Assembly (NCBI GenBank): GCA_963816345.1
Contig: CAWFKI010000005.1
Coordinates: forward strand, 2,550,053 to 2,614,052
Source of the DNA: an uncultured Bacteroidales bacterium
GTDB taxonomy: Bacteria > Bacteroidota > Bacteroidia > Bacteroidales > VadinHA17
Length of the DNA: 64,000 nucleotides
Direction: 5' to 3'
Shown here: positions 1 to 64,000 of the stretch, one piece after another
How positions within the stretch are numbered: the first letter of the stretch is position 1
Layout of the letters: each line of letters begins with the position of its first letter
The notes under the pieces: model-generated
Databases searched by the model: none
What the model saw: only the letters and a program-made list of their open reading frames with translations
What the model was told of the DNA's origin: nothing
Position numbers and translations under genes: made by a program

Positions 1-474
1 ATTGAAATTCAAACCCCTTTTGGCCCAGAATGAAACCCTGTATCTTGTATTGTTCTCAAGTTTAATTCCCCAGTATCCTCCGTTCGCAACACCCACACTC
101 CCCGATGAAACCGATGTAACCTCCAGGTTCATGCAATGCTTCTGATATCTGTTCAGTAAACCGGTTTCAAAAGGAGTGCGGGGGCTTATTTTTCCCCCTG
201 AGGAACCTGTCTTTACGATGATCCAGTTAGCTATCGGATTATTCCACTCCTCAAAGGAAGGATTGTTAATTAGTTGAGCATACAACCCTCCTTCAAACTG
301 GTGGTTAAATTCCTCTACCTGTTGTCCCCTGCAAATTGGAGCAACAATTACCCCGGGACTTGATACATTAACCATACAGGCAGAATTTAAATTTTGTGCC
401 TGGACCATGGCTGCTCTGATAAAGAAGATGATTGTTATTGTCAGGACCAACCTGTTCCTATTCAGAATGCTCAT
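1..474 (-). CDS. GH51-type alpha-L-arabinofuranosidase, N-terminal part only (gene runs off the left edge)
   Basis: Minus-strand reading from ATG at 474 gives MSILNRNRLVLTITIIFFIRAAMVQAQ...VNVSSPGVIVAPICRGQQVEEFNHQFEGGLYAQLINNPSFEEWN. This is colinear with the N-termini of the 664-aa paralogs at 2646-4640 and 6146-8140. It is absent from the ORF track because it is truncated by the window edge. Confidence 0.6.
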   Translation of the reverse strand, partial: MSILNRNRLVLTITIIFFIRAAMVQAQNLNSACMVNVSSPGVIVAPICRGQQVEEFNHQFEGGLYAQLINNPSFEEWNNPIANWIIVKTGSSGGKISPRTPFETGLLNRYQKHCMNLEVTSVSSGSVGVANGGYWGIKLENNTRYRVSFWAKRGLNFN

Positions 475-564
475 AATTTTAAATATTTTCAAATAATTAA
501 AAATGACAACCGGATGCCATATTCTGCCGAAAAAAATTGCTCTTTAAGAGGTTCCGTCTCCCTT

Positions 565-2561
565 TTATTTTAAAATTCCAACTCTTAGCACAGTAACCGA
601 ATAAGCCGGAACCTGATATTTGAAGCTGGTACCGGCAGTAAATGTACCTGCTACCGGAGCTACTTTGGTCGGATTCGCAATGGAATTTTCATCATCCGGA
701 GTTCCGGTTAATGTTAAAGAATGACCCAACCGATCAATTTTTTCAGCTCCTTTGAGAATAATATTTACTGTTTCTGCAGTGCCTTTATTGTTAGCTACTT
801 TCACGAGTACATCATTTTTACCGGACCCAGTATCAACAGATGCGGACCAGTAGCAATTTGACGCATTTTGAGTGAAAGGCAAAACACGGGTTCCCAGATT
901 ATCCGAGAACAGCATTTTTTGCATATAATAGGAAGGGGATGCAAAGCAGGAAATTGCATCATTCCATACAATGCAGGGGCCAAAATTACTATGATTCAAA
1001 AGTCCGCCATAATTCCCATATCCCGTCCACCAGATTCTTTCGGAATTCTTTTCACATCCAAGCATAAAAACCGCATCGCCGAGAGCATCGCCAAAATTAC
1101 CGATTACATCTCCCCCGTTTCCGTGGATTGAGGAGGCATACTCGGCAACACAGATTTTTTTACAGGCAGGATCAATGGTGTCATATTTGTTGTATAAAAC
1201 TGACAGATCTTTCAAATAAAAATGTTCATCAACGAAATCAACCGGATTTCCAAAAGTATGCGAAATTACATTGTCCTGACGAAATCCATTATACATAATT
1301 TTTATATCCGGATAGTGAGCCAGTATTGAGTCATGGATCATGGCATACCTTGGTTTATACTCTTCGGCTGTCTCCCATCCGTTTTCATTGCCAATTTCAA
1401 TATATTTGAGATTATATGGTGCAGGGTGACCGTTGGCAGCCCGCTTAGCTCCCCACACTGTAGAAACTGATCCGTTGCAATACTCCACTAAATCCAATAT
1501 ATCTCTGATTATCGGCTGCATTTTATTAAGGGGGCAAATACCAAACAAGCGGATTGTGCGGTGTTTCACTGATTCCTGATGAAGTGACATAAACCGCCTC
1601 AGCTCCCAGATCCTCACATAATTGTAAATACTCATCCATTCCAAAATAGAGGTCGTTTTTATAATCCCAGTTATTTCTCGTGGAACCTGGCCTTTCTTCC
1701 AGCGGACCGATCGAATTCTTCCAGTTCCAGCAAGTGTCCATGCTGCATGATTCAGCTGTACATCCGCCCGGGAATTGAATATATTTTAGTTTCAGAGCAT
1801 GCCAGCTTTTCCCCTAAATCAGGCCGAAGACCATTCGGGCGATCCTTCCAGGTTGGAGGCATTACAGTAACTACGTCAAAGAAAACATCACCTGTCGCAG
1901 ATGCATATATTACAAAACGATTGTTCCCGGTAATATCTGATATGCCGCCTGGGATAAGATCACATGTAAAATGCTGCCAGGCTGTGGCTGGTTTAAAATC
2001 TGCCGATTACGCGTAAACCTTACCGTCATTGCTTTCCAGTTTTGCCTTAAGAGTACCATTGAAATTTGAACCTCTCTTAGCCCAGAAAGAAACTTTGTAG
2101 GTGGTATTGTTCTTCAATCCAATCCCCCAATAACCTCCGTTGGCCAGACCTACATCCCCTGAAGCCACAGAGGTTACTTTAAGGTTAATGCAGTGCTTTT
2201 GAAACTTGTTCAGCATGCCTGTCTCTGCAGAAGTCTGAGAGGACAAATTTCCATTTGAGGATCCTGATTTTACCAGAGACCATTCAGCTATCGGGTTTTT
2301 CAGCTCCTCAAATGAAGGATTGTTTATTAATTGAGCGTAGAGGCCACCTTCAAACTGGTGGTTGAATTCCTCTAGCTGCTGACCTCTGCAAATATCAGCA
2401 ACTAAAGCGCCGGGTCTGGAAAGCTCAACAGTAAATGTCGGCCCGGTATTTTGAGCACATGACATTATAGTTGCAACCAAAATTACAATTGTTGCCGGAA
2501 TCAGCAATTGTCTAAAAATAAATCCGTTAACTTGTTTCATTTTCAATGGTTTTAAAATCAT
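565..2561 (-). pseudogene. Decayed GH51-type alpha-L-arabinofuranosidase paralog (one nonsense codon plus two frame changes)
   Basis: Fragments 2561-2007, 1741-1526 and 1644-565 together align end-to-end with the intact paralog at 6146-8140. TAA at 2007-2009 sits where the paralog has CAA (7589-7591; ...VYA*SAD vs ...VYAQSAD). Frame changes lie near 1795-1803 and 1531-1541. Confidence 0.85.
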
Positions 2562-2645
2562 TAATAATATTTTGATTATTGACGGTAAATTCTTAAAATA
2601 AAAGTCAAAATGGCAACTTTAACCATGAATGATAACTGTTGGTTT

Positions 2646-4640
2646 CTACTTTAATAAACTAATTCTCAGGACTGTCATCGAACGAGCCGGAAAGGTGTAG
2701 GTAAAGTCATTACTTGTCCTGAAGGTTCCTTCCTTTGGGAAAACATTTACAGGATTCGTAATTGAATTGACTGCGTCATTTGCAGCGGTAATCATTATAT
2801 AATGTCCGTCAGAATTGACATTAGATTCACCTTTAAGTATTATATGAACAGCTTCTGAACTGTCAGCTTTATTAACCGCTTTAATCAGGATAACATTTTT
2901 ACCGTCAGATTCGTCAACAGAGGTGGATAAGTAAGTTTTTTTTGCATTGGAAGTAAATGGCAATATCCGGGTTCCATGGTTATTCCCGAATAGAGTTGTA
3001 TGCATATAATATCCTGGATTACCATAACAGGATACCGCATCAAACCAGAGTAAATTACAGCCAAAATCACCATGGCCTACAATTGATCCAAAATTACCAT
3101 AGCCTGTCCACGACATCCTTTCAGAATTTTTCTCACAGCCCAGCATGAAGATACCATCGGCTAGCGCATCGCTGAAGTCAGCGTCTACATTTGCTGCCAT
3201 TCCTTTATGCGATGAACAATACTCCTGTATCATAAACCTGCTTATGCCGGGGTCGCAATTGGCGGAATCATAAAAGTTATACCTTCCTGAATTGTCATTG
3301 CTGAGAAAATGGTCATCAACAGCCCAGAAGGATTGCCCCTCCGGATGTGAAACTTCGCCATAAAAATGACCATTAAAAGCTATCTTCATATCAGGATAGT
3401 ACTTTATTATAGTATCATGAATAATCCGGTAACGCTGAGCATACGCAGCTGAATCATTAGCCCTGTGATTATTTTCAGCTCCTATCTGAACATACCGTAG
3501 ATTATATGGAGCCGGATGACCATTTTTTGCACGGACTGCGCCCCATTTGGTAGAGACAGCTCCATTGCAATACTCTAAAAAATCCAGGCAATCATCTGTT
3601 ACTATCGACATTGAATCGAGAGGAGTATAAATTATCGGTAGTTTTGTACAATCATCACTGAATATTCCGGCTGTAAACACATACATTGGCTCAGCACCCA
3701 AATCGGTAGCCAGCTGAAAAAACTCATCCGTACCAAAATAGAGGTCGTTTTTATAACCCCAGCAGTAAGAGGTGGACCCGCCTCTTTCTTCTAAAGGACC
3801 AATAGATTCTTTCCATCTCCTGCAATAATTATAATTTGCCCAATGAGCATCGAATCCGCCGGGGTATGCCAAAAATGCCAGATGCATACTATCAAGCTTT
3901 TTCGCAATATCAATTCTGCATCCGTGATCCTTCCAGGTAGGCGGCATTACAGTGACCACATCAAAATAAACATCACCTGGTGCGGAGGCATAAATCAAGA
4001 ATCTGTTGTTCCCCGAAACAGATTTAATTCCGCTGGTAACAAGATCACATGTATAATTTGCCCAGCCTGACGTTGGAGTAAAGCTTCGGGAAGCATAGGC
4101 AGTACCATCACTGCTTTCAAGTTTTGTAGTAAGGGTACCGGAGAAGTTTGAACCTTTTTTAGCCCAGAAAGAAACTTTATAAGTTGTGTTATTTTCTAAT
4201 TTCATACCCCAGAATCCATCATTTTTTATTCCGACGCTTCCCGAAGCAACCGAAATGACTGATAACTTGATACAATGAACCTGATGACTGTTCAGCATAG
4301 CTGTATTGACTGAAGTTTGTCCCGATATACTACCCGATGAAGAGCCTGGCGTTACAATACCCCAATACTTGTCGGGAAAGGGAGCACCCCATGCATCGAC
4401 TACCTCTTCAAATGAAGGATTGTTAATCATCTGGGCATATAACCCTCCCTCTATTCCATGATTAAATTCTTCCAGTTCCTGACCTCTGCAAATAGGAGCG
4501 ACTGGAGCTCCCGGCTTCGAAACATTAACAAAGCATCTTGATGTAATAGTTCTTTTACATGCCATAAATGTCACAAGACAAATACCGACTAGTATTACCA
4601 AACCCCATGCGGCTCGTAAAATAATTTTTAGAGTTCTCAT
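2646..4640 (-). CDS. GH51-type alpha-L-arabinofuranosidase with N-terminal CBM4/9-like domain, secreted
   Basis: 664-aa ORF with a signal peptide. Motifs: GGLYAQMINNPSFEE, YVQIGAENN (the GNE acid/base position reads AEN here), IQEYCSS (nucleophile context). C-terminal beta-sandwich region shared with the paralogs. Confidence 0.7.
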   Translation of the reverse strand: MRTLKIILRAAWGLVILVGICLVTFMACKRTITSRCFVNVSKPGAPVAPICRGQELEEFNHGIEGGLYAQMINNPSFEEVVDAWGAPFPDKYWGIVTPGSSSGSISGQTSVNTAMLNSHQVHCIKLSVISVASGSVGIKNDGFWGMKLENNTTYKVSFWAKKGSNFSGTLTTKLESSDGTAYASRSFTPTSGWANYTCDLVTSGIKSVSGNNRFLIYASAPGDVYFDVVTVMPPTWKDHGCRIDIAKKLDSMHLAFLAYPGGFDAHWANYNYCRRWKESIGPLEERGGSTSYCWGYKNDLYFGTDEFFQLATDLGAEPMYVFTAGIFSDDCTKLPIIYTPLDSMSIVTDDCLDFLEYCNGAVSTKWGAVRAKNGHPAPYNLRYVQIGAENNHRANDSAAYAQRYRIIHDTIIKYYPDMKIAFNGHFYGEVSHPEGQSFWAVDDHFLSNDNSGRYNFYDSANCDPGISRFMIQEYCSSHKGMAANVDADFSDALADGIFMLGCEKNSERMSWTGYGNFGSIVGHGDFGCNLLWFDAVSCYGNPGYYMHTTLFGNNHGTRILPFTSNAKKTYLSTSVDESDGKNVILIKAVNKADSSEAVHIILKGESNVNSDGHYIMITAANDAVNSITNPVNVFPKEGTFRTSNDFTYTFPARSMTVLRISLLK

Positions 4641-4775
4641 TTGTATGTTATTCTTTTATGAATAATCTACCCTGTCTGTTTGCCTGTGGTTCAGTGTTAA
4701 TATTATCCTTTCTTTCGAATTCATATTTAAACAGGATGCAGGTTACAATATCTTAGTTTTTTTTAAGACCGCCTA

Positions 4776-6116
4776 TCAATTGTGCTTCATAAATATTTTC
4801 TCCAACTCCTCCAGACTTTTTCCTTTTGTTTCGGGAAGTTTAAAGATTACAAACAGAAGCAATAAAACACACATCACATCAAAAATCAGGAAGGCAACAC
4901 CACCGCCAAGCCTGTTTAAGATGACAGGGAAGGTAAGCGTAACCAGAAAATTTGCAGCCCATAAAGCTACAATAGAGACAGACATAGCCTTGCTTCTTAT
5001 TTTGTTGGGAAAGATCTCTGATACCATCACCCATGTCACAGGTCCTATTGATGCTGCAAACGAAGCCATATAGGTTAGAAAAAAGAAAAGGATGAAGTAA
5101 CCCTGAAGCTTGTTCAGGAAATATGCAATGGCTACCATGGTAAGCGATACTGCCATTCCTATGGTTCCCCAAATCATTAGAGGTTTTCGCCCCCAACGGT
5201 CAATCCATCTTATGGCAACAAGTGTGAACAGAAAGAGTACTCCCCCAAGAATAGCCGTCTGGATGAGTGCAGAATCTATACCATTGCCCAGATTCCTGAA
5301 GATCATAGGTGCATAATACATGATAGCGTTGATACCAGTGACCTGCTGAAAAACGGCCAGCAAGATCCCTACCCAGAGTATATATCTCATTCTCTTTGAA
5401 AATACTTCCCTGTAGCTCGTAGGTTCCTCAGAAGCAATGGAGGCTTCAATAGCTGCAAGTTCAGTGGCTGCTGTCCCGGCACCATTGATTCGCTTTAAAA
5501 TTTTAAATGATTCATCCCTCCGGTTATTCTGCATCAGCCATCGTGGGCTTTCAGGAACAAATATCAGTGAAACAAAGAAAATAAAGGCCGGAACTGCCAT
5601 TACGGCAAGCATCCATCTCCAGTTTTGCTCACCGGTACCGGAAAGAAGATAATTGGAAAAGTAGGCAACCAGATCTCCGGTTACAATAGCAAGCTGGTTG
5701 AGCGAAACCAGCGATCCCCGTTTTTCGGCAGGCGCTATTTCGGAAATGTACATGGGTGACAGCATTGAGGCGGCACCAACTGCTATACCTCCAAAAAAGC
5801 GACATGAGATAAATATTCCAAGATGAGTCGATAGTGCTGACCCGATGGCCGAGATAACAAATAGTAATGCTGATGCCAAGAGCATTTTTCTTCGTCCGAA
5901 TATATCCCCTGGTTTGCCGGACAAAATAACACCGATTATACAGCCAATTAAAAGGCTGCTTACGGTCCATCCCAGAGCGATGTCGTTGAGTTGAAAATAA
6001 GGCTGAATGAAGGGAGTTACCCCTGATATTACAGCCTCATCGAAGCCGAAAAGCAATCCTCCAAGTGTTGCCACTATTGTGACCAAAATTAAAAACCGGG
6101 AATCTTTTTCTTTCAT
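4776..6116 (-). CDS. MFS sugar porter (sugar:H+ symporter, XylE/AraE-like)
   Basis: 446 aa with about 12 hydrophobic segments. Sugar-porter signatures GRRKMLL, PESPRWL and PETKGKSLEELE. Confidence 0.85.
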   Translation of the reverse strand: MKEKDSRFLILVTIVATLGGLLFGFDEAVISGVTPFIQPYFQLNDIALGWTVSSLLIGCIIGVILSGKPGDIFGRRKMLLASALLFVISAIGSALSTHLGIFISCRFFGGIAVGAASMLSPMYISEIAPAEKRGSLVSLNQLAIVTGDLVAYFSNYLLSGTGEQNWRWMLAVMAVPAFIFFVSLIFVPESPRWLMQNNRRDESFKILKRINGAGTAATELAAIEASIASEEPTSYREVFSKRMRYILWVGILLAVFQQVTGINAIMYYAPMIFRNLGNGIDSALIQTAILGGVLFLFTLVAIRWIDRWGRKPLMIWGTIGMAVSLTMVAIAYFLNKLQGYFILFFFLTYMASFAASIGPVTWVMVSEIFPNKIRSKAMSVSIVALWAANFLVTLTFPVILNRLGGGVAFLIFDVMCVLLLLFVIFKLPETKGKSLEELEKIFMKHN

Positions 6117-6145
6117 ATTGAGAGAATTGATAAATGGCTTTGTAT

Positions 6146-8140
6146 TTATTTCGGTATTGAAATCCTGATCCTCAGGACGGTAACCGACCAGGCTTGAAAA
6201 TCGTACTTAAATGTTGTTCCTGAAGTAAAGGTACCAGCTACAGGAACTATTTTAGTTGGATTAGCAATGGAATTTTCGTCTTCAGGGACTCCTGTTATGG
6301 TAGTGGAGTGACCGTCAGGATCAACTGCTTCAGCACCTTTCAGAGTAATATCAACAGATTCGGTGGTAGCTGATTTGTTTACAACCTTAAGGAGAATGTC
6401 GTTTTTACCAGAGGCGTCATCAATTGATGCAGACCAGTAACAATTTGTCGTATTCTGTGTGAATGGCAATATACGGGTTCCCTGATTATCCGTGAATAAC
6501 ATCTTTTGCATATAATATGAAGGTGTTGCAAAACATGATACAGCATCATTCCATACAATACAGGGTCCGAAATTGCTATGATTCACATAACCGGCATAAT
6601 TTCCATATCCGGTCCACCAGAGTCGTTCAGAATTCTTTTCACAGCCAAGCATAAAAGCGGCATCTCCGAGTCCATCTCCAAAATTGCCAATCACGTTTCC
6701 ACCGTTTCCTTTAATGGAGGTCGCAAACTCAGCGACACAAATTTTTTTGCAGGACGGATCGATAGTGTCATATTTGCTGTACAAACCTGAAAGATCTTTC
6801 CTGTAGAAGTGTTCATCGGTGAAATCAACCGGATTCCCGGAAGTCCGCGTTCGTTCATTCCCTGAAGTGCCATTATACATGATCCGGATATCAGGATATT
6901 TCGCTTTTATAGCGTTATAAATCAACGGATAACGGGCATTGTACTCAACAGTTGTTCCATAGTTTTCATTGCCAATTTCGACATACTTGAGATTATAGGG
7001 CGCAGGATGTCCGTTTGCTGTCCGCTTAGCTCCCCATTTTGTCGAAGCTGATCCTTTGCAGTACTCAAGCATATCCAAAATATCATCTATAATTGGTTGC
7101 ATTTTATCGAGCGGGCACAGGGCCCACCAGGCGGGATAATTTGGTCTTTCACTGATTCCGGCCGAAGTGACATAAACAGGCTCGGCGTTCAGATCCTCGC
7201 ACAATTGCAAATATTCATCCAGACCAAAATAGAGCTCGTTATTGTACCACCATCGATTCCTTGTGGACCCTGCTCTTTGTTCCAGGGGTCCGACAGAATT
7301 CTTCCAGTTCCAGCACGTATCCATGCTTGCAGACTCAGAAGTACAGCCACCCGGGAATTGGATAAACTTCATTTTCAATGCTGCCAATTTTTCGGCCAGA
7401 TCGGGTCGTAATCCGTTGGGACGATTCTTCCAGGTCGGAGGCATCACTGTGACTACATCAAAATATACATCACCTGTTGAAGAGGCATATATTACAAAAC
7501 GGTTGTTTCCGGTAATACTTGAAACACCTTTTGTTGAGAGGTCACAGGTAAAATGCTGCCAGCTTGTTGTTGGTTTAAAATCAGCTGATTGAGCGTAAAC
7601 TATTCCTTCATTGCTCTCCAGTTTTGCCTTTATTGTACCGCTGTAATTCGAACCTTTCTTAGCCCAGAAAGAGACTTTATATTTTGTGTTGTTTTCAAGT
7701 TTAATACCCCAGTAACCACCATTGGACAGTCCCACGCTGCCTGAAGCCACAGAGGTAACCTTAAGTTTGATACAATGATTTTGATGGTCGTTCAGCATAC
7801 CTGTTTCCCCGGAAGTCTGACCTAATAAGTTGCCCTTTGATGATCCTGGGTTTATCAGAGCCCAATAAGCAGCAGGGGTACTATTAAACTTGGTGTCAAT
7901 CTCTTCAAATGAGGGATTATTAAGAAGCTGGGCATATAGTCCTCCTTCAATCTGGTGGTTAAACTCCTCTATCTGCTGGCCTCTGCAGATATCTGCAACT
8001 GCAGCTCCAGGTTTTGAAATGTCCACAATACAGTTCGTTTGTGCCTGAACTTGAATAACTACTGTACACAAAAAAAATACTGCCGATAAGCACATCCAAA
8101 GTTGTTTTGGTAATCTGCCTGCATTTTCAATTGTTTTCAT
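6146..8140 (-). CDS. GH51-type alpha-L-arabinofuranosidase with N-terminal CBM4/9-like domain, secreted
   Basis: 664-aa ORF with a signal peptide. Motifs: GGLYAQLLNNPSFEE, YVEIGNEN (GNE acid/base motif), CVAEFATS (nucleophile context). It is the closest intact relative of the pseudogene at 565-2561. Confidence 0.75.
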   Translation of the reverse strand: MKTIENAGRLPKQLWMCLSAVFFLCTVVIQVQAQTNCIVDISKPGAAVADICRGQQIEEFNHQIEGGLYAQLLNNPSFEEIDTKFNSTPAAYWALINPGSSKGNLLGQTSGETGMLNDHQNHCIKLKVTSVASGSVGLSNGGYWGIKLENNTKYKVSFWAKKGSNYSGTIKAKLESNEGIVYAQSADFKPTTSWQHFTCDLSTKGVSSITGNNRFVIYASSTGDVYFDVVTVMPPTWKNRPNGLRPDLAEKLAALKMKFIQFPGGCTSESASMDTCWNWKNSVGPLEQRAGSTRNRWWYNNELYFGLDEYLQLCEDLNAEPVYVTSAGISERPNYPAWWALCPLDKMQPIIDDILDMLEYCKGSASTKWGAKRTANGHPAPYNLKYVEIGNENYGTTVEYNARYPLIYNAIKAKYPDIRIMYNGTSGNERTRTSGNPVDFTDEHFYRKDLSGLYSKYDTIDPSCKKICVAEFATSIKGNGGNVIGNFGDGLGDAAFMLGCEKNSERLWWTGYGNYAGYVNHSNFGPCIVWNDAVSCFATPSYYMQKMLFTDNQGTRILPFTQNTTNCYWSASIDDASGKNDILLKVVNKSATTESVDITLKGAEAVDPDGHSTTITGVPEDENSIANPTKIVPVAGTFTSGTTFKYDFQAWSVTVLRIRISIPK

Positions 8141-8222
8141 AACTTAAAAAGTTTATTGTTACATTTTTTACTTCAAAATTCATTAATTCACCAAAGTCTC
8201 CGATCTGACGGGCAACTATGGA

Positions 8223-9239
8223 TTACATCTTTCGAATCTTAATTTCAAAAGCCCTTTGTGGGTTGACGACTAATAGCTGATTAAGTTCATCATTTGAGAA
8301 TTTCTCCTGTCGTAACATTGGAATAAGCTTCTCAAAAAGTACAGAATAACCTCTGTATTCTCCCCCATTAATTTTTTCAGGGTCGTACCATCCGGCATCG
8401 TGTGATAACAGAACTTTGTTTAACAAACTGTTTTCTCTCATATTCTTAATCAACCTGATATAATCCTGAATATTGTTATTGTTTAATCCATCAAAACCTA
8501 TCCATGCACCTAATCGGGCTGCTTTTATATGGTTTGCCGGATTTTTTTCATTTTGGGCATGAACCCAGATAAAAGCTTCAGGAGATACTCCCTCGTTTTG
8601 AAGAATGGCTATCTGCTCAAATGCAGGAATTGCAGGTCCTGTATGGGAGGCAATTACCAATCCGGTCTTTAAATGTGTCATGGCAGCTGCAGTAATCAGC
8701 TTTCTGTGCATTTCCGATAAGCTACCGCTATCGACTCCAATTTTAATGAATCCTGGCTTTATGCCTGTAGCATCTATTCCATTTTCCCATTCAGTTATCC
8801 ATCTACCGGCAAGTTGCTCAGTGGTTTCATGAAAAGCATAGCCGGGAATGAATTTGTTATTATTGGCACCATAATACCCTGTATTGGTAATAATATTCAG
8901 TCCGGAAGAATCAGAAAGAGTTTTAAGAAGAAGTGGATCCCTTCCAAGAAATGCAGGAGTGCAATCGACCAAAGTCTGACTACCTAAATCCTTTATCTTT
9001 TTCAGGTGGGGCAAAGATTTTTCAATGACCTTTAACCGATCCCATCTATTAGCATTTATCAAATCTGCCCCTATGAAATCGACAAGTATATGCTCATGAA
9101 TTAGTGATATTCCCATTTTTTCAACGGGAATAGGTCCATTCACTGTCATAATAATTCCTGCCTCCCGGTCAGTTTCAGATTGACAGGCCACGATGGAAAC
9201 CGGGAAAAATACAAGTAGCAGTTTAATAAAAATTTTCAC
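8223..9239 (-). CDS. Phosphotriesterase-family (PTE/PLL, amidohydrolase superfamily) lipoprotein, possible lactonase
   Basis: 338 aa with a lipobox-like N-terminus (...PVSIVAC). The metal-ligand pattern of the PTE family looks intact: HEHI, FIKIGVD (Lys), SHTG, WVHAQ, SHDAGW. Confidence 0.75.
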   Translation of the reverse strand: MKIFIKLLLVFFPVSIVACQSETDREAGIIMTVNGPIPVEKMGISLIHEHILVDFIGADLINANRWDRLKVIEKSLPHLKKIKDLGSQTLVDCTPAFLGRDPLLLKTLSDSSGLNIITNTGYYGANNNKFIPGYAFHETTEQLAGRWITEWENGIDATGIKPGFIKIGVDSGSLSEMHRKLITAAAMTHLKTGLVIASHTGPAIPAFEQIAILQNEGVSPEAFIWVHAQNEKNPANHIKAARLGAWIGFDGLNNNNIQDYIRLIKNMRENSLLNKVLLSHDAGWYDPEKINGGEYRGYSVLFEKLIPMLRQEKFSNDELNQLLVVNPQRAFEIKIRKM

Positions 9240-9248
9240 AGGCTCGTT

Positions 9249-10124
9249 TTAATTAAAATATGACTTGTAGATCTCAGGTACGTTATTGATCTTCCTTATC
9301 TCAATGTCTTTATAAAAAACCTCAGCAGCTTCACTTTGTAATTGAATTCTTCCTTTTACGAGAGGTTTAAGAGCATTCCCATCCTTATACACTAATTTTG
9401 AAAGAGCCATAACTACATGGCCATTAACAATGTGGATACTCTTATCTCCAAAGCAAATGAGTTCTAAGCTATTCCACTCACCTGGTTTTTCAAAATCCTC
9501 GCTATGCTGTACAAAACCCGTTCTGGTACCGCCAACACCCATTGGTGTATCTATTCCATCTGGATCATAGACCCCCATATCATTTCTGGCATCAGGATCA
9601 TGCATTTTTACGTGAGCACCTGTGGCTGCACAGCACCAATAATCTCCAAATCCTCCCTCCATAACCTGAAATTCCTGTGATTGCATCCATGAATGCCAAT
9701 AATCTACACCACATTTGCCCTGCGAATGATATAGTATTCCTGAATCCATCGGATCATTTCGTCTTGGTTCCCATTTTTTGGTACCCCATTTCACTTTAAG
9801 TTTAAAATGATAATTCTGAAATTCCTGCTTTGTAAAAACACATCCATATATTTCTCCGCTTATCTTTAAAACAGGTTCATTGTCTTCTATGCTCATTGAT
9901 ATAACATTTGCTTCATTTTTATTATATCCTACAGGTTCAATTTTTTCACCTTTATCATTCACAGGGATCGAACCATCATAACCGTCATGAAATCGATAAC
10001 TCAGGTATATCTCCCATTGATTCAGATTTTTATCCAGTAACATTATCCAGTCATATTCATTGGAAAAAGAAGTGAAAAACAAAAGGAATGTACAAAGAAT
10101 AAAAAACACAATTATTTTTTTCAT
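9249..10124 (-). CDS. DUF1080 (3-keto-disaccharide hydrolase family, PF06439-like) secreted protein
   Basis: Start moved to the internal MKKIIVFFILCTFLLFF signal peptide. The C-terminal motif GRIQLQSEAAEVFYKDIEIRKI is typical of DUF1080 lectin-fold proteins. Confidence 0.65.
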   Translation of the reverse strand: MKKIIVFFILCTFLLFFTSFSNEYDWIMLLDKNLNQWEIYLSYRFHDGYDGSIPVNDKGEKIEPVGYNKNEANVISMSIEDNEPVLKISGEIYGCVFTKQEFQNYHFKLKVKWGTKKWEPRRNDPMDSGILYHSQGKCGVDYWHSWMQSQEFQVMEGGFGDYWCCAATGAHVKMHDPDARNDMGVYDPDGIDTPMGVGGTRTGFVQHSEDFEKPGEWNSLELICFGDKSIHIVNGHVVMALSKLVYKDGNALKPLVKGRIQLQSEAAEVFYKDIEIRKINNVPEIYKSYFN

Positions 10125-10211
10125 CTCAATAAAGCTTTTATTTACAAAATTATTTGGTAGAAAGATCGACGGGAACTTCAATATCTCAACAAAAATTAAT
10201 ATCTGTCTTCA

Positions 10212-11636
10212 TTACTTAAAAGCTGAAGAACGAGTGATCCTCATTTTTGTATTATCAGAATATATCAGAGACTTTATCCCTTCTACCTTTTTAAAATGTA
10301 CATTTTTTAGTTTAACACTTTCAACATTTTCAAAACCCATTGCTGGTCGTTCTTCCACACCTTTAAAATCCAGCTTTACATTCTTAAATTCAATATTCTT
10401 TACATTACGGACATAAAAGCCCCAATAGGGAAGAGGTCTGGATTCAGTTCGTGGACGCTCAATGGTTTTAACTTTTAATAGATTCGGATCCGTTATCTGG
10501 TATGATACGCAAAGGTTTTTAAATTTGATATCCTCATATTTGCTGTCTACGGGCCATGCTTCAACAGAACAGGCGTTATGGGAGATCCCGGTAGCAACAA
10601 CATTTTCGACAAGTATTTCTCTGGCTGTGTTACCTTCATTTAATACAAATGTCAAAGCTGTCTGAACATCTTTAATTAATATATTATGTATAAAAATATT
10701 GTCAAGTTTTCCAGGTCCTTTTGCCCAGGCTCCTGGCTGCATTATAATACCTGTGAGGGTCTTTCTTATCCAGGGGTTGTCGATCGGACCGCGGTAATGA
10801 CCAAATACACCCGGCCCGACTATACAACAATTTCTTATCTCCAGGTTTTTAACCGGCAAAACAATTCTGATGCCATTGCAGGCGCTATTAATGGTACAAT
10901 CAGTAATTAGCGCGTCTACCCAATATCCTCCTGCAATTGCATCGTCACGGCAATACAATTTACAATTCTCAAATACTAATTTTTTACCCTTTCGTACATG
11001 AATACCATCATATCCGTCTGTTACCGTCACATTGCTTACTTTATAATCTTCAACATAAAACCCAACGATACTCCAATTTCCTGACCTGGTAACTGTTATA
11101 TCAGAAATGGCTATATTTTTTGACTCAGTTGCCATAATACCGTGTATTTCCCTGTGGGGTTCAGGTACCAACATCATACCATCAATAGTTCCGGTACCGG
11201 TAATAGTTACATTTTCAACTTTTTCAAGGAGTATTATTGCCCGGGTCCAGTAATTCATATCATTGGTACCTATGCCGATAGGCTCGTTCTCATCCTCAGG
11301 TTTTACATCTGCACCTTTAAATTGGCTTTTGTCATCGGTTGCCATAATGGTTGCATTTTTATCAAGAAATAAAGTAATATTGCTTTTAAGCTTAACAGTT
11401 CCTGTTAAAAATCTCCCGGCAGGTATCAGCACGGTTCCGCCTCCTGCCTCGGAACAGGCGTTAATAGCTTTATTTATTGCCTCAGTATTCAACGAGCGGC
11501 CATCGCCCACAGCCCCATAATCTTTAATGTTAAATGCCTTTACATCTTGATTTAGATGATCACTTGAAGCCACAAGAGCAAAGCCCAAAAAGGAATTTGT
11601 CATGAAAAGTAAAAAAAGTATTCCTGAAGGTTTCAT
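10212..11636 (-). CDS. GH28-like polygalacturonase / pectate-lyase-fold (right-handed beta-helix) glycosidase
   Basis: N-terminal FNIKDYGAVGDGRSLNTEAINKAINACSEAGGGTVLIPAGRFLTG is the classic GH28/pectate_lyase_3 opening. Start moved to MKPSGILFLLFM (signal peptide). Confidence 0.75.
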   Translation of the reverse strand: MKPSGILFLLFMTNSFLGFALVASSDHLNQDVKAFNIKDYGAVGDGRSLNTEAINKAINACSEAGGGTVLIPAGRFLTGTVKLKSNITLFLDKNATIMATDDKSQFKGADVKPEDENEPIGIGTNDMNYWTRAIILLEKVENVTITGTGTIDGMMLVPEPHREIHGIMATESKNIAISDITVTRSGNWSIVGFYVEDYKVSNVTVTDGYDGIHVRKGKKLVFENCKLYCRDDAIAGGYWVDALITDCTINSACNGIRIVLPVKNLEIRNCCIVGPGVFGHYRGPIDNPWIRKTLTGIIMQPGAWAKGPGKLDNIFIHNILIKDVQTALTFVLNEGNTAREILVENVVATGISHNACSVEAWPVDSKYEDIKFKNLCVSYQITDPNLLKVKTIERPRTESRPLPYWGFYVRNVKNIEFKNVKLDFKGVEERPAMGFENVESVKLKNVHFKKVEGIKSLIYSDNTKMRITRSSAFK

Positions 11637-11774
11637 AATATCGGTTCCCCTTATCACTACCAATAAGACTTCACAAAAAAGCATGAATATCAGGGGTGCC
11701 TGAAAAGCAAAAATTATTTATCTTTTCTGACACCCCCATGTAATGTTCTGACTGCTCAAAACATTCAAAGTCAA

Positions 11775-13538
11775 TTAATAATCAGGATTCTCTTTCAGGT
11801 TGGGGTTATTATTGATCCTGGTCTCACCTATCGGAAGGTAATAGTATGCCGGTCTAAATACACGATTAAAGGTTTCAGCATTGGAAACTTCATACTGGTA
11901 CTGGTTTGGTGTCGTGTTGAAATGCCAGTACGCGAAAGCAGCAAGCCTGTTGGTATTCAATTCTGCTTCTGCTGTCCTCCAGCGCCTTAAATCATAGAAT
12001 GCATGTTCTTCAAAAGCCAGCTCGATTCTCCGTTCATGGCGAATCTTGTCCAGGGTAATGGTTGTTAATTCTGCGACACCAGCTCTGTCCCTGATTTGAT
12101 TTATTGCATCTAAATTGTCGGCTGCCGCACCATTAAGTTCAAACGAGGCTTCCGCATAGTTAAGTAAAATTTCCGCATACCTGAACGTCAGCCAGTCCTG
12201 GAAGGAAGAGTTTGTAATAGGAAATTTATGTGTCGGGTCAAGGAATTTTTTCAACAGGAACCCCGTTGACGGACGTTGAAATGTCGTTTCATCAAGTCCG
12301 ACAACATCTCTGCCATTATAGGTAGCATATTCTGTAAGCAGTTTTTCTCCTGTTTCAGTATATACACCTTTCCAGAGGGCTACAGTGTCTCTGGTGCCTA
12401 TCCACGGTGTACCGTTATACATTATGGATGCCTCACATCTAGGATCCTTTTTTAATATGACTGGTCTCAGATAGCCTTTCAGATTCGGCCAGTCGATTTT
12501 ACCATCCGATCCATCAAGATTATCATACATGTCTACCATTTGCATGGAGGGAGAAAATGTACAACCCCAGTAAGTATAATTGCAGTTGGGATTTTCAAAA
12601 TCATCCCAGCTATGGCCATAATTAATATCGAAGAATTTTTTTGCCAGGATGACCTCTATGTTATCCTTCTCCAGAAATATCATCTGGTAATTAAATGCTT
12701 TATCGGGATACTTATTAAACAATGCAAATTTGCCACCGTCTATAATTGCTTTTGAGGCATCGAGTGAGGCTTGCCAGTATTTATTAGCATCTGACGCAGG
12801 AATTCCTACGAGTCCATCAAGCTGAACCGTTCCATATTTTGCGATGCTGGCGGCATAAAGCATGGCCCTGCTTTTTAGCGCCAGAGCACCATATCTGGTA
12901 ACTCTTCCGGGAACATCAGTTTCAGGAAGTATAGTTGCAATCGTATCACATTCCTTCCCTATTAAATCATAAACCTCCTGTTCCTTGTTTCTTGTTACAA
13001 ATAAAGTGGCAGAGTCTGCATCAATGGATTGGGGGGTCAGGATAATTGGGACTCCTCCATACCGTTTCACCATTTCAAAATAAACAAAGGCCCGTAAAAA
13101 TCTTGCTTCTGCGTTGTACTGGGTTTTTAATTCTTCAGCATTTTTTCCACTTTTAAGATTAATGAGAAAAATATTAATATCACGAATGATCGCATAATCA
13201 AAATATTCAAGCTCGCCTCCGGAACCATTTAATAAACCCTGGCCTATGAGTGTCAGATTCCATGGTAAATTGGTGCACCCCTCACCTGAAGCGACTATGG
13301 AAGCGAAAACATTGAAGTCATCATAACCTCCAAATATATTAGTCCCGTATAATCCGGCTAAAGGCGTTATGCGGCCGTATAGGTTGCTCAGGTAAGCGCC
13401 TGTCAAAGCAGGATCATCCCAGACCACTGCATCTGAAATTATATTTAATGGCGCTTTATCAAGCAGTTGCTTCTGGCAGCTCTGCGCAAACAGGAGTACC
13501 GCAAGAAACAATATTAGAGTAATAATGGAATTTTTCAT
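11775..13538 (-). CDS. susD: SusD/RagB-family nutrient-binding outer-membrane lipoprotein
   Basis: 587 aa with a lipobox (...LFAQSC). TPR-like SusD motifs are present (RAFVYFEMVKRYGGVPI, RYAEILLNYAEA, IRHERRIELAFEEHAFYDLRRW). It lies directly downstream of SusC. Confidence 0.9.
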   Translation of the reverse strand: MKNSIITLILFLAVLLFAQSCQKQLLDKAPLNIISDAVVWDDPALTGAYLSNLYGRITPLAGLYGTNIFGGYDDFNVFASIVASGEGCTNLPWNLTLIGQGLLNGSGGELEYFDYAIIRDINIFLINLKSGKNAEELKTQYNAEARFLRAFVYFEMVKRYGGVPIILTPQSIDADSATLFVTRNKEQEVYDLIGKECDTIATILPETDVPGRVTRYGALALKSRAMLYAASIAKYGTVQLDGLVGIPASDANKYWQASLDASKAIIDGGKFALFNKYPDKAFNYQMIFLEKDNIEVILAKKFFDINYGHSWDDFENPNCNYTYWGCTFSPSMQMVDMYDNLDGSDGKIDWPNLKGYLRPVILKKDPRCEASIMYNGTPWIGTRDTVALWKGVYTETGEKLLTEYATYNGRDVVGLDETTFQRPSTGFLLKKFLDPTHKFPITNSSFQDWLTFRYAEILLNYAEASFELNGAAADNLDAINQIRDRAGVAELTTITLDKIRHERRIELAFEEHAFYDLRRWRTAEAELNTNRLAAFAYWHFNTTPNQYQYEVSNAETFNRVFRPAYYYLPIGETRINNNPNLKENPDY

Positions 13539-13634
13539 AACTGATTTTTTTACTTATTTATAATGACTTTTATAAAAACTTCACACAACATGACTTAAGG
13601 ATCTTTGCATGGGTAGTTTAAATAAATAGATACG

Positions 13635-16600
13635 TTAAAAATTAAGATCAATACCTGCCTGAAAGTTTTTCATTAGCGGATAATTGTATGCACCATTGTT
13701 GCCAGTGAAGGAAGGACCTCCCCCTGGATTTAACAAATAAATAGTTGCCTCGGGATCTAATGGGTATACATTATCAAATGTAAGTATATTCAATCCCGTT
13801 ATGAAAATGCGGCATGATCTGATTTTCAGCTTATCAGATAAGCTTTTCGGAATTGTGTAACCAAGTGTAATGTTTTTAAGACGGAGATAAGTGGCATTCA
13901 TCATCCAGAATGATGAAAATTTCTTATTATTTTCGGCTTCGCCGCTCACTAACCTTGGATATCTTGCACCGGTATTCTCTGGTGTCCAGTAATCAGTCAT
14001 GTATGTAAAGGGAACAGTCCCGTTTTCAAACGGATTCTGATGTGCATAAGCATTGAACCCTGAAGCCCCCTGGAATAATGCATTGAAATCGAATCCTTTA
14101 TATTCAAGTGTCAGGTTGAATGAAAACATGATGTCGGGAATATAACCCTTTCCGATTTCATGCTCGTCTTTGAAATCAATTACCCCGTCCTTGTTGAAAT
14201 CTTCATATTTTATATCTCCGGGTTTGATAGTTGCGTTCCCCTGTGTGTCCTGATCGGCCCATTCACTAATTTCGGTCTGCGTCTGGAAGAGCCCCAGGGC
14301 TTTATATCCGATAAGCCTGTTTTTCCATTGGCCGGATAACCCAAGACGTTCTCTTGTTGCAGCGTCAGGATACGTGGGTTCATCATAGTGTATCCATTTC
14401 GACCTGGCATAGGTTACCATACCGCTAATTGAATACCTAAGGTCGCCGATATTATTTTCATGTCTCAAAGTAAGTTCAAATCCTCTATCGTCGAAACTGT
14501 TTATTGGTTCCTGAGGCAAACCGGCTCCAAAAGTTAGTGGAATTGATTTGCTCCTCGTGCCGGCTACATTTTCAACTTTTCGGTAAAACAGATCAAATTC
14601 AAAAGAGAATAAATCTTTCCAGAAACCTCCATCCAGACCGAGATTATAGTTGGTCGATATTTGCCAGGTTAAATTTGGATTAGGAATACCGGTCGATATA
14701 ATACCTTTATTAATTGAAGTCCCAAATACATTACCGAGCCCATATACATAGCCGGCTATATACGAATAAGCTGGCACGTCGGCATCACTTCCGGCTTTTC
14801 CCATCGAAGCTCTTAACTTAAGATTACTTATAGCCGAAATATTTTTTATAAATTGCTCTTCAGACAGGCGCCAACCGAGAGATATGCTTGGAAATGTCCC
14901 CCACCTTTTATTAGAGACGTATCTGGATGAGGCATCATAACGAACAGTTAATTCAGCGAGATATTTACCGGCGTAAGCATAATTTATACGACCGGCATAA
15001 CCTATACGGCCATCCTGATACTGAGTACCTGAAGCATCCTTGTCGGCATCTCCCCCGGCAAAAAGTTGCTCGACAGCGGTACTTAGATAATTTTTTCTGA
15101 ATCCATAGAAGGTATTATTCCCGTAATCAATGTACTCCCCTAGAAGAAGGGCATTTATTGAGTGTAATCCTACAGTCTTATCGTAATTCAGCTGGAATTG
15201 TGAAGTCAATTGAGAATATCTGTACATTGTTTCCCTGTCACTATTTTCTGATTGCTGAGCTGGCATAGGATTTGAATATACGTTGGTTGTTGGGTCATAA
15301 TTCCAATAAAAGAATTGCTTCCCAAATTGTTTGGTATATGAGAATGCATTATTGGTTGCGAAGTTAGCTCTGGCAGATAATCCTTTTAAGAAAGGCGCTT
15401 CGTATTTTAAGTTCAGTTCTCCATCGAGGTATTTCGTATCATCATTGGTATATCCTGAGAAGCTCTTGTTCGATCTGCCAACAGGCTGGGTTGAACCATG
15501 CCCTGTAAAGGCTAACTTTGTCGGATCTGGATAATGGCCCGGGAAAGTTGGTTGGGCGAAATTGGCATCCTGCAAAACCAACCAGAAAAGATTATTAATG
15601 TCATTTGATTGAGATTGCGAAGCTGAGGGAGCTGATATTTTTTCCTGTCTTATGCCAATTTTGACAGAAGCTGTAAAACCCCTGGCTACTTTTGCCTCGA
15701 CATTGGACCGAAAATTAATTCGATTATAGTCAAGATCACCGCTTTTCAACATTCCGCCATTATTAAAATAACCTAACGAAAAGAAATAATTCAACTTATC
15801 AGATCCCCCGATTGAACTGAGATTATACTTCGATATGGGTGCAGTTTTGTTAAAAACTTCGCCATACCAGTCTGTATTGGGATAGGCGGGATCAGTACCA
15901 TTTTTAAATTTATCAATTTGATCCTGAGTCCATGTTGTAAGTCCGGCCTCATTAGACATCCTTGCAAATGTACCAGCGTCGACCGGATGTGGCATTCGTG
16001 TTGGTGACTCCATCCCATAGGAAGCGTTAAAATTAAATGTGGGCGTCTCTGATTTTCCGTGTTTGGTTGTAATAAGCAGCACTCCATTGCCTGCCCTTGC
16101 TCCGTAAATCGATGCAGAAGCATCTTTCAAAACAGAAACACTCTCGATGTCCGTCATATCAATCTGGTCCCAGCCAAATGGGTATTCAACGCCATCGACA
16201 ATTATAAGCATGTTGGCAAAACCTCTAATAGATACAGAAGGCGAATTTTGCCCTGGTACTCCACCCGGGCTGACAGCAATTATGCCGGGTAACCTGCCTA
16301 CCAGTGCTGTACCGACATCCTTTACCGGCAATGATTTTATCTCCGAACCTGAAATTGATGCTACTGATCCGGTAACATTTATTTTCTTTTGCGACCCGTA
16401 ACCAACAACGACAACATCCTGCAAAGCTTGTATATCGGAGACGAGTTTAATATCAAGAACTGTCAATCCATTTATTGGTACCTCCTGTGTTGCATAACCG
16501 ATATAAGAAATTTTTAAATTACCACTTAGGTTCGGCACTGAAATGCTGTATTTGCCACTTATGTCAGTAATTACCCCAGTGGTAGTCCCTAAAAGAACAA

Positions 16601-16862
16601 CATTAACACCAACAAGTGCCTCACCAGTGGTAGCGTCGGTAATAGTACCGGCAACTTTCAACTGCTGAGGTTCTGCTGGTAATGTTAAATTGTCCATAAA
16701 AGCATTAGCCGTACTGGCAATACCAACACCTTTCACATCTTCAAAGGCTGCATGGGCAAGCTGGATTCCGCAAATCATAAAGACGATAGCAATACCTACA
16801 ATTGGAAAAGTTTTTTTCAGAGAATGGTAAAACAATTCTCGTGAAGGTTCATCATTTTTCAT
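13635..16862 (-). CDS. susC: SusC/RagA-family TonB-dependent outer-membrane transporter
   Basis: 1075 aa. It has a carboxypeptidase-regulatory-like domain (GTITDATTGEALVGVNVVLLGTTTGVITDISGKY), a plug (VVVGYGSQKK) and a C-terminal beta-barrel ending in ...GIDLNF. Confidence 0.92.
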   Translation of the reverse strand: MKNDEPSRELFYHSLKKTFPIVGIAIVFMICGIQLAHAAFEDVKGVGIASTANAFMDNLTLPAEPQQLKVAGTITDATTGEALVGVNVVLLGTTTGVITDISGKYSISVPNLSGNLKISYIGYATQEVPINGLTVLDIKLVSDIQALQDVVVVGYGSQKKINVTGSVASISGSEIKSLPVKDVGTALVGRLPGIIAVSPGGVPGQNSPSVSIRGFANMLIIVDGVEYPFGWDQIDMTDIESVSVLKDASASIYGARAGNGVLLITTKHGKSETPTFNFNASYGMESPTRMPHPVDAGTFARMSNEAGLTTWTQDQIDKFKNGTDPAYPNTDWYGEVFNKTAPISKYNLSSIGGSDKLNYFFSLGYFNNGGMLKSGDLDYNRINFRSNVEAKVARGFTASVKIGIRQEKISAPSASQSQSNDINNLFWLVLQDANFAQPTFPGHYPDPTKLAFTGHGSTQPVGRSNKSFSGYTNDDTKYLDGELNLKYEAPFLKGLSARANFATNNAFSYTKQFGKQFFYWNYDPTTNVYSNPMPAQQSENSDRETMYRYSQLTSQFQLNYDKTVGLHSINALLLGEYIDYGNNTFYGFRKNYLSTAVEQLFAGGDADKDASGTQYQDGRIGYAGRINYAYAGKYLAELTVRYDASSRYVSNKRWGTFPSISLGWRLSEEQFIKNISAISNLKLRASMGKAGSDADVPAYSYIAGYVYGLGNVFGTSINKGIISTGIPNPNLTWQISTNYNLGLDGGFWKDLFSFEFDLFYRKVENVAGTRSKSIPLTFGAGLPQEPINSFDDRGFELTLRHENNIGDLRYSISGMVTYARSKWIHYDEPTYPDAATRERLGLSGQWKNRLIGYKALGLFQTQTEISEWADQDTQGNATIKPGDIKYEDFNKDGVIDFKDEHEIGKGYIPDIMFSFNLTLEYKGFDFNALFQGASGFNAYAHQNPFENGTVPFTYMTDYWTPENTGARYPRLVSGEAENNKKFSSFWMMNATYLRLKNITLGYTIPKSLSDKLKIRSCRIFITGLNILTFDNVYPLDPEATIYLLNPGGGPSFTGNNGAYNYPLMKNFQAGIDLNF

Positions 16863-16980
16863 AGATCTGTGAGGTTTAGGTTAAAAAAAACTTTTTCATA
16901 TAAGATCTTAAAAATCTTATATCATAAAATTAGATTACAAGAATTGCTTAAAAAACTACTACATTTTCAATTCACAACAC

Positions 16981-16988
16981 TATTTTTG
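16981..16988 (+). promoter_or_regulatory. Bacteroidetes-type -7 promoter box (TAttTTTG) for the AraC regulator
   Basis: Matches the TAnnTTTG consensus, 41-50 nt upstream of the candidate ATG starts at 17029 and 17038. Confidence 0.45.
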
Positions 16989-17037
16989 CATATATTGCTA
17001 GTTTAATTTGGTTTTCGTCACAATTAATATGTTAATC

Positions 17038-17919
17038 ATGCAAGCCAAACTTGAAAAAGTAATTCCCAACCAATCTTCCTCAATTTTCGTAAAAAGAGAA
17101 ATAGTACCTTATATGGATTACCCATGGCATTATCATCCGGAGGCTGAGATCATATTTGTTGAAAAAAGCTATGGCATACGATTTATGGGAAATCATGTAG
17201 GACCTTTCGGTGATGGAGATTTAATGTTTATAAGTCCGAATCTGCCCCACGTATGGAGAAATGATCAGGATTTTTACAAAGGAAATAAAGACCTATTTGT
17301 TGATGTATATGTGATCCAGTTCCGCGAAGATGCTTTGGGTGAAAGTTTTTTTGATTTTTTTGAATTTGCCCATATTAAAAAGCTGTTTCTTCGCGGGCAG
17401 CAGGGTATATTAATAAAAGGGAAAGAGCATAAGGAAATCTCTGAATTGATTAAGCGGGTTTACAATTCTTCCGGCTTTGACAGGATAGTTTTATTCCTGG
17501 AAACACTTAATTCATTTTCCAATGCTAGGGATTACACTTTACTTTCAAGTTTAGGTTACACAAGTCCTGTTAATGTTCCAGACAAGGAAAGAATCAATAA
17601 GGTAATGAGCTTTTTCATGGATAATTACAGGAAGGAATTTAAACTTGAAGAAATAGCTGATCTTGTTAATCTTAATAAAGCCTCTTTTTGCCGGTACTTC
17701 AAAAGCAGAACTCACAAAACCTGTTCTCAATTTATAAATGAAATAAGAATTGCTCATGCATGCAAAATGCTTATAAACAGCGATATGACAATTACTGAAA
17801 TTTGCTATTCAACAGGCTATAACAATATTTCCCATTTTAACAGGCAGTTTAAGCTGATTACCGGATTTACTGCCAGAGAGTATGCAAAAAATTATCTGAG
17901 GAATGGATCTTTAGAATAA
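17038..17919 (+). CDS. AraC-family transcriptional regulator (N-terminal cupin sensor + C-terminal HTH)
   Basis: Cupin-like WHYHPEAEIIFVEKSYG...GDLMFISPNLPHVW followed by an AraC HTH (FCRYFKSRTHKTCSQFINEIRIAHACKMLINSDMTITEICYSTGYNNISHFNRQFK). Alternative starts at 17029 and 17008. Divergent from susC. Confidence 0.88.
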   Translation: MQAKLEKVIPNQSSSIFVKREIVPYMDYPWHYHPEAEIIFVEKSYGIRFMGNHVGPFGDGDLMFISPNLPHVWRNDQDFYKGNKDLFVDVYVIQFREDALGESFFDFFEFAHIKKLFLRGQQGILIKGKEHKEISELIKRVYNSSGFDRIVLFLETLNSFSNARDYTLLSSLGYTSPVNVPDKERINKVMSFFMDNYRKEFKLEEIADLVNLNKASFCRYFKSRTHKTCSQFINEIRIAHACKMLINSDMTITEICYSTGYNNISHFNRQFKLITGFTAREYAKNYLRNGSLE

Positions 17920-17935
17920 GGAACAGGTTTCCTTT

Positions 17936-19543
17936 TTATTTTTTCAGCCATAATGTATCAATAAGCTCCAGGGTCTTTTCCACAAGCTGCTGTCCTCCTT
18001 CCGGACCTATAAAAGCTTCAACCGGATCACTTCCATATGCCCCACCTGCTTCAGAGCGTTTTGTCGGAAGGTACCCGTCATAGCCGTTGGACAGCTGGAC
18101 TATAAATGTCTGAACTGCAGGGCTGCGTGCCTTAATTCGCATGCCATAATCAAGATAGAGTTCAAAAGGATTAGTTGCCATAACTATATCACCTAAACGT
18201 ATAACATGAATCTCAACCGGCAGCACGGGTTCTCTCTTCTGTAATTCATAACGCTCCATCACACTTTGCTGTGACGTTATCATTGCATAACTTTGTGTAA
18301 TCTCAGTGTACCATCCTGGCTTGCTTTTCAATGCCGGATTTTCTCTTATCTCCCGAAAGAGTCGCTCATAGCTTTTTTCCCATTCGTCAGTTTCTTTGCT
18401 TAAATTTTTAACATTCTGACCACTTATAAGTAGCCTTGGAAGATCAATAGTTTCCATCCTGTTGTAAAATACCGGCTTCCAGTCTATATTTGCTTTCGTA
18501 TATTGTAACACAGCGGTTGCCGCATCTGCAATACTGACTGCAATTTGTTTTCGCTGTCCGATATTTGCGCTGCCGGAATTGGTACTGTCGGGCCACATGA
18601 GACGCTCCATCCGTTCTTCTGCTTTTTTTCCAACCATCAAATGAGGGGACTGATCACCGGCTGCGCTGCATTGGGCTAAAATAAAAACATTCCTGCCAAG
18701 CCTTTTTCGGATCTCTGATCGCGTATCATGCCAGTAATCCGCGCTGATAAAATATTCATTTTCGCTTACCTGTGAAGGACAGGGTATATTTATTATCATA
18801 CCTGTCAGCGTGCTCTTATTATCCCATGTATAGAGCAAATTAACAGAATGGTCCTCATATCCCTCCAGATGACTAAACTCCGGAGTGTTGGTATTCCCGT
18901 ACATTTCCGACTTTCCTGACATATATGCTGCCAAACGGTTATGACCCACTACAGCATGACCTAAACCAAAACTTATGCCTCCCTGTTTGCGGCTTTTCCA
19001 GGCCATTACGGCTGCAGAGGCAATACGACGGCATGAAAATTCCAGATAATCTGCCGGTGGCATAACATTGAGCTCTATTCCAACCAGATCTTTTACGGCT
19101 GCATTTGATCCAAGAGGAGCTGTATGTGTATGTGTTGCATTTATAATAATCTGTTCCGGCCGGAGTTCAGGAAGGGATACTTTTAAAAGTTCCCTTACCT
19201 TCTCCATATAATCATTTTTAAATCCGGATGCTTCTGCTATGCAAACCAAATCACAGCTAATCAGTATTGCCTTTTCTGAAGATGCCCCGGTGCCGGATTC
19301 TATGGCAAGGGCCGTCACTGTTATAGAGTCCATGACACCTTCTGAAATTCTTGCCTGCCATTGCCCGATAAGAAGTACAGGTTTATCAGGGGTTATGTTG
19401 GCAGATGCCCATCCTATCTTCATATTTCCCGGGTCAGCTCCTGCAATAATTGATTTATTCTCAGTCCTGTTAACACATGAATTAAAAAAGAAAATTATTG
19501 TAACAGGCAATAAGAATGACCTTAGAAGTATTAATTTTTTCAT
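17936..19543 (-). CDS. Lipoprotein hydrolase of unknown specificity, neutral/alkaline-ceramidase-like N-terminal region
   Basis: 535 aa with a lipobox (...FFFNSC). GWASANITPDKPV and INATHTHTAP resemble the neutral ceramidase family motifs (G.A..DITP, ATHTHS.P). The family call is tentative. Confidence 0.4.
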   Translation of the reverse strand: MKKLILLRSFLLPVTIIFFFNSCVNRTENKSIIAGADPGNMKIGWASANITPDKPVLLIGQWQARISEGVMDSITVTALAIESGTGASSEKAILISCDLVCIAEASGFKNDYMEKVRELLKVSLPELRPEQIIINATHTHTAPLGSNAAVKDLVGIELNVMPPADYLEFSCRRIASAAVMAWKSRKQGGISFGLGHAVVGHNRLAAYMSGKSEMYGNTNTPEFSHLEGYEDHSVNLLYTWDNKSTLTGMIINIPCPSQVSENEYFISADYWHDTRSEIRKRLGRNVFILAQCSAAGDQSPHLMVGKKAEERMERLMWPDSTNSGSANIGQRKQIAVSIADAATAVLQYTKANIDWKPVFYNRMETIDLPRLLISGQNVKNLSKETDEWEKSYERLFREIRENPALKSKPGWYTEITQSYAMITSQQSVMERYELQKREPVLPVEIHVIRLGDIVMATNPFELYLDYGMRIKARSPAVQTFIVQLSNGYDGYLPTKRSEAGGAYGSDPVEAFIGPEGGQQLVEKTLELIDTLWLKK

Positions 19544-19627
19544 CGTAATTAATTAAAAATCAGAAATGAGCCAGCTGGCAGCCCCGGACCTGGCGACAAG
19601 CCGGTTTCATATAAAGAACATATATTA

Positions 19628-20704
19628 TTATTGAGGCAGCTTATACCACTTTATTGCATTTTTACTATAGATCTTTTCCACAACTTCCTTCGGGAGCTGC
19701 AATCCTTCAAATTCTCCCCTGAAGGAGGCTGAAGTCATTCTTTCATTTGTCGTAAAATACTTCCAGTCATCAAGCCATGTCTCATGTATCCCGGCTGCCA
19801 GTTCCTGAACATCCCCTCTTCCCTCGTCCGAGAGATCAGTGCCATATAATAACCTGTCCTGATATTTTATGCAGAAATCCCTGACCTTTTTGCGGTCCCT
19901 GGCTGACTGATACTGGAGATGGCAGATACGGGCCGCCATATCCACTGCCATATTGGGAAATTTGTCAAGTCGTCTGGCAAGCTCATCTACGCTCCACTCA
20001 AGGCTTCCAAGGTGGCAGCCTATAAAAACCAGATCGGGATGCATCTCAAGCATATGATCCCTTGCATTTATCTGATCTTCATATGAGGGATACTCAGGAT
20101 GCAGGAACATGTGATACTGAGGATTCTCGGCAAAATAGCTGCTGTCGCCGGTTACCGTCATCTCATTAAGCGGCAGCCAGCAGTTGCGGGGCTCTCCAAG
20201 ATGCCCTGTAATAGGCAGATGCCTGCTGATTATATAGTCAATTACAGGTTGCAATCCGGGATCGTCCACCATAATGAACCTGCCACTCCTGTCGCGCTCG
20301 GTCATCCCGATATTTTTCCAGAACTTGACCGATACCGCTCCTCCGGATATGGCCTTTTCCAGGTGTGCAATTACCTTTCTGCTCCAGCTCTCAGTTCCCC
20401 AGCCGGCAGTATCAAAGTAAAAGGTGGCTGCATAATAGACCCTTCCCGGGTACTTCTTCATTGCTTTCAGGGCAATCTCAAGCTGCTGCTCCACGGCAGC
20501 TGAATCAGAATGGTCAACATTGGGGGAGATCAGCCTGAAATTATCCTTAACCGCCTGCTCTTCAAAGAAACCTTTATCAGTGTCTATATGGGCATGCGAG
20601 TCAATCTTTAATACAGACTGGAAATCCTTCTGCGTAAAATAGTTGTTTTTACATCCTCCGATTATAAAAAGCAAATAAATGAGATAAACAATCCTGTTCT
20701 TCAT
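19628..20704 (-). CDS. Amidohydrolase-superfamily (amidohydrolase_2-like TIM barrel) lipoprotein
   Basis: 358 aa with a lipobox (...IIGGC). It has an N-terminal IDSHAHID metal motif, HLG/HxxxxP segments and a late LLYGTDL motif. Confidence 0.6.
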   Translation of the reverse strand: MKNRIVYLIYLLFIIGGCKNNYFTQKDFQSVLKIDSHAHIDTDKGFFEEQAVKDNFRLISPNVDHSDSAAVEQQLEIALKAMKKYPGRVYYAATFYFDTAGWGTESWSRKVIAHLEKAISGGAVSVKFWKNIGMTERDRSGRFIMVDDPGLQPVIDYIISRHLPITGHLGEPRNCWLPLNEMTVTGDSSYFAENPQYHMFLHPEYPSYEDQINARDHMLEMHPDLVFIGCHLGSLEWSVDELARRLDKFPNMAVDMAARICHLQYQSARDRKKVRDFCIKYQDRLLYGTDLSDEGRGDVQELAAGIHETWLDDWKYFTTNERMTSASFRGEFEGLQLPKEVVEKIYSKNAIKWYKLPQ

Positions 20705-20815
20705 CTTTCACAATACGTATTTACAGATTAAAAATAAGAAAACAGGGAAGTCCCGATACTGATCTGTCTCTGCAAACTTCCCCGCTAAAGATAATAACTA
20801 TTCAAATATATGCCA

Positions 20816-21691
20816 TTAATTTTTTGGCATTATGACATAAGGTGCATTATTCAGGAAATCAATGCTTTTCTGGCAACTTGTATATTCGTCGAAATTATAC
20901 TCCTCGACTTCAACAATACCGTATTTCATTCCTGATTTTGCAGCATCTGCCCAGATAGCTTTAAAATCCATCATCCCGCTTGCACCAACCTCTGCTTTGT
21001 CTTTTATATGCCATAGTTCAAAACGACCGGGATATTTATTAAAATAATCAACCGGATTTGCTCCTCCCACAACAGTCCAGTAAAGATCCATCTCAAATAT
21101 GACCTTGGAGGGATCAGTGTTTGCAAGCATAAAGTCATAGACTGTCTGTCCGTCGATCTTTGTAGAGAACTCCTTATCGTGATTATGATACCCGAACTGA
21201 ATACCTTTTGCCTTGCACTTTTCACCTATCGCATTGAAATAATCGCAGTAACGTTTCAGCACATCCAGGCTCTGGTAGGCATCTCCGCCCATAAAAGGTT
21301 GTACCAGATATTTGACCCCCACAGCTGAATGAGCAGCTATACAGGCATCCCACCATTCCATTGTAGCAGCCCAGCCTGCGGAATCAGGTAGCGCCTGCCC
21401 GGCATGAGAACTCAATACGGGCATTCCTTTGGATTCACAAAGAGCCTTAAAAGCTTCCGGCGTCATGTCATAAAATTTACCATCCTTATATCCGGCCGGT
21501 TCAACAAACTTATAACCCATTTCGCTTACTTTGGCTATAGCTCCGGGTACATCCCTCATAATCGAATCGCGGATGGAGTATAACTGTAACCCGATATATT
21601 TTCCGGGCGCCTTGCATGAATTAAAAGTTGAACAAATGAGGCCTGTAACGGCAATCAGCATAAAAATCGCAAATAGACTTCTTTTTTTCAT
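20816..21691 (-). CDS. Xylose-isomerase-like TIM-barrel protein (sugar phosphate isomerase/epimerase family), lipoprotein
   Basis: Start moved to MKKRSLFAIFML...NSC. Family-typical motifs: GLQLYSIRD, FGYHNHDKEF, ELWHIKD. Confidence 0.7.
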   Translation of the reverse strand: MKKRSLFAIFMLIAVTGLICSTFNSCKAPGKYIGLQLYSIRDSIMRDVPGAIAKVSEMGYKFVEPAGYKDGKFYDMTPEAFKALCESKGMPVLSSHAGQALPDSAGWAATMEWWDACIAAHSAVGVKYLVQPFMGGDAYQSLDVLKRYCDYFNAIGEKCKAKGIQFGYHNHDKEFSTKIDGQTVYDFMLANTDPSKVIFEMDLYWTVVGGANPVDYFNKYPGRFELWHIKDKAEVGASGMMDFKAIWADAAKSGMKYGIVEVEEYNFDEYTSCQKSIDFLNNAPYVIMPKN

Positions 21692-21822
21692 TTTGATCAG
21701 GTTTTTAAAATTTGGTCTAAGATAATAATTATTTGCCACCGGGGCACCAGGACATAATTTTACTAATCACAGGTAACTGAAAAGCTGTTAAAAAATAAGT
21801 AACCTTTGATCGATCCTGAAAT

Positions 21823-24421
21823 TCACTCACTTATGAATTTGTATTCTGGTATCAGGATTGGCCGGCCTTTTTCGGCATTGCAGATCATTGCATTTTTCTT
21901 ATCGCCTTCAGAGTTGCCAGGGTAATCTGAAGATGCGACATGAACGTATGGATTCATCTTGGTTATGAAGATAAGAGCCCGCTCCCGTGCCTCTTCCGAG
22001 AATTTTGCAAACTGCGGATAAACCAGTCTGATAATTTCACCCAGTTCCGTTTGTTTTGAGTAGATAACTCCTTTTTGTCCCGCACCGCTATTCTCATCCG
22101 GGACTATAACAACAACCCCGCCGGAAGGGATCCAGTTCAGCCAGTTCATCTCTTCCCCTGCATTTTTTTCACTCCCCCGTCTGATAATCAGGTCGGTATA
22201 GTATCTTCTTAAACTTTCCTTAAATAGCGGAGGCAGCTTTGTTTTTTGTATATATCCTGAAATCAGCCGGCAGTTATTATAATGATCAATATTGAAATTA
22301 TAATCTTCAGCTGAAATCCTGCCTCTGTAATTCACCATCTGATTTGAAAAAAGATCAACCAGGACTTTAAATTCAGTGGATAATGTATCCGGCAAATGAT
22401 TATTTTTCAGGATAAAGCTCCTGATGCCCCTTGAATAGCCTTTTTTATCCGATGCTCCCGAAATGAGATTCTCCGATGTCCGGACAATCTCTTCAGGAAC
22501 CGCATCCAGCCTGTCAGGATTAAGTATTATCCCCGTAACCGGTTTCCTGGTTTCATCGTCTAGCTTCGGTTCGGTTATAACTGAACTGCCGGAATGGATC
22601 TCTTCAGCATCGATTTCAATTGAACCCGAAGCCAATCCGCTCGAAAAAACTGTCACTCTGATCCTGCCGGGTTCCCCCGTCGACCTGATAAGGTTTATCG
22701 CCGGGGTCCCAGTATACCATGAATGATAAGCGCTTCTTTCCATATCCATGGCAGGCTCATAGAAGGCCGGTCCTACCAGCCTGGCGGGCCCGGAGACTTT
22801 CCAGCTGAGTATATTGGGTGCCCCGGCTACATTATTTCCTCCTGAATCAAGGATATCGGCCTTTATTATTACAACTGACCCGCGATCGGCTCCTGTTTTC
22901 CCGTGTGATGCGGAGAGGAGTATCCTTGAAGGTTCTCCGTCCTTTGAAGCTACAGGCCCGGAGGTGTGATTTTTATCTCCGAAATTAAAATATTCCAGCG
23001 ATGAATCTGTCTTTACCGGTAAAGTGCTGACAATCCGTGCCGGATCTTCAGACATGGCAAATTTTACATTTGCCGTGTCATCAGGCTCATAACTCACATT
23101 CCATAACACTATGCTGGCGAAATTGCGGTCGCGGCGGATCATTTCCCTGATCTGCATTCTCTGTTCTTCAGGAGAGAAACCCGACTTTGAGACTGCACTG
23201 AAATCTTCGGCGGCTATTATTCCGTATTTATCAGTAAGCTCAAATACAAGTTTATTTTCAGGAAAATTTTCTGTCCTGATGAAGTTAAATTTCATTGCTC
23301 TCTTCAAATCCGCCAGGTCCATTACAGTCATCCAATCAGGTACCGCTGCTCCCAGCCAGGGGTATTGCTGATGCCTGACAGCACCTTTCAGAGCGATTTG
23401 TTTCCCGTTAAGATAGAGCGTATCGCGCATTTTACTCAGACTGAACCATCTGAAACCAAATGTACCTGACAGGGAATCTGCCAGTTCTCTTTTGTCAAAG
23501 ACTTCAGAATGAACCGTATAGAGATAGGGATCCTTATCTGACCAGAGGTGAGGATCCTTTACGGGCCTGGAGGTCTGATCGAACATAAATAATTTTCCTG
23601 GCTCAATGGTAGCTTCTGTTTTCATTACCTGAACAGTCTGACCTTTCCGGTCGGAGAGAGTGGTCTGAAGCAGGCAGTTTTTTGCAAGGGAATTATCATT
23701 CTTCACCCAGGTAATCACCTTTACAATACCCTCTTTTTCCGAAACAACCGGGGTGGTAATGCAGGTACCTCCTTCATGCACTGCCGATCCCTGCATTGGA
23801 ATATGGAGCTTATTCCTGATGGAAATAGTCACATTCCGGAATATCCCGCAGGAAGTATTATAATTCCCCTCGGAAAGAGGATGAATCCTGAACTCATCTT
23901 TTGGAAGGTCAATTACTGCTACTGCCAGCACATTCGTCCATCCCGGGCTTAAGAGAGGCAGTTATATCAAAATCGAAAGAACCGTACCCTCCTTTGTGAT
24001 CACCAAGGTAGATGCCATTAAGCCATACTTTGCAGTATTTCTGAACACCTTCAAATTCAATGAAAACCTTGCTGTCAGTATACTCGCTGACTGTTGAGAA
24101 ATGTTTGCGGTACCAGCCCCACCCTTTCCACCAGTATGTCTCTCCGGTCTCTCCCGGACACCTTGTAAAGGGACGCACCTCGCCGGTTGTCTCAAAGCTG
24201 TTCCAGGTATGAGGCAGGCTTACAGCAAGCCATTTTGAATCACTGTATACCGGTGATTCGTAGCCTTTATCGGCTGTTGGTAACGGAAAATAGTTAAAGG
24301 TCCATTGAGAGTTGATCACCTGTTGAATTCTGCCGGATATGGCAGCATCAACCTGTTTTTTTTGCGCAACCGAAAATGCGGAACTGAAAAATAATGCAAG
24401 AAACAGTGCGATTACTTTCAT
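21823..24421 (-). pseudogene. GH2-like glycosidase with interrupted frame and a roughly 300-aa C-terminal extension of unknown function
   Basis: N-terminal ORF (24421-23909) ends ...FDFDITASLKPG. The C-terminal ORF (23931-21823) resumes with (N)VLAVAVID, the normal GH2 sugar-binding-domain continuation, so a frame change lies in 23909-23931. The catalytic region reads IRTENFP...IVLWNVSYEP. Confidence 0.75.
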
Positions 24422-24656
24422 TGCCAAAATCTTATAAGAGTGTACAAAATAAGAAAATATTATCATAAAGTATGACCTGTCCATGATTATTTCACAATAA
24501 TTTCCTTTATAATCTCTCTGTGTTAAGCTGGATTAATATCTTAAGCGCATTTCCGATGAATAAACGTATCCGTTCAAATTATATATTTATTTAATATTAA
24601 ATTACATATTTATTAATAAAAAAATACTTTTTGCTTCTATTAATGAATTGAATCTA

Positions 24657-24664
24657 TATATTTG
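24657..24664 (+). promoter_or_regulatory. Bacteroidetes-type -7 box (TAtaTTTG) for asnA
   Basis: TAnnTTTG match ending 19 nt upstream of ATG 24683. It overlaps the TTG start proposed in the ORF track, which argues for the ATG. Confidence 0.5.
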
Positions 24665-24682
24665 CTTCAAAAAGTAAAGAAT

Positions 24683-25720
24683 ATGTTACAGGAAGATATT
24701 CAGATGAGGGTCTCAGTTGTTTCGGGCAGATTGGAGACGGAGGAGGCTATTGGCTTTATCAAGGAAAAATTTTCAAAGAGGCTTGCGAGGAAGCTTAATC
24801 TGGTCTCCGTCTCAGCCCCCATTGCCGTTCTGGACGGGACAGGCATCAATGATGATCTGAACGGGATCGAGAAACCAGTTAGCTTCTCCATAAAAGGTAT
24901 GAACGGACATAAGGCGTCAGTTGTTCAATCTCTTGCAAAATGGAAGAGGCTTCGCTTGAAGGAATTTGAAATTGAACCCGGGATGGGCATCCTTACTGAT
25001 ATGCGGGCTTTAAGGCCTGATGAGGAACTGAGCCGGATACACTCGGTATATGTGGATCAGTGGGACTGGGAAAAACGCATCTTCCCCGAACAAAGGGTTC
25101 TGAATTATCTGAAGTCAACCGTTGAGAATATCTATGAAGCGATCAGGGCCACTGAAAGGGATCTCTTTGAAGCATATCCGGCGTTCGCTCCGGAATTGCC
25201 TGATAAGATATACTTTATACATTCCGAAGAACTTTTAAAGCAATTTCCGGATCTTACTGTCAAACAGAGGGAAAATGAAGTCGCACGTATTTTTGGTGCG
25301 GTATTTATTATCGGGATCGGGGCAAATCTCAGCAATGGTGAGCCTCATGATGGAAGGGCACCGGATTATGATGACTGGAGCTCATTAAATGAAGAAGGTT
25401 ATTCCGGACTCAATGGTGATATTATCCTGTGGAATCCGGTTCTGAACTCTGCTTTTGAGATCTCTTCCATGGGAATACGTGTAGACAGCAAGGCAATGGA
25501 AAGACAGCTTGAGATAAGGGGATGTTCCGAAAGACGGAATCTTCTTTTTCACAGTATGCTTCTGAATGAACAGCTCCCTGCCAGTATCGGCGGAGGCATC
25601 GGACAATCAAGGCTTTGCATGTTCTTTCTGAAGAAGCTGCATATTGGAGAAGTACAGTCAAGTATCTGGCCGGACGGGCTTCTTCAGCAACATGACCGGA
25701 ATGAACTTAAATTACTTTAA
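24683..25720 (+). CDS. asnA: Aspartate--ammonia ligase (asparagine synthetase A)
   Basis: Colinear with E. coli AsnA: LAKWKR, ALRPDE...HSVYVDQWDWE, APDYDDWS, GLNGDI.LWNPVL...FE.SSMGIRVD, GGGIGQSRL. Confidence 0.93.
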   Translation: MLQEDIQMRVSVVSGRLETEEAIGFIKEKFSKRLARKLNLVSVSAPIAVLDGTGINDDLNGIEKPVSFSIKGMNGHKASVVQSLAKWKRLRLKEFEIEPGMGILTDMRALRPDEELSRIHSVYVDQWDWEKRIFPEQRVLNYLKSTVENIYEAIRATERDLFEAYPAFAPELPDKIYFIHSEELLKQFPDLTVKQRENEVARIFGAVFIIGIGANLSNGEPHDGRAPDYDDWSSLNEEGYSGLNGDIILWNPVLNSAFEISSMGIRVDSKAMERQLEIRGCSERRNLLFHSMLLNEQLPASIGGGIGQSRLCMFFLKKLHIGEVQSSIWPDGLLQQHDRNELKLL

Positions 25721-25774
25721 AGGGTTTATATATTTAAAAAATCTATCTTTTGCTTGTATTTTATAAAAAAATAT

Positions 25775-25782
25775 TACATTTG
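25775..25782 (+). promoter_or_regulatory. Bacteroidetes-type -7 box (TAcaTTTG) for the ilv-leu operon leader
   Basis: TAnnTTTG match ending 21 nt upstream of the leader ATG at 25803. Confidence 0.55.
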
Positions 25783-25802
25783 CATTCTGATTTAAAGAGA
25801 TT

Positions 25803-25865
25803 ATGCAGAAACATACAATAATATATATTATTATCCTCGTACTCCTCATTGCTCTGCGCAAATGA
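25803..25865 (+). CDS. ilv-leu leader peptide MQKHTIIYIIILVLLIALRK (attenuator sensor ORF)
   Basis: 20-codon ORF in which 11 of 20 codons are Ile (6), Leu (4) or Val (1). It sits between the -7 box and an intrinsic terminator directly upstream of ilvD. Confidence 0.7.
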   Translation: MQKHTIIYIIILVLLIALRK

Positions 25866-25899
25866 ACCGGGAATAATATGTAGTACTATAAACTTACAG

Positions 25900-25929
25900 A
25901 AGCTTTCCGGGAGACCGGGAAGCTTTTTT
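25900..25929 (+). terminator. Intrinsic terminator of the ilv-leu attenuator
   Basis: 11-bp stem AAGCTTTCCGG/CCGGGAAGCTT (one G-U), loop GAGA, T6 run, ending 17 nt before the ilvD ATG. CCGGGAA at 25867-25873 can alternatively pair with TTTCCGG at 25904-25910. Confidence 0.75.
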
Positions 25930-25945
25930 AATATGAATTCATAAT

Positions 25946-27772
25946 ATGAAAAATCAGCTCAGAAGTTCAAAGACCACCACCGGGAGGAATATGGCAGGGG
26001 CAAGAAGTCTCTGGCGTGCCAACGGTATGAAGCAGGAACAATTCGGAAAGCCTGTCATTGCAATTGTCAACTCATTTACTCAGTTTGTGCCGGGCCATGC
26101 CCATCTTCACGAGATCGGTCAGCTGGTAAAAAAAGAGATAGAAAAGGCAGGATTTTTTGCTGCTGAATTTAATACAATCGCAATTGATGACGGGATTGCC
26201 ATGGGACATGAAGGGATGCTTTATTCCCTTCCGTCCAGGGAACTGATAGCCGACAGCATTGAATATATGTGCAATGCTCACCTTGCGGATGCCATGATAT
26301 GCATAAGCAACTGCGATAAGATTACTCCCGGAATGCTTATGGCAGCAATGAGGCTGAACATTCCTGCGGTATTTGTATCCGGAGGTCCTATGGAAGCAGG
26401 GTTCCGCAATAATAAATATATCGACCTGATAGATGCCATGGTAGCAGCCGCCGATAATTCGGTAAGCGAAAATGACCTGAGCGAAATTGAAAAATTAGCC
26501 TGTCCAACCTGCGGTTCATGCTCCGGCATGTTCACGGCAAACTCCATGAACTGCCTTAATGAGGCGCTTGGCCTGGCCCTTCCCGGAAACGGAACAATAG
26601 TGGCCACACACGCGAACAGGATAAAGCTGTTTGAAAAAGCTGCCGCATTAATTGCCGATATGGCTGACAGATATTATAATAAAGGTGATGCCTCTGTTCT
26701 TCCCAGATCGATAGCCACAAGGGAGGCGTTTATGAATGCAATGTCGCTCGACATAGCGATGGGAGGATCGACAAATACCGTTCTGCATCTTCTGGCCATC
26801 GCAAATGAAGCCGGAGTTGACTTTACAATGAAGGATATCGATGAGCTCTCCAGGAAAATTCCTAATATCTGCAAGGTGGCTCCAAGTTCACAATATCATG
26901 TCCAGGATGTCAACCGTGCGGGAGGCATTCTTGGAATAATGGGAGAACTGGAACGGGCAAACCTTATTAACAGCAAAGTAGGACGAGTGGATTATGCCAC
27001 TCTCCGTGAAGCTGTCTCCGACTGGGATATCATGGGAGGAAAAGCTGTTCAGGAAGCAACAGAAGTATTCCGGAGCGCGCCTGCCATGGAGAAAAACCTG
27101 GTCATGGGATCGCAGAATACAAGTTATAAAGAGCTTGATACCGACAGGGAAAAAGGGTGTATCAGGTCCGTAACCCACGCATATAATCAGGACGGAGGTC
27201 TTGCAGTGCTGTATGGGAATATCGCCAAAAAAGGATGCATTGTCAAAACTGCAGGTATAGAAGAATCATTGTTTAAATTCTCAGGTGGTGCGGTGATTTT
27301 TGAATCACAGGAAGATGCTGTTGAGGGAATTCTTAACGGTACCGTAAAAGCCGGGGATGTTGTTGTAATTAAATACGAAGGTCCCAAAGGTGGTCCCGGA
27401 ATGCAGGAAATGCTATACCCTACCTCCTATCTGAAGTCAATGGGTCTTGACAAGAAATGTGCCCTTATAACTGACGGACGCTTTTCAGGCGGTACATCAG
27501 GCCTTTCTATCGGTCACGTCTCCCCGGAAGCTGCCTCGGGAGGAGAGCTTGCACTGATCAGAACAGGCGACAGGATTGAAATAGATATTACGGGAAGAAA
27601 GATAAATGTTATGTTATCTGAGGATGAACTTGATTCCAGAAGGGCTGCTGAATCATCCAAAGGGAACAGGGCATACAAACCTGAAAAACGTAACCGTATT
27701 ATCTCCTCTGCACTTAAAGCTTATGCAAAATATGTAAGTTCAGCAGACCTGGGAGCTATAAGGATGATATAG
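25946..27772 (+). CDS. ilvD: Dihydroxy-acid dehydratase
   Basis: 608 aa with IlvD/Edd family motifs throughout ([37 protein letters not shown]). Confidence 0.95.
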
Positions 27773-27840
27773 CACGGGGCACAGGGCACAGAGCACAGGG
27801 CACAGAGCACAGAGCAAAGAGCACAGACTAGAGCATAGAG
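27772..27840. repeat. Tandem heptanucleotide array (GCACAGR)n
   Basis: GCACGGG GCACAGG GCACAGA GCACAGG GCACAGA GCACAGA GCAAAGA GCACAGA followed by a degenerate tail. It starts on the last base of the ilvD stop codon. Confidence 0.9.
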
Positions 27841-27885
27841 ATTACTAAGGGATAAAAAACAGGATATTAAGACAAAAATCGAAAT

Positions 27886-29626
27886 ATGAAGAGTGTAAAG
27901 GAAAAAGAACAGGCAACAGCACAAATTAACGGACTGGAGTGTATTACAGGTGCAGATGCCATAATAAGATGCCTCATTGAAGAGGGAGTTGATACTATAT
28001 TTGGTTATCCCGGCGGAGCTATCATGCCTGTATATGATAAGCTTCTTGATTATGAAGGTCAGATAAAGCATTATCTTACCCGTCACGAGCAGGGAGCAGC
28101 TCATGCAGCGCAGGCTTATGCCATGGTAAGCGGGAAACCGGGGATCTGCTTTGCAACATCAGGCCCGGGTGCTACAAATCTGGTAACAGGGATAGCAAAT
28201 GCGTTTCTCGACTCGGTTCCGGTTGTTTTTATTACAGCCCAGGTAGTATCGGGCCTCATAGGAACAGATGCTTTTCAGGAGACTGATATTATAGGTGTAT
28301 CGATGCCTGTGACAAAATGGAACTGCCAGATCAAGAAGCCACAGGATATACCTGAGACACTTGCAAAAGCTTTTTACATAGCAAAAACAGGCCGCCCCGG
28401 CCCCGTACTAATCGATATTACAAAAGATGCACAGATTGAGAAACTTGATTTCAGGTACTCCAAATGTGTCTCACTTGAGAAGCTATAATCCGAATATCCC
28501 CCTGCATACCAAGGCGATAGAATCGGCAGCAATAATCATCAACCATGCCGAAAGGCCTCTTATCCTTGCAGGACACGGAGTGCTTCTTTCCGGTGCAGAG
28601 AAGGAGCTTAAGGCATTTGCTGAGAAAACAGGCATACCTGTTGCGCTTACCCTCCTCGGGTTGTCTGCATTTCCATCCGACCACCGCCTCTTCGCCGGGA
28701 TGCTTGGCATGCACGGAAATTACGGCCCGAATCTGCTGACCAATCAGGCTGACCTCATAATAGCAATCGGAATGCGTTTTGATGACCGTGTTACGGGAAA
28801 TCTTAAAAAGTATGCAAATAATGCAACGATAATCCATATCGAGATTGATGAAGCCGAGATAAATAAAAATGTTGTGGTCGATGTTGAAATAAATAATGAT
28901 GCAAAGGAGGCTTTAACATATCTGACACGAATTGTGAAGGAGAACTCCTTTGAGAAATGGATCAGGGAATTCAGGATATGCGATAAAATCGAATACGATA
29001 AAGTTATCAAGCCTGAAACGAAACCAGAATCGGGTGAGATTAAGATGGGTGAGGTAATAAGACTGGTCTCCGAACATACAAAAGGAGATGCCATTATTGT
29101 AACGGATGTCGGACAACATCAGATGTATACTGCCCGTTACTATAAATTTAATAAACCAAACACACTTGTCACCTCGGGTGGAATGGGAACAATGGGTTTC
29201 GGCCTTCCTGCCGGGATAGGAGCAAAGATCGGAAGCCCGGAAAAGACTGTAATAGCATTCATAGGAGACGGTGGTTTCCAGATGACAATGCAGGAACTGG
29301 GAACAATATTGCAGTATGGCATTGCTCTGAAGATCATCATACTCAATAACAATTTCCTTGGAATGGTGCGCCAGTGGCAGGACATGTTTTTCGATAAGCG
29401 CTATGCCTCAACAGAACTGGTAAATCCGGATTTCGTTATGATAGCCAAAGCTTTCAGTATACCTTCAAAAAAAGTTACTCTGAGAGAAGACCTTAAAGAT
29501 TCCCTTATTGAGATGATAGACGCCGAGGGACCCTATCTTCTCGAAATAAAGGTGGAGAAGCAGGGAAATGTATTCCCAATGGTTGAACCGGGAAAATCAG
29601 TCTCGGAAATAAGATTGACTTATTAA
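27886..29626 (+). pseudogene. ilvB: Acetolactate synthase large subunit with an interrupted reading frame (authentic or sequencing artefact)
   Basis: ORF 27886-28488 (TPP-binding N-domain) ends ...[16 protein letters not shown] 28427-29626 in the +1 frame carries ...LRSYNPNIP...[10 protein letters not shown] and the rest of the enzyme. Removing one nt near 28477 would give a continuous ...[16 protein letters not shown]... protein. Confidence 0.85.
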
Positions 29627-29682
29627 CCCGCATTGCTGACAGCATGAGGGCAGAAAATCTTTAATATCAAAATTATATTACG

Positions 29683-30249
29683 ATGAAACAGGAATATACA
29701 ATATCGCTTTTCACTGAGGACCATATCGGTATCCTTGGACAGATAACAATCATACTTACCAGGAGGCAGATAAATATCGACAGCTTCAGCGCCTCCGAAT
29801 CAGCCGTAAAAGGGGTTCATCTTCTCACAATCGTTGTAAAAACAACAAGCGAGATGATCCAGAAAGTTGCAAGGCAGATGGAAAAGCTTGTAGATGTACT
29901 GAAAGTATTTGTGCATACATCCGACCAGATCATCTACCAGGAGATTGCACTGTTCAAGGTGACAACCAAGGGGCTGATGTCGGGAAACATCATTGACAAT
30001 ATAGTCAGGACTCATCATGCACGTATCCTTGAGGTATCACCCGAATACATTGTAATTGAAAAGACCGGTCACAGGACTGAAATTGCCGAATTGCTCAGCC
30101 AGCTCGAGCCGCACGGAGTGCTGCAGTTCGCCAAATCAGGAAGAATAGCGATAACAAAACAGGTTAAAGAGCTTAATTCATACCTTAAAGAGATGGATGC
30201 CGCTACCAGGCTAAAGCCTGAATCGCTGGACCTGCCACACAAAAATTAA
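29683..30249 (+). CDS. ilvN: Acetolactate synthase small (regulatory, ACT-domain) subunit
   Basis: 188 aa with an N-terminal ACT domain (ISLFTEDHIGILGQITIILTRRQINIDSF). Located between ilvB and ilvC. Confidence 0.88.
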   Translation: MKQEYTISLFTEDHIGILGQITIILTRRQINIDSFSASESAVKGVHLLTIVVKTTSEMIQKVARQMEKLVDVLKVFVHTSDQIIYQEIALFKVTTKGLMSGNIIDNIVRTHHARILEVSPEYIVIEKTGHRTEIAELLSQLEPHGVLQFAKSGRIAITKQVKELNSYLKEMDAATRLKPESLDLPHKN

Positions 30250-30326
30250 CTGCCGGGAAAACCAGTGTAAACTAATGACTATAAGAAAAATACCAGTATT
30301 AATCAAATATTTAATATTTAAAGATC

Positions 30327-31376
30327 ATGGCAAAAATTGATTTTGGCGGAGTAGTTGAGAATGTAGTTACAAGAGATGAGTTTCCACTCTCAAAAGCCCG
30401 TGAAGTGCTTAAGAATGAAATAGTAGCTGTAATTGGTTATGGCGTACAGGGACCTGCCCAGTCTCTTAATATGAGAGATAATGGAATAAATGTAATCATA
30501 GGACAGGCTCCGGAGTTTAAGGCCGACTGGGACAAAGCTGTAGCAGATGGTTTTGTACCGGGGAAAACTCTTTTCCCTGTTGAGGAAGCAGTAAAAAAAG
30601 GCACAATCATTCAGTACCTTGTTTCAGACGCAGCTCAGCGTATTCTCTGGCCAAAAGTCAAGGAATGCCTTAAGAAGGGCGATGCACTCTATTTTTCCCA
30701 TGGTTTTTCAATAACTTATAAAGAGCATACAGGGGTTATTCCTCCTCCTTATGTGGATGTTATACTCTGTGCGCCGAAAGGTTCCGGGACCAGTGTCCGC
30801 AGGAATTTCCTGGCAGGTGCAGGAATTAACTCCAGCTTCTCAGTCTTTCAGGATTATACCGGAAGAGCTGAAGAACGCACCATTGCACTTGGTATAGCAA
30901 TTGGTTCAGGTTACCTCTTCCCGACAACTTTTGAACTTGAGGTTTTCAGCGATCTGACGGGTGAACGGGGAGTTCTGATGGGTGCCCTTGCCGGCATTAT
31001 GGATGCACAGTACAAGGTACTTCGCGAGAATGGTCACAGCCCTTCGGAAGCATTTAACGAAACTGTTGAGGAGCTCACCCAGAGCCTGATACGGCTCGTC
31101 GATGAGAACGGCATGGACTGGATGTATTCCAACTGCAGCGCTACTGCCCAGCGTGGAGCCCTCGACTGGCGTCCGAAATTCATGGCTGCAACACTTCCCG
31201 TTTTCAAGGAGCTCTATAGCAGGGTCAAATCCGGTGAGGAATGTGTCAGAGTGCTCAAATCCACCGGCGCTCCCAACTATAAAGAGATGCTCGACGGAGA
31301 ACTCAGGGAACTTGGCGATTCTGAAATGTGGAGAGCCGGAGCTGCTGTCAGGAAACTCAGGCCGCTGAAAAAATAA
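30327..31376 (+). CDS. ilvC: Ketol-acid reductoisomerase (class I)
   Basis: 349 aa with a Rossmann motif VIGYGVQGPAQSLNMRDNG and a C-terminal knotted-domain region. Confidence 0.93.
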   Translation: MAKIDFGGVVENVVTRDEFPLSKAREVLKNEIVAVIGYGVQGPAQSLNMRDNGINVIIGQAPEFKADWDKAVADGFVPGKTLFPVEEAVKKGTIIQYLVSDAAQRILWPKVKECLKKGDALYFSHGFSITYKEHTGVIPPPYVDVILCAPKGSGTSVRRNFLAGAGINSSFSVFQDYTGRAEERTIALGIAIGSGYLFPTTFELEVFSDLTGERGVLMGALAGIMDAQYKVLRENGHSPSEAFNETVEELTQSLIRLVDENGMDWMYSNCSATAQRGALDWRPKFMAATLPVFKELYSRVKSGEECVRVLKSTGAPNYKEMLDGELRELGDSEMWRAGAAVRKLRPLKK

Positions 31377-31398
31377 ACTGTTATAAACAACTGATAAA

Positions 31399-32892
31399 AT
31401 GAATAATAAGATCATAATTTTTGATACTACCCTCAGGGACGGGGAACAGGTGCCGGGATGCCAGTTGAATACAATTGAAAAGATCGAAGTGGCCCAGGCC
31501 CTTGAAGCGCTTGGAGTGGACGTCATCGAGGCAGGTTTTCCCATTTCAAGTCCGGGAGATTTCAAATCAGTGGTTGAAATTTCCAAAGCCATTACGAATC
31601 CTGTGATCTGTGCCCTTACCCGTGCAATTAAAAAAGATATTGAAGTGGCCGCCGAGGCCCTTCAGTATGCAAAAAGGAAAAGGATACATACCGGGATCGG
31701 CACTTCTCCATTCCATATACAATATAAGATAAAAACAACTCCTGAGGAGATATTGAAAAGAGCTGCCGATGCAGTCAAATACGCCAGGAAATTTGTGGAT
31801 GATGTGGAGTTCTATGCAGAGGATGCAGGCAGAAGCGAAAACGAGTATCTCGCAAGGGTTATCGAAGCTGTTATCAAGGCAGGCGCCACTGTTGTAAATA
31901 TTCCCGATACTACCGGCTATTGCCTTCCGGAGGAGTACGGAGCAAAAATAAAGTATCTTAAGGACAATGTGCCCAATATCGACAAGGCAATAATTTCAAC
32001 CCATTGCCATAACGATCTTGGAATGGCTACCGCCAATACAATGATGGGTGTCATAAACGGCGCCAGACAGGTTGAGGTGACAATAAACGGTATAGGAGAG
32101 AGAGCAGGGAACACCTCCCTGGAAGAGATAGCGATGATCATCAAGAGCCATCACAACCTTAATTTAAAGACTGACATCAATACCAAGCTGATCTACAGCA
32201 CCAGCAGGCTTGTATCAACACTGATGAGCATGCCTGTTCAGGCCAATAAAGCCATTGTCGGAAGAAATGCATTTGCGCACTCATCCGGTATTCACCAGGA
32301 CGGCGTACTGAAAAACAGGGAGAACTATGAGATAATTGATCCTGTAGAGGTGGGCGTTAAGGAGTCATCAATCATACTTACAGCACGTAGCGGAAGAGCC
32401 GCTCTTAATCACAGGCTTGAATTGCTCGGTTTCAAATTCGGTAAAGAAGAGATAGACGATATTTATCACCGTTTCCTGCTTCTTGCCGATAAAAAGAAAG
32501 ATATCAACGATGAAGACATGCGGATCCTGGCAGGTGAGGTATTCCAGGGGGAGAACTCCCTGAAGCTCGATCTGCTTCAGGTATCCTGCGGAAAGTCACT
32601 TATCCCTGTGGCCACGGTAGGTGTGAAAATCAACGGGGAACTTCATTTTTCAACTGCTTCCGGCAACGGGCCCATCGATGCGGCATTCACTGCCGTCAGG
32701 CATCTGATAAGCAAGACCGTTCATCTTGAGGAATTCCTCATCCAGGCGATAACAAAGGGAAGCGATGACCTTGGGAAGGTTCATATCCAGGTTGAGCACG
32801 AAGGAAAGACGTACTACGGGTTCTCTGCCAATACCGATATCATTACTGCTTCTGTTGAAGCCTTTATTGATGCACTGGCGAAGATTGGCTGA
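31399..32892 (+). CDS. leuA: 2-isopropylmalate synthase
   Basis: 497 aa. Motifs: [24 protein letters not shown], and a C-terminal LeuA dimerisation/regulatory domain (GNGPIDA). Confidence 0.92.
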
Positions 32893-33020
32893 CCTCAGGA
32901 CATTACGTCATGAGGGCAAAGGAGGCGGGTTTTACCCCCGGGTAAAGAATAATTGGGGGTTGCGCCGGAAGGGGCGATAAGATCAAAGTAATAGAAGAAT
33001 ATGTATTTAAGAAATAATAA

Positions 33021-34436
33021 ATGAAGCCAAAAACACTTTTTGACAAGATCTGGGACGGACATGTGGTACGATCCATAGAAGAGGGTCCGGATGTTCTGTA
33101 TATCGACAGGCATTATATCCATGAGGTAACCAGCCCTCAGGCATTTAATGGATTGAAGGAGAGAGGAGTATCTGTTTTTCGTCCTGAAAAGACACTGGCA
33201 ACGGCAGACCATAACATACCTACAAAAGACCAGCATCTTCAGATCAGGGATGAGTTATCCAGGAACCAGGTTGAAAGGCTGACTGAAAATTGCAGTAAAT
33301 ACGGGATTCAACTCTTCGGACTGAATCATTCCAAAAACGGGATTGTTCATGTCATAGGCCCTGAACTGGGCTATACCCTTCCCGGAATGACAATAGTCTG
33401 CGGGGACAGTCATACCTCAACGCATGGGGCATTCGGAACAATTGCGTTCGGAATAGGAACCAGTGAGGTCGAGATGGTTCTTGCAACCCAGTGCATCCTT
33501 CAGCCGAAACCGAAGAAGATGCGCATCACAATAAACGGAAAACTGAATAAAGGAGTAACATCGAAGGATATAATAATGTATATCATCTCCGAACTATCCA
33601 CCGGAGGCGCTACCGGTTATTTTGTTGAATATGCCGGTTCAGCCATCACGGGACTCTCTATGGAAGCAAGAATGACTGTGTGCAATATGAGTATAGAGAT
33701 GGGAGCCCGGGGAGGATTGATAGCGCCGGATGAGACCACATTCAGCTACATCAGGAAAATTCCTTCAATACCCGGAATTGAAAATATTGAAGCAGCAATA
33801 AAAAACTGGAAGAATCTTAAGAGCGACCCTGATGCCCTCTTCGACAGGGAACTGACATTTGAAGCAGGTGATATAAAGCCCATGATAACATACGGAACAA
33901 ATCCGGGAATGGGAATGGCAATTGACGCCTCAATACCCTCTGCTCCTGAAAATGGCGGAGCTTCTTACCTGAAATCGCTTGATTATATGGGCCTTAAGCC
34001 CGGGATGAAACTCCTTGGACACCCTGTCAACTATGTATTTATCGGGAGCTGTACAAACGGAAGGATTGAAGACTTCAGGGCATTTGCCCGGGTAATAAAG
34101 GGAAGGAAAAAAGCGCCCGGGATTGAAGCCCTTATAGTTCCAGGATCTAAAAGGGTTGAAGCACAGATGATTGAGGAAGGACTTATCGAAATATATAAAA
34201 ATGCCGGCTTCGAGGTGAGACAACCTGGTTGCTCCTCCTGCCTGGCTATGAATGAGGATAAGATCCCTGCAGGGAAATATGCGGTTTCTACATCAAACAG
34301 GAACTTTGAAGGCAGACAGGGCCCCGGAGCCAGGACTCTTCTTGCGAGCCCGTTCACTGCTGCTGCTGCTGCCATAACCGGAGTGATATCCGATCCCCGC
34401 GAATTTATTTCTGAAGAAACCAACGTCAAAATATAA
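33021..34436 (+). CDS. leuC: 3-isopropylmalate dehydratase large subunit
   Basis: 471 aa aconitase-family protein. Motifs: [39 protein letters not shown]. Confidence 0.95.
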
Positions 34437-34440
34437 ACTC

Positions 34441-35043
34441 ATGGCAAAAGTAAAATTTGATATTCTTGAGTCAACCTGTGTACCATTACCATTGGAAAAT
34501 GTTGATACCGATCAGATTATCCCTGCAAGGTTTCTGAGTGCCACATCCAGGGAGGGGTTTGGGAACAATCTGTTCCGCGACTGGCGATATAAGAAGTCAG
34601 GCGAGCCTGAAACGGACTTCGTTCTCAATAACCCGGTTTTCAGCGGAAAGATTCTTGTTACAGGCAAGAATTTCGGAAGCGGTTCGAGTCGTGAGCATGC
34701 CGTATGGGCAATATTTGATTATGGCTTCAGGGCCGTGGTATCGAGCTTTTTCGCTGATATCTTCACAAATAATTCCCTGAATAACGGACTTCTGCCGATA
34801 GTGATACCGGAAGAACTCCTGAAAAAGCTCCATGCACTGATTCAGAAGGAACCAGCAACAAAAGTTAAAATAGATCTTGAAAACCAGACATTTACAATAG
34901 TCTCAACAGGAGATTCCGTCAGGTTCGCTATAAACCCCTATAAGAAAGAATGCCTCCTGAAGGGACTCGATGATATCGACTTCCTGCTTGGAATGAAAGA
35001 GATGATAACCGGTTTTGAAACAAATAAAAGTGTGATGAGATGA
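34441..35043 (+). CDS. leuD: 3-isopropylmalate dehydratase small subunit
   Basis: 200 aa with the aconitase swivel-domain motif GKNFGSGSSREHA. Starts 5 nt after leuC. Confidence 0.93.
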   Translation: MAKVKFDILESTCVPLPLENVDTDQIIPARFLSATSREGFGNNLFRDWRYKKSGEPETDFVLNNPVFSGKILVTGKNFGSGSSREHAVWAIFDYGFRAVVSSFFADIFTNNSLNNGLLPIVIPEELLKKLHALIQKEPATKVKIDLENQTFTIVSTGDSVRFAINPYKKECLLKGLDDIDFLLGMKEMITGFETNKSVMR

Positions 35044-36584
35044 GAGTTGAAATTATGGATACTACCCTAAGGGATGGTGAACAGACTCAGGGTGTGTCAT
35101 ATTCACCGCTCGAAAAACTGCATATAGCCAAGCTTCTTCTCAAGGATCTGAAGGTAGACAGGATTGAAGTAGCTTCGGCCCGAGTATCTACCGGAGAATT
35201 CGAAGCACTCACTAAAATTACCGAATGGGCCCGCCATAATAACCTTCACAGGAATATTGAGGTACTTGGTTTTGTGGACGGCGATATTTCCCTTAACTGG
35301 ATAAATGATGCAGGAGGCAAAGTTGTGAACCTCCTTTGCAAAGGCTCTCTCAGACATCTTGAAAAGCAGCTTAGAAAAACACCTGAACAGCATGTTAACA
35401 ATATCAGGGAAATCATCCGAAGGGCTGAGACTCTTGATATGGAGGTAAATATCTATCTGGAGGACTGGTCGAACGGAATGATCCACTCCGAAGAGTATGT
35501 GTTTTATATGCTTGATTCATTGAAGGATGATAACATTCAAAGATTCATGCTCCCGGATACCCTTGGAATTCTTAACCAGGAACAGACATATGCCTTCTGC
35601 AAAAAGGTAATCGATAAGTATCCTGACCTGCACTTTGATTTTCATGCACATAATGATTATGATCTTGCTGTTGCCAACGTCTTCTCTGCTGTCAGGGCAG
35701 GGATTAAAGGCATTCATACTACAGTTAACGGGCTTGGCGAGAGAGCCGGTAATGCACCGCTCTCAAGCGTAATAGGCATACTCCGCGACCAGCTTTCTGC
35801 TGAGACAGGCATCAACGAATATGAGATAACAAAAGTCAGCAAAATTGTAGAGACATTCAGCGGTATCCGCATCCCGGTCAATAAGCCGGTGATAGGTGAG
35901 AACGTATTCACCCAGACATCGGGCGTACACGCAGACGGTGACAGTAAGGATAATCTTTATTACAATAATCTGATGCCGGAACGTTTCGGCAGGAAAAGAA
36001 AATATGCCCTGGGAAAACAATCAGGCAAAGCCACAGTAAGAAAAAACCTCGAGGAATTCGGACTCTTTCTTAATCAGGAATCGCTTGCCAGGGTAACCCA
36101 GAGAGTTATTGAACTGGGCGATAAAAAGGAAAATGTGACAACCGAGGATCTGCCATTCATAATTGCTGATGTTCTCGGCAGTGAACAGATAAACTATAAA
36201 ATCTTAATTAAAAATTATTCCCTCTCCCTCTCATACGGTCTTAAACCTTCGGCAAATGTCCAGGTGGAGATTGACGGTAACCTTTACCAGGAGGCATCCT
36301 CGGGCGACGGTCAGTATGATGCGTTTATGAAAGCATTGAGGATTATCTATGACAAGCTGGGAAAGAAATACCCGGCGCTGACAGATTACCAGGTATCGAT
36401 ACCTCCGGGCGGAGCCACCGATGCACTGGTGGAAACAGTGATTACCTGGGATTATAATGGAAAGGAATTCAAAACCAAGGGACTGGATGCCGACCAGACT
36501 GAATCGGCAATAAAGGCAACAGAAAGAATGCTCAATATTGTTGAAGGACTGGTTGAGAAAGAGCTGAGATCACCGGGCCTGTAG
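35040..36584 (+). CDS. cimA: Second IPMS-family enzyme, citramalate-synthase-like
   Basis: 514 aa. Motifs: [24 protein letters not shown]-terminal LeuA_dimer-type domain (SGDGQYDAF). ATGA overlap with the leuD stop. Assignment as citramalate synthase rather than IPMS is inferred from paralogy and length. Confidence 0.6.
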   Translation: MRVEIMDTTLRDGEQTQGVSYSPLEKLHIAKLLLKDLKVDRIEVASARVSTGEFEALTKITEWARHNNLHRNIEVLGFVDGDISLNWINDAGGKVVNLLCKGSLRHLEKQLRKTPEQHVNNIREIIRRAETLDMEVNIYLEDWSNGMIHSEEYVFYMLDSLKDDNIQRFMLPDTLGILNQEQTYAFCKKVIDKYPDLHFDFHAHNDYDLAVANVFSAVRAGIKGIHTTVNGLGERAGNAPLSSVIGILRDQLSAETGINEYEITKVSKIVETFSGIRIPVNKPVIGENVFTQTSGVHADGDSKDNLYYNNLMPERFGRKRKYALGKQSGKATVRKNLEEFGLFLNQESLARVTQRVIELGDKKENVTTEDLPFIIADVLGSEQINYKILIKNYSLSLSYGLKPSANVQVEIDGNLYQEASSGDGQYDAFMKALRIIYDKLGKKYPALTDYQVSIPPGGATDALVETVITWDYNGKEFKTKGLDADQTESAIKATERMLNIVEGLVEKELRSPGL

Positions 36585-36643
36585 ATTTAAAATTACGACA
36601 ATCATTATTAATCAAATAACTAAATATAAAACGTTTAAAACTT

Positions 36644-37705
36644 ATGGGGAAATCATACAATATCGCAGTTATTCCCGGTGATGGCACCGGTCCGGAGGTT
36701 GTAAGGGAAGGTAAAAAAGTGCTTAGCGCCGTTGCCTCAAAATTCGGATTTAAACTGAATTATGAAGAGTTCGATTTCGGAGGAAACAGGTACCTCAAGA
36801 CCGGCGAAGTACTTCCTGATTCTGCATCGGAAGAGCTAAAGAAGTTCGATTCAATATTTCTCGGGGCTATCGGACATCCCGATGTCAAGCCAGGCATCCT
36901 CGAAAAGGGGATCCTTCTGAAGCTTCGGTTTGATCTTGACCAGTATATCAACCTGCGCCCTATCAAACTTTACCCGGGGGTGGCAACACCACTCAAGGAT
37001 AAAGGACCCGAGGATATCGACTATGTTGTTGTCAGGGAAAATTCAGGCGATGTCTATACAGGCAGCGGTGGCACCACTATGAAAGGTACTCCCCATGAGG
37101 TTGCAATACAGAATATGATCTATTCCCGCATGCAGGTGGACCGGTGTCTGCGCTATGCATTTGAATATACCAGGAAGAGAAATAAGAGAAAAACCCTGGC
37201 TCTCTGCGGAAAAACAAATGTGCTTACATATGTTTTTGACCTTTGGGAGAGAGCATTCCATGAGATCGGCAAGGCTGAATATCCTGATATTAAGCGGGAA
37301 TACTACCATGTCGATGCAACATGCATGTGGATGGTTAAAAATCCCGAATGGTTCGATGTTATCGTTACAACAAACATGTTCGGGGATATTATAACGGACC
37401 TCGGGGCTATAACGCAGGGAGGCATGGGAATAGCAGCAGGTGGAAATATAAATCCCCAGGGTGTCTCAATGTTTGAGCCTATCGGCGGATCCGCTCCGAA
37501 ATATACCGGCAAAAATGTAATCAATCCTCTGGCTGCAATAGCCTGCGGCGGAATGATGCTTGAACATCTTGGTGAAGAAAAAGCTGCACACGCACTCGAA
37601 GAGGCAATAATGTTTGTCACTGCCAACAAGCTGAAGGATATGGGCGCCGGGAAAATGGGTTACTCAACAACTGAGGTCGGGGATCTTGTAGCAGAACGGG
37701 TATAA
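36644..37705 (+). CDS. leuB: 3-isopropylmalate dehydrogenase
   Basis: 353 aa. Motifs: [31 protein letters not shown]. Confidence 0.92.
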
Positions 37706-37757
37706 CATGCTGATTTGCCAACCGCCTCCGGGGGTGTGGAAAATGATACTTTCTTCA

Positions 37758-37812
37758 CCTTTGTGTTGTCCTTTGTGATCCTTTGTGTTTAACCTTTGTG
37801 TTTAACCTTTGT
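37758..37812. repeat. Tandem CCTTTGTG-core repeats (periods 10-13 nt)
   Basis: CCTTTGTGTTGT CCTTTGTGAT CCTTTGTGTTTAA CCTTTGTGTTTAA CCTTTGTA. A related block occurs at 44394-44440. Confidence 0.85.
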
Positions 37813-37885
37813 AAATACATTTAGCAGGCAGACAGGTTAATTATCAATTTTATAGCTGAAATTGTATTATTTATTAATTTTCTTC

Positions 37886-37893
37886 TATCTTTG
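37886..37893 (+). promoter_or_regulatory. Bacteroidetes-type -7 box (TAtcTTTG) for the his operon leader
   Basis: TAnnTTTG match ending 19 nt upstream of the leader ATG at 37912. Confidence 0.55.
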
Positions 37894-37911
37894 CATTTAC
37901 AAATTAAAGAA

Positions 37912-37971
37912 ATGAACCACATTACATCACATCATCATTTTTCAGATGCTTGCCTTCAGGCGAGGAGATAA
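37912..37971 (+). CDS. his operon leader peptide MNHITSHHHFSDACLQARR
   Basis: 19-codon ORF with 4 His codons, three of them consecutive (37930-37938). It is followed by an intrinsic terminator and then hisG. Confidence 0.6.
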   Translation: MNHITSHHHFSDACLQARR

Positions 37972-37998
37972 TGATATGTGAATATATTAAGATATCAT

Positions 37999-38030
37999 AA
38001 ACCCGTCTGAACAGATCAGGCGGGTTTTTT
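37999..38030 (+). terminator. Intrinsic terminator of the his attenuator
   Basis: 12-bp stem AAACCCGTCTGA/TCAGGCGGGTTT (one G-U), loop ACAGA, T6 run. TCAGGCG at 37955-37961, inside the leader ORF 3' end, duplicates part of the 3' arm and can pair with CGTCTGA at 38004-38010. Confidence 0.75.
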
Positions 38031-38072
38031 AATTTCCTGCCGGGCCTGTTCAGACACAAAAGCTGATGAAAA

Positions 38073-38930
38073 ATGAGTGTACTGAAAATAGCAATCCAGA
38101 AAAAGGGCCGGCTGAGTGAAAACTCAGAGAAACTTCTTGAAGAATGCGGCATAAAATTCTCTAACGGGCTCTCTGTTCTTAAAACAACCGCCCAAAATTT
38201 CCCTGTTGAATTGCTGTTCCTCCGCGATGATGATATTCCGCAGTATGTTGAACAACAGGTAGCCGACATAGGAATTATCGGTGAAAATATGGTCTATGAA
38301 AAAAACAAGGATGTTGAAATAATTGAAAGCCTCGGCTTCGCAAGCTGCCGGCTCAGCCTGGCAATACCAAAGGAGGAGAGCTATACCGGACCAGAATATT
38401 TTATGAATAAGAAGGTAGCTACAAGCTACCCGAAAATACTAACAGACTTCTTCCGGAAACACAATATAAAAGCAGAGATCGAAGAGATCAGCGGCAGCGT
38501 GGAAATAGCACCGGGTATCGGTCTTGCGGATGCCATTTGCGATCTTGTGAGTTCAGGAAGCACCCTGCTTACCAACGGACTGCATGAAGTTGAGACTATC
38601 CTTAAAAGCCAGGCAGTTATAATAGCCAGCAAGGATCTCAGCAAAGCTAAAAAGGAGATCCTGAAAAGGCTGCTGTTCAGGATCCGGTCAGTGATAAATG
38701 CAAAGGAAAATAAATATATCCTGCTGAATGCACCGCTCTCGGCAGTACAGAAGATATGCTCTATCCTGCCCGGAATGAAAAGTCCCTCTATCATTCCTCT
38801 TGTAAATGAAGGCTGGTGCAGCATGCACTCTGTTGTAAAGGAAGATCAGTTCTGGGAAAGAATTGATCAGCTTAAAGAAGCAGGTGCCGAAGGTATACTG
38901 GTAGTTCCAATTGAAAAAATGATCCTGTGA
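38073..38930 (+). CDS. hisG: ATP phosphoribosyltransferase (long form)
   Basis: 285 aa. Motifs: LKIAIQKKGRL, DIGI.GEN, and a C-terminal regulatory domain. Confidence 0.93.
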   Translation: MSVLKIAIQKKGRLSENSEKLLEECGIKFSNGLSVLKTTAQNFPVELLFLRDDDIPQYVEQQVADIGIIGENMVYEKNKDVEIIESLGFASCRLSLAIPKEESYTGPEYFMNKKVATSYPKILTDFFRKHNIKAEIEEISGSVEIAPGIGLADAICDLVSSGSTLLTNGLHEVETILKSQAVIIASKDLSKAKKEILKRLLFRIRSVINAKENKYILLNAPLSAVQKICSILPGMKSPSIIPLVNEGWCSMHSVVKEDQFWERIDQLKEAGAEGILVVPIEKMIL

Positions 38931-40225
38931 TGAACACAATAATCCTTCCCGGTAAAGAGAGCTGGGACTCGCTATGCAGGCGACCTGCTGTCAAAGACGA
39001 TCTTAAAAATATTGTCAGGGAAATAATCAATGCTGTCAGATCAGAAAAAGACAAAGCCCTTTTCAGGTACTCCGAAAAATTTGACGGGGTGCTTCCCCGC
39101 AATTTAAAAGTCACTCCGGAGGAGATTACGGAGGCAGCAGAACTTATCGGAAGTGATCTTAAGAGGGCAATCATCACCGCAAAAAACAACATTGAGAAGT
39201 TCCACCTGGCACAGCTGAAACCAGAGCCTGCCGTTGAGACCTCTCCCGGTATCAGATGCTGGAGAAAGAGCGTGGCAATAGAAAGAGCAGGGCTGTATAT
39301 ACCAGGCGGAAGCGCTCCCCTCTTCTCCACCGTTCTCATGCTCGGGATCCCGGCAAAGCTTGCAGGATGCAGGGAGATTGCAATTTGTACTCCGCCCGGA
39401 AAGGACGGAAAAATACACCCCCTGATACTTTATACCGCCAGCCTCATCGGAATAACCGAGATTTATAAAACCGGAGGTGCCCAGGCTATTGCTGCGATGG
39501 CCTTTGGCACCGAAACTATTCCCGGAGTCTATAAAATCTTCGGTCCGGGGAATCAGTATGTTACAAAAGCCAAGGAGCTGGTGCAGGAAGAAGGTATAGC
39601 AATAGACCTGCCTGCCGGTCCAAGCGAGGTTCTTGTAATTTCAGATGACGGCGCCGATCCAGAATTCATTGCTTCTGACCTGCTTTCCCAGGCGGAACAC
39701 GGCCCTGACAGCCAGGTTGTCTATCTGACCGACAGCCCCGGTATGATAGAAAAGGTGAAGAGCCGGATTGAGGAGCAACTAAAAATCCTGCCAAGGGAAG
39801 AGATTGCCGGACGGGCTCTTGAGCACAGCAAACTTATCCTTCTGCCCTCACTGGATGATTGTATAGATTTCAGCAACAGATATGCACCTGAACATCTTAT
39901 TATAAATACTGCTGAACCGGCAGAGCTCTCGGAAAAAGTAATAAACGCAGGCTCAGTCTTCCTGGGCCCCTACAGCTGTGAAAGCGCCGGTGACTATGCC
40001 TCCGGAACCAACCATACTCTGCCTACAAACGGATTCGCAAGGAATTACAGCGGAGTCTCTACTGAAAGCTTCATGAAAAAAATAACTTTCCAGGAAATAA
40101 ATGAAGAGGGTATCAGAATTCTTGGACCTGTGATTGAGCTTATGGCCGGAGCAGAGTCCCTGAACGGACATAAAAATGCAGTAAGTATCAGATTAAAAAG
40201 TATTCGAAATGGCAGAAGTAAATAA
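38930..40225 (+). CDS. hisD: Histidinol dehydrogenase
   Basis: About 431 aa. Motifs: QAEHGPDSQ, YAPEHL, GDYASGTNHTLPT. ATG at 38930 overlaps the hisG TGA by one nt; a GTG at 38927 is also in frame. Confidence 0.93.
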   Translation: MNTIILPGKESWDSLCRRPAVKDDLKNIVREIINAVRSEKDKALFRYSEKFDGVLPRNLKVTPEEITEAAELIGSDLKRAIITAKNNIEKFHLAQLKPEPAVETSPGIRCWRKSVAIERAGLYIPGGSAPLFSTVLMLGIPAKLAGCREIAICTPPGKDGKIHPLILYTASLIGITEIYKTGGAQAIAAMAFGTETIPGVYKIFGPGNQYVTKAKELVQEEGIAIDLPAGPSEVLVISDDGADPEFIASDLLSQAEHGPDSQVVYLTDSPGMIEKVKSRIEEQLKILPREEIAGRALEHSKLILLPSLDDCIDFSNRYAPEHLIINTAEPAELSEKVINAGSVFLGPYSCESAGDYASGTNHTLPTNGFARNYSGVSTESFMKKITFQEINEEGIRILGPVIELMAGAESLNGHKNAVSIRLKSIRNGRSK

Positions 40226-41240
40226 ACTGGTGAGGGAAAATGTGATGAAGCTTACCCCCTATTCGTGTGCCAGGGATGATTATCAGGGAAGCACAGGCAT
40301 ATTTATGGATGCAAACGAAAATCCGTTCGGCACACTAAACCGCTACCCCGATCCCTATCAGAGGGAACTGAAAAGCCTGATTTCAGCCTTCAGAGGCACG
40401 GCGGAAGAGAAAATATTTCTTGGCAACGGAAGTGACGAGATAATCGACCTTTGCTTCAGGATATTCTGCAACCCGGGTATTGACAAGGCTATGATATTCA
40501 CTCCTACTTACGGGATGTACGAAGTGTCTGCATCAGTAAATGACATTGAGGTGATTAAAGTGCCGCTGAATGAGAATTTTCAGATCGATATCAAAAAAGC
40601 CGAACCATTCTTCGCTGACAAGAGACTGAAGCTGATATTTATCTGCTCTCCGAATAATCCTACAGGCAACGCCATGAATTTCAAGGATGTGGAACATATA
40701 ATCTCTCACTTCAACGGGATAGTTGTAATTGATGAAGCCTATATTGACTTCAGCGATAAGCCCTCCTTTATGAAACTGACTGACAGGTATAATAACCTTA
40801 TCCTTATGCAGACATTCAGCAAGGCACTGGGACTCGCAGCAGCAAGGATCGGAATGGCTTTCTGCAGCCCGGAGATCGTTCACTATTTTAATAAGTTAAA
40901 GCCTCCCTACAATATAAGTACTATAAATCAGAAGGCCGCCCTCAGCAAACTGAGGAGGTCGGGAGATTATCTGAGCCAGGTCAGGAAAATCAGGGAAGAA
41001 AAAGTAAAGCTTGCAGCAGTTCTTGAAAAAATGAAGATAACTGAAAAGATCTATCCTTCAGACGCCAATTTCCTTCTGGTAAAAGTCACCGATGCCGATT
41101 TCATATATAATTACCTGGTGAACAGGAACATAATTGTAAGGAACCGCAGCAGTGTTGTAAATAACTGCCTCAGGATCACAGTCGGCAAACAGTCAGAAAA
41201 CAGGAAGCTTATAAATGCATTAAATTCTATGTCGATATGA
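40209..41240 (+). CDS. hisC: Histidinol-phosphate aminotransferase
   Basis: 343 aa. Motifs: [25 protein letters not shown]-type motif (SPNNPTGN), [14 protein letters not shown] (PLP lysine). Confidence 0.92.
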
Positions 41241-42325
41241 AGAAAGTTCTCTTTATTGACCGGGACGGAACAATTATTAAAGAACCTGAAGATGAACAGG
41301 TGGACAGTTTTGAAAAGCTGGTCTTTCTGCCTTCGGCCATATCATGCCTGTCACGCATTTCAAGGGAGACCGACTACGAACTGGTGATGGTCACTAACCA
41401 GGATGGAATGGGTACGGAATTATTTCCTGAAGAGACCTTCTGGCCTGTACAAAATAAGATGCTGGAGATACTGAAGGGTGAAGGAGTCGTATTCAGGGAG
41501 ATCTTCATTGACAGGTCGATGCCATCGGAAAATGCTCCCACACGTAAACCCGGTACGGCAATGCTTGTAAAATATCTTTCGCAGGGAATTGACCTGGAAT
41601 CCTCCTATGTCATCGGCGACAGGGTCACTGATTTTGAGCTCGCAAAAAATCTCGGATGTAAATCGATCCTTCTGAGAGACGGGAGTTTCCCTGATGCAGA
41701 CCTTTGTACCTCCGACTGGAACGAGATCTGCAGATACCTTAAACAGGCGCCCCGCCGGGCAGTAACGGAAAGGAATACATCCGAGACAAGGATACGGGTC
41801 GAACTAAACCTCGACGGAACAGGTAAGAGCACAATAAGCACAGGGCTGGGCTTTTTCGATCACATGCTTGAACAGATCGCAAAGCACGGAAACATTGATC
41901 TTCTTATAAAAGTTGACGGGGATCTTCATATTGACGAACACCATACCATTGAAGATGTGGCTATTACGTTGGGAGAAGCAATACTCAGGGCATTGGGAGG
42001 CAAAAAAGGCATTGAGAGATACGGATTCCTCCTTCCTATGGATGACTGCCTTGCACAGGTAGCTCTGGATTTCAGCGGCAGGCCCTGGATTGTGTGGGAT
42101 GCTGAATTCCACAGGGAAAAGATCGGGGAAATGCCTTCCGAACTGTTCTTTCACTTTTTTAAATCATTCAGTGACAGCGCCAGATGCAATCTGAATATTA
42201 AAGCTGAAGGTCAGAACGAACATCACAAGATAGAGGCAATCTTCAAGGCTTTTGCGAAAGCTTTAAAAATGGCTGTCAGACAGACAGATAACTTTAATCT
42301 TCCAAGTACAAAAGGCAAATTATGA
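41237..42325 (+). CDS. hisB: Bifunctional histidinol-phosphatase / imidazoleglycerol-phosphate dehydratase
   Basis: 362 aa with an N-terminal HAD motif (FIDRDGT) and C-terminal IGPD motifs (GFFDHML, DEHHT.ED, NEHH..EA.FKA). Confidence 0.93.
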
Positions 42326-42900
42326 TAGCAATTATCAAATACAATGCAGGTAATATCGGGTCGGTTCAGAATGCCCTCACCCGGCTTGGCTGCGAGAGTA
42401 TTATAACAGACGATCCGGAGGAGCTGGCAAAGGCCTCCAGGGTTATTTTTCCCGGAGTGGGAGAAGCAGGCTCGGCAATGAGTTACCTGAAAGAGAAAGG
42501 ACTGGATAAAACAATAATATCCCTTAAGCAGCCGGTTCTGGGGATCTGCCTTGGATTACAGCTTATGTGCCGGTACTCTGAGGAATCAGATACCGGATGC
42601 CTTGGAATTTTCGATTCTGATGTAAGACGGTTCCCTGAGTCTGATAAGGTTCCGCATATGGGCTGGAACAATTTCCTGAGCCTGGCAGGTGATCTCTTCA
42701 AAGGTGTGGCTCAAAGTGACGATGTCTATTATGTGCACAGCTATTACGCTGAGATCTCGGGCTGTACAACAGCAACCTGTGATTATATCATCCCTTTCAG
42801 CGCAGCGATGAACCGGGGTAATTTTTATGCAACGCAGTTTCATCCTGAAAAGTCGGCAGCTGTCGGCGAAAAGATCCTGCGAAATTTTCTGGAACTATGA
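42322..42900 (+). CDS. hisH: Imidazole glycerol phosphate synthase, glutamine amidotransferase subunit
   Basis: 192 aa. Motifs: GICLGLQL (catalytic Cys), FHPEKS. Confidence 0.93.
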
Positions 42901-43610
42901 GAATAATTGTAGCTCTCGATATAATTGACGGAAAATGTGTCAGGCTTACACGCGGTGACTTCAGTACAAAAAAGGTATATAATGAAGACCCGCTGGAAGT
43001 GGCCAGGCAGATCGAGGATAATGGCCTGCAATATCTGCATCTGGTTGATCTGGACGGAGCAAAAAATAAAAAAATTGAGAACATCGCTGTTCTTGAAAAT
43101 ATCTCCTCAAAGACTTCATTGAAAATTGACTTTGGCGGAGGCATCAGAAATGAAACAGAGCTGAGAAGAGCTTTCAATTCGGGTGCAGGGCAGGTAACAG
43201 CCGGAAGCATTGCACTAACAGATCCTGAACTGTTTATAAGCTGGCTCTCGGTGTTCGGCCGGGAAAAGCTTATTCTCGGAGCTGATTATAAAGAGGGAAA
43301 AGTTGCTACGGGTGGCTGGCTTGACAGTTCTGACAAAGATCTGATAACTTTTCTGGAGGAGTACGTAAAAAAAGGTGTGAGATACGCCATCTGCACGGAT
43401 ATTGCCCGCGATGGCATGCTGAAAGGTCCGGCTACAGAGCTCTATTCGGAGATCCTGGAGAAGATTGAAATCGATCTTATTGCCAGCGGCGGAGTAACAT
43501 CCCTGAAAGATATAGAGGATCTGAGAGCCGCCGGATGCGAAGGAGCGATTATAGGCAAAGCTGTTTATGAAGGCAGAATTACATTAAAAGAGCTGGGAAG
43601 GATATGTTAA
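42897..43610 (+). CDS. hisA: ProFAR isomerase
   Basis: 237 aa HisA/HisF-fold protein. Motifs: [29 protein letters not shown]. Confidence 0.92.
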
Positions 43611-44359
43611 AAAGAAGAATTATACCCTGTCTGGATATCAGGGACGGCAGAACTGTAAAGGGAGTGAATTTTATCAATTTAACTGACGCAGGCGATCCGG
43701 TAGAACTGGCAAAGGAATATATCAGGCAGGGAGCCGATGAGCTTGTTTTTCTTGATATCACCGCAACAATTGAGAAGAGAAAGACTCTTGCAGGACTTGC
43801 CGGGAGAATTGCTGCAGAGATAAATATCCCTTTTACGGTCGGAGGCGGAACTGATACTGTTGATGATGTGGCTCTCCTGTTAAAGGCAGGGGCCGACAAA
43901 GTTACTGTCAATTCATCTGCCGTGAGACGGCCCGCACTGATCACAGAGATTGCCCGGCAGTTCGGCAGTCAATGCGTTGTCGTAGCTATCGATACAAAAT
44001 TTGTCGATGGCGAATGGATAGTATTTGTAAATGGAGGACGCACCCCTGTACCTTTGAAAACAGTCAGCTGGGCACGACAGGCCAGGGAACTGGGAGCAGG
44101 AGAGATACTGCTTACCTCAATGAATAACGACGGGACAAAATCAGGTTTTTCTATTGATATCACTGCTGAAGTGAGCAATAGTGTAAACATCCCTGTAATT
44201 GCATCCGGCGGAGCAGGCTCAATGGAGCATTTCCGTGATGTTTTCAGGAACACCGGCTGCAGCGCTGCTCTTGCAGCCAGCATATTTCACTTCGGTGAAA
44301 TTGATATACGGGATCTGAAAAAATATTTATTAAATGAAAATATCAGTGTCAGATTATGA
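43604..44359 (+). CDS. hisF: Imidazole glycerol phosphate synthase, cyclase subunit
   Basis: 251 aa. Motifs: [38 protein letters not shown]. Confidence 0.94.
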
Positions 44360-44393
44360 TTAACAGGGCAACCGTAGCCATTTGCTTAAGATG

Positions 44394-44440
44394 CTCTTTG
44401 AGTTCCTTTGTGATGCCCTTTGTGACCTTCGTGTTTAACT
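44394..44440. repeat. CTTTGTG-core repeat block (same family as 37758-37812)
   Basis: CTCTTTGAGTTCCTTTGTGATGCCCTTTGTGACCTTCGTGTTTAAC. It lies in the 100-nt gap between hisF and hisIE, inside the operon. Confidence 0.8.
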
Positions 44441-44459
44441 TTTTAAATAATGATATAAA

Positions 44460-45053
44460 ATGGAAATTGATTTTAATAAAGGAAACGGACTTGTACCGGT
44501 AGTCATCCAGGACAGCAGCACCCTGCAGGTTCTGATGGTCGGATATATGAATCAGGAGGCTCTTGAAAAGACCACCGTCGAAAACAGGGTGACTTTCTTC
44601 AGCAGGAGTAAGAACCGCTTATGGACCAAGGGAGAGACTTCCGGAAATTTTCTTTATGTTGAGACGATTCAGCCCGATTGCGATAATGACGCTATCCTGA
44701 TCAAAGTAAGACCCACCGGACCGGTTTGTCATACAGGCAGCACTTCCTGTTTTGCGGAGGAGACTGCAAAGGGATTTATATACCAGCTGGAACAGATTAT
44801 CAACCAGCGCATTGAAGATAACGTTGCTGACTCATACACAAATAAGCTCTACAGGAAAGGCATTAACAAGGTAGCTCAGAAAGTCGGTGAAGAGGCAGTC
44901 GAATTAATTATTGAGGCAAAGGATGATAATATTGAGCTCTTCAGAAATGAATCGGCCGACCTTTTATATCACCTGCTTATATTACTGAAATCCAGGGGCA
45001 CAGATCTTAAGAGCATTGAGGAGGTCCTGAAGGAACGGCACAATGCCCGCTAA
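44460..45053 (+). CDS. hisIE: Bifunctional phosphoribosyl-AMP cyclohydrolase / phosphoribosyl-ATP pyrophosphatase
   Basis: 197 aa. HisI motifs (WTKGETSG, DCDNDA, CHTGS.SCF) followed by the HisE helical domain (EEA.E...A..., ADLLYHLL). Confidence 0.93.
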   Translation: MEIDFNKGNGLVPVVIQDSSTLQVLMVGYMNQEALEKTTVENRVTFFSRSKNRLWTKGETSGNFLYVETIQPDCDNDAILIKVRPTGPVCHTGSTSCFAEETAKGFIYQLEQIINQRIEDNVADSYTNKLYRKGINKVAQKVGEEAVELIIEAKDDNIELFRNESADLLYHLLILLKSRGTDLKSIEEVLKERHNAR

Positions 45054-45153
45054 GCGAAGTCTCCGCTAAGCGAAGTCCCGCTAAGCGAAGTCTCCAGACT
45101 TCGCTTTATCTATTTAATCCTGCCCCGCTAAGCGAAGTCTCCAGACTTCGCTT
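45047..45153. repeat. CCGCTAAGCGAAGTCT direct repeats ending in two copies of the palindrome AAGCGAAGTCTCCAGACTTCGCTT
   Basis: Three tandem 15-16-nt units start inside the last hisIE codons; the gene's TAA is the TAA of the first unit. Perfect palindromes lie at 45083-45106 and 45130-45153. They probably also act as the his operon terminator hairpins. Confidence 0.85.
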
Positions 45154-45233
45154 CATATATATCACAGAATTCATAATTTTAACAGGATCATTAGTTTTTA
45201 AACATTTTTGTTTGTTATTTCAAAAGAAATAAA

Positions 45234-45241
45234 TACTTTTG
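45234..45241 (+). promoter_or_regulatory. Bacteroidetes-type -7 box (TActTTTG) for the aromatic operon leader
   Basis: TAnnTTTG match ending 21 nt upstream of the leader ATG at 45262. Confidence 0.55.
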
Positions 45242-45261
45242 TAACCCAATAAGGCAGTCAA

Positions 45262-45327
45262 ATGAATATTGTGTACAAATATTTTATCTCCTTTTTCTAC
45301 TTCTATTTTTACTTTAAAAACAGATAA
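45262..45327 (+). CDS. Aromatic (Phe/Tyr) leader peptide MNIVYKYFISFFYFYFYFKNR
   Basis: 21-codon ORF in which 6 codons are Phe and 5 are Tyr. It is followed by an intrinsic terminator 13 nt before pheA. Confidence 0.7.
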   Translation: MNIVYKYFISFFYFYFYFKNR

Positions 45328-45367
45328 GGGGATTTTTGTATACAGATATAATTAATTTATATGAAAC

Positions 45368-45400
45368 AAGGGTCCCGCAAAGGGGCCCTTATTTGTTTTT
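45368..45400 (+). terminator. Intrinsic terminator of the Phe/Tyr attenuator
   Basis: 9-bp stem AAGGGTCCC/GGGGCCCTT (one G-U), loop GCAAA, followed by ATTTGTTTTT. Confidence 0.7.
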
Positions 45401-45412
45401 AAAACATTTAAG

Positions 45413-46243
45413 ATGAAGGTATCGATACAGGGAGAAGCTGGAAGTTTTCATGAAGTTGCGGCAAGGCAGTACTTCAGCTATGATGAGGTTGAAATTGTTC
45501 CATGCCCGACATTTGATCTCACTCTGAACACACTCAAAGCCGGAGAATCAGATTTTGCCGTTATGGCAATAGAGAATGCCCGCTCGGGAAGCATTCTTTA
45601 TAACTACACACTCATAAGGGAATCAGGGCTGAAGATCCTCGGAGAACACAATCTCAGGATAAAGCAGAACCTTATGGCGCTTCCCGGACAGCTTATCACC
45701 GATATCAGGGAGATAAGGTCCCACCCGATAGCCCTGGCCCAGTGCATGACATTTCTGAATCAGTTTCCCGGCATGACCCTTATTGAAAGCGACGATACGG
45801 CAGGAAGTGCAAAACAGATCAGCGAGAATCAGCTGAAAGGAGTGGCAGCCATAGCATCCGTTGCATCTGCTGAAATATATGGTCTTGATATACTTGCCGA
45901 AGGCATTGAGACATACAAACAAAATTATACCAGGTTTCACATAATCGGAAGTGAAGATAAGGGGAATACGAAAGGGAACAAGGTATCCATCTGTTTTTCA
46001 ACGGGTCATAAGCCCGGATCACTGGCAAAAGTTCTGGTCAAGCTTGCGGAACTGGAGATAAACCTCTCTAAGATTCAATCGGTTCCAAGGCTCAACGGTG
46101 AGTGGGAATATATGTTCTATCTCGACCTGGAGCTGAACAAGAATACAAAATCAGAGGTAATAAAAAGGGTACTGAATAACCACACAAGCAACCTTGAGAT
46201 ACTTGGTGTATATTTTAAAGGAGACATGCTATATGAAAGTTAA
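45413..46243 (+). CDS. pheA: Prephenate dehydratase (PDT + ACT domains)
   Basis: 276 aa. Motifs: IQGEAGSFHE, an ESDDTAGSA variant of the TRF-region, and a C-terminal ACT domain (KVSICFSTGHKPGSLAKVL). Confidence 0.9.
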   Translation: MKVSIQGEAGSFHEVAARQYFSYDEVEIVPCPTFDLTLNTLKAGESDFAVMAIENARSGSILYNYTLIRESGLKILGEHNLRIKQNLMALPGQLITDIREIRSHPIALAQCMTFLNQFPGMTLIESDDTAGSAKQISENQLKGVAAIASVASAEIYGLDILAEGIETYKQNYTRFHIIGSEDKGNTKGNKVSICFSTGHKPGSLAKVLVKLAELEINLSKIQSVPRLNGEWEYMFYLDLELNKNTKSEVIKRVLNNHTSNLEILGVYFKGDMLYES

Positions 46244-47420
46244 ACCGGCTGACCGTACAGGCAATGTACAGGAATACTATTTTTCGCAAAAACTTGCCCA
46301 GATAGACAGGATGCGGAAAGAAGGAGCTGACGTCATTAATCTGGGAATCGGCAGCCCCGACCAGGCTCCATCGGAAAGCACCATCGCGGCCCTGACTGCT
46401 TATGCAGGAAAACCGACATCACATGGCTATCAGAGTTATACAGGAGTATATGCCCTCAGAAAGGCATTTGCTGAGTGGTATAAGAAATACTTTCATGTTG
46501 ATCTTAACCCCGAGAATGAGATACTACCTTTAATGGGCAGTAAGGAGGGAATAATGCATGTCAGCATGGCGTTTGTAAATCCGGGCGATGAGGTGCTGAT
46601 ACCCGATCCCGGATATCCCACCTACTCATCTGTTACAAATCTTGTCGGGGGTATTCCGAGGAAATACGACCTGACGGAGGAGAATGGCTGGCTTCCCGAT
46701 CTCGAAGCCCTTGAAAACAGCGACCTGAGCAGGGTCAAGGTGATGTGGGTAAACTATCCCAACATGCCTACCGGGACCAAAGGATCAGTGCAGCTCTTCG
46801 AAAAGCTTGTATCATTTTCAATGAAACATGGAATACTACTTTGCAATGACAATCCTTACAGCTTCATTTTAAATAAGGATTATCACAGTATTCTTCAGGT
46901 TGATGGCGCCATGGAAACAGCCCTGGAGATGAATTCGCTTAGTAAATCACAGAATATGGCAGGCTGGCGCATAGGAATGGTGGCAGGCCACAGAGAGTAT
47001 ATAAAGGAGGTGCTGAAAGTAAAAAGCAATATGGACTCAGGCATGTTCCTGCCGATGCAGATGGCTGCTGTTGAAGCGCTTAACAACCCTGACTCATGGT
47101 ATGACCAGGTAAATGAAGTATATATTAAACGGAGGAAGAGAGTTGAAGAAATAATGGACCTGCTTAAATGCAGGTATGACAAAAGCCAGGCCGGATTGTT
47201 TGTCTGGGGGCGAATACCGGATAATATCAGGAGCTGCGAGGATTTCACTTCGGAAATACTTGAAAAATCACATGTATTTATCACACCAGGGTTTATCTTT
47301 GGGAAAAATGGCGAAAGATATATCCGCATCTCACTCTGCGCTACAGAGGAAAGACTGACGGAGGCGCGGGAGAGGATTATATCAATAGATTCCCCTCCCT
47401 GGAGGGGGGGTGGGTTCTAG
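46233..47420 (+). CDS. Class I/II PLP-dependent aminotransferase (probable aromatic/prephenate aminotransferase)
   Basis: Start at ATG 46233 (MKVKPADR), overlapping the pheA 3' end. Motifs: NPNNPTG-like region and SLSKSQNMAGWRIG (PLP lysine). The last roughly 9 codons (SPPWRGGGF*) are encoded by a copy of the intergenic repeat. Confidence 0.85.
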   Translation: MKVKPADRTGNVQEYYFSQKLAQIDRMRKEGADVINLGIGSPDQAPSESTIAALTAYAGKPTSHGYQSYTGVYALRKAFAEWYKKYFHVDLNPENEILPLMGSKEGIMHVSMAFVNPGDEVLIPDPGYPTYSSVTNLVGGIPRKYDLTEENGWLPDLEALENSDLSRVKVMWVNYPNMPTGTKGSVQLFEKLVSFSMKHGILLCNDNPYSFILNKDYHSILQVDGAMETALEMNSLSKSQNMAGWRIGMVAGHREYIKEVLKVKSNMDSGMFLPMQMAAVEALNNPDSWYDQVNEVYIKRRKRVEEIMDLLKCRYDKSQAGLFVWGRIPDNIRSCEDFTSEILEKSHVFITPGFIFGKNGERYIRISLCATEERLTEARERIISIDSPPWRGGGF

Positions 47421-47741
47421 GAAGAAGCACAGGGCTCAGGGCACGGGGCTCAGGCATTGCCAGCCGTAGCTTTCTTCGACCTCCGTAGCTTTAGCGGAGG
47501 AGGTAGCGAAGGCTGGGCACAGAGCAGTAAGCAGTACTTCAGCAGGATCCCCTCCTGGGAGGGGGCAGGGGTGGGTTCCAGGAAGGGGCACAGGGCACAG
47601 AGCACAGAGCACAGGCATTGCCAGCTGTAGCTTTCTTCGACCTCCGTAGCTTTAGCGGAGGAGGTAGCGGAGGCTGGGCACAGAGCAGTAAGCAGTACTT
47701 CAGCAGGATCCCCTCCTGGGAGGGGCAGGGGTGGGTTTAAA
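47391..47741. repeat. Tandem duplication of a roughly 160-bp composite unit (partial + 2 full copies)
   Basis: Units at about 47421-47581 and 47582-47741 are near-identical. Each contains (GCACAGG)4, a nested hairpin region CCAGCC...CCTCCG TAGCTTTAG CGGAGG...GGCTGG, GCAGTAAGCAGTACTTCAGC, and CCCCTCCTGGGAGGGG(G)CAGGGGTGGGTT. The terminal motif also occurs at 47391-47420. Confidence 0.9.
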
Positions 47742-47782
47742 GTAAGAAGAATAGTTATTAAATAAGATTACATATAAAAAAC

Positions 47783-48628
47783 ATGACAATTGCAGTTATT
47801 GGAGTAGGGCTCATAGGCGGATCGCTTGTAGTGGATCTCCGCAAGAGGAAATTTGCAGACAGGATTATCGGAGTGGACAGTAATATCCATCACCAGAATA
47901 TTGCTCTACTCTGCGGACTTGTGGATGAGAATGACACCCTGGAAAACGCTGTTGAAAAAAGCGATCTTATCATTCTTTCAACTCCTGTGAATACAAACTC
48001 TGCGATGTTGCCCGGGATACTCGATATGATTGCCGGCACCTCGAAAGTGGTGACTGATATGGGCTCCACAAAAGCAAGCATTGCCAGGGCTTCGGTTAAC
48101 CATCCTGCAAGAGGTCGCTATGTTGCAGTCCACCCTATGGCCGGAACAGAATATTCCGGACCTCTGGCTGCCATTGGAAAACTTTTTGATTATAAGAACG
48201 CCATTATATGTGACCGGGAGCTCAGCGATCCTGATGCCCTTGAACTTGTCGAGAAAATGCTCGATACTCTTAATATGCATAAAGTGTACATGAGCTCAAG
48301 CGACCACGATGTTCATGTGGCCTATATTTCACATATTTCCCACATTACATCTTTCTCACTCGCCCTCTGTGTTCTGGATAAGGAGAATGAAGAAGGGAAT
48401 ATCCTTACACTTGCCGGTGGTGGTTTCGAAAGTACCGTACGGCTTGCAAAGAGCAACGGAGATACCTGGGCGCCTATCTTCGTGGAAAACTCCGAATTCA
48501 TCCTCGAAGTAATGGATACATATATAGATAAAATGAATTCCTTCAGAAAGATGATAACCGATAAGGATGTCAGCGGTTTGAAATCCCTTATGGAAGAGGC
48601 AAATAAGATAAGGAAGATATTGAATTAA
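47783..48628 (+). CDS. tyrA: Prephenate dehydrogenase
   Basis: 281 aa. Rossmann motif IAVIGVGLIGGS plus HPMAG and SHDVHVAYISHISH motifs. Confidence 0.88.
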   Translation: MTIAVIGVGLIGGSLVVDLRKRKFADRIIGVDSNIHHQNIALLCGLVDENDTLENAVEKSDLIILSTPVNTNSAMLPGILDMIAGTSKVVTDMGSTKASIARASVNHPARGRYVAVHPMAGTEYSGPLAAIGKLFDYKNAIICDRELSDPDALELVEKMLDTLNMHKVYMSSSDHDVHVAYISHISHITSFSLALCVLDKENEEGNILTLAGGGFESTVRLAKSNGDTWAPIFVENSEFILEVMDTYIDKMNSFRKMITDKDVSGLKSLMEEANKIRKILN

Positions 48629-48643
48629 TAATAAATATTAATT

Positions 48644-49759
48644 ATGGAAGTCAAACTTGAGAATCCACTCATAAAAGACTGGAGAGGTTATAAAGGGCGG
48701 CCTTTTTTAATTTCAGGTCCGTGCAGTGCAGAAACAGAGGAGCAGGTAATGGAGACCGCCAGGAAACTGGCTGAGATAAAAGAGGTCAGTGTGTTTCGCT
48801 CCGGGATATGGAAACCAAGGACCCGCCCCAACTCCTTCGAAGGTGTCGGAAGCGAGGGACTGAAATGGCTTCGCAGGGTCAAACAGGAAACAGGGTTGCT
48901 CGTCGGAACAGAGGTAGCCAATGAAAAGCATGTGTATGAAGCGCTTAAATATGGTATCGACCTGCTGTGGATCGGCGCCAGGACCTCCGTTAATCCGTTT
49001 ACAGTACAGGAGATCTCCGATGCCCTTCAGGGCGTGGACGTTATGGTACTGGTGAAAAATCCGATCAACCCTGATATCGAATTATGGATAGGCGCCATAG
49101 AGCGTGTTGCCAGGGCAGGGATAACAAGGATAGGAGCTATTCACCGCGGATTCTCCTCTTACGAAAAAACCCTGTACAGGAACCAGCCTAACTGGCAGCT
49201 GCCTATTGAACTCCGCAGGCGTATCCCCGACCTTCCCATAATCTGCGACCCGAGTCATATTGCCGGTGCAAGGCAATATCTTCATGAGATCTCCCAGAAA
49301 GCCATGGATCTTAACTTCGACGGATTAATGCTTGAGTCGCATATAAATCCTGCAAAAGCCCTGAGCGATGCCGCTCAACAGATTACACCAAACGATCTGA
49401 AAGAGCTTCTGAGCAGGCTTATCCTCCGGAGTCCGGACACTTCCGATCCGAAATTACTGGATGTCCTTGGGGAACTGAGGCAGCAGATCGATGTCTATGA
49501 TGATCATCTTCTTGATCTGATGGAAAAAAGAATGAAGGTGGCCGAAACGATCGGACTCTATAAAAAGGAAAATAATATCACTATATTGCAGAGCCTGCGA
49601 TGGGATGAAATTATAAGCAAAGCAATAATCAAAGGCAAGGCAAAAGGCCTCAGTTCTGAACTTATAGATACCATTTTCAAAGCTATACACCAGGAATCAA
49701 TAAACCATCAGATCAGAGTCATGAATAATGGAGTGAAAGATCCTGAAAAGAAAAAATAA
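48644..49759 (+). CDS. Bifunctional type I-beta DAHP synthase / chorismate mutase (type II, C-terminal)
   Basis: 371 aa. The DAHPS/KDSA-family barrel (GPCS.E, KPRT.P.SFEG, DPSH) is followed by an AroQ-type CM domain (LRQQIDVYDDHLLDLMEKRMKVAETIGLYK). Confidence 0.88.
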   Translation: MEVKLENPLIKDWRGYKGRPFLISGPCSAETEEQVMETARKLAEIKEVSVFRSGIWKPRTRPNSFEGVGSEGLKWLRRVKQETGLLVGTEVANEKHVYEALKYGIDLLWIGARTSVNPFTVQEISDALQGVDVMVLVKNPINPDIELWIGAIERVARAGITRIGAIHRGFSSYEKTLYRNQPNWQLPIELRRRIPDLPIICDPSHIAGARQYLHEISQKAMDLNFDGLMLESHINPAKALSDAAQQITPNDLKELLSRLILRSPDTSDPKLLDVLGELRQQIDVYDDHLLDLMEKRMKVAETIGLYKKENNITILQSLRWDEIISKAIIKGKAKGLSSELIDTIFKAIHQESINHQIRVMNNGVKDPEKKK

Positions 49760-49775
49760 ATTAATCAGCGAATCA

Positions 49776-50990
49776 ATGGAAAGATGTGTAGTACCCTCCG
49801 GACTTAAGGGCCGGATTAAAGCCCCGGCATCAAAGAGTATGACACAGCGAGCCATAGCCGCTGCCCTTCTGGCTGAGGGACAAAGCACTATATACAATCC
49901 CTCCTATTGTGACGATTCGCTGGCTGCAATGAGTGTAGCGTGCGGACTTGGTGCAAGAGTTGAGCCAATGCCGGATGAAATGAAAATTTTTGGCTCAGCC
50001 ATTCTTAAGGAGCCAAAACTGAACTGCGGGGAATCCGGCCTGGCGATAAGGATGTTCTCCCCTATTGCAGCCCTCTACCCGGCTGAGATTACAATGGTTG
50101 GAGCTAACTCTCTTAAAAAAAGGCCCATGGATATGATCGGAAAGGCCCTCGTTCAGCTGGGAGTTAAATTCACAAGCAGCGGAGGTTTTCTTCCGCTTAC
50201 AATCCAGGGACCACTTAAAGGCGGATCATGCGAAATTGACGGCTCTGTGAGCAGCCAGCTGCTGACGGGTCTGCTGATGGCATTGCCTCTGGCACAGGAA
50301 GACTCTGAGATAAAGGTTAAGAACCTGAAGAGCAAGCCTTATATAGACATGACCATCCAGCTGCTCAGGTCGTTCGGGATCTCTGTCAACAGTACAGGTT
50401 ACGACCTGTTTAAAATCCCGGGGAATCAGAAATATAAAGCTCAGGAATACACTGTGGAAAGTGACTGGAGCGGCGGAGCATTCCTGCTTATTGCCGGCGC
50501 CATAAACGGACATTTAGATATAACCGGTCTGCGGAGAGACAGCAGACAGAGCGATAGATCAGTATTGAACGCCCTGGAAAAAGCAGGCGCATCAGTAAAT
50601 ATAAGGGAAGATGGCATTGGGATCTCCGTATCTGAATTAAAAGCCTTTGAATTTGATGCGACCGAATCACCTGACCTCTTCCCTCCTCTTGTGGCACTGG
50701 CGGCCTATTGCAGGGGCACCTCGACAATAAAGGGAGTATCAAGGCTTATTTACAAGGAGAGCGACAGGGCAGCATCACTTCGGGAAGAGTTCGCTAAGAT
50801 GAATATCGGAATAGAGGTCGACGGCGATATCATGAAAGTGACAGGCGGTCGGCCCGGAGGAGCACATGTGGAATCGCACGACGACCATCGTATTGCAATG
50901 GCAGTTGCAGTAGCTGCGCTCGGAGCATCAGGCAATGTCTGTATCAGGGATTCTCAATGTGTTGCAAAATCTTATCCCGGGATTTTTTGA
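49776..50990 (+). CDS. aroA: 3-phosphoshikimate 1-carboxyvinyltransferase (EPSP synthase), C-terminus truncated by a frame change in a T6 run
   Basis: 404 aa with EPSPS motifs (KSMTQRA, SSQLLTGLLMA, DHRIAMA). The ORF ends ...KSYPGIF* at the T6 run 50983-50988. The +1 frame continues DDLRSLGATVIE* to 51027, which is the normal EPSPS ending. Confidence 0.9.
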   Translation: MERCVVPSGLKGRIKAPASKSMTQRAIAAALLAEGQSTIYNPSYCDDSLAAMSVACGLGARVEPMPDEMKIFGSAILKEPKLNCGESGLAIRMFSPIAALYPAEITMVGANSLKKRPMDMIGKALVQLGVKFTSSGGFLPLTIQGPLKGGSCEIDGSVSSQLLTGLLMALPLAQEDSEIKVKNLKSKPYIDMTIQLLRSFGISVNSTGYDLFKIPGNQKYKAQEYTVESDWSGGAFLLIAGAINGHLDITGLRRDSRQSDRSVLNALEKAGASVNIREDGIGISVSELKAFEFDATESPDLFPPLVALAAYCRGTSTIKGVSRLIYKESDRAASLREEFAKMNIGIEVDGDIMKVTGGRPGGAHVESHDDHRIAMAVAVAALGASGNVCIRDSQCVAKSYPGIF

Positions 50991-51073
50991 TGATTTGCGA
51001 TCGCTGGGAGCAACAGTAATCGAGTGAAAAAAGTAAAAAAGTTGATTTTGTGATGATAATTTAAAAATTTAAT

Positions 51074-51081
51074 TATTTTTG
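51074..51081 (+). promoter_or_regulatory. Bacteroidetes-type -7 box (TAttTTTG) for the trp leader / trpB2
   Basis: TAnnTTTG match ending 32 nt upstream of the leader ATG at 51113. Confidence 0.5.
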
Positions 51082-51112
51082 TGTAACGGCTGCAATCAGC
51101 AGAGTAATAATT

Positions 51113-51175
51113 ATGAAAGTAAAAATGTTTAATATCTGGTCCTGGCGCAACTTAAGCGATTATGCTGTGAAATAA
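51113..51175 (+). CDS. Trp leader peptide MKVKMFNIWSWRNLSDYAVK
   Basis: 20-codon ORF with two TGG codons two positions apart (51137-51139 and 51143-51145). Its 3' end is complementary to part of the downstream terminator. Confidence 0.65.
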   Translation: MKVKMFNIWSWRNLSDYAVK

Positions 51176-51209
51176 GCCGTTATATAACATTTAAATGATA
51201 TTTATCTAT

Positions 51210-51239
51210 AAAGGCACGCTTTTCACAGCGTGCCTTTTT
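51210..51239 (+). terminator. Intrinsic terminator of the Trp attenuator
   Basis: 11-bp perfect stem AAAGGCACGCT/AGCGTGCCTTT, loop TTTCAC, T run. GCTGTGAAA at 51164-51172 (end of the leader ORF) is a perfect complement of TTTCACAGC at 51221-51229, giving an antiterminator. Confidence 0.8.
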
Positions 51240-51277
51240 AATTTTGCATTTTCAATCAACCATCAAAACTAAATAAA

Positions 51278-52645
51278 ATGGAAAAACTCAGAAAAATCAT
51301 CCTAAGTGAAAAAGAAATGCCAACGCACTGGTATAATATTATGGCAGATATGCCAAACAAGCCATTGCCTCCGTTACATCCCGGAACAAAAAAGCCTGTA
51401 GGTCCTGAGGATCTTGCAGCTGTTTTCCCCATGGAACTGATCAAACAGGAGGTATCAACAGAAAGATATATCGAGATACCTGATGAGGTCCTTTCTCTTT
51501 ATCATACCTATCGTCCGTCACCGCTCTTCAGGGCTCTGGGTCTCGAGAAGGCTATTGGTACAAAAAGCAAAATATACTACAAGTATGAGGGAGGCAACTA
51601 TTCCGGTTCGCATAAAGCCAATACTGCCATTCCCCAGGCCTATTACAACAAGAAGGAGGGAGTACGCAGGATCACCACTGAGACCGGCGCCGGGCAGTGG
51701 GGAAGTGCGATGAGCTTTGCCTGTAACCATTTCGGTCTCGAACTGCTGGTCTTCATGGTAAGGGTCAGCTACGAACAGAAGCCTGGCCGTAAGCTTCTTA
51801 TGAATGCCTATAATGCAAAGGTGGTTCCATCACCCAGCTCAATGACCGAGGCCGGCAGAAAAGTACTTGAAATGTTTCCTGATTCCCCGGGCAGCCTCGG
51901 GATCGCAATCTCTGAAGCGATGGAGGTGGCAGTTCAGGATCCCTATACCAAATACTCACTCGGAAGCGTTCTCAATCATGTTATCCTGCATCAGACCATT
52001 ATCGGACAGGAAGCCCTTATACAGATGGGAAAGACAGATGATTATCCGGATGTGGTAATCGGTTGTTTCGGTGGCGGTTCCAACTTCTCCGGAATAGCAT
52101 TTCCGTTTCTGAGGGAAAATCTGGTCAATGGTAAGAAGACAAGGCTTCTGACAGTTGAACCAGCTTCATGCCCTAAGCTTACAAAAGGAAAATTCATGTA
52201 TGACTTTGGTGATTCTGCAGGAATGACCCCTCTTCTCCCGATGTACACCCTGGGTCATAATTTCATCCCTGCAAAGATCCATGCAGGCGGCCTTCGCTAT
52301 CATGGCGCCGGTGTTCTGGTAAGCCAGCTTCTGAAGGACGGATTCATCGAGGCCAGGGCCAAGATGCAGAGGGAATGTTTTGAAGCCGGAGTGCTTTTTG
52401 CAAGAACCGAAGGGATCCTGCCGGCACCCGAATCTACATACGCTATTGCTGCAGCTCTTGATGAAGCAAGGACAGCCGATCTCGAGGGAGTATCAAAAAC
52501 AATTCTCTTTAACCTGAGCGGACACGGTCATTTTGATATCTCGGCTTATGAGAAATATTTTGAGGGAAATCTGCCCGACCATGAGATGACAACCGCAGAG
52601 GTCGAGGAGGCTATCTCAAAAATAGATCTGCCGGTATTGATGTAA
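51278..52645 (+). CDS. trpB: TrpB2-type (long, stand-alone) tryptophan synthase beta-like PLP enzyme
   Basis: 455 aa. The N-terminal extension EMPTHWYNIMADMPNKPLPPLHP is typical of TrpB2. Motifs: GSHKANTA (PLP lysine), TETGAGQWGSA, GGGSNF. Confidence 0.88.
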   Translation: MEKLRKIILSEKEMPTHWYNIMADMPNKPLPPLHPGTKKPVGPEDLAAVFPMELIKQEVSTERYIEIPDEVLSLYHTYRPSPLFRALGLEKAIGTKSKIYYKYEGGNYSGSHKANTAIPQAYYNKKEGVRRITTETGAGQWGSAMSFACNHFGLELLVFMVRVSYEQKPGRKLLMNAYNAKVVPSPSSMTEAGRKVLEMFPDSPGSLGIAISEAMEVAVQDPYTKYSLGSVLNHVILHQTIIGQEALIQMGKTDDYPDVVIGCFGGGSNFSGIAFPFLRENLVNGKKTRLLTVEPASCPKLTKGKFMYDFGDSAGMTPLLPMYTLGHNFIPAKIHAGGLRYHGAGVLVSQLLKDGFIEARAKMQRECFEAGVLFARTEGILPAPESTYAIAAALDEARTADLEGVSKTILFNLSGHGHFDISAYEKYFEGNLPDHEMTTAEVEEAISKIDLPVLM

Positions 52646-52684
52646 AATTATTTTCTTCTCTTTTAGTTTAAAACCCATCCCCTT

Positions 52685-52940
52685 CCCCTTCCCTTAAGAG
52701 TAAGGGAAGGGGTAAGAGCCTTATCATAAATGACTTAGTTTTTCCCTCCCCTTATTTTTTAAGGGGAGGGTCAGGGAGGGGTTAAAAATAAAATAAAGAG
52801 GGGCCAGGGGTGGGTTTAAGGGAATGGCCAGGGCTCCGGGTTAGCAGAAAAAACGGCGAAGTCTGGAGACTTCGCCGAGCGTGCCACGATAGCTATCGTT
52901 ATGAGAGTAAGTTTAACGGCGAAGTCTGGAGACTTCGCCG
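52685..52940. repeat. Cluster of perfect hairpins/palindromes downstream of trpB2
   Basis: CCCCTTCCCTTA-AGAG-TAAGGGAAGGGG (52685-52712). CCCTCCCCTTA-TTTTT-TAAGGGGAGGG (52744-52770). CAGGGGTGGGTT motif (52805-52817). CGGCGAAGTCTGGAGACTTCGCCG twice (52854-52877, 52917-52940). ACGATAGCTATCGT sits between the last two. Confidence 0.9.
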
Positions 52941-52963
52941 GGCAGTAAGCCGGTAGCTGTCTC

Positions 52964-53770
52964 CTAGAAATCAGAATATGATGTCGGATGAAGCAGGTAA
53001 ATATTTGCTTTGGAGACTGTGTTCTTATATTCATCCAAAGCAGATAATTTCTTCCATTCAGGTGAACTGCCGAATTCCTTCCAGTGCGCATCGTGCGATT
53101 TCATATCCGCAAAGGTGGTCATGTACATCAGGTTTGGCTTCTGGCTGCCGGCAAGAACTTCTCCGTAAAATACAGCATTGAAATTAAGCTTCTTAAACAG
53201 AGCAATTTCGCCTCCCTTGTTGAACATTTCTATCTTTTTGGCAGCCTTTGCCTCAGTGGCACTTTCATAACTGCGTAATTCATAAATCCTTTCCGAAGCA
53301 GGTGTTGAGTAACTGGGAGCCATGAACTGAGGCATATCAAGGAATGCCTTCAGAAGGATGCTCTGATGCCTCTGATATGGAGGATTGTCGATTGGCGCAT
53401 CAAGGAAGGACTTTCCTGCTGCTTCATAAGTCTTATCCTTCTCCAGGGTAGCAGGCAACAGCAAAAACTGATCAAAGGAGTTATATGGAATAAAAACATA
53501 TATCATCTTCCCGAAGGATGCAGTGTCGCTCTCCACAGGCTTGAATACGCCTACCTTTTGAATACCTGCCCGGTGCAGCGCAGGAATAAAGGCATCTTTC
53601 AGAAAAGCATCAACCTTTCCTGACTGAACACTATTTGCGACCTGGTAGATCCGAATCTCGTAATACTGCTGTTTTACAGGAGCTGTGCCATAGCTTGTGA
53701 ATGAACATGCTATAAATAACAACAATGGAAGAGCCATGAGAGGCCGTCTGATAAATTCTGATTTTTTCAT
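52964..53770 (-). CDS. NIPSNAP-family protein (two NIPSNAP domains), secreted
   Basis: 268 aa with a signal peptide. It has two repeats of the YE(I/L)R.Y... ferredoxin-like NIPSNAP pattern (YYEIRIYQV, IYELRSYES...MFNKGGEIALF). Confidence 0.65.
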   Translation of the reverse strand: MKKSEFIRRPLMALPLLLFIACSFTSYGTAPVKQQYYEIRIYQVANSVQSGKVDAFLKDAFIPALHRAGIQKVGVFKPVESDTASFGKMIYVFIPYNSFDQFLLLPATLEKDKTYEAAGKSFLDAPIDNPPYQRHQSILLKAFLDMPQFMAPSYSTPASERIYELRSYESATEAKAAKKIEMFNKGGEIALFKKLNFNAVFYGEVLAGSQKPNLMYMTTFADMKSHDAHWKEFGSSPEWKKLSALDEYKNTVSKANIYLLHPTSYSDF

Positions 53771-53827
53771 AGATGAGGTTATTAATTTTTAACTACATTA
53801 AAGATAGGCATTTTAACCAGGTCAGGC

Positions 53828-55186
53828 TCATTCATTACTGGTATTCTCAATATGCACGAAATTAAGCGGTTTACGAAACCAGTTTGTCCTGTAGGCTCCG
53901 TATAGTACGCCGGCAGAAAGCCAGCACATTCCAACGATCTTGGCATTGAGTCCCAGGCTTAGCCACAGGAAGAAACAGATTGTAAATCCAAGGAATGGAA
54001 TAAGTAGGTTAATGAATGACTTTTTTTCATTATGTAAAAAATAACGGGTGAAAGAGGAGGCATTTACGCCCATAAAAGCAATAAGGGCTCCGAAATTCAA
54101 TAGCTGGGCTCCAATCGGATAGGTAAGCAAAAATGCGCCTCCGAGAGTTAATGCACCAACAAGTATTATATTATTTGATGGTACCCGTGTGCGGGCATTC
54201 ACAACACCAAAGAATTTCTTTGGAATAGCATTATCGCGTCCCATTCCATAGAGAAGCCTGCCGGCTCCGAGCTGTGCCCCGGCACCTGAACCAATAGTTG
54301 CTACAAGCAGGGCAAGGTTTACCGTATGAAAAAGCCACTGGCCGCCTGCTCTGCCGGCAACGAAACAGAAAGCGGTATCCTGATCAGGGAAAGTTGTTGC
54401 CGGCCATACCATCTGGGCGAAATAGACCTGAACCGAAGCAAGGACCCCGGTAATAATGCAGACAAGAACAGAAGCCAGAAGGATATTGCGTCTTGGATTA
54501 TGTACCTCTTCCGACAGCGTCGATATTCCATCAAATCCGATATACGTCAGTACTGCAAGTGATGCACCCGCAGAAACTCCGGAAAATGAAAAAGTTTTCG
54601 GATCATAAAAGGGCCTTGTCCAGTCAGCTGCTCCGGCGGGTGGGTGAATAAGCAGATACCTTACCGCTGCTCCGAGAAACAACACTATCACTACTCCCAG
54701 CCCTGTTGCAATTACTGCATTTGTCCTTGAACTCGATTCGATGCCACGAAGGTTCATTCCTGTAAAAAGTAATGTGAAAACCACGAGGTAAACCCCCAAC
54801 GGTATCTCAGGAATCAGATTGATTGCAGCTTTGCTGACCCATATCACGCATATTATCGGATTCATTACATAATCGAAGATCATGCCCCAGCCGACAAAGT
54901 AACCCAATGCAGGATGGATCTCCCTGCTGACATACGTATAGGCGGAACCGGCGCTGGGATATGCATTGGCCATCTTTCCGTAACTTATTGCCGTAAAAAG
55001 CATTCCGACCATCCCGATCAGGATCGTAGTGACAACATGCCCTTTGGCCAGGCCGACGGCAGCACCGAAAAGCGGCATCGGAGCAGTAGGCTGAATAAGG
55101 ATTATACCGTACAGCACAAGGGCTGACAAACCCAGAACCCGCTTTAAGCCTGGACCGGAACCGGACGATGATTGGGTATTACTCAT
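53828..55186 (-). CDS. APC-superfamily amino acid/polyamine permease
   Basis: 452 aa with about 12 TM segments. The N-terminal LKRVLGLSALVLYGIILIQPTAP pattern resembles PuuP/amino-acid permeases. Confidence 0.8.
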   Translation of the reverse strand: MSNTQSSSGSGPGLKRVLGLSALVLYGIILIQPTAPMPLFGAAVGLAKGHVVTTILIGMVGMLFTAISYGKMANAYPSAGSAYTYVSREIHPALGYFVGWGMIFDYVMNPIICVIWVSKAAINLIPEIPLGVYLVVFTLLFTGMNLRGIESSSRTNAVIATGLGVVIVLFLGAAVRYLLIHPPAGAADWTRPFYDPKTFSFSGVSAGASLAVLTYIGFDGISTLSEEVHNPRRNILLASVLVCIITGVLASVQVYFAQMVWPATTFPDQDTAFCFVAGRAGGQWLFHTVNLALLVATIGSGAGAQLGAGRLLYGMGRDNAIPKKFFGVVNARTRVPSNNIILVGALTLGGAFLLTYPIGAQLLNFGALIAFMGVNASSFTRYFLHNEKKSFINLLIPFLGFTICFFLWLSLGLNAKIVGMCWLSAGVLYGAYRTNWFRKPLNFVHIENTSNE

Positions 55187-55349
55187 AATTTTAAAGGGAT
55201 TTAAAGATACAATGTCATATATGATTATCTATATTTGGAAACATCTTTCCGGGAATTTCAAATATGCAAAATAAAAGGTAAATAATCCGAAATAGATTAA
55301 TTATTTTAGACAAATTTTGAAACTGAACAATTAACATTTAATTCAAATC

Positions 55350-56474
55350 ATGGAAAACCAAAACAACCCTTCTGTAAAAAGATTACAGTCGCTTGATGCA
55401 CTTCGTGGATTCGATATGTTCTGGATCATGGGCGGAGAAGGAATTTTCGTTGGTCTTGCCACCCTCACCGGCTGGCCGGTATTAACCTGGTGGGCAGGAC
55501 AACTTGACCATGTGCCATGGCACGGTTTCCATTTTTATGATATGATCTTTCCCCTGTTTCTCTTCATAGCCGGAATATCATTTCCGTTTTCCCTGGCCAA
55601 GAGAATCAGGAATAATGACAGCAGGCAATCAATATATAAACACGTAATAGGCCGTGGATTGATACTTGTCCTTTTAGGCATTGTCTATAATAACGGGGTA
55701 AATTTCGATTTTGCCAATATGCGCTACGGAAGCGTCCTTGGACGTATCGGTCTGGCATGGATGTTTGCCGCCATTATTTTCATGAATACAAATCTCACCT
55801 GGCGTATAGTCTGGCTCGTCGGAATACTGGTTGTCTACTGGCTGCTGTTCCTGATCTTTCCTGCCCACGATCTTGGCGCTACCGACCCCTTCTCAATGGA
55901 AGGGAACCTGGCCGGACATATTGACCGCCTCCTGTTACCCGGGAGATTTTGCTGCTACAAATTCGGCGATAGTGAAGGTATCATGAGTACAATACCTGCA
56001 ATCTCAACAGCCCTGCTTGGTATGCTTACCGGAGAGTTTGTAAAGTCACAATACCTGGCCGCTAAACCCGTGCGAAAGGTTCTTTATATGATCCTGGCTG
56101 CAATAGGCTTAATTATCCTTGGCAGGATATGGAATCTCGGTTTTCCTATCAATAAATACCTGTGGTCAAGTTCATTCGTCTGTTTTGTTGGCGGATTGAG
56201 CCTGCTCCTCTTCTCAATCTTCTATCTGATAATAGATGTATGGCAATATAATAAATGGATACTCTTCTTTGTGGTAATAGGCATGAACCCTATAACCATT
56301 TACCTAACAGGCAGAATTGTCAATTTCGGTGCGGCATCCAGGTTCTTCTTCGGCGGAATTACTGCCCTTCTGCCCGAATCATGGGCACCTTTCATGGACG
56401 GATTGGGGATAACCACCGTGGCATGGGTATTCCTTTATATTCTGTACAAAAAGAAGATATTTCTGAAAGTATAA
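55350..56474 (+). CDS. DUF5009/DUF1624 membrane protein (heparan-alpha-glucosaminide N-acetyltransferase-like, NagX-like)
   Basis: 374 aa, polytopic. The N-terminal RLQSLDALRGFDMFWIMG signature is typical of this acyltransferase-like family. Confidence 0.65.
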   Translation: MENQNNPSVKRLQSLDALRGFDMFWIMGGEGIFVGLATLTGWPVLTWWAGQLDHVPWHGFHFYDMIFPLFLFIAGISFPFSLAKRIRNNDSRQSIYKHVIGRGLILVLLGIVYNNGVNFDFANMRYGSVLGRIGLAWMFAAIIFMNTNLTWRIVWLVGILVVYWLLFLIFPAHDLGATDPFSMEGNLAGHIDRLLLPGRFCCYKFGDSEGIMSTIPAISTALLGMLTGEFVKSQYLAAKPVRKVLYMILAAIGLIILGRIWNLGFPINKYLWSSSFVCFVGGLSLLLFSIFYLIIDVWQYNKWILFFVVIGMNPITIYLTGRIVNFGAASRFFFGGITALLPESWAPFMDGLGITTVAWVFLYILYKKKIFLKV

Positions 56475-56477
56475 AAA

Positions 56478-56955
56478 AAGCGAAGTCTGGAGACTTCGCT
56501 TAACAACTTCGCTTAGCAACTTCGCTTAGCGACCCGCTGGCGCCGATTTGTAATTGGTGCCATATCGATTTCCGCTGGCGCCGATTTGTAATCGGTGCCA
56601 TAAACAAAATTACATAAATATTAAATAGGCACGGATTGCAAAGCGCTGCCCGCTGGCAGACCCCCAAACCCCCTAAAGGGGGCTTTTTTATCGTGATCTA
56701 CAAGTTTTCAGTATTACGCGAAGTGTCATACCACGACACCGCTGTGTCAGCCAAGCTCAGCGAAGGCTGATTCTGAATACCGGATACCGGGTTGGCACGG
56801 ATTGCAAATCTGCGCCATAATCGGTGTCATAAATGAAAATTATATTGTAAGTGATGCGGATAACTGCACTGATGCTAATTGGCACGGATTGTAAATCCGC
56901 GCCAGCGCAAGGGAGGAGGGGCCTCCGCTGGCGCCGATTTGCAATCGGTGCCATA
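56478..56955. repeat. Dense repeat/hairpin field
   Basis: Palindrome AAGCGAAGTCTGGAGACTTCGCTT at 56478-56501. AACTTCGCTTAGC x2 at 56505-56530. CCGCTGGCGCCGATTTGYAATYGGTGCCATA x3 at 56534-56564, 56572-56602 and 56925-56955. The inverted relative GGCACGGATTGYAAA...GCC x3 at 56628-56650, 56794-56816 and 56881-56907. Confidence 0.9.
56669..56689 (+). terminator. Candidate intrinsic terminator
   Basis: CCCCC-TAAA-GGGGG followed by C and T6. The short 5-bp GC stem makes this only moderately convincing. Confidence 0.4.
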
Positions 56956-56972
56956 GATAAAATATACCATCT

Positions 56973-58048
56973 TTATTTTTTGACAATGAGTACTATTGCA
57001 TCATTTGCATTGATTGTAAATGATTTTCCGGATGGAATTTTACCATATAAATTTTCAGCTATCTTCCAACCCTCCTTCAGTTTCAGGTCTGCAGTACCAT
57101 CTTCATTATTATAATTGATAAGTACTACCACCCGTTCATTATCACTGATACTATGCTCTGTCACACCGATATAAGGATTGTTCTGAGTTAAGACCCTGTC
57201 CTGGATAACATCTTTTGCAACAAGCTTGTATATATTATAGTAAGCCGGCATTCCCATGTCAAAGGCACCGGGGGTATTCGCCAGGTTGCTCTCCAGCGGG
57301 AAGGTAAGCAGGTAACTTTCCCTTGCCATATTGTGAGACCATCAGCGCCGGATCCCCATCAGGCTCTCTCCCCAGCACTTCAAGATCGACAGGAGTTATG
57401 TTGAGCTTTCGTTCAGAGAATGTCTCAAAATTAAGGCTGTCATTCCCGATCCTGGAATTAAAATGCAAAGCTCCGAATACGCCGGATATTAGTCCGGATC
57501 TCTATCCCCATTGGTTCAGTCAGTGTTGGCAGATATACAAAATCAAGGGAAAGATACAGAGTGGCGCCCTGTTTTACTTTGTCAAGTATCCCATACCAGG
57601 AATCTTTAAAAATGGCATACAATCCCTTTACTGAAGGAAGCATATAAACAGCGGCTTCCCTCAGCTCCTTGCCTGATTTCTGGAACTGAATATCAAATCC
57701 GGTGCTTTGCCAGTATAAAGCTGCTGTAAGCCGCTGCCCAGCTGTCCTGTCCTTCCGTCAGAATGCAAACAGCTTCTGTTTTACGTGGAGGAAGTGTTTT
57801 AAAGGGAAGTTTCTCAAGAAAACCGGAGAAATTTTTAAATTCGGCGAGTACCGGCTTGGGAGTTCTGTCTTCTCTTATTAGTCCAGCTGCTGCTCTACTG
57901 CCGAGTAATTATATGGAGGATAATCAAGCTGAGCGATCAAAACCGCACCACCACAACATCCCTTTGCAATCATGTGCCCAGTTTGAAAAAAGTGCCGTCC
58001 GGGCAAAAGCGGCTTTTTCCTTCTCTCCTGCATCATCGGGCCCATCAT
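56973..58048 (-). pseudogene. Degraded glycoside-hydrolase remnant (clan GH-A barrel end + GH42-like middle/C-terminal domains), N-terminal half missing
   Basis: At least six colinear fragments in different frames: ...GMLWWCGFD / QLDYPPYNYSAVEQQ / GLIREDRTPKPVLAEF...AVCILTEGQDSWAAAY / TGFDIQFQKSGKELREAAVYMLPSVKGLY... / 57468-57259 / 57329-56973. The upstream end abuts the repeat module starting about 58049. Confidence 0.6.
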
Positions 58049-58415
58049 CTTTCTTTTTACGCAAAAAGAAAGTACCAAAGAAAATGCGCCGGAAAAGACA
58101 ACCCCACCCTGTTTGTCCGCCTGCTGCACAAGGCCTTAAAGGCGCCACCAAACAGGGTGCGGTTCGCACCTTTTCCGGTTTGCCCTCGCGCCGCTAAAGA
58201 TGATAATTTTGGAAATGCGAATGGACAGGCCACGCCATGGCGTGGCCCTACGACCTCAAACATACAATAATGTAGGGTCATGCCATGGCATGACCCTTTC
58301 AATCGTAATCCAGGCACTTTAAAATCCTTTCCATTTTATGTCATTAGAATCACAATTACGCGAGCACAATTGAAGTTTTCCTCTGCAGGTTGTGTGCTCC
58401 ATGCTTTCCGCTCTC
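58049..58415. repeat. Composite hairpin module, left copy (inverted relative to 61209-61526)
   Basis: The reverse complement of 58181-58300 matches 61279-61398 with about 4 differences in 120 nt. The ends also match (CTTTCTTTTTACGCAAAAAGAAAG; heptamer/GCATGGAG block). The central hairpin differs, and about 75 nt (58303-58375) are extra. Confidence 0.85.
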
Positions 58416-58513
58416 CGCTCTACGCTCAAATCTCAAATCTCCGATTACCGATTACCGATTACCGAATACCTTTTAACCCTGTACTCGGTGCCCTGTGCCC
58501 TGAGCCCTGCGCC
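58404..58513. repeat. Phase-locked mosaic heptanucleotide array (about 15.5 units, four sequence families)
   Basis: On the plus strand: CTTTCCG CTCTCCG CTCTACG CTCAAAT CTCAAAT CTCCGAT TACCGAT TACCGAT TACCGAA TACCTTT TAACCCT GTACTCG GTGCCCT GTGCCCT GAGCCCT GCGCC. The 7-nt register is unbroken, and it starts 3 nt after the dctA stop. Confidence 0.9.
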
Positions 58514-58516
58514 ATA

Positions 58517-59761
58517 TCACCCCATCTCTTTCCTTGCCACGTCCAGATCAATCTCCTTTTCCCATTTTGCAATGACTACCGTTGCAACGGAATTCCCAAT
58601 AAGGTTTGTGATAGCTCTCGCCTCACTCATGAAGCGGTCAATGCCAAGAATTAAAGCAAGCGAGGCAACAGGGATATTTCCAACTGTCGGAAGAAGGGCC
58701 GCAAGAGTTATAAAGCCACTGCCTGTCACCCCGGCAGCGCCCTTGGATACGAGCAGCAGGACAAGCAGCATCGTCACCTGGTGAGTGAGAGTCAAAGGTG
58801 TATTTGTAGCCTGCGCAAGAAATACTGCTGCCATTGTCAGGTAAATTGAAGTGCCGTCGAGATTAAAGGAATATCCTGTGGGAATTACCAGTCCCACAAC
58901 AGATTCCGATACTCCCCCCTTTTGCAGCTTAGCCATCAGACTAGGCAGTGCAGCCTCTGACGACGAAGTGCCAAGCACGATAAGGATCTCTTCCTTTATA
59001 AATCCGAGCACTCTGAAAATATTAAAGCCAGCGTACTTCAGGATACTTCCTAACACAATAAATATGAATAGAATACAAGTTATATAAAACGACAGCATCA
59101 GCTGTCCCAGTGATGCAAGGGAGCCAACTCCGTATTTGCCTATTGTAAATGCCATTGCTCCAAAAGCTCCGACAGGTGCAACTTTCATGATGATATTAAT
59201 TACGGCAAACAGACCGGCTTCAAGAGATTTGATCCCCCTGAGTACAGGCCTGGCTTTTTCGCCTATCCTCGAGAGAGCGATACCGAAGAGAACTGAAAAA
59301 AACAGTATCTGCAGCAGATCGCCATTCGAAAGGGCATTAATAATATTATCAGGTATTATATGAAGCAGGAAGTTCACCACTCCGGTTGTCTTGCTTTGTG
59401 TGACATATGAAGCAACTGCATCGGCATCAAGGGTTGAGGGGTTTACATTCATGCCCGACCCTGGCTTGAGGATATTTATCACCCCAAGGCCGATAATGAG
59501 CGCCAGTGTTGTGATTACTTCAAAATAGATTATTGCTTTGATACCTACCCTTCCAACCTTTTTTATGTCCTGCATACCCGCAATCCCGTTCACTATTGTA
59601 CAGAAAATTACGGGTGCAATCATCATTTTCACAAGCTTGATGAACCCATCGCCCAGCGGCTTCATTTTGACTGCAATTGCCGGCCAGAAGAAACCAATTG
59701 CAATGCCGATCAATATGGCTGTAATAACCTGGGCATATAGACTTTTAAAGATCTTTGGCAT
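58517..59761 (-). CDS. dctA: C4-dicarboxylate/cation symporter (DAACS family)
   Basis: 414 aa, colinear with E. coli DctA: [38 protein letters not shown]. Confidence 0.88.
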
Positions 59762-59870
59762 AATTTGTTCAAGGAATAATATGCTATAATATTAATGAAA
59801 TAAAATTAAACTGTATTTTTTTTTATCAGGAAGACCTGAAGAAACTAACTAAACAGGCGCGGATGTGATG

Positions 59871-59894
59871 AAGCGAAGTCTGGAGACTTCGCTT
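59871..59894. repeat. Palindrome AAGCGAAGTCTGGAGACTTCGCTT (family copy)
   Basis: Perfect 24-nt palindrome in the divergent dctA / URO-D intergenic region. Identical to 56478-56501. Confidence 0.9.
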
Positions 59895-59985
59895 AGCTCG
59901 GGTTAAAAAATATTAATCTGATATTGCCAAATCGTTAATATCTTTAAAACTATCAAAAAATCTGATAAAACGTTAAAAAAGAATC

Positions 59986-61209
59986 ATGAACTCAAGGGAA
60001 AGAATTCTTTCGGCAATAAACCATAAGCAGCCCGACAGGGTACCCATTGACCTCGGCAGTTCAACAGTTACCGGGATATCTGCCATAGCATATAACAAGC
60101 TGAAGCGTCACCTGAACATTGAAAGCAAAACCAGGGTCTTTGATGTGGTGCAACAGCTGGCAAGTATAGATATGGAAATAGTCGGCATGCTGGGTGTTGA
60201 TGCCCTCGATATTAACAGGGTGTCGACTGAAGGCAACGACTGGTATGATGTTGAACTGGCTGACGGAAGCAAAGCACAGTATCCGGCATGGTTCAGACCC
60301 ATTCGGTCAGAAGATGGCTCATGGTATACAAAAGATAATGATGGCCTGGTTCTCTCAAAGATGGCAGCAGGAGCCACATTCTTCGATCAGATGCAATTCC
60401 CCTGGGAAAACGGATATCCTGAGAGTACCTCCACCCTGAAGGAGGATCTGAAGAAGATAAGCTGGGTTGTTCACTCACACGCCTCGAATCTGAACGAGAC
60501 TGAGCTAAGGGAAAAACTTGTGAAACTGAAGAACTCCACCGGCAAGGCCCTTGTAATGTCCGGCGGAGTGAAGCTTCTCGAGCTTGGATTTTTCATCAGG
60601 CGAATGGATAACTTCCTCATGGATCTGATGACGGATGAACCTAAATTATCCGAACTGCTCGATATGCTTGTGGAGATGCACCTGTCAGGACTGGAGAAAA
60701 AATGCCGCAACCTGGGGGATGTCGTTGATGTGATCAGGTTCGGTGACGATCTGGGTATGACATCCGGGCCGTTCATGGACCTGGAAACTTTCCGGAAATT
60801 CCTCAAGCCCAGATACAGGATCCTATGCGATTATGTAAAGAAACACAGCAACATGAAGATCTTCATGCACTCCTGCGGCAGCATAAAACAATTCATCCCC
60901 GACCTGATTGATGTCGGGATTGATATTCTCAACCCGGTGCAGACCAACTGCTACCAGATGGATCCGGTGACCCTCAAGAATGAATTCGGAAAAGATATAA
61001 CCTTCTGGGGAGGAGGAGTTGATACTGCATCAGTTCTGAACAACGGCACTCCTGAAGAGGTACGCGCTGATGTTCTTAAAAGATGCGAGATCCTGTCGGT
61101 TGATGGAGGATTTGTCTTTGCTCCGATTCACAATATCCTTCCTGATGTATCGCCGGAAAATATAATGGCAGCCTATTCTGCCGTGAGGGAGTTCAATGGG
61201 GAGATATGA
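59986..61209 (+). CDS. Uroporphyrinogen-decarboxylase (URO-D/MtaA-CmuA-like) family protein, function unknown
   Basis: 407 aa. The N-terminal MNSRERILSAINHKQPDRVPIDLG and C-terminal FWGGGVD...GGFVFAPIHNI are typical of URO-D-fold proteins. Confidence 0.7.
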   Translation: MNSRERILSAINHKQPDRVPIDLGSSTVTGISAIAYNKLKRHLNIESKTRVFDVVQQLASIDMEIVGMLGVDALDINRVSTEGNDWYDVELADGSKAQYPAWFRPIRSEDGSWYTKDNDGLVLSKMAAGATFFDQMQFPWENGYPESTSTLKEDLKKISWVVHSHASNLNETELREKLVKLKNSTGKALVMSGGVKLLELGFFIRRMDNFLMDLMTDEPKLSELLDMLVEMHLSGLEKKCRNLGDVVDVIRFGDDLGMTSGPFMDLETFRKFLKPRYRILCDYVKKHSNMKIFMHSCGSIKQFIPDLIDVGIDILNPVQTNCYQMDPVTLKNEFGKDITFWGGGVDTASVLNNGTPEEVRADVLKRCEILSVDGGFVFAPIHNILPDVSPENIMAAYSAVREFNGEI

Positions 61210-61526
61210 GCGTAGAGCGTAGAGCGTAGAGCGTAGAGCGAAGAGCATGGAGAGCACAACCTACAGAGGAGAACGGTTAAAGGGGTCATGCCATGGCATG
61301 ACCCTACATAATCGTATGTTTGAGGTCGTAGGGCCACGCCATGGCGTGGCCTGTCCATTCGCATTTCCAAAATTATCATCTTTAGCGGCGCGAGGGCAAA
61401 CCCCAAAAAGGTGTGAAATTAATGGCTTTGGGCCCTGGTTCGGGAGGGCCCGTGGGCAACAAAGCCATTAATTTTTCTTTTTGGGCGCCTTTTCTTTGGT
61501 ACTTTCTTTTTGCGTAAAAAGAAAGT
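61209..61526. repeat. Composite hairpin module, right copy (inverted relative to 58049-58415)
   Basis: Begins with (AGCGTAG)4 AGCGAAG AGCATGG on the stop codon of the URO-D gene. It then has palindromes GGGTCATGCCATGGCATGACCC (61283-61304) and GGCCACGCCATGGCGTGGCC (61332-61351), a 15-bp-arm hairpin AAATTAATGGCTTTG...CAAAGCCATTAATTT, and ACTTTCTTTTTGCGTAAAAAGAAAGT. Confidence 0.85.
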
Positions 61527-61580
61527 ACAATAAAAAAGTCCCCTTTAGGGGATTTAGGGGTGATAAAAGGGTCTCACATC

Positions 61581-62636
61581 TCACACCCGTCTTCGTATCT
61601 CTTTAACTGCCTCAATCATGGCAAGAAATCCATCGACAGGAATATAACCCGGAATTGAGTTACCGGATCCAAGCCCGTATCCGTTTGCCATCCGGCGATA
61701 AGCTGTTCCCTGCTTTAATACAGTCTGAAATACATCCTCAGGTTTACTCAGTATTAAAAGGTTAAGATCAAAACCGCCGAATAGTCCGATCCTGCCGGAA
61801 TATCTCTCAATCCATTCACTGAAAGGAGCAATCTGATCCTCATTTGAATGCTTTGCATCAATCCCGAGAGCAATGAGATCATCCATCAGCGGGAAGATCC
61901 TCCCGCAGCTGTGAAGGAGGAATTTCTTTCCGGAGGAATGGACAAGGTCAATCACACGACTGTACTGAGGGAAAATATGCTGCCTCACTATATCGGGATC
62001 AAGCATTGTGGAGGTCTTATGACCAAGGTCGTCTCCCATCCTGTAAAAGACAAAAAGATCATCATAATTCTCAATAACCCAGCTCCACAATTCCACCCAC
62101 AGGTCCCCGATCCTTACAAACAGATCCCTGAACAGCTCCGGATCAAGGCACTGCATAATGCATAAAGGTTCAAACCCGACAATATCCTGGCTTGCCTCAA
62201 ATATGCCATAGCCGCACCCTCCGTAAGCCTTCATGCCGGCAGGCAGCGTCTTCCTGATCGCCTCAAAATGAGGGGTATAAGTCTGTTTGAAGATTGCAGG
62301 AATTTCATCCCACGGATATTTCTCAAAATCATCCCTGGTCTGGACCGGTCCTTTCATACCTCCCATTATTGCACCATGACCGGGTAATATATCACATATT
62401 GCAGCCTCAAAATCAAACCCGTCGTATGTCATCTCTTTCCAGAAGCCGATGATCTTCCGGTAGTATCCAATTAATTCATCCGCAGTAAGATTCTCCGGAC
62501 TCAGCTCCTCGCCTGCCGCTTTTGATATAAACGGCGCATCTATATGATGCTCATAAAGCGGAAGACGACCGGGCTTCTGGTTTTGCAGCACCCGGAGAAG
62601 GTTGGTGTAATCGGGTTGGAAAGTAGTCTGTTTCAT
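61581..62636 (-). CDS. Uroporphyrinogen-decarboxylase (URO-D) family protein, function unknown
   Basis: 351 aa, a distant paralog of 59986-61209. Motifs: KPGRLPLYEH, HSCGRIFPLMDDLIALGIDA, GLFGGFD. Confidence 0.65.
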   Translation of the reverse strand: MKQTTFQPDYTNLLRVLQNQKPGRLPLYEHHIDAPFISKAAGEELSPENLTADELIGYYRKIIGFWKEMTYDGFDFEAAICDILPGHGAIMGGMKGPVQTRDDFEKYPWDEIPAIFKQTYTPHFEAIRKTLPAGMKAYGGCGYGIFEASQDIVGFEPLCIMQCLDPELFRDLFVRIGDLWVELWSWVIENYDDLFVFYRMGDDLGHKTSTMLDPDIVRQHIFPQYSRVIDLVHSSGKKFLLHSCGRIFPLMDDLIALGIDAKHSNEDQIAPFSEWIERYSGRIGLFGGFDLNLLILSKPEDVFQTVLKQGTAYRRMANGYGLGSGNSIPGYIPVDGFLAMIEAVKEIRRRV

Positions 62637-62656
62637 TCTGAATTATAAATAATATA

Positions 62657-62772
62657 GGCATCAGGCATCAGGCTTCAGGCTTCAGGTTAAGCACAGGGCA
62701 CAGGGCGCAGGCACGGGCGCAGGATTAAAAGGTATTCGGTATTCGGTATTCGGTATTCGGTGTCCGGTCGTC
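62657..62772. repeat. Concatenated heptanucleotide arrays
   Basis: (GGCATCA)2 (GGCTTCA)2 GG TTAA (GCACAGG)2 GCGCAGG CACGGGCGCAGG ATTAAAA (GGTATTC)4 GGTGTCC GGTCGTC. The GCACAGG-TTAAAA-GGTAWTC order is the same as on the opposite strand at 58446-58513. Confidence 0.9.
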
Positions 62773-62845
62773 TTGATTACTCTTATGTAACTTCTTTTTT
62801 CAATAGTTATTCTTATTTAGGGCCATATTAGCTTGTACTGAGGGA

Positions 62846-62922
62846 CTGATTACTGATTACCGATTACCGATTACCGATTACCGATTACCGATTACCGATT
62901 ACTGATTACCGATTACCGCTCT
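62846..62922. repeat. Tandem heptanucleotide array (CYGATTA)10, = (GGTAATC)n in gene sense
   Basis: CTGATTA x2, CCGATTA x6, CTGATTA, CCGATTA, CCGCTCT. The last units encode the final codons (…SGNR) and the TAA stop (62906-62908) of the GH38 gene. Confidence 0.92.
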
Positions 62923-64000
62923 CCGGTGTAATGCCAATCGTCACAATCTCATTCGGCCTGATCTTCACCTGAAGTGTCCTGCCGTTAACAACAGGAGCAG
63001 CTGCCCCGGTAAGAGGCATTTCCAACAGGTTGAGCCTCCGGGCAGAACTCATACTGACAGGTACGGTAAGATTTATAAGAGTCTCCCTGCCTTCAGTCTC
63101 ACAAAGCCTGATTATCAGTTCATTTCCATCCTCAGACTTTTTGATCCCTGTCATTACAACCCCCGGATTATCGATCGCAATAAATGAATTCTCTTCTGGA
63201 CGCGTTGCATGTTCCTTCCCAAAAGCAAGCGAAGGGGGCTCGGCTGCATACACAGGAATATTGAAATCTTCGCCTTCGGCCCATACACCGTTTTTCCAGT
63301 CACCGCTGTGAGGGAATAATGAATAGCTTATAATGTATTTGCCGAGATTCGGATAGATATCCGGATTACCAGCCGCCCTCATAAGAGTAATCCTGAGCTC
63401 ACCATTATGATATGAGTGCCCGTATTTGGTTTTGTTTAAAAGAGCAATACCAACCTTCCCGTCAGTTACATCGACCCATTTCTGTGCCGGAACCTCCTGT
63501 CCGTCATTAGTTTCACCTGATATCCCGTAAGCACCCTGATGCCTCTGATAAGGAGGCGCCTCTTTACCATTCATCATACCGTCGATTGGTCTCTGAACAA
63601 CATTGAAGGGAACCTGGGAGTAAAATCCCGGATTTTCGAGTGAAAGCGGGAAGACCGCCCTCAACATAGGAGAATCCGTTGAATCGCTTCCCGTTTCAAG
63701 CCAGTGCACCTCCATATCATAATCGATACGCGGATAGGAACGGTAGAGATATGTACGTTCAATAAATCTTGATTTACCCCATGTTTTTACTGTCTCCACA
63801 CAGGCCCTGACCGGTCCGTCCTCCACAACTTTCACACCGGCAACATTTGTAACATCTTCCTGCCCTGTATATTTATTAATGACCCACGACTTCATCTCTC
63901 CCTTTTTATCCTCGAGCGAGATCCGCAGGGTATTAAGCCGGCCTCCCTGCCTTACATACTCTTTACTGGTCCGTTTATCAAAGAGGCTGACAATGCCTCC
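62906..64000 (-). CDS. GH38 alpha-mannosidase, C-terminal part (gene continues beyond the right edge)
   Basis: The frame is open from 64000 (GGIVSLFDKRTSKEYV...). WVDVTDGKVGIALLNKTKYGHSYHNGELRITLMRAAGNPD is the typical GH38 C-terminal-domain pattern. Confidence 0.75.
   Translation of the reverse strand, partial: GGIVSLFDKRTSKEYVRQGGRLNTLRISLEDKKGEMKSWVINKYTGQEDVTNVAGVKVVEDGPVRACVETVKTWGKSRFIERTYLYRSYPRIDYDMEVHWLETGSDSTDSPMLRAVFPLSLENPGFYSQVPFNVVQRPIDGMMNGKEAPPYQRHQGAYGISGETNDGQEVPAQKWVDVTDGKVGIALLNKTKYGHSYHNGELRITLMRAAGNPDIYPNLGKYIISYSLFPHSGDWKNGVWAEGEDFNIPVYAAEPPSLAFGKEHATRPEENSFIAIDNPGVVMTGIKKSEDGNELIIRLCETEGRETLINLTVPVSMSSARRLNLLEMPLTGAAAPVVNGRTLQVKIRPNEIVTIGITPESGNR

Follow-up and report, generated by a model that had tools for sequence, protein, structure and literature searches.

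Repetitive extragenic palindromes (REPs), 20-40 bp long and able as single strands to form a stable hairpin, are small selfish DNA elements that a domesticated tyrosine transposase, the RAYT, has scattered through intergenic DNA. Classical REPs carry a 5' GT[AG]G at the foot of the hairpin and number more than 100 copies per genome. Subclass 2.6 of the TnpA_REP proteins (Quentin et al. 2018, PMC6006769), equivalent to RAYT Group 5 (Bertels et al. 2017, PMC5581495), is found mostly in Bacteroidetes, averages 179 aa in length and is characterized by NH[LIV]H, WQ and YIH[QN]NP motifs (PMC6006769). Its members are flanked by ‘atypical’ hairpins that do not have the GT[AG]G foot, further copies of which are present elsewhere in the genome. 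Many of the subclass 2.6 REPs collected in Table S1 of that study possess a GCT(A/G/C)N foot and a TCC or TCT loop, as exemplified by the Aequorivita element GCTAG-CGCGAGCG-TCC-CGCTCGTG (PMC6006769).

The window considered here, a 64-kb stretch of DNA from an uncultured Bacteroidales bacterium, contains six perfect copies of the palindrome GCGAAGTCT(CC/GG)AGACTTCGC, which are very probably the REPs of a RAYT from Bacteroidota, a protein also named TnpA_REP that belongs to the HUH/Y1 transposases of single-strand DNA. The palindrome is a further member of the REP family, of a kind already known in Bacteroidota, and the mechanism is not new.

Palindrome copies and half-sites in the window

The six perfect palindromes reported by the first-pass annotation were all found exactly (Table 1). 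Their core, GCGAAGTCTNNAGACTTCGC, starts at 45085 and 45132 in the copies with a CC centre and at 52856, 52919, 56480 and 59873 in those with a GG centre; no further copy of this core was detected in the 64 kb with up to two mismatches permitted. Dinucleotide-preserving shuffles gave no chance match to the palindrome in 100 trials, compared with the six observed. Every copy is composed of 11-bp arms around a 2-nt centre, in a unit of 24-27 bp, and all six are intergenic. Folded as single-strand DNA, the copies adopt a 10-bp stem closed by a 4-nt loop, with energies of -9.9 (copy 1, z -5.65) to -12.3 kcal/mol and z ~ -5. Searches of the whole window against the Rfam families, with the gathering score as threshold, returned no match. 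The flanks vary as had been described, with AAGCG...CGCTT in four copies and CGGCG...CGCCG in two.

Table 1. Positions of the palindrome copies and orphan half-units within the window
Feature	Position	Strand	Description
REP copy 1	45080..45106	+	foot GCTAA, stem GCGAAGTC, loop TCCA, stem GACTTCGC, then TT
REP copy 2	45127..45153	+	same orientation as copy 1
REP copy 3	52854..52880	-	CGGCG subtype; minus-strand foot GCTCG; TTTTTT after
REP copy 4	52917..52943	-	CGGCG subtype; foot GCCCG; NIPSNAP gene stop 25 bp before
REP copy 5	56478..56504	-	AAGCG subtype; minus-strand foot GTTAA; TTTTTTT after
REP copy 6	59871..59897	-	AAGCG subtype; minus-strand foot GCTAA
Two orphan half-units (foot + left arm, CCGCTAAGCGAAGTC[T])	45047..45079	+	direct repeats immediately 5' of copy 1
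Two orphan half-units (GCTAAGCGAAGTT on minus strand)	56505..56530	-	immediately 5' of copy 5, in element orientation

Copies 1 and 2 form a direct doublet, with starts 47 bp apart, as do copies 3 and 4 at a distance of 63 bp. The genes that neighbour the copies are functionally unrelated and include hisIE, pheA, a PALP enzyme, NIPSNAP, a permease and a symporter. The gene names previously assigned hold in part: hisIE, whose stop codon lies 31 bp before copy 1, is confirmed by its PRA-CH and PRA-PH domains and the PALP enzyme is compatible with TrpB2, whereas the 374-aa protein called DUF5009, encoded at 55350-56474 (+) and ending ~5 bp before copy 5, has no significant Pfam match. Copy 6 does not follow the 3' end of a gene and lies between the divergent starts of an SDF symporter (59761, -) and a URO-D-like gene (59986, +).

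The direct repeats of half-sites that had been noted beside two of the palindromes are real. AGCGAAGTC is present at 45053, 45069 and 45084; the first two sites are 16 nt apart and the last two 15 nt, which makes the middle unit shorter by 1 nt. The minus-strand repeat GCGAAGT has its copies at 56506 and 56519, a spacing of 13 nt. These arrays are polar in other lineages also, where a left-arm half-site precedes the element on its 5' side in 8 of 114 cases and other configurations reach at most three each; these raw figures also take in full or degenerate copies nearby.

Architecture and distribution of the element

Comparison of 115 copies among the matches listed, all turned so as to show the centre as (C/T)C, reveals an asymmetric, oriented element that opens with GCTNN as its 5' foot and continues through a stem of 10-11 bp (N'N' + GCGAAGTC) and a T(C/T)CA loop of 4 nt to the complementary arm. 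Written as a single strand, the foot-plus-hairpin form is GCTAA-GCGAAGTCTCCAGACTTCGC. The canonical REP foot GT[AG]G is absent from the palindrome, and GCTNN stands in its place. Positions -5, -4 and -3 are G, C and T in 90, 73 and 84 of the 115 copies, respectively, and GCT is located on the 5' side in 67 of them, as against 15 with the mirror AGC on the 3' side. The side of the foot is coupled to loop orientation in all six window copies, two of which have a one-base foot variant. Since loop orientation and the GCT foot are coupled, whole elements sit in either orientation and the centre does not merely flip, which supports and sharpens the earlier proposal of insertion in both directions. 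Beyond the core, positions -1/+1 pair in 101 and -2/+2 in 98 of the 115 copies, whilst position -3 pairs in just 32, and the outer two stem pairs covary (AA/TT, CG/CG, CT/AG, GG/CC and GT/AC).

The alternative of a purely local duplication, which the first-pass annotation had raised, does not hold, as the palindrome is spread over many genomes. Among the matches listed, the same 20-mer occurs as at least 124 exact copies at no fewer than 105 loci, in ~61 species-level genomes of which ~48 are Bacteroidota; individual genomes in this set contain at least seven copies in five loci (MAG CAWJVS01) or at least 16 loci (MAG CAVCAV01). Most copies are intergenic (110 of 130 among the matches listed), and the majority of the ‘genic’ ones fall within short, dubious ORFs. 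Related genomes contain 26 inverted doublets with their feet outward, many of which, in Bacteroidales, keep to a spacing of 59-62 bp; the two partners are often of different subtypes, AA/TT and CG/CG. At the orthologous site of copy 5, an identical REP (100%) is retained in a genome whose genes are ~75% identical; the doublet at 52.9 kb (copies 3 and 4) is missing from the orthologous site in another locus, L091.

Associated RAYT genes and competing explanations

The palindrome is associated with RAYT genes. Among the matches listed it adjoins an ~188-aa HUH/Tyr ORF, with NH[IVM]H and Y[IT]HxNP motifs, in 12 loci, and additionally a distant Chloroflexi homologue. The NCBIfam model for REP-associated tyrosine transposases (NF047646, cut-off 80 bits) scores 99.7 and 88.4 bits against these proteins and 74.8 bits against a truncated ORF call, and the sole match in a PDB search was E. 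coli TnpA_REP (4ER8), in an alignment that spans both the HUH and Tyr motifs. In an alignment of 11 of the proteins, N59-H60-x-H62 and H144-x-N146-P147 are invariant, and Tyr142 is conserved in 10, L089 having a Cys. Wherever both flanks are visible, inverted copies of the palindrome bracket the RAYT gene with their feet outward (loci L013, L014, L016, L021, L051, L059, L063, L089, L099, L107 and others). A reciprocal search that started from the RAYT recovered 80 more metagenomic loci, at 49-72% identity, nearly all of which are hairpin-flanked; at least 31 of the 63 with both flanks have an inverted pair. The stem sequence of these flanking hairpins varies with the RAYT clade, and two loci, L107 and L110 (72% identical), carry exactly both window subtypes, CGGCGAAGTCT.. 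and AAGCGAAGTCT... The occurrence of RAYT genes with inverted, exact palindromes in related genomes strongly supports the REP-like reading that was among those originally offered. No RAYT gene was found by tblastn in the 64-kb window, the cognate enzyme being seen in relatives; a RAYT is presumably encoded somewhere in the source genome and would act on these six copies.

The copies could alternatively belong to an autonomous and currently transposing IS200/IS605-type element, as its termini or as miniature elements derived from it (PATE/MITE), rather than to a domesticated, single-copy RAYT. In accordance with this, the associated protein is one of the Y1/HUH transposases and matches Pfam Y1_Tnp weakly (22.2 bits, cut-off 23), the hairpins have a subterminal position relative to the gene, an arrangement also seen in IS200/IS605, and the presence of copies differs between related genomes. 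This is, however, very unlikely. The RAYT model reaches 99.7 bits where the IS200 model NF033573 gives just 17.5 (cut-off 55), the tyrosine motif YxHxNP is of the RAYT type and not the Y...Q of IS200 (PMC6006769, Table 1), tnpB was not seen beside the gene in the loci read and, in the sampled loci, hairpins far outnumber transposase copies.

A function in transcript ends had also been proposed, on which account the copies are primarily intrinsic terminators or mRNA-stabilizing 3' hairpins that evolved in place for host need and are not mobile-element relics. The statement that T tracts are lacking was wrong for two copies, as the stems at 52877-52854 and 56501-56478, read on the minus strand, run directly into T6 and T7, respectively. 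Three of the six copies fit a terminator-like pattern (copy 1 weakly) and the other three show none, with copy 3 the top match; its T6 is on the strand of the upstream NIPSNAP gene (52964-53770, -), of which it looks like the intrinsic terminator. A gene 3' end is also the nearest gene boundary for 60 of 90 intergenic copies among the matches listed, at a median distance of 27.5 bp, and 26% of copies lie in convergent intergenic regions, which make up only 16% of the intergenic length. Nevertheless, independently evolved terminators would not share an identical 20-mer and an asymmetric foot over ~60 species, nor would they explain the inverted pairs of copies that flank RAYT genes. Furthermore, a T tract is lacking in most copies (four of six in the window), that of copy 5 is opposite in strand to the adjacent gene, copy 6 is placed between divergent gene starts and orientation with respect to transcription is near random, with only a weak bias in co-directional intergenic regions (32 sense versus 20 antisense). 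A primary role of this kind is therefore extremely improbable; the reading suits two or three copies with T-rich tails, for which terminator activity is plausible, at most as a secondary, exapted role. The weakest proposal, that a dimeric DNA-binding protein uses the palindrome as its operator and has the adjacent genes as its regulon, draws on the perfect dyad of the core, with its 9-11 bp half-sites, and on the copy at 59871 in a divergent promoter region, but is unsupported and extremely improbable, given the one-sided foot coupled to loop orientation, the 3'-proximal position of two thirds of copies, the absence of a common function among the neighbouring genes, the tandem or inverted doublets with fixed spacing and orphan half-site arrays, and the covarying stem-extension pairs expected of a folded single strand.

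For REPs mobilized by a RAYT, a route to the present arrangement can be proposed by analogy. A REP strand exposed as single-stranded DNA, for instance at a replication fork, would fold into a hairpin, as in the E. coli TnpA_REP-REP complex (PDB 4ER8), and the RAYT may read hairpin and foot together before it cuts and rejoins the DNA. Copies would thus be seeded over evolutionary time into intergenic DNA, singly or as doublets and in either orientation, and the purging of those that disrupt promoters or genes would leave a surplus just past stop codons. Some T-tailed copies, once settled, probably came to act as transcription terminators or 3' stabilizers.

The 20-mer is common to RAYTs that are 46-50% identical, from Bacteroidales, Chitinophagaceae and Flavobacteriaceae, and to the Chloroflexi RAYT at 29%. 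This identity across three Bacteroidota orders and a second phylum, together with the unchanged REP at the orthologous site despite ~25% divergence of neighbouring genes, forms the basis of a further, rather doubtful idea, namely that the GCGAAGTCT(SS)AGACTTCGC hairpin is an unusually constrained REP ‘code’ that serves divergent RAYTs. If this were true, REP-RAYT systems of Bacteroidota would either be of great age, inherited vertically and held uniform by RAYTs that act on them continually, or move from one phylum to another as REPtrons, units made up of a RAYT gene and the REPs on either side of it. Under the same idea, the polar orphan half-sites, which consist of foot and left arm and lie 5' of a full element, would be traces left by the RAYT when it cleaves and joins DNA, and would point to a cut in or next to the loop, or at the foot.

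Comparison with known systems

In common with Rho-independent terminators, the copies have a GC-containing 10-bp stem and a 4-nt loop, and two with T6-T7 tails lie just past stop codons, but four copies have no T tract and the same sequence is found beside unrelated genes and across species. Features in common with the REP/BIME/REPIN elements of E. coli and Pseudomonas (RAYT Groups 2 and 3; structure 4ER8) are a short extragenic hairpin, a conserved 5' foot, inverted REPs that bracket the RAYT gene and a REP sequence that co-evolves with the RAYT. The two-subtype doublets of related genomes, with alternating orientation and fixed spacing, likewise resemble BIMEs (Y/Z REPs) and REPINs. Unlike these systems, the palindrome has GCTNN instead of GT[AG]G as its foot and perfect stems with no bulge, and its hosts belong to another phylum; in contrast to REPINs, both doublets in the window (47 and 63 bp) are direct rather than inverted.

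On the basis of motifs, length, taxon and REP style, the associated RAYT appears to fit subclass 2.6 (Group 5). The stem GCGAAGTC is not present in the published table of that subclass (PMC6006769) and its ‘WQ’ motif reads W[TSEK] in the associated RAYTs, which otherwise carry NH[IVM]H and Y[IT]H[QENDYL]NP in proteins of 186-188 aa. Both have Bacteroidota hosts, a transposase of ~180-190 aa, a C-terminal SS motif and hairpins, also present at other sites of the genome, with a GCT-type foot in place of GT[AG]G.

Perfect hairpins in the window

The six palindromes of the window are best explained as a REP (repetitive extragenic palindrome) family of a Bacteroidota RAYT, a REP-associated tyrosine transposase of the HUH/Y1 type. 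A search for GCGAAGTCTNNAGACTTCGC returns exactly six matches, all perfect, with no more at two mismatches or fewer and none in 100 dinucleotide-preserving shuffles. An independent perfect-hairpin scan recovers 11-bp arms around a 2-nt centre in every copy, and the six perfect palindromes of the first-pass annotation are thus borne out, together with its direct-repeat half-sites (AGCGAAGTC three times, GCGAAGT twice on the reverse strand). For single-stranded DNA, the predicted fold of each copy is a 10-bp stem closed by a 4-nt loop (-9.9 to -12.3 kcal/mol, z about -5). The restriction-site content of the element comprises CTGGAG and GAGAC.

The local context required some correction. Most copies had been placed 3' of genes and without a T tract, but copy 6 is located between divergent gene starts and two copies are followed by T6 or T7 on the minus strand. 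Amongst the named neighbours, hisIE and, for trpB2, a PALP enzyme are confirmed, but DUF5009 is not, as this 374-aa protein has neither a DUF5009 match nor any other significant match in Pfam. Terminator or RNA-stabilising hairpins had been suggested as one role for the palindromes; it is plausible that the T-tailed copies act as putative terminators. A search of the whole window against Rfam at gathering thresholds gave no match.

Coordinates of the palindrome copies and other features in the window
Feature	Position	Detail
Palindrome, centre CC	45085	core start
Palindrome, centre CC	45132	core start
Palindrome, centre GG	52856	core start; minus-strand T6 after 52877-52854
Palindrome, centre GG	52919	core start
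Palindrome, centre GG	56480	core start; minus-strand T7 after 56501-56478
Palindrome, centre GG (copy 6)	59873	core start
Half-site AGCGAAGTC	45053, 45069, 45084	
Half-site GCGAAGT	56506, 56519	reverse strand
Aminotransferase gene	46194-47420	
161-bp tandem unit	47407-47728	two units; GAGGGGCAGGGGTGGGTT recurs at 52798
Third palindrome family	56533-56963	CCGCTGGCGCCGATTTGTAATCGGTGCCA and TTGGCACGGATTGCAAATCYGCGCCA
~370-bp inverted repeat	58049-58441, 61200-61525	
GTAG-footed REP doublet	58228-58297, 61283-61351	
SDF symporter gene	58517-59761	minus strand
URO-D-like gene	59986-61209	plus strand
Heptamer tandem arrays	58427-58480, 62720-62760, 62846-62934; 61208-61256; 47425-47615	intergenic
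G/C-run palindrome sites	52685-52712, 52744-52770, 56660-56694, 61527-61561	also cover CCCCCTAAAGGGGG

A one-sided foot and a covarying stem

Asymmetry emerges from a pool of 115 exact copies (the six of the window and 109 from other genomes, among the matches listed), orientated with the centre set to (C/T)C. The foot, made up of the five bases on the 5' side of the core, reads G-C-T-N-N, with GCT in 67 of the 115 copies and its mirror AGC on the 3' side in 15. The two core-adjacent bases pair with their partners in 101/115 and 98/115 copies whilst varying by lineage (AA/TT, CG/CG, CT/AG, GG/CC, GT/AC), and the third base outward is paired in 32. This covariation was read from unselected flank positions (-1/-2 versus +1/+2) and not from RAYT-flanking hairpins, for which a formal analysis would be circular since those hairpins were chosen as perfect palindromes. 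Within the window the feet are GCTAA (three copies), GCTCG (one) and, in one copy each, GCCCG and GTTAA, which are one-base variants. In all six copies the foot is on the side that the centre predicts, and the CC and GG centres therefore represent one element inserted in two orientations, as had been proposed. A dimeric DNA-binding protein had also been put forward to explain the palindromes; the one-sided foot and covarying stem extension point away from symmetric recognition of a duplex and towards recognition of a folded single strand.

Copy pairs less than 200 bp apart (among the matches listed) comprise 26 inverted with feet outward, four inverted with feet inward and 13 direct, the last being the arrangement of both window doublets. 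The feet-outward doublets of Bacteroidales MAGs are spaced at a constant 59-62 bp and often pair one AA/TT-type copy with one of CG/CG type. Orphan half-units, always consisting of a foot and left arm, immediately precede a complete element on its 5' side in 8 of 114 elements, two of them in the window, and every other configuration occurs in at most three of 114, counts that include neighbouring full or degenerate copies. This polarity suggests one of two origins, slippage at the hairpin or aberrant joining by the RAYT. In Salinimicrobium sediminilitoris (locus L042, 6278-6450), ACAGCTTCACGC is repeated about 14 times in tandem, abutting a complete REP, and loci L064 and L066 likewise carry long half-unit arrays against a complete REP; these arrays are the half-site phenomenon of the window on a larger scale.

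The associated transposase and the spread of the element

A scan of a one-genome-per-species collection returned at least 105 loci in about 61 genomes (a count of record entries), and the palindrome is thus more than a local duplication, a condition under which the first-pass interpretation was to be abandoned. Among the matches listed, about 48 of the ~61 genomes are Bacteroidota (Bacteroidales, Chitinophagaceae, Saprospiraceae, Flavobacteriaceae and Cytophagales) and several are Chloroflexota. By our arithmetic, 18 specified bases are expected to match about nine times by chance in 596 Gb. Isolated odd-centre matches in Vibrio, Actinomycetota, Natronincola, Saccharibacteria and Flavipsychrobacter were set aside as possible chance and excluded from the evidence; those of Actinomycetota and Flavipsychrobacter fall inside a gene. 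The MAG CAVCAV01, labelled Christensenella sp. UBA1685, contributes 16 loci among the matches listed (including L002, L005, L011, L015, L030, L032 and L038), none of them showing a RAYT of the family under study. This GC-rich genome lies outside Bacteroidota and holds the 20-mer inside a composite repeat (...CCGTGTAGAGC-GCGAAGTCTGGAGACTTCGC-CCCCATGCGC...) with a GTAG motif nearby.

On simple ORF-based gene calls, and among the matches listed, 110 of 130 copies are intergenic, the closest gene end is a 3' end for 60 of 90 (median distance to the stop 27.5 bp), copies are in excess in convergent intergenic regions and depleted in divergent ones, and orientation relative to transcription is weakly biased (32 vs 20). 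Locus L091, syntenic with 53.9-56.5 kb of the window at ~75% nucleotide identity, has an identical, likewise oriented REP immediately past the stop of its own version of the 374-aa gene, and at the orthologous site lacks the doublet that follows the NIPSNAP gene. Related genomes thus both retain and gain or lose copies. No exact match to the palindrome occurs in the 2.9 million viral contigs of IMG/VR, which provides no support for phage carriage.

An ORF motif screen of the at least 105 loci, followed by tblastn, identified a protein of ~188 aa with NH[IVM]H and Y[IT]HxNP motifs directly adjoining the palindrome in 12 loci, and a distant homologue (29% identity) in one Chloroflexi locus. The NCBIfam model NF047646, 'REP-associated tyrosine transposase', gives 99.7 and 88.4 bits (cut-off 80), the IS200 model only 17.5 (cut-off 55), and Pfam Y1_Tnp falls just below threshold. 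The sole solved structure matched by the family profile, over the HUH and tyrosine motifs, is 4ER8, in which E. coli TnpA_REP is bound to a REP. By their motifs and profile matches, these proteins classify as RAYTs. Inverted palindrome copies bracket their genes with feet outward, and in Chitinophagaceae another hairpin, which is variable, lies inside them on either side. Such a layout is the canonical one for a RAYT and its REPs, and it supports the REP-like reading. At locus L089 (7091-7657), perfect REPs still bracket a RAYT with Cys in place of the conserved catalytic Tyr (LDCTHYNP), which may be an inactive copy. A contig binned as Bosea thiooxidans (L013) carries a Chitinophagaceae-type RAYT with a two-hairpin REP module and is probably mis-binned.

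The reciprocal search, a metagenome scan starting from the protein, recovered 80 RAYT loci at 49-72% identity, nearly all with perfect hairpins no more than 300 bp from the gene, and at least 31 of the 63 with both flanks readable have an inverted pair. The stem changes with the RAYT clade (CGAAGTT, CGTAGTC, CRTAGCG, CGGCGGT, CTNAGGC, GCGGCATT), and in a neighbour-joining tree REP types cluster with protein clades. The window flank subtypes, CGGCGAAGTCT... and AAGCGAAGTCT..., are both present at L107 and at L110, the two loci nearest the Bacteroidales RAYT (72% identical), and L107 has a dense mosaic of the two on either side of the gene. A DNA-uptake-sequence explanation was dropped, since the RAYT association accounts for the data; in Neisseria, paired inverted DUS act as terminators.

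By extension from the structure and biochemistry of E. coli TnpA_REP with REP, the RAYT would recognise the hairpin and foot on single-stranded DNA, which it would cut and rejoin, so dispersing or maintaining copies. A tblastn search with nine RAYTs found none in the 64-kb window; the source genome presumably has such a RAYT. The finding reveals no new mechanism, its interest being that one exact hairpin is common to divergent RAYTs across orders, even phyla, and this cross-order conservation, with orthologous retention, would be useful for studying the persistence of REP populations.

Other repeats of the window and published REP families

Several further repeats share the window. An inverted repeat of ~370 bp (central 141 nt about 94-97% identical) brackets the SDF symporter, REP copy 6 and the URO-D-like gene, and might represent an intergenic mosaic that is invertible or duplicated, or no more than REP-rich DNA. 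Its arms contain a GTAG-footed doublet (GGCCACGCCATGGCGTGGCC-CTAC, spacer, GTAG-GGTCATGCCATGGCATGACC) whose feet face each other. Heptamer arrays consist of (CCGATTA)n and its complement, (GGTATTC)n, (GAGCGTA)n and GGGCACA-like runs, and a G-rich 161-bp unit is duplicated in tandem (92% identity) just past the aminotransferase gene. Perfect G/C-run palindromes (CCCCTTCCCTTAAGAGTAAGGGAAGGGG and CCCTCCCCTTATTTTTTAAGGGGAGGG) also occur, as does, in both orientations, a terminator-like CCCCCTAAAGGGGG with a T run after it. Annotation as REP-type repeats, not regulatory sites, is appropriate for the six palindromes and for at least two more palindrome families of the window; such repeats also account for oddities of assembly and alignment within the intergenic DNA of Bacteroidota MAGs.

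These repeats have published counterparts. Mixed-type doublets recall the Y/Z REPs of BIMEs, and also REPINs. The GTAG-footed doublet resembles subclass 2.4 REPs with CATG loops, and the presence of this canonical form beside the GCT-footed family makes it appear that the source genome hosts more than one REP/RAYT system. A third family, of at least six copies, is almost identical to the Flavobacterium johnsoniae subclass 2.6 REP GGCACGGATTGCAAATCCGCGC, similar to Bacteroides xylanisolvens REPs (both PMC6006769, Table S1), and resembles RAYT-flanking hairpins of loci L147, L148 and L164.

The stem of the window palindrome is absent from the REP table of PMC6006769, and a literature search for its sequence strings gave unrelated primer matches only. 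The candidate substrate GCTAA-GCGAAGTCTCCAGACTTCGC and the matching RAYT sequences offer an experimental handle on subclass 2.6 / Group 5, of all RAYT groups the one least characterised. TnpA_REP subclass 2.6, which corresponds to Group 5 in the RAYT scheme of Bertels et al. 2017, is mostly found in Bacteroidetes, averages 179 aa and carries NH[LIV]H and YIH[QN]NP (Quentin et al. 2018; PMC6006769). Its genes are bordered by secondary structures described as atypical, without GT[AG]G, that have more copies elsewhere in the genome, and many of its REPs in Table S1 (Aequorivita, Zobellia, Spirosoma, Flexibacter, Owenweeksia, Flavobacterium indicum) combine a GCT(A/G/C)N foot with a TCC/TCT loop (PMC6006769). 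The palindrome family studied here fits this description and, judged by it, the RAYTs found here probably belong to subclass 2.6, differing in the WQ motif, which reads W[TSEK].

Follow-up and report, generated by a model that had tools for sequence, protein, structure and literature searches.

In the window, by which we mean the whole 64,000-nucleotide stretch of DNA analysed here, an operon for aromatic amino-acid biosynthesis lies between hisIE on its upstream side and a trpB-like gene on its downstream side (both from NCBIfam scans). It begins with pheA (prephenate dehydratase; 45413-46243; NF008865, E = 2e-61), the first of the genes that we consider to be regulated, and continues with a class I/II aminotransferase (46194-47420; NCBIfam scan), tyrA (prephenate dehydrogenase; 47783-48628; NF006307, 317.6 bits, cut-off 295), a DAHP synthase fused to chorismate mutase (48644-49759; NCBIfam scan) and aroA (EPSP synthase; 49776-50990; TIGR01356, 366 bits, cut-off 287). 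These genes, and all of the elements of the promoter and leader described below, are on the + strand. The scans confirm the gene order pheA-aminotransferase-tyrA-DAHPS/CM-aroA that was proposed in the initial annotation. The exact start of the aminotransferase is uncertain: its longest open reading frame has a TTG start and shares 50 nt with the 3' end of pheA (46194-46243), and as the matches to families set in at residue 14-19, translation probably begins further downstream; in relatives this gene also comes directly after pheA. The 362-nt spacer between the aminotransferase and tyrA, within what is presumed to be a single operon, contains two tandem G+C-rich units of 161 nt that are 92% identical (47407-47728); in relatives the spacer ranges from about 40 to 520 nt.

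Immediately 5' of pheA there is a short leader that the initial annotation had laid out as a promoter box, a 21-codon ORF, a 9-bp terminator with a T tail, and then pheA itself; each of these elements is found where it had been placed. The -7 box, TACTTTTG (45234-45241), has the form TAnnTTTG, and 19 nt 5' of it we read from the sequence a candidate -33 element, TTTG (45211-45214), of a Bacteroidota-type promoter, of which the TTG is kept in the alignment of relatives. TAnnTTTG is present within 60 nt 5' of the leader ATG in 83/88 related loci; in 61 of those, the G of the box is 20 nt from the ATG. The start site mapped for the pheA leader of Flavobacterium psychrophilum suggests, by analogy, that transcription begins near 45247. 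A Shine-Dalgarno sequence is absent before the leader ATG, as is usual for Bacteroidota, and initiation at this ATG is a prediction.

The leader ORF (45262-45327; 21 codons plus stop) translates to MNIVYKYFISFFYFYFYFKNR, in which 6 Phe and 5 Tyr residues account for 11 of the 21 codons. Eight of these, codons 11-18 (45292-45315), form an unbroken FFYFYFYF run that is the predicted ribosome stall site. When 45054-45412 was shuffled 5000 times with dinucleotide composition preserved, an F/Y run of at least five in a short ATG-initiated ORF arose at a frequency of 0.0012, and a run of at least seven was never obtained (0/5000); the latter result places the Phe/Tyr run beyond chance, and indicates that it is not a by-product of a T-rich spacer.

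Proteins of uncultured Bacteroidales share 86-100% identity with the PheA of the window. A scan of one genome per species yielded 80 loci with PheA 73-91% identical, from which we left out three in which the contig ends too near pheA; the leader is present in 77/77 of the species-level relatives with sufficient upstream sequence. These 77 genomes encode 65 distinct leader peptides with 27% Phe and 22.5% Tyr (~49.5% for the two together); 60/77 leaders have an unbroken F/Y run of 8, and every one of them has at least two Tyr residues. The leader ATG is invariant, and there is an in-frame stop in all leaders scanned. Among the 76 distinct sequences, codon position 1 of the run is an almost invariant T (entropy 0.07), at position 2 the changes are essentially all between T and A, i.e., between Phe and Tyr, and at position 3 between T and C. 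The run thus varies within TTY/TAY codons only, which argues for selection on Phe and Tyr codons, and not on U-rich RNA. Within the run, Phe and Tyr are freely interchanged at positions 11, 12 and 15 from one relative to another; 68/76 sequences have Tyr at position 13, and 74/76 at position 17. We also noted a sub-lineage (L077, L079, L090, L092, L096 and L098) that has a Trp codon, and in some members also Cys, within the aromatic run (e.g., MNSIHKNFNLSYCFWFYFKNR); the leader run of F. psychrophilum similarly ends with Trp.

Structure prediction, a check that the initial annotation had suggested, returns the terminator, a hairpin that we name A, and an antiterminator. The free leader folds into hairpin A, a small A/U hairpin B (45346-45362) and the terminator (z = -2.9 relative to shuffles). 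The 5' arm of hairpin A, region 1, lies inside the leader ORF (45270-45279 and 45286-45293); the 3' arm, region 2 (45326-45333 and 45335-45344), begins inside the stop codon (UAA, 45325-45327) and spans the next 17 nt. Hairpin A consequently joins codons 3-11 to the stop codon and the 17 nt that follow it, with the Phe/Tyr run as its loop. Region 2 is the most conserved non-coding stretch of the leader, with several invariant columns, and its core (45329-45339) doubles as the 5' arm of the antiterminator. The intrinsic terminator (45368-45400) comprises a stem (45368-45376 with 45382-45390) of nine pairs, six of them G-C, a GCAAA loop and a T-rich tail (45391-45400), read as ATTTGTTTTT in the terminator scan; the energy of the hairpin is -16.3 kcal/mol.

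The antiterminator emerges if the transcript is truncated at 45381 and so lacks the 3' arm of the terminator: its minimum-energy fold then contains a 2:3 helix of 11 pairs, three consecutive ones being G:U, in which GGGAUUUUUGU (45329-45339) is paired with ACAAGGGUCCC (region 3, 45366-45376) and hairpin B is enclosed. Masking of region 1, to mimic a ribosome at Phe-11, makes a helix containing 2:3 the minimum-energy fold even at full length. Since 2:3 shares the 3' arm of hairpin A and, through region 3, the 5' arm of the terminator, the 1:2, 2:3 and 3:4 helices are mutually exclusive. This layout supplies the switch that the initial annotation had left open. That annotation had also proposed a GGGG:TCCC contact as a weak antiterminator; the contact stands, as the core of the 11-bp 2:3 helix, but "weak" does not describe a helix that is the minimum-energy fold of the nascent leader and recurs in the predictions for 75/77 relatives. 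A different switch had been considered by eye, in which ACAGAUAAGGG (45320-45330) pairs with CCCUUAUUUGU (45386-45396) and thereby sequesters arm 4. That pairing does show up within a long helix when region 1 is masked; we rejected it as the switch because the tail after CCCTT is variable in relatives and because arm 4 is made after arm 3.

With naive footprint masks, the outer stem of hairpin A could still form around a ribosome stalled late in the run; for folding across the relatives these masks were replaced by the removal of all sequence 5' of the ribosome. The terminator is predicted in 77/77 free leaders and 1:2 pairing in 75/77. Removal of region 1 from a transcript that does not yet include arm 4 gives a 2:3 helix of at least 8 bp in 75/77; a ribosome placed at the stop codon leaves the terminator as the prediction in 76/77. 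If region 1 is removed and the fold is allowed to reach equilibrium, the terminator beats the antiterminator in 65/77, so the switch needs co-transcriptional (kinetic) control, as do other attenuators. Standard pairs occupy 97% of cells for 2:3, 88% and 85% for the two 1:2 stems, and 95.6% for the terminator (76 distinct sequences); hairpin B is poorly aligned in relatives, and 58% of its cells are paired in a fixed register. In the 77-sequence alignment, covariation was counted for 1:2 plus terminator and for 2:3, and in neither case does it rise above shuffle controls, as both arms are nearly invariant in this close set. RNAalifold, applied to the close-relative alignment, recovered the terminator as its sole helix, and neither 1:2 nor 2:3.

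Alternative structures and an extremely conserved non-coding part are also what would be expected of a translation-independent RNA switch, such as a riboswitch, a T-box-like element or a protein- or tRNA-binding leader, to which the ORF would be incidental, as one feature of a U-rich structured RNA. We consider such a switch exceedingly improbable: variation in the run is exactly in frame, restricted to TTY/TAY with position 1 fixed; the ATG is invariant and the stop is in frame; the Phe/Tyr richness of the peptide is retained in clades with other nucleotide sequence (see below); and no Rfam riboswitch, T-box or other family is matched. At Rfam gathering thresholds there is no match anywhere in the window, and neither T-box nor riboswitch families are among the matches to 45050-45450 up to E = 10. 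The Phe_leader family (RF01859) scores 22.1 bits (E = 0.21) against a gathering score of 55. The type of pheA leader found in the window has no Rfam family.

A second alternative gives the ORF a life of its own, as a gene for a small aromatic peptide with a function, followed by an ordinary terminator, with pheA on a separate promoter. Residues outside the run (MNIVYKY... and ...KNR) are indeed fairly conserved; however, the codons for the N-terminal residues are the 5' arm of hairpin A, and those for Lys, Asn and Arg form an A-rich segment beside region 2. Moreover, the ~12-13 nt between the terminator tail and the pheA ATG leave no room for a promoter, and across clades the element is tied to pheA-aminotransferase-tyrA operons. 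We give this proposal hardly any weight.

Control might instead be exerted mainly on translation or on mRNA stability, with the hairpin occluding the pheA start codon. Bacteroidota rely on unstructured A/U-rich start regions, and the stem of the terminator ends just 22 nt 5' of the pheA ATG, both of which are compatible with such an arrangement. Nevertheless, 77/77 relatives, and other clades too, have a G+C-rich stem with a conserved T tract behind it, the signature of an intrinsic terminator. Furthermore, in L059 an insertion of ~120 nt parts the hairpin from pheA, and the leader is still intact; in F. psychrophilum, there is a discrete 5' transcript with conditional read-through (PMC9723704). 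Control of this kind is, in our estimation, very unlikely. In L059 (2230-2500 of that locus), where leader and terminator are both intact, the insertion lies between terminator and pheA, and it has hairpin potential of its own.

For more distant lineages, metagenomes were scanned with a 65%-identical PheA as the seed; this yielded 39 loci, 13 of them with F/Y(/W)-rich leaders. In L104 (PheA 45% identical) the leader peptide is MQTKSFTGRYFYYFYPMKFSCRE, and in L118 (PheA 44% identical) it is MNLFRHNFTFYYFFYFKRI; L118 belongs to a marine clade, other leaders of which include MKFFNYNFDFYYFFYFKRK and MLFFNYNFNFYYFFYLKRM, and in which the gene order is aldehyde dehydrogenase, leader, pheA-aminotransferase-tyrA. 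The 1:2 helix of this clade is CUACAA...UUGUAG, with the run in its loop. Directly after the stop codon UAG, L118 and L120-L127 have GAGGCUGU, GAGACCGU or GGGACUGU as the pairing partner of AUGGUCUC (in L126, region 3 is AUAGUCUC in place of AUGGUCUC), and the terminator has the form GGUCUCGA....UCGAGACU. Thus region 2 adjoins the stop codon, as it does in the window. Between the GGGAU:GUCCC of the window clade and the GAGAC:GUCUC of the marine clade, one pair has changed from G:C to A:U. The antiterminator pairing in L104 is GUCGGGA with UCCCGAC. We also folded the published pheA 5' region of F. psychrophilum (PMC9723704), in which GGGAUUGU..UAUAU pairs with AUAUACAAUCCC; an equivalent of the enclosed hairpin B is predicted both there and in the marine clade. 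As judged from these predicted pairings, the marine clade and the F. psychrophilum pheA leader show an identical logic in other sequences. L111, a locus that we leave unclassified, has a weak leader candidate, MENHTAFYGYYHNKHK.

Another observation that bears on the antiterminator is that, when regions 2 and 3 were exchanged among ten representatives, of which few are truly independent lineages, the cognate partner came first for the most divergent ones (F. psychrophilum, L052, L118 and L104). Relative to shuffled versions of region 2, the duplex energies gave a mean z of -3.9.

For the leader of the F. psychrophilum pheA-aspC3 genes, Guerin et al. 2021 (ISME Commun, PMC9723704, Table S7, Supplementary D9) have an entry as a 'leader peptide attenuation element' for 'phenylalanine biosynthesis', with transcriptomics that showed conditional read-through; they gave no antiterminator model. 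It is most likely homologous to the leader in the window and its closest relative, to judge from several shared features: the phylum, the position 5' of pheA-aminotransferase, a short ORF with tandem aromatic codons (MNTNNTFYSNNSFYFYWNIGRDCYMVI, with FYFYW), a terminator, a GGGAUU..UUGU-type region 2 that is complementary to the 5' arm of the terminator, and a small enclosed hairpin. There are also differences: its 27-codon ORF runs through region 2, whereas the ORF in the window stops before that region; its run is shorter and includes Trp; and its 2:3 helix lacks the UUU:GGG wobble block that is present in the window. Our literature search found no further description of such a pheA leader beyond the F. 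psychrophilum report. A transcriptome paper on B. thetaiotaomicron describes leader-like small ORFs in general terms only.

Bearing in mind the frame-specific conservation of the ORF, the terminator in 77/77 relatives, the TAnnTTTG box at a fixed distance and the antiterminator in 75/77, we put at about 85% the probability that the leader is, as the initial annotation had supposed, a ribosome-mediated (leader-peptide) transcription attenuator of the pheA-aminotransferase-tyrA-DAHPS/CM-aroA operon, with the mechanism that our in silico analysis describes. Translation of the leader, stalling of the ribosome and actual termination are steps that we infer. Transcription would start just 3' of the TAnnTTTG box, and the 21-codon leader would be translated as RNA polymerase proceeds. 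With Phe-tRNA and Tyr-tRNA plentiful, the ribosome would reach the UAA at 45325-45327 and cover region 2 (45326-45344), which, after release of the ribosome, would pair back to region 1 (45270-45293). In either event, region 2 covered or 1:2 formed, region 3 would be left to pair with region 4 as the terminator (45368-45390 plus the U tail), and transcription would end ~12-13 nt before pheA. With charged tRNA scarce, the ribosome is predicted to stall in FFYFYFYF (45292-45315) and to cover region 1; the exposed region 2 would then pair with region 3 (45329-45339 with 45366-45376) once the latter emerges, the 5' arm of the terminator would be sequestered, and polymerase would enter pheA.

This kind of attenuator is classical and ordinary, and current understanding of attenuation is unchanged by it. 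It resembles pheL-pheA of E. coli (RF01859) in having an ORF with cognate codons, 1:2, 2:3 and 3:4 helices and an intrinsic terminator just before pheA; the RF01859 score, below gathering, shows no homology of sequence or structure between the two. E. coli pheL uses Phe codons exclusively, and pheA is the one gene that it controls; in contrast, the Phe and Tyr codons of the window precede genes for both branches and for the common pathway, and they follow a Bacteroidota-type promoter without a Shine-Dalgarno sequence. Leader-type elements have already been recognised in Bacteroidota in the form of the Bacteroid-trp leader (RF01692; Weinberg et al. 2010, PMC2864571). That element is alike in being of the leader-peptide type and in serving amino-acid biosynthesis operons of this phylum, but it has Trp codons and lies 5' of the trp operon; neither the pheA leader nor any other part of the window matches RF01692. 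Our analysis adds modestly to this, with an antiterminator that is made explicit, with the range over which the family occurs, and with the observation that Rfam has no model of it. Vitreschak and colleagues, in an abstract of 2004 (FEMS Microbiol Lett 234:357), reportedly mention attenuators in Bacteroidetes/Chlorobi.

Sensing of Tyr as well as Phe is putative. The initial annotation held that a leader with mixed Phe and Tyr codons fits an operon with both pheA and tyrA, and the distribution of the leader agrees with this. The leader is found at every pheA-aminotransferase-tyrA locus with sufficient upstream sequence and is missing from loci in which pheA has no such partners, the exception being a single pheA-only lineage: in L078/L086, a trpB-like gene follows pheA, the leader is retained, and the run (NYFFFFPF) is richer in Phe. 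That Tyr codons accompany tyrA fits these loci, as far as sequence comparison can tell, with L078/L086 as the single contrasting lineage. A leader is absent from L081-L085, L087, L088 and L091, where neither the aminotransferase nor tyrA is found downstream within the fetched flank; in these loci (the clade of protein P0121) pheA lies 20-46 nt after a gene ending ...DWISEYILHN, and has moved to another operon. A leader is likewise absent from the distant loci L106-L110, L112-L117 and L119, in which pheA stands alone.

The same attenuator might nonetheless sense Phe only, the Tyr codons being tolerated neighbours that add little or nothing. TTY and TAY codons are one base apart, and U/A-rich codons of either kind would keep the loop of hairpin A unstructured; the free interchange of Phe and Tyr at positions 11, 12 and 15 agrees with that view. 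So does a precedent from C. glutamicum: the aroR leader 5' of aroF responds to Phe limitation and not to the availability of Tyr, as far as the summary of Neshat et al. 2014 in PMC11802643 goes. On that account aroR is alike in having mixed codons (Phe-Tyr-Phe) before a shikimate-pathway operon, and differs in having three regulatory codons only, in belonging to another phylum and in its unrelated sequence; Tyr sensing is, in view of this precedent, not assured for the leader in the window. Set against a Phe-only sensor are the retention of Tyr at positions 13 and 17 and of at least two Tyr residues per leader, the recurrence of the Phe/Tyr mix in three sequence-divergent clades, all with operons that include tyrA, and the Phe-richer run of the sole lineage without tyrA after pheA. 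We judge sensing of Phe only to be possible, if somewhat doubtful.

A leader can combine codons for more than one end product when a pathway is branched, as in the multivalent thr (Thr and Ile) and ilvGMEDA (Ile, Leu and Val) attenuators of E. coli, which differ from the present case in amino acids, organisms and sequences. We entertain, tentatively and at a little short of even odds, a two-input attenuator in which the Tyr codons would contribute beside the Phe codons, such that starvation for either Phe or Tyr opens the operon, and which would stand for an RNA family that extends across the phylum Bacteroidota (Bacteroidales, marine relatives and Flavobacterium) and has neither an Rfam model nor a published switching model. 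If this reading is true, a single leader integrates the charging of two tRNAs through interleaved Phe and Tyr codons, and the operon that it opens comprises both terminal branches together with the entry and common steps of the pathway. The attenuator that we propose would account for a coupling of Phe/Tyr biosynthesis to tRNA charging in uncultured Bacteroidales, and apparently in much of Bacteroidota; it also supplies an antiterminator model for the Flavobacterium pheA leader, which previously had none, and such leaders could enter annotation pipelines and Rfam.

The his, phe/tyr and trpB-like genes of this one region are each preceded by a leader ORF and a terminator. Before hisG (38073), the stretch 37887-38031 contains a TAnnTTTG box, TATCTTTG (37887-37894), a short His-rich leader ORF (37912-37971) that encodes MNHITSHHHFSDACLQARR, and a strong terminator hairpin (~38000-38031). 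MNHITSHHHFSDACLQARR resembles the published his leader of F. psychrophilum, MSLNQLHHHHFHICSQAKC (PMC9723704). The upstream region of hisG folds with z = -5.7, and in Rfam it comes closest to His_leader, with 27 bits where the threshold is 49; 37887-38031 is probably a His attenuator. Before the trpB-like gene (51278), we find in 51075-51240 a TAnnTTTG-like box, TATTTTTG, an ORF (51113-51175) that encodes MKVKMFNIWSWRNLSDYAVK and has two Trp codons, and a terminator hairpin (51211-51240). This stretch has no match to Bacteroid-trp, and Trp_leader scores 18 bits against a threshold of 41; it probably serves the TrpB-like enzyme as a Trp leader.

Two further sets of repeats are associated with the his genes. 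Just 5' of the his promoter region, at 37749-37802, there are three degenerate copies of a 19-nt unit with CCTTTGTG(TT). On the 3' side of hisIE, 45046-45160 contains three copies of CCCGCTAAGCGAAGTCTCC..., two of which form palindromic hairpins of the same sequence, AAGCGAAGTCTCCAGACTTCGCTT (at 45083-45106 and at 45130-45153), with a terminator-like score for the first; the stretch resembles a his-operon terminator that has been duplicated, or else a small repeat element.

Follow-up and report, generated by a model that had tools for sequence, protein, structure and literature searches.

The block of ~350 bp that lies between the aminotransferase and tyrA genes of a Bacteroidales aromatic operon is read here, with a probability of about 0.6, as a mosaic of three extragenic repeat modules, typical of its lineage and inserted into the tight spacer of an attenuator-controlled operon. 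The entire inserted or replaced block occupies positions 47381..47737 of the + strand (numbering refers to the window, that is, the whole 64-kb stretch of DNA that was analyzed), as delimited by BLAST against a ~90%-identical relative, L002, and by the spacers of other relatives. Its first module is a C-arm/G-arm hairpin with a GGGGTGGGTT tail, its second a heptanucleotide array, and its third a REP-like hairpin that carries its own motif, nested again, in its loop. The block is most likely selfish or neutral DNA and not a dedicated regulator; it is best read as a mosaic of REP/BIME-like and cyanobacterial-SDR-like elements, co-transcribed with its host operon and having at most incidental effects on the mRNA. 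(For the operon itself this is mostly deflationary: the insert is junk-like and hypervariable, and sits in a permissive spacer. The wider value of the block is that it leads to a sharply defined, strand-asymmetric hairpin family.)

Tandem units and their modules

The operon that hosts the block comprises pheA, a class I/II aminotransferase gene (46233..47420, + strand), tyrA, specifying prephenate dehydrogenase (47783..48628, + strand), and the DAHPS/CM and EPSPS genes, all assigned by Pfam. A preliminary description of this DNA had claimed two near-identical units of ~160 bp, distinguished by a few substitutions and an indel, and this is borne out. Tandem Repeats Finder specifies a repeat at 47407-47737 with a period of 161, 2.1 copies, 93% matches and a score of 583; a repeat search aligns 47407-47567 with 47568-47728 at 92% identity; BLAST of unit against unit yields 93.7% identity in a 159-nt alignment that contains 9 mismatches and 1 gap. 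(That 161 equals 23 x 7 might suggest a wholly heptamer-derived unit. This was rejected: the orthologous tandem of contig L111 is spaced at 155 nt, and the relation is therefore coincidental.)

Both units contain the heptamer array, nested hairpin and end motif that had been ascribed to them, in the order heptamer array, nested hairpin, linker, end motif, and all on the + strand. In the first unit, an array of ~4 GCACAGG-type heptamers (array A, 47427..47454, by Tandem Repeats Finder) precedes nested hairpin A (47460..47516; outer form CCAGCC-GTA-GC...GC-GAA-GGCTGG; -30 kcal/mol when folded as RNA, z = -3.7), whose loop holds inner motif A (47479-47504; ACCTCC-GTA-GC-TTTA-GC-GGA-GGAGGT), a covariance-model match. 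These are followed by linker A (47517..47548; GCACAGAGCAGTAAGCAGTACTTCAGCAGGAT), a degenerate heptamer-like sequence not found adjoining the hairpin at any other locus inspected, and by end-motif copy 1 (47549..47577; CCCCTCCTGGGAGGGGGCAGGGGTGGGTT), which includes a canonical G-quadruplex motif at 47557-47575. The second unit consists of array B (47586..47615; 4.3 units of GGGCACA, by Tandem Repeats Finder), nested hairpin B (47621..47677; inner motif at 47640-47665; -28.1 kcal/mol, z = -2.4), linker B (47678..47709) and end-motif copy 2 (47710..47737; CCCCTCCTGGGAGGGGCAGGGGTGGGTT), with a G-quadruplex motif at 47718-47735. The outer stems are CCAGCC/GGCTGG and the inner stems CCTCCG/CGGAGG; two outer positions distinguish hairpin B from hairpin A, a C-G pair of the stem being changed to U-G and the GAA of the loop to GGA.

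The end motif that closes each unit has the form CCCCTCCTGGGAGGGG(G)CAGGGGTGGGTT. CAGGGGTGGGTT occurs three times in the window (at 47566, 47726 and 52805), where 0.22 occurrences are expected by chance. The third occurrence is in the next large spacer, in which related C-arm/G-arm hairpins with GGG(A/T)GGGTT tails are found in both orientations (52660..52830), in agreement with the earlier report of related motifs near 52771-52817. A short member of the nested hairpin's family, TCAGCC-AAGCT.AGCGAAGGCTGA, lies at 56747..56770 on the + strand (covariance model, 20.4 bits, E = 0.012), and the covariance-model scan places three hairpin sites in the 64-kb window. Elsewhere in the window, most repeat clusters occupy the 3' ends of genes or co-directional spacers, which is also how REP elements are placed. 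The notion that the end motif is a degenerate tRNA or T-arm remnant, prompted by GGGTTCGAAT of locus L003, was rejected; no tRNA-like match was found by ARAGORN in the window or by Rfam at E <= 10 in 47300-47800.

An additional end-motif copy, copy 0 (47392..47416, + strand; CCCCTCCCTGGAGGGGGGGTGGGTT), with its C-arm/G-arm hairpin and G-rich tail, lies in the coding sequence of the aminotransferase, whose ORF terminates with ...IISIDSPPWRGGGF and a stop at 47420. The last ~9 codons and the stop of this gene are repeat-derived, reading SPPWRGGGF followed by TAG (47418-47420). The Pfam domain stops at residue 382 of 395, and most homologues are ~10 residues shorter, ending typically ...EAKERIMKLx at 384-387 aa; the ORF end and these shorter homologues uphold the proposal that a third copy of the motif supplies the last codons. 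The tail of ~9 residues is certain, and it is the only certain phenotypic effect of the block; in our reading its addition is harmless.

It is extremely improbable that the duplication is an assembly artefact, which the preliminary description had named as grounds for refutation, or that the block is a gene, whether for a small RNA or for the 60-aa protein of a minus-strand ORF (47436-47618). Short-read assemblies do break at the element, as a consequence of the repeat insert, and the minus strand offers, besides the 60-aa ORF, a 105-codon open frame and a fold of the whole block with z = -4.4. The two copies differ at 10 positions, however, and an independent metagenome contig, L111, carries a tandem pair, so that the duplication is not an artefact of assembly. 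The minus-strand ORF was rejected as a gene on the ground that it lies wholly inside a block that L002 lacks; moreover, the asymmetric loops are those of the + strand, and Rfam 15 gives no gathering-score match in the window and only noise at E <= 10 in 47300-47800.

The unit had also been described as structured, and this holds in part: the nested hairpins are significantly stable on their own, but over their whole 161 nt the units show no folding advantage over shuffled sequence (z = -1.1 and +0.1), and a 160-nt structured RNA was dropped as an interpretation. G-quadruplex motifs (four runs of at least three G with loops of 1-7 nt, predicted from sequence) are in excess: six canonical ones are present in the window against 0.44 expected, five of them in the two repeat-filled spacers. 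Since a complementary C-rich arm adjoins each motif, hairpin and quadruplex would compete, and the G-rich end motif could in principle serve as a switch between the two that acts on translation termination of the aminotransferase or on initiation of tyrA. Such a switch is nevertheless very improbable: the end-motif hairpins do not exceed shuffled sequence in stability, copy 0 does not have four clean G-runs, the arrangement is not conserved among relatives, and the G-richness may be plain repeat composition.

Insertion and turnover in the operon spacer

Sequence homology with L002 stops exactly at 47380 and restarts at 47737. The aminotransferase-tyrA spacer, 362 nt in the window, is 46 nt in L152, 22 nt in L155 and 30 nt in L154, and on these comparisons the block is evidently an insertion into the operon spacer. 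The AT-rich leader that precedes the tyrA ATG (47738..47782, + strand) is conserved in relatives and is what remains of the native spacer. What the spacer contains varies and turns over rapidly. In L002 it consists of GGTAATC and GCACAGG arrays alone; in L003 and L153, heptamers and C/G hairpins bearing G-rich tails are combined in other ways; L111 and L001, at 95% protein identity, carry a tandem pair with another inner hairpin and a spacing of 155 nt, and differ in heptamer copy number (five in L111, three in L001). Across orthologous operons the element is not kept: close relatives lack it, have other repeats in its place, or retain a spacer of 22-46 nt. Identity of units is 93% within a locus and 77-78% between loci, that of the flanking genes ~94.6%.

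The 161-bp unit may have been duplicated when direct copies of the end motif on its flanks recombined unequally or allowed slippage, and the same process may keep the two units alike. The end-motif copies that bound the block are direct; terminal inverted repeats were not found, and comparison with L002 and L152 shows no target-site duplication at either junction (47380 and 47737). A hairpin in a spacer of L002 that is not orthologous matches the L001-type hairpin perfectly over 52 nt, and further copies occur in unrelated spacers of Bacteroidales MAGs. Across the related loci that were inspected, hairpin density is 1 per 8-21 kb. A DNA-level process probably spread the hairpin family to these other intergenic sites; candidate routes are hairpin-targeted insertion or gene conversion, possibly assisted by a nuclease. 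The aminotransferase-tyrA spacer has been colonized independently in at least five lineages (the window, L111, L002, L003 and L153), which could mean that the site benefits from an insert and does not merely tolerate it.

The native control of the operon lies upstream of pheA, in a region (45211..45390, + strand) that is kept in L002. It consists of a Bacteroidetes-type promoter identified by consensus match (45211-45241; the sole full match near the operon), a Phe/Tyr-rich leader peptide, MNIVYKYFISFFYFYFYFKNR plus stop (45262-45327, + strand), and a terminator-like hairpin, the attenuator (45368-45390, + strand). The block would be transcribed within the operon mRNA from this promoter and leader, presumably by read-through, and would probably escape processing, with no dedicated regulatory role. 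The preliminary description had proposed instead that tyrA-aroA expression could be uncoupled from that of pheA by an internal terminator or promoter. The block contains no such signal, and relatives do not keep the element. Within 47391-47741, no terminator-like site (a hairpin with a T-run) was found by a scan that clearly identifies such sites at the attenuator (45368) and after EPSPS (51210), and neither a σ70-like site on the + strand nor the Bacteroidetes TTTG-N19-21-TAnnTTTG consensus was found before tyrA.

The stable hairpins may nonetheless form incidental barriers to 3'-to-5' decay or serve as processing sites, and at -30 kcal/mol an incidental effect on mRNA decay or processing is conceivable. 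A stronger version of this idea is that the block is a selected RNA-level device, in which the hairpins shield the pheA-aminotransferase mRNA from 3' exonucleases, or provide an RNase processing site or partial terminator, and so set a different stoichiometry for tyrA-DAHPS-EPSPS; this is in essence what the preliminary description had in mind, and its mechanism would be REP-like. In its favor, the sense-strand hairpins are stable and show strand asymmetry, some repeat is present at the same junction in several lineages, and REPs are reported to function in transcription termination and mRNA stability (PMC3116915). We nevertheless regard a selected device as unlikely: no T-run follows any of the hairpins, the whole unit folds like its shuffles, what the spacer contains changes even at a relatedness of 90-95%, and many relatives do without an insert.

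A widespread, strand-asymmetric family of hairpins

The family of which the hairpin module is a member is widespread and strand-asymmetric, and most of its copies flank tRNA genes on the 3' side. Its members are imperfect palindromes of 26-57 nt, composed of a 6-bp stem that varies, an internal loop conserved as G(A/T)A/GAA, a GC/GC step and a covarying inner stem that is usually capped by a GNA triloop; they occur on contigs of 33-70% GC. G(T/A)AG is invariant but lies in the stem, as part of the symmetric internal loop, with GAAG as common as GTAG. Hairpins are set in heptamer arrays in the window and at L111, L002, L016, L058, L086 and L092, and the inner motif of the window's hairpins is nearly identical to free-standing copies, for example at L129 and L053.

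Metagenome copies were collected with the exact outer pattern, leaving the inner region unconstrained; conservation of the outer stem among them accordingly holds by construction. The unconstrained inner region comprises 104 distinct sequences, in which 337 rungs are Watson-Crick, 14 are G-T, 4 are A-C and 18 are other. A search of the same loci finds 68 more hairpins whose outer stems are different, and only 8 when the sequence is reversed as a control. These two results are the non-circular evidence of pairing (the pair counts on alignments A2 and A3, which contain genuine sequences only, are partly circular because the hairpin finder required pairing). Strand asymmetry is evident in the triloops, with C(GNA)G in 23 of 29 on one strand and 1 on the other.

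Of 118 metagenome copies, 74 lie directly against the 3' CCA end of a tRNA gene encoded on the other strand, and 15 tRNA specificities are represented. Some adjoin a small GIY-YIG nuclease gene; no GIY-YIG homologue was found in the 64-kb window by tblastn. One metagenome copy lies inside a long ORF, and those of the window are all intergenic. Where the context is AT-rich and protein-coding, at least six of about seven clear cases have the GNA/GA-rich strand as sense, a bias that is also compatible with the RNA-level selection considered above. A scan of the genome collection with CAGGCATTGCCAGCYGWAGC returned 28 matches, of which only those at L007, L016 and L020 are relevant; the other 25 lie outside hairpins and were set aside as an apparent conserved coding motif of GC-rich phyla. 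A single match in 2.9 million viral contigs indicates that the hairpin is not a phage feature. Rfam matches at 11 family loci are confined to tRNAs and hairpin-like noise, and literature searches retrieved only unrelated primers for the hairpin sequences and only fungal mitogenomes and phage homing endonucleases for GIY-YIG, tRNA and repeats in combination. The family is thus apparently undescribed, being absent from Rfam and from the literature searched.

A DNA-level role for the host, with the hairpins as sites for a nucleoid protein or topoisomerase, as in BIMEs, or as a maintained recombination hotspot, would fit the mosaic, BIME-like organization, and the strong conservation of internal loop and outer stem across so wide a range of GC content suggests a conserved protein that recognizes them. 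We assign this role a low probability: a protein partner was not found, density in the window is low, and presence varies among close relatives. If the family is a conserved protein-binding site all the same, it points to a new factor that acts at tRNA gene ends. A further possibility, quite doubtful as it stands, is that the G(A/T)A/GAA hairpin represents an undescribed class of non-autonomous mobile DNA hairpins whose usual site is the tRNA CCA end and which the small GIY-YIG nucleases encoded beside it move or maintain; heptamer arrays would then be by-products of insertion or repair, and the copies in the aromatic operon recent escapees that are amplifying in tandem. Hairpin and GIY-YIG genes would, in that case, constitute an analogue of the REPIN-RAYT partnership.

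Comparison with known repeat systems

The pneumococcal BOX and neisserial Correia/NEMIS elements are modular, have variable tandem internal units, are co-transcribed and can alter mRNA processing. The block resembles them in its modular build with variable tandem internal units, but differs in having neither terminal inverted repeats nor a target-site duplication (the features that define MITEs), and the sequences are unrelated.

REP elements carry a GTAG head 5' of the palindrome, and REP/REPIN families reach hundreds of copies per genome, with a cognate RAYT (Y1/HUH transposase) gene flanked by repeats. The G(T/A)AG by the palindrome of the present family recalls that head, although its conserved part is the symmetric G(A/T)A/GAA internal loop within the stem. 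REP elements also form inverted doublets, and so do the copies at tRNA flanks, where an antisense hairpin 1 is paired with a sense hairpin 2. More generally, the REP/BIME/REPIN elements of Proteobacteria (PMC3116915) are, like the hairpins described here, short (20-60 nt), imperfect, extragenic palindromes, often found at gene 3' ends and inside operons, arranged in mosaic higher-order clusters and varying widely in presence among close strains. The present family differs from them in that most metagenome copies abut a tRNA CCA end, in the setting of its hairpins in heptamer arrays, and in its low density in the window, in which, moreover, Pfam finds no transposase domain among 18 proteins.

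Heptanucleotide intergenic repeats, including some in Bacteroidetes, are discussed by MacGregor 2015 (PMC4679880, reviewing Mrazek 2007). These arrays and those of the block share an intergenic location, variable copy number and sporadic phylogenetic distribution, and both are found alongside other heptamers in Bacteroidetes spacers. The arrays of PMC4679880 are of TAACTGA and mostly just upstream of start codons; those described here are of GCACAGG, GGTAATC and others, flank hairpins and run into gene 3' ends.

Hairpin and heptamer come together in cyanobacteria. Should the present family prove mobile, it would constitute a REP-like element of a new kind. It also gives a second phylum, after the cyanobacteria, in which heptamer arrays and hairpin elements are linked. 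The small dispersed repeats (SDR) that Elhai et al. are said to have described in 2008 (Genome Res 18:1484) reportedly lie within heptameric STRR arrays, and their families, SDR1-8, are reportedly confined to a cyanobacterial subgroup. The likeness to SDR extends to very small hairpins inside tandem heptamer arrays, copies nested in their own copies, a common structure with compensatory changes and little common sequence, and signs of recent mobility with no obvious enzyme. SDR belong to Nostocales and the present elements to Bacteroidales; the sequences are different, and the hairpin described here is larger (26-57 nt) and belongs to a family that spans a broad range of GC content and is tied to tRNA 3' ends. 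With its Bacteroidales host, the element is to be seen as an analogue of the SDR and not as a member of that group.

Layout and turnover of the tandem block

The spacer between the aminotransferase gene and tyrA, in an operon whose Pfam assignments are prephenate dehydratase, aminotransferase, prephenate dehydrogenase, DAHP synthase/chorismate mutase and EPSP synthase, holds a repeat block (47381-47737) that runs end motif, unit A, unit B, leaving 45 nt between its end and the tyrA ATG. Tandem Repeats Finder detects an array of period 161 (47407-47737; 2.1 copies, 93% matches). Nine substitutions and one G indel separate the two units, which bears out the preliminary description of two near-identical copies of about 160 bp. 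Both units run heptamer array, nested hairpin, linker and end motif. Short-read assemblies terminate within the element, which is what a real repeat would cause.

The end motif consists of a C-rich arm, a loop and a G-rich arm, followed by GGG(G)TGGGTT. Copy 0 (47392-47416) lies within the aminotransferase ORF, which passes through it to a stop at 47418-47420 (protein end ...IISIDSPPWRGGGF*); the claim that a third copy supplies the last codons of this gene thus stands. Among 120 aminotransferase homologues, most of 384-387 aa, conservation ends at ...EA(K/R)ERI and a few variable residues follow; the Pfam domain stops at residue 382 of 395 of the window protein. The pattern recurs in both orientations across 52660-52830, taking in the related motifs that had been noticed at 52771-52817, and is present in L003, L020, L092 and L153. 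It creates canonical G-quadruplex motifs (six in the window against 0.44 expected, five of them in the two end-motif spacers). The stability of its hairpins is not above what composition predicts. The end motif borders each unit as a direct repeat of 25-29 nt and so offers a natural substrate for unequal recombination; an exchange between flanking copies would have duplicated the unit.

Orthologous loci were obtained through aminotransferase homologues. In the more distant L152, L155 and L154 the spacer is 46, 22 and 30 nt long, with no repeats seen. Homology to L002 (~90% nucleotide identity over 16 kb) breaks exactly at 47380 and picks up again at 47737; its spacer is occupied by heptamer arrays alone, of the GGTAATC and GCACAGG types, and the GGTAATC-type array, which comes first, encodes the aminotransferase C-terminus there. 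L003 (83% protein identity) has other mixes of heptamers, C-arm/G-arm hairpins and G-rich tails, as does the ~370-nt spacer of L153 (82%). L001 and L111 (95% protein identity) share the C-terminal motif of the window's aminotransferase and carry a tandem pair, spaced at 155 nt, in which the inner hairpin differs. Comparison of presence and copy number, as earlier proposed, thus places the pair in two relatives and short spacers or other repeats elsewhere. Heptamer copy number differs (three in L001, five in L111). The L111 units are 93% alike within their locus and 77-78% identical to those of the window, while the genes flanking the block are ~94.6% identical; high identity within a locus and low identity between loci fits concerted evolution or repeated replacement, and not conservation. 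The L001-type hairpin shares a 52-nt identity with one in another, non-orthologous L002 spacer, downstream of a PALP-family gene, so that the hairpin module is dispersed among non-orthologous sites. Judged from these comparisons, the block was inserted into a tight operon and turns over fast.

Other repeats were seen in the window. An eight-unit AGCACAG array (27771-27827) overlaps the ilvD stop codon in the ilvD-ilvB spacer; here the heptamer of the aromatic operon has invaded a spacer of a second biosynthetic operon. (The ilvB-like acetolactate synthase gene at 27886-29626 appears split into two ORFs that overlap, 27886..28488 and 28427..29626, perhaps through a frameshift or sequencing error.) Adjacent AGGCATC, GCACAGG, GGTATTC and GATTACC (x10) arrays occupy 62656-62918, the last extending into the 3' end of a GH38-like gene (62906..63895, minus strand); an array of this GATTACC/GGTAATC kind, at 11150-11210 of L002, is the source of that locus's aminotransferase C-terminus. 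Inverted repeats of ~120 nt (58180-58300 and 61283-61400), which include an identical 33-mer and GGGTCATGCCATGGCATGACCC palindromes, enclose a 3-kb segment with an SDF-family symporter gene (-) and a URO-D-like gene (+); this segment (58180-61400) may be invertible or duplicated.

Signals in the block and at the operon start

An internal terminator or promoter had been suggested for the block, and the scans do not support either. No terminator-like site was found in 47391-47741, by a scan that detects the attenuator hairpin at 45368 and the post-EPSPS terminator at 51210, and the block as intrinsic terminator is ruled out. Upstream of tyrA there is no plus-strand sigma-70-like site and no Bacteroidetes TTTG-N19-TAnnTTTG consensus. 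Rfam gives no gathering-score match (E <= 10 yields noise only), excluding a curated RNA family. On folding, the nested hairpins are significant (-30 and -28 kcal/mol; z = -3.7 and -2.4) and the 161-nt units as a whole are no more stable than shuffled sequence; the predicted structure is thus upheld for the hairpin and not for the entire unit.

Upstream of pheA lie a Bacteroidetes consensus promoter (TTTG-N19-TACTTTTG, 45211-45241), a 21-codon leader peptide (MNIVYKYFISFFYFYFYFKNR*, 10 of 21 residues Phe or Tyr) and, directly before the gene, a terminator-like hairpin with a T-run (45368). This region (45211-45390), conserved in L002, is a probable attenuator of the operon.

A hairpin family and its genomic setting

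A metagenome scan with TTGCCAGCYGWAGC-N5-35-GCGDAGGCTGG retrieved at least 120 loci, the outer stem being fixed by construction among these exact-pattern matches. Among the matches listed, the unconstrained inner region has 104 distinct sequences, nearly all stem-forming (inner-stem rungs: 337 Watson-Crick, 14 G-T, 4 A-C, 18 other), and further hairpins with other outer stems (including CCCGCC/GGCGGG, TCCGCC/GGCGGA, CCCGTC/GACGGG and TCCTCC/GGAGGA) number 68, against 8 in a reversed-sequence control. These counts define a family whose 6-bp outer stem varies and whose symmetric internal loop, G(A/T)A/GAA, is invariant, followed by GC/GC, an inner stem that again varies, and a loop. (Alignments A2 and A3, of genuine equal-length members, contain many double changes, but their members were chosen for pairing; the covariation case rests instead on the inner-region counts and the reversed control.)

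Distinct triloops are C(GNA)G in 23 of 29 cases on the pattern strand and in one on the other, and tetraloops are mostly GNRA-like, again among the matches listed. The strand asymmetry implies that the folded strand is the one bearing GWAGC...GCGAAG; in the window this is the operon's sense strand. The family also includes the inner hairpin of the window, ACCTCC-GTA-GC-TTTA-GC-GGA-GGAGGT, which is near-identical to free-standing copies, among them CCCGCC-GTA-GC-TTTA-GC-GAA-GGAGGG in L129. The 57-nt structure is therefore a family hairpin that carries a second copy within its loop. A covariance model finds one further short copy (56747-56770), within a 500-nt gene-free stretch (56476-56980) that also holds other palindrome families (e.g. 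TGGCACGGATTGCAAATCCGCGCCA, CGCTGGCGCCGATTTGTAATCGGTGCC) and a C5/G5 hairpin. Perfect palindromes GCGAAGTCT-(GG/CC)-AGACTTCGC downstream of genes (45083, 45130, 52854, 52917, 56478, 59871) have a GCGAAG-NCTGG core in common with the family; two score terminator-like (45083, plus; 52877, minus).

Among the matches listed, 118 hairpins have enough flanking sequence, and 74 of these lie within 5 nt of a tRNA 3' end on the opposite strand, the final TGG of GGCTGG being the tRNA's CCA; 15 tRNA specificities are represented, on contigs of 33% to 70% GC. A small GIY-YIG nuclease gene (PF01541) lies ~100-250 nt away at 17 of 120 listed loci (L035, L066, L076, L090, L097, L102, L110, L114, L121, L129 and L148 are of this type). 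On GC-rich contigs the order is tRNA, antisense hairpin sharing the CCA, sense hairpin, GIY-YIG (80-95 aa), an arrangement that may reflect conserved synteny or mark a mobile cassette; since these loci adjoin mostly tRNA-Ala and tRNA-Val, synteny within one clade could account for it rather than mobility. In L135 (5374-5819), four tandem units each join a family hairpin to an incomplete copy of the 3' end of the adjacent tRNA-Arg, paralleling the window's duplication. Viral contigs almost lack the hairpin (one match).

On AT-rich Bacteroidales-like contigs (the window, L111, L002, L007, L016, L092) the long nested hairpin sits among heptamer arrays in spacers that separate protein-coding genes; in L058, 131 nt that include heptamers separate a hairpin from a tRNA-Val 3' end. 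Where the protein-coding context is clear (about 7 cases), orientation is sense in at least 6, a small count. This preference for the sense strand, and the fact that the aminotransferase-tyrA junction has been colonised repeatedly, are what a selected RNA device would have in its favor, a reading of the block that we consider improbable. In L112 (1978-2004) a 27-nt family hairpin, CCAGCCGTAGCCTTTGGCGAAGGCTGG, lies in sense orientation inside a 1513-codon open reading frame; at 9 codons it preserves the frame.

Relation to known dispersed repeats

The block has neither inverted termini nor a target duplication, and a MITE is ruled out. Intergenic heptamer arrays are known from a few Bacteroidetes (PMC4679880). 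By analogy, the block's behaviour recalls that of REP/BIME/REPIN, the mosaic extragenic repeats of Proteobacteria, which are short, imperfect, strain-variable palindromes whose functional roles are thought to be incidental (PMC3116915). REP elements have a conserved 5' head, whereas the conserved feature here is the internal loop, and REP membership cannot therefore be claimed. The small dispersed repeats of cyanobacteria, reportedly described by Elhai in 2008, are said to lie inside heptamer arrays and to be nested within themselves. The hairpins of the block resemble them in both respects, heptamer-array setting and self-nesting, and by this analogy the block is even closer to the cyanobacterial repeats than to REP/BIME/REPIN.

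Follow-up and report, generated by a model that had tools for sequence, protein, structure and literature searches.

The element analysed here most closely resembles leader-peptide attenuators of tryptophan genes. In the trpL leader of E. coli (RF00513), as in the leader of trpB2 described below, a short leader ORF carries closely spaced Trp codons in region 1, the RNA has hairpins 1:2, 2:3 and 3:4, a terminator precedes the first structural gene, and the logic is the same, with stalling at UGG leading to read-through. The Trp codons of the trpB2 leader are arranged as W-x-W, in contrast to the WW of trpL, and its region 3 comprises the base and loop of the terminator, whereas region 3 of trpL is the whole 5′ arm. 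The setting also differs, with a Bacteroidetes-type promoter and a single trpB2 gene in place of trpEDCBA. The RF00513 model scores 18.3 bits in the window (the whole 64-kb stretch of DNA analysed) and 28.4 and 26.9 bits in the related loci L050 and L075, all below its gathering threshold of 41. No Rfam family is matched in a gathering-threshold scan of the whole window, and permissive scans of the locus and nine relatives return just sub-threshold leader or sRNA matches, driven by the terminator.

From Bacteroidetes, the Bacteroid-trp leader (RF01692) has been described as controlling trpB and trpE (Weinberg et al., 2010), so Trp leaders as a kind are no novelty there. Like the trpB2 leader, Bacteroid-trp is predicted to be a leader-peptide attenuator with Trp codons and has an intrinsic terminator at its end. 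Its peptides (...Y-W-W-W-R..., as in ...TYWWWR...), with UGGCGC after the Trp codons, resemble those of the trpB2 leaders, and several of its seed sequences have a −7 box a few nucleotides before the leader ATG. The similarity of the leader peptides makes common descent of the two plausible. The Bacteroid-trp seed flanks that we read encode TrpB1 (...FGGAYIPE..., in B. vulgatus) and TrpE, whereas the gene here is a stand-alone TrpB2 and not the trpB or trpE of a canonical operon. The trpB2 leaders are also tightly conserved, with 74% mean column identity, in contrast to Bacteroid-trp, described as “a loosely conserved hairpin.” Searches with the RF01692 model, which was run without a positive control, found no match in the window at the gathering threshold or at E ≤ 10 over positions 50950–51350, and none at E ≤ 1 in the nine relatives searched.

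Known stand-alone trpB2 genes likewise lie away from trpA and bear the same family signatures, but the literature that we searched describes no Trp-responsive cis-regulation for them, whereas the gene here has a Trp attenuator of its own. In that search, which was incomplete, no Trp attenuator of a stand-alone trpB2 gene came to light, nor anything on TrpB2 of Bacteroidetes. The only “trpB2” leader that it returned is from Corynebacterium diphtheriae, where the name denotes a second trpB in a trpB2A operon.

A similar gene arrangement is found in the aromatic supraoperon of Bacillus subtilis, in which the Trp-regulated trpEDCFBA genes lie directly 3′ of aromatic-pathway genes, with an attenuator between them that is controlled by the TRAP protein. 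The present locus is alike in placing a Trp unit behind aromatic-pathway genes, with an attenuator between and probable read-through. It differs in that its attenuation appears to be ribosome-mediated and its Trp unit is a single trpB2.

The trpB2 gene and its leader

The features of the locus are as follows.

51074–51081, plus strand: predicted sigma-ABfr “−7” promoter box TATTTTTG of the leader-trpB2 transcript (direct read; TSS predicted)
51113–51175, plus strand: leader peptide ORF MKVKMFNIWSWRNLSDYAVK, 20 codons plus stop, with ATG at 51113 and TAA at 51173–51175
51137–51145, plus strand: putative regulatory Trp codons TGG-TCC-TGG, encoding W9 and W11 (TGG at 51137–39 and 51143–45)
51137–51151, plus strand: region 1, predicted 5′ strand of the anti-antiterminator (UGGU 51137–40, CGCAAC 51146–51)
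51164–51184, plus strand: region 2, predicted switch strand (GCUGUGAAA 51164–72, GCC 51176–78, UUAUA 51180–84)
51207–51229, plus strand: region 3 (UAUAA 51207–11, GGC 51213–15, UUUCACAGC 51221–29)
51210–51241, plus strand: intrinsic terminator with an 11-bp stem (51210–51237), loop TTTCAC and a T-rich tail (terminator scan, folding)
51278–52645, plus strand: trpB2, 455 aa, a TrpB-like PLP enzyme; the sole gene 3′ of the attenuator
52877–52854, minus strand: terminator beyond trpB2 (terminator scan)
52964–53770, convergent to trpB2: next gene, with a NIPSNAP domain

A reading of these letters made from the sequence alone (the sequence-only reading) had proposed a Trp-codon leader with a perfect 9-nt antiterminator, controlling an orphan trpB2. 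Its description of the parts holds up on direct reading: the −7 box, the 20-codon ORF with two TGG codons and the start of trpB2, whose ATG at 51278 lies 39 nt past 51239, are all where it had placed them, and the sequence and the terminator scan put the 11-bp perfect stem at the same site. The terminator arms, AAAGGCACGCT and AGCGTGCCTTT, form 11 pairs, 6 of them G-C, around a 6-nt loop and are followed by TTAATTTT. The 9-nt complement between the end of the leader ORF and the terminator loop and 3′ arm was also read as described, GCTGTGAAA (51164–51172) being the exact reverse complement of TTTCACAGC (51221–51229). Region 2 takes in the stop codon of the leader ORF and the three sense codons before it. 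Within region 3, GGC is the base of the terminator 5′ arm, and UUUCACAGC comprises the loop plus the first 3 nt of the 3′ arm.

The downstream gene had been assigned to the TrpB2 type, and family scores and PDB matches agree on this. Its product scores 703.5 bits against NCBIfam NF009057 (cut-off 366) and 616.1 bits against TIGR01415 (cut-off 518.85), and reaches 134 bits with TIGR00263 trpB, under the cut-off of 392. The nearest solved structures are those of Sulfolobus TrpB2 (best 434 bits); TrpB2 proteins in the PDB score 372–434 bits, and other tryptophan synthase beta chains among the PDB matches listed score about 80–127 bits. The protein thus lies above the cut-offs of the TrpB2 families (NF009057 and TIGR01415, COG1350) and nearer to TrpB2 than to TrpB1.

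The absence of trpA and trpEGDCF from the window, also part of the earlier description, is borne out by NCBIfam and Pfam scans, which find no trpA, C, D, E, F or G among the 51 ORFs scanned. Since the next gene is convergent, trpB2 is monocistronic in the window. The term orphan applies more widely, as trpB2 is an orphan, monocistronic gene in every locus examined. There is no TrpB1 cross-match in the ±7-kb flanks of 80 genome loci, and N-terminal fragments of TrpE and TrpB1, taken from the flanks of Weinberg et al. (2010), have no match in 1.9 Mb of locus DNA. These searches show only that no trp operon is adjacent to the loci, and our claim is limited to adjacency.

Further upstream, NCBIfam and Pfam scans identify a polysaccharide-utilisation locus at 0.5–24.5 kb of the window, followed by a plus-strand amino-acid supercluster of about 27 kb that ends in the leader and trpB2. 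The order of its genes is:

First, plus strand: asnA
Second, plus strand: ilvD-ilvB-ilvN-ilvC-leuA-leuC-leuD-(cimA/leuA2)-leuB
Third, plus strand: hisGDCBHAF-IE
Fourth, plus strand: pheA, an aminotransferase gene, tyrA, DAHP synthase/chorismate mutase and aroA, then the leader and trpB2

Conservation of the leader and its linkage to trpB2

Homologous leaders were collected in two ways. A scan of the genome collection with the TrpB2 protein returned 80 loci, the first 53 of which (L001–L053) are from Bacteroidales metagenome-assembled genomes with TrpB2 proteins 73–90% identical. Of the 51 genome loci that reach far enough upstream, 50 have a small W-x-W ORF about 165 nt before trpB2; in the sole exception, L006, the leader is deleted and the hairpin is retained directly after aroA. 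One locus, L018, begins just 63 nt before trpB2, and the leader of L029 is identical to that of L024. Over a region of 134 nt, to which the mean column identity given above refers, the alignment is nearly gapless, with conserved blocks TGGNNNTGGYGCAGC; GCTGTGAA; GCCRTTATATAAC; GATATT; and GGCACGCTGTTCACAGCGTGCC followed by a T tract.

The second collection came from metagenomes, scanned with a pattern made up of region 2, the spacer and the terminator only, free of Trp codons and coding sequence. This gave 120 loci. The start of trpB2 lies 33–68 nt past the match in 115 of them, and the remaining five end too early for the downstream gene to be judged. W-x-W is found at codons 9–11 after a start codon in 117 of the 119 metagenome loci with enough upstream DNA, and the two exceptions still carry TGG...TGG.

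Searched with a covariance model made from 51 genome leaders, each locus has a single plus-strand copy, which invariably lies immediately before trpB2; neither the 64-kb window nor about 1 Mb of flanking DNA contains a further copy with a full score. The weak matches left over are either the near-palindromic terminator read on the minus strand or scattered matches of at most 30 bits. The model also recognises more distant trpB2 leaders of Bacteroidota, with 60 bits in L070 and 31–40 bits in L071, L075, L066 and L063; most trpB2 loci of the Chitinophagaceae type have no Trp leader. The element stays before trpB2 despite different upstream genes, which include aroA, pheA, DAHP synthase, a his operon and a response regulator. 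As judged from these searches, its linkage to trpB2 is exclusive.

The coding signature indicates that the leader ORF is translated. In 130 leaders (120 distinct peptides) the first W is codon 9 without exception, and the first 12 codons hold no stops in frame, whereas the two alternative frames have 188 and 55. The start codon position is identical in 128/128 leaders (127 ATG and 1 GTG), and the TGG codons are invariant columns 28–30 and 34–36 of the genome-locus leader alignment (A1). The motif W-x-W-[RCH]-S runs throughout the homologous leaders: the residue between the Trp codons is S, R, W, C, L or one of a few others, and the two residues that follow them are RS, CS or HS. The corresponding codons, CGC, TGC or CAC and then AGC, are region 1 of the predicted RNA switch. 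The length of the peptide is 14, 16, 20 or 24 aa, the stop shifting within or just beyond region 2; wherever it falls, a ribosome terminating there would mask region 2 or touch its edge. With its W-x-W, fixed ATG and frame bias, this is a short ORF enriched in cognate codons, and the TGG codons, on whose conservation the sequence-only reading had made its proposal depend, are kept.

The promoter is conserved as well. A TAnnTTTG box occurs within 70 nt upstream of the leader ATG in 122/128 homologous loci, compared with 9% of shuffles, and in 110/128 the box ends exactly 5 nt before the ATG. The −7 consensus and a box-to-TSS spacing of 4–5 nt have been described (PMC7366714, PMC6847099); in Flavobacterium johnsoniae the TSS lies 4–5 nt past the −7 element (PMC6847099). 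This spacing, together with the position of the box, predicts that most family members are leaderless or have a leader of 1 nt. In Bacteroides, few 5′ UTRs are short, about 3.7% measuring less than 10 nt (PMC7366714). The window is atypical, as are a few close relatives (L053, L016 and L032), in that the box ends 31 nt before the ATG, and from its position we infer a 5′ UTR of about 26 nt.

These data bear on a simpler account of the hairpin, as a mere terminator of the upstream aro/phe/tyr operon, with trpB2 expressed from its own unregulated promoter and the ORF and complementarity incidental. The terminator scan finds no other terminator between the end of aroA (about 50990–51027) and 51210, and L006, which has no leader, has the same hairpin directly after aroA; both observations suggest that the hairpin probably also ends aro-operon transcripts. 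However, the leader ORF itself is preceded by the conserved −7 box, which does not fall in the interval from the terminator to trpB2, and the whole module precedes trpB2 even behind a his operon or a response regulator. The strict coding signature of the ORF with its invariant Trp codons, and the co-variation of the antiterminator described below, likewise argue against this account, which we consider very improbable as the full explanation.

Alternative RNA helices

Three mutually exclusive helices were assessed in A1 and in the alignment of metagenome loci (A2), an independent sample, with shifted registers as controls, which are 18–63% paired over all three. In A1, the terminator helix is paired in 97.5% of cells, with 6 of 12 pairs changed on both sides (controls 25–63%). 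The antiterminator, formed by columns 55–62/119–126 and 67–69/109–111, is 95.9% paired in A1, with 5 of 11 pairs changed on both sides (controls 27–45%), and 97.0% paired in A2. For the anti-antiterminator (columns 28–31/67–70 and 37–42/55–60) the values are 97.6% in A1 and 99% in A2, with controls at 18–58%; here 2 of 10 pairs are changed on both sides in A1, and most changes are one-sided and wobble-compatible. A2 thus reproduces the helix figures of A1.

Compensatory changes in the antiterminator include GCUGUA/UACAGC in L047 and L048, GUGUA/UACAC in L022 and L031, and ACUGUG/CACAGU in L032 and L052. Column 60 has two alternative partners, and in L047 and L048 it changes in step with both. 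The complementarity was the other feature whose conservation in orthologous loci the sequence-only reading had put at stake, and it too is retained. From the full alignment, RNAalifold predicts the terminator together with the central part of the region 1:2 helix, and it predicts the antiterminator when the 3′ arm is removed.

In full, the antiterminator consists of GCUGUGAA(A)/UUCACAGC, GCC/GGC at the base of the terminator 5′ arm, and a short AU helix. The 9-nt pairing of the sequence-only reading therefore stands, but its limitation to 9 nt does not. In the window the helix is one pair longer than in most relatives (A51172–U51221). In the anti-antiterminator, the Trp codon UGG pairs with GCC, and CGCAGC pairs with GCUGUG. 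The conserved GCC at 51176–78 would thereby change partners, pairing with the first UGG codon in the off state and with GGC at the terminator base in the on state.

Folding of the window sequence gives −17.8 kcal/mol for the terminator (z −6.9) and, for the antiterminator from 51161/51164 to 51229 with the 3′ arm removed, −15.6 kcal/mol (z −3.0). Because the antiterminator is the less stable of the two and overlaps just 3 nt per terminator arm and the loop, the choice between them would have to be kinetic. The anti-antiterminator of the window is weak, with CGCAAC in place of the consensus CGCAGC and a fold not above shuffles (z +0.4). A perfect complement of at least 9 nt between the 97-nt leader and the 30-nt terminator arises in about 1% of 5000 dinucleotide-preserving shuffles of the window alone, a result that is suggestive only, and shuffle significance is overstated because the sequences are related and some alignment columns are set by the search pattern. 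The full-length fold of the window also contains a pairing of the 5′ UTR with the end of the leader (AACGGCU 51085–91 with AGCCGUU 51175–81). It was set aside as no part of the family mechanism, since the UTR insertion occurs in few relatives only and its sequence is not conserved.

The element thus has an intrinsic terminator that separates the leader ORF from the structural gene, and an antiterminator that is exclusive with it and whose upstream strand would lie under the terminating ribosome. A 1:2 anti-antiterminator holding or adjoining the regulatory codons is present family-wide and weak in the window. Judged by these conserved helices, the element is a full three-hairpin attenuator.

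A short leader peptide in which conserved Trp codons are followed by conserved residues (W-x-W-[RCH]-S) would also suit an arrest peptide of the TnaC kind, which would sense free tryptophan and raise expression at high Trp, for example of a non-biosynthetic TrpB2. TnaC needs a fixed spacing between Trp and the stop. In the trpB2 leaders the stop position varies (14, 16, 20 or 24 aa) with no fixed spacing to Trp, no Pro is conserved before the stop, and the terminator is intrinsic rather than Rho-dependent. The residues after the Trp codons are accounted for by RNA pairing, CGCAGC being region 1, the intrinsic terminator and antiterminator are positioned for stalling at the Trp codons, and the regulated enzyme is from a Trp-forming family. 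We therefore give a TnaC-like leader hardly any weight.

Control by a trans-acting factor instead of the ribosome, be it a protein resembling TRAP, uncharged tRNA as in T-boxes or a small molecule bound by a riboswitch, would share the alternative terminator and antiterminator folds common to all such systems, but it is just as remote, as no T-box or riboswitch family is matched at E-values up to 10, (G/U)AG repeat arrays are absent from the alignment as read, and the strict frame, fixed start and invariant UGG codons would be left unexplained.

Proposed regulation and role of trpB2

The reading that we favour, that a ribosome-mediated leader-peptide attenuator senses charged tRNA-Trp and controls the monocistronic trpB2, is very probably correct. 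The conservation and co-variation found over about 170 homologous loci are the decisive support for it; the proposal of a Trp attenuator in the sequence-only reading is thus upheld by Trp-codon conservation, helix co-variation and linkage to trpB2. Most likely, trpB2 is switched on at tryptophan shortage by classical attenuation.

In this model, the transcript would start at the sigma-ABfr promoter (box 51074–81) with a predicted TSS. The lack of a terminator between aroA and the leader would also permit read-through from the upstream aro/phe/tyr operon, and such transcripts would meet the same switch. A ribosome, with presumed footprints, would then translate the 20-codon leader. When Trp is scarce, it would stall at W9/W11 (51137–45) and mask region 1, leaving region 2 free. 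Region 2 (GCUGUGAAA...GCC...UUAUA) could then capture the nascent region 3 (UAUAA.GGC...UUUCACAGC), and this 2:3 pairing, by occupying the base of the terminator 5′ arm, the loop and the start of the 3′ arm, would allow RNA polymerase to continue into trpB2. When Trp is plentiful, the ribosome would reach the stop at 51173–75 and sit on region 2, so that the 11-bp terminator can fold and stop transcription near 51240. If the leader is not translated, pairing of regions 1 and 2 would favour termination too. We infer this response of termination to Trp from the arrangement of codons and helices.

On comparative evidence, then, the element is a real Trp attenuator of ordinary, textbook mechanism that is dedicated to an orphan trpB2, and the advance is incremental. 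Its value lies partly in what it says about the enzyme. The role of stand-alone TrpB2 has been argued mostly from in vitro kinetics, with indole salvage and use of O-phosphoserine as proposals, and the attenuator adds regulatory evidence that is independent of such kinetics. A Trp-codon attenuator dedicated to trpB2 implies that the enzyme is made when charged tRNA-Trp is scarce, and hence that its job would be tryptophan supply; as regulatory evidence, this speaks indirectly for tryptophan synthesis by TrpB2 in vivo. The system is compact (about 130 nt) and testable, and it extends leader-peptide attenuation in Bacteroidota to a well-defined family that Rfam models do not detect. For many of its members, the predicted start of translation coincides with the 5′ end of the transcript or adjoins it. 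To our knowledge, Bacteroidota lack Shine-Dalgarno sequences.

A more far-reaching proposal is possible, though we regard it as rather doubtful. In this proposal, an uncultured Bacteroidales clade would lack the canonical trp operon and have TrpB2 as its sole Trp-forming enzyme. Leader and trpB2 would together form a self-contained module that Trp starvation induces and that converts environmental indole to tryptophan, with the leader peptide made mostly from leaderless mRNA, as the box ending exactly 5 nt before the ATG in most loci suggests. The module stands at the end of the ilv-leu/his/phe-tyr-aro supercluster, at the place where a trp operon might be expected. If the proposal were true, a leaderless leader peptide would represent an unusual coupling of ribosome and RNA polymerase for attenuation.

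No second Trp leader was found in the window, for example before the amino-acid permease gene at 53828–55186. Leader ORFs of other kinds do occur in the same window, for His (SHHHF), Phe/Tyr (FFYFYFYF) and Ile/Leu/Val; behind each comes a terminator and then hisG, pheA or ilvD. With these further leader ORFs and terminators, leader-peptide attenuation looks to be the usual control of amino-acid operons in this genome.

Genomic context of the leader-trpB2 module

Among the homologous loci found with the TrpB2 protein of the window, the module of Trp-codon leader ORF, terminator and stand-alone trpB2 lies directly 3′ of a his operon (hisB, hisH, hisA, hisF) in L038-L046 and L051 (for example, L042, positions 3251-6415), and in another lineage it lies 3′ of a response-regulator gene (L047, 5183-5611). 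The leader and trpB2 therefore move as a unit. W-rich leader ORFs, with peptides such as SRWWWWLLKI, YWLWRTF, IWWWRF, YWCWRL and NNNWWPHE, also precede Bacteroidota trpB2 genes that are more distantly related (identity 65-69%; L063, L066, L070, L071, L074, L075 and L078). No W-rich leader ORF was found upstream of trpB2 in most of the Chitinophagaceae, Ginsengibacter and Terrimonas loci examined.

One locus, L006 (CAWBYC010000001.1, ∼6900-6990), has neither the leader ORF nor region 2, the switch strand that pairs with either region 1 or region 3 of the attenuator. Its terminator hairpin sits directly 3′ of the aroA stop codon and is still ∼30 nt 5′ of trpB2. This natural deletion variant should terminate constitutively unless its trpB2 is expressed in another way.

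Two contigs carrying Bacteroidales-type trpB2 are filed under other phyla, and both labels look like binning errors. L037, filed as “Candidatus Bathyarchaeota archaeon,” also has a Bacteroidales-type leader and aro operon; for L075, filed as “Candidatus Rokubacteria bacterium,” the leader match is no more than weak, and a tRNA lies 5′ of trpB2.

Promoter-to-start spacing

Of 128 homologous leaders, 110 have exactly 5 nt between the end of the TAnnTTTG promoter element (−7 box) and the leader ATG, a spacing that predicts leaderless or 1-nt-leader mRNAs. Similarly short spacing, of 5-8 nt, is shared by several sequences in the seed alignment of Bacteroid-trp (RF01692), the leader motif found before trpB1 and trpE (Weinberg et al., 2010). 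The window is an exception, with a box-to-ATG distance of 31 nt (51082-51112), ∼26 nt above the usual 5. In the fold of the window leader, AACGGCU (51085-91), within this longer spacer, can pair with AGCCGUU (51175-81), which flanks region 2.

Candidate attenuators in the amino-acid supercluster

The amino-acid biosynthesis operons of the window form an ∼27-kb plus-strand supercluster (24662-52645), in the order asnA; ilv-leu; hisGDCBHAF-IE; pheA, aminotransferase, tyrA, DAHP synthase/chorismate mutase, aroA; trpB2. In this arrangement trpB2 takes the place in which one might expect a trp operon. Convergent to it, on the minus strand at 52964-53770, is a gene whose 268-aa product carries a NIPSNAP domain at its C terminus; the gene occupies the same place in most relatives. 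Each block of the supercluster is apparently preceded by a leader peptide of its own, and three further regions are candidate attenuators.

Candidate attenuators upstream of hisG, pheA and ilvD

Histidine, 37886-38027, upstream of hisG (38073)
37886-93, −7 box TATCTTTG
37912-37971, leader ORF MNHITSHHHFSDACLQARR, three His codons in a row
37999-38027, 12-bp terminator, then T run

Phe/Tyr, 45234-45390, upstream of pheA (45413)
45234-41, −7 box TACTTTTG
45262-45327, leader ORF MNIVYKYFISFFYFYFYFKNR, Phe and Tyr alternating
45368-45390, 9-bp terminator

Branched-chain, 25775-25929, upstream of ilvD (25946)
25775-82, −7 box TACATTTG
25803-25865, leader ORF MQKHTIIYIIILVLLIALRK
25899-25929, strong hairpin and T run

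The operon behind the mixed Phe/Tyr leader contains pheA as well as tyrA, and this leader may sense Phe and Tyr alike. For the region upstream of ilvD, RNA folding of 25866-25935 gave −20.6 kcal/mol.

Probable frameshifts

Three sites in the window probably contain frameshifts (50979-51027, 27773-28426 and 23909-23931). At the first, aroA stops at 50990, within GGGATTTTTTGATGA; with one T removed, the frame runs on as ...FDDLRSLGATVIE* to 51027, in agreement with orthologs. At the second, ilvB (28427-29626) is without its N-terminal TPP domain, and the 650-nt gap 5′ of it (27773-28426) holds no ORF of at least 90 aa on the coding strand. At the third, a GH2 glycosidase is in two pieces, 23909-24484 and 21823-23931. 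These probable frameshifts reflect either homopolymer assembly errors or pseudogenes.
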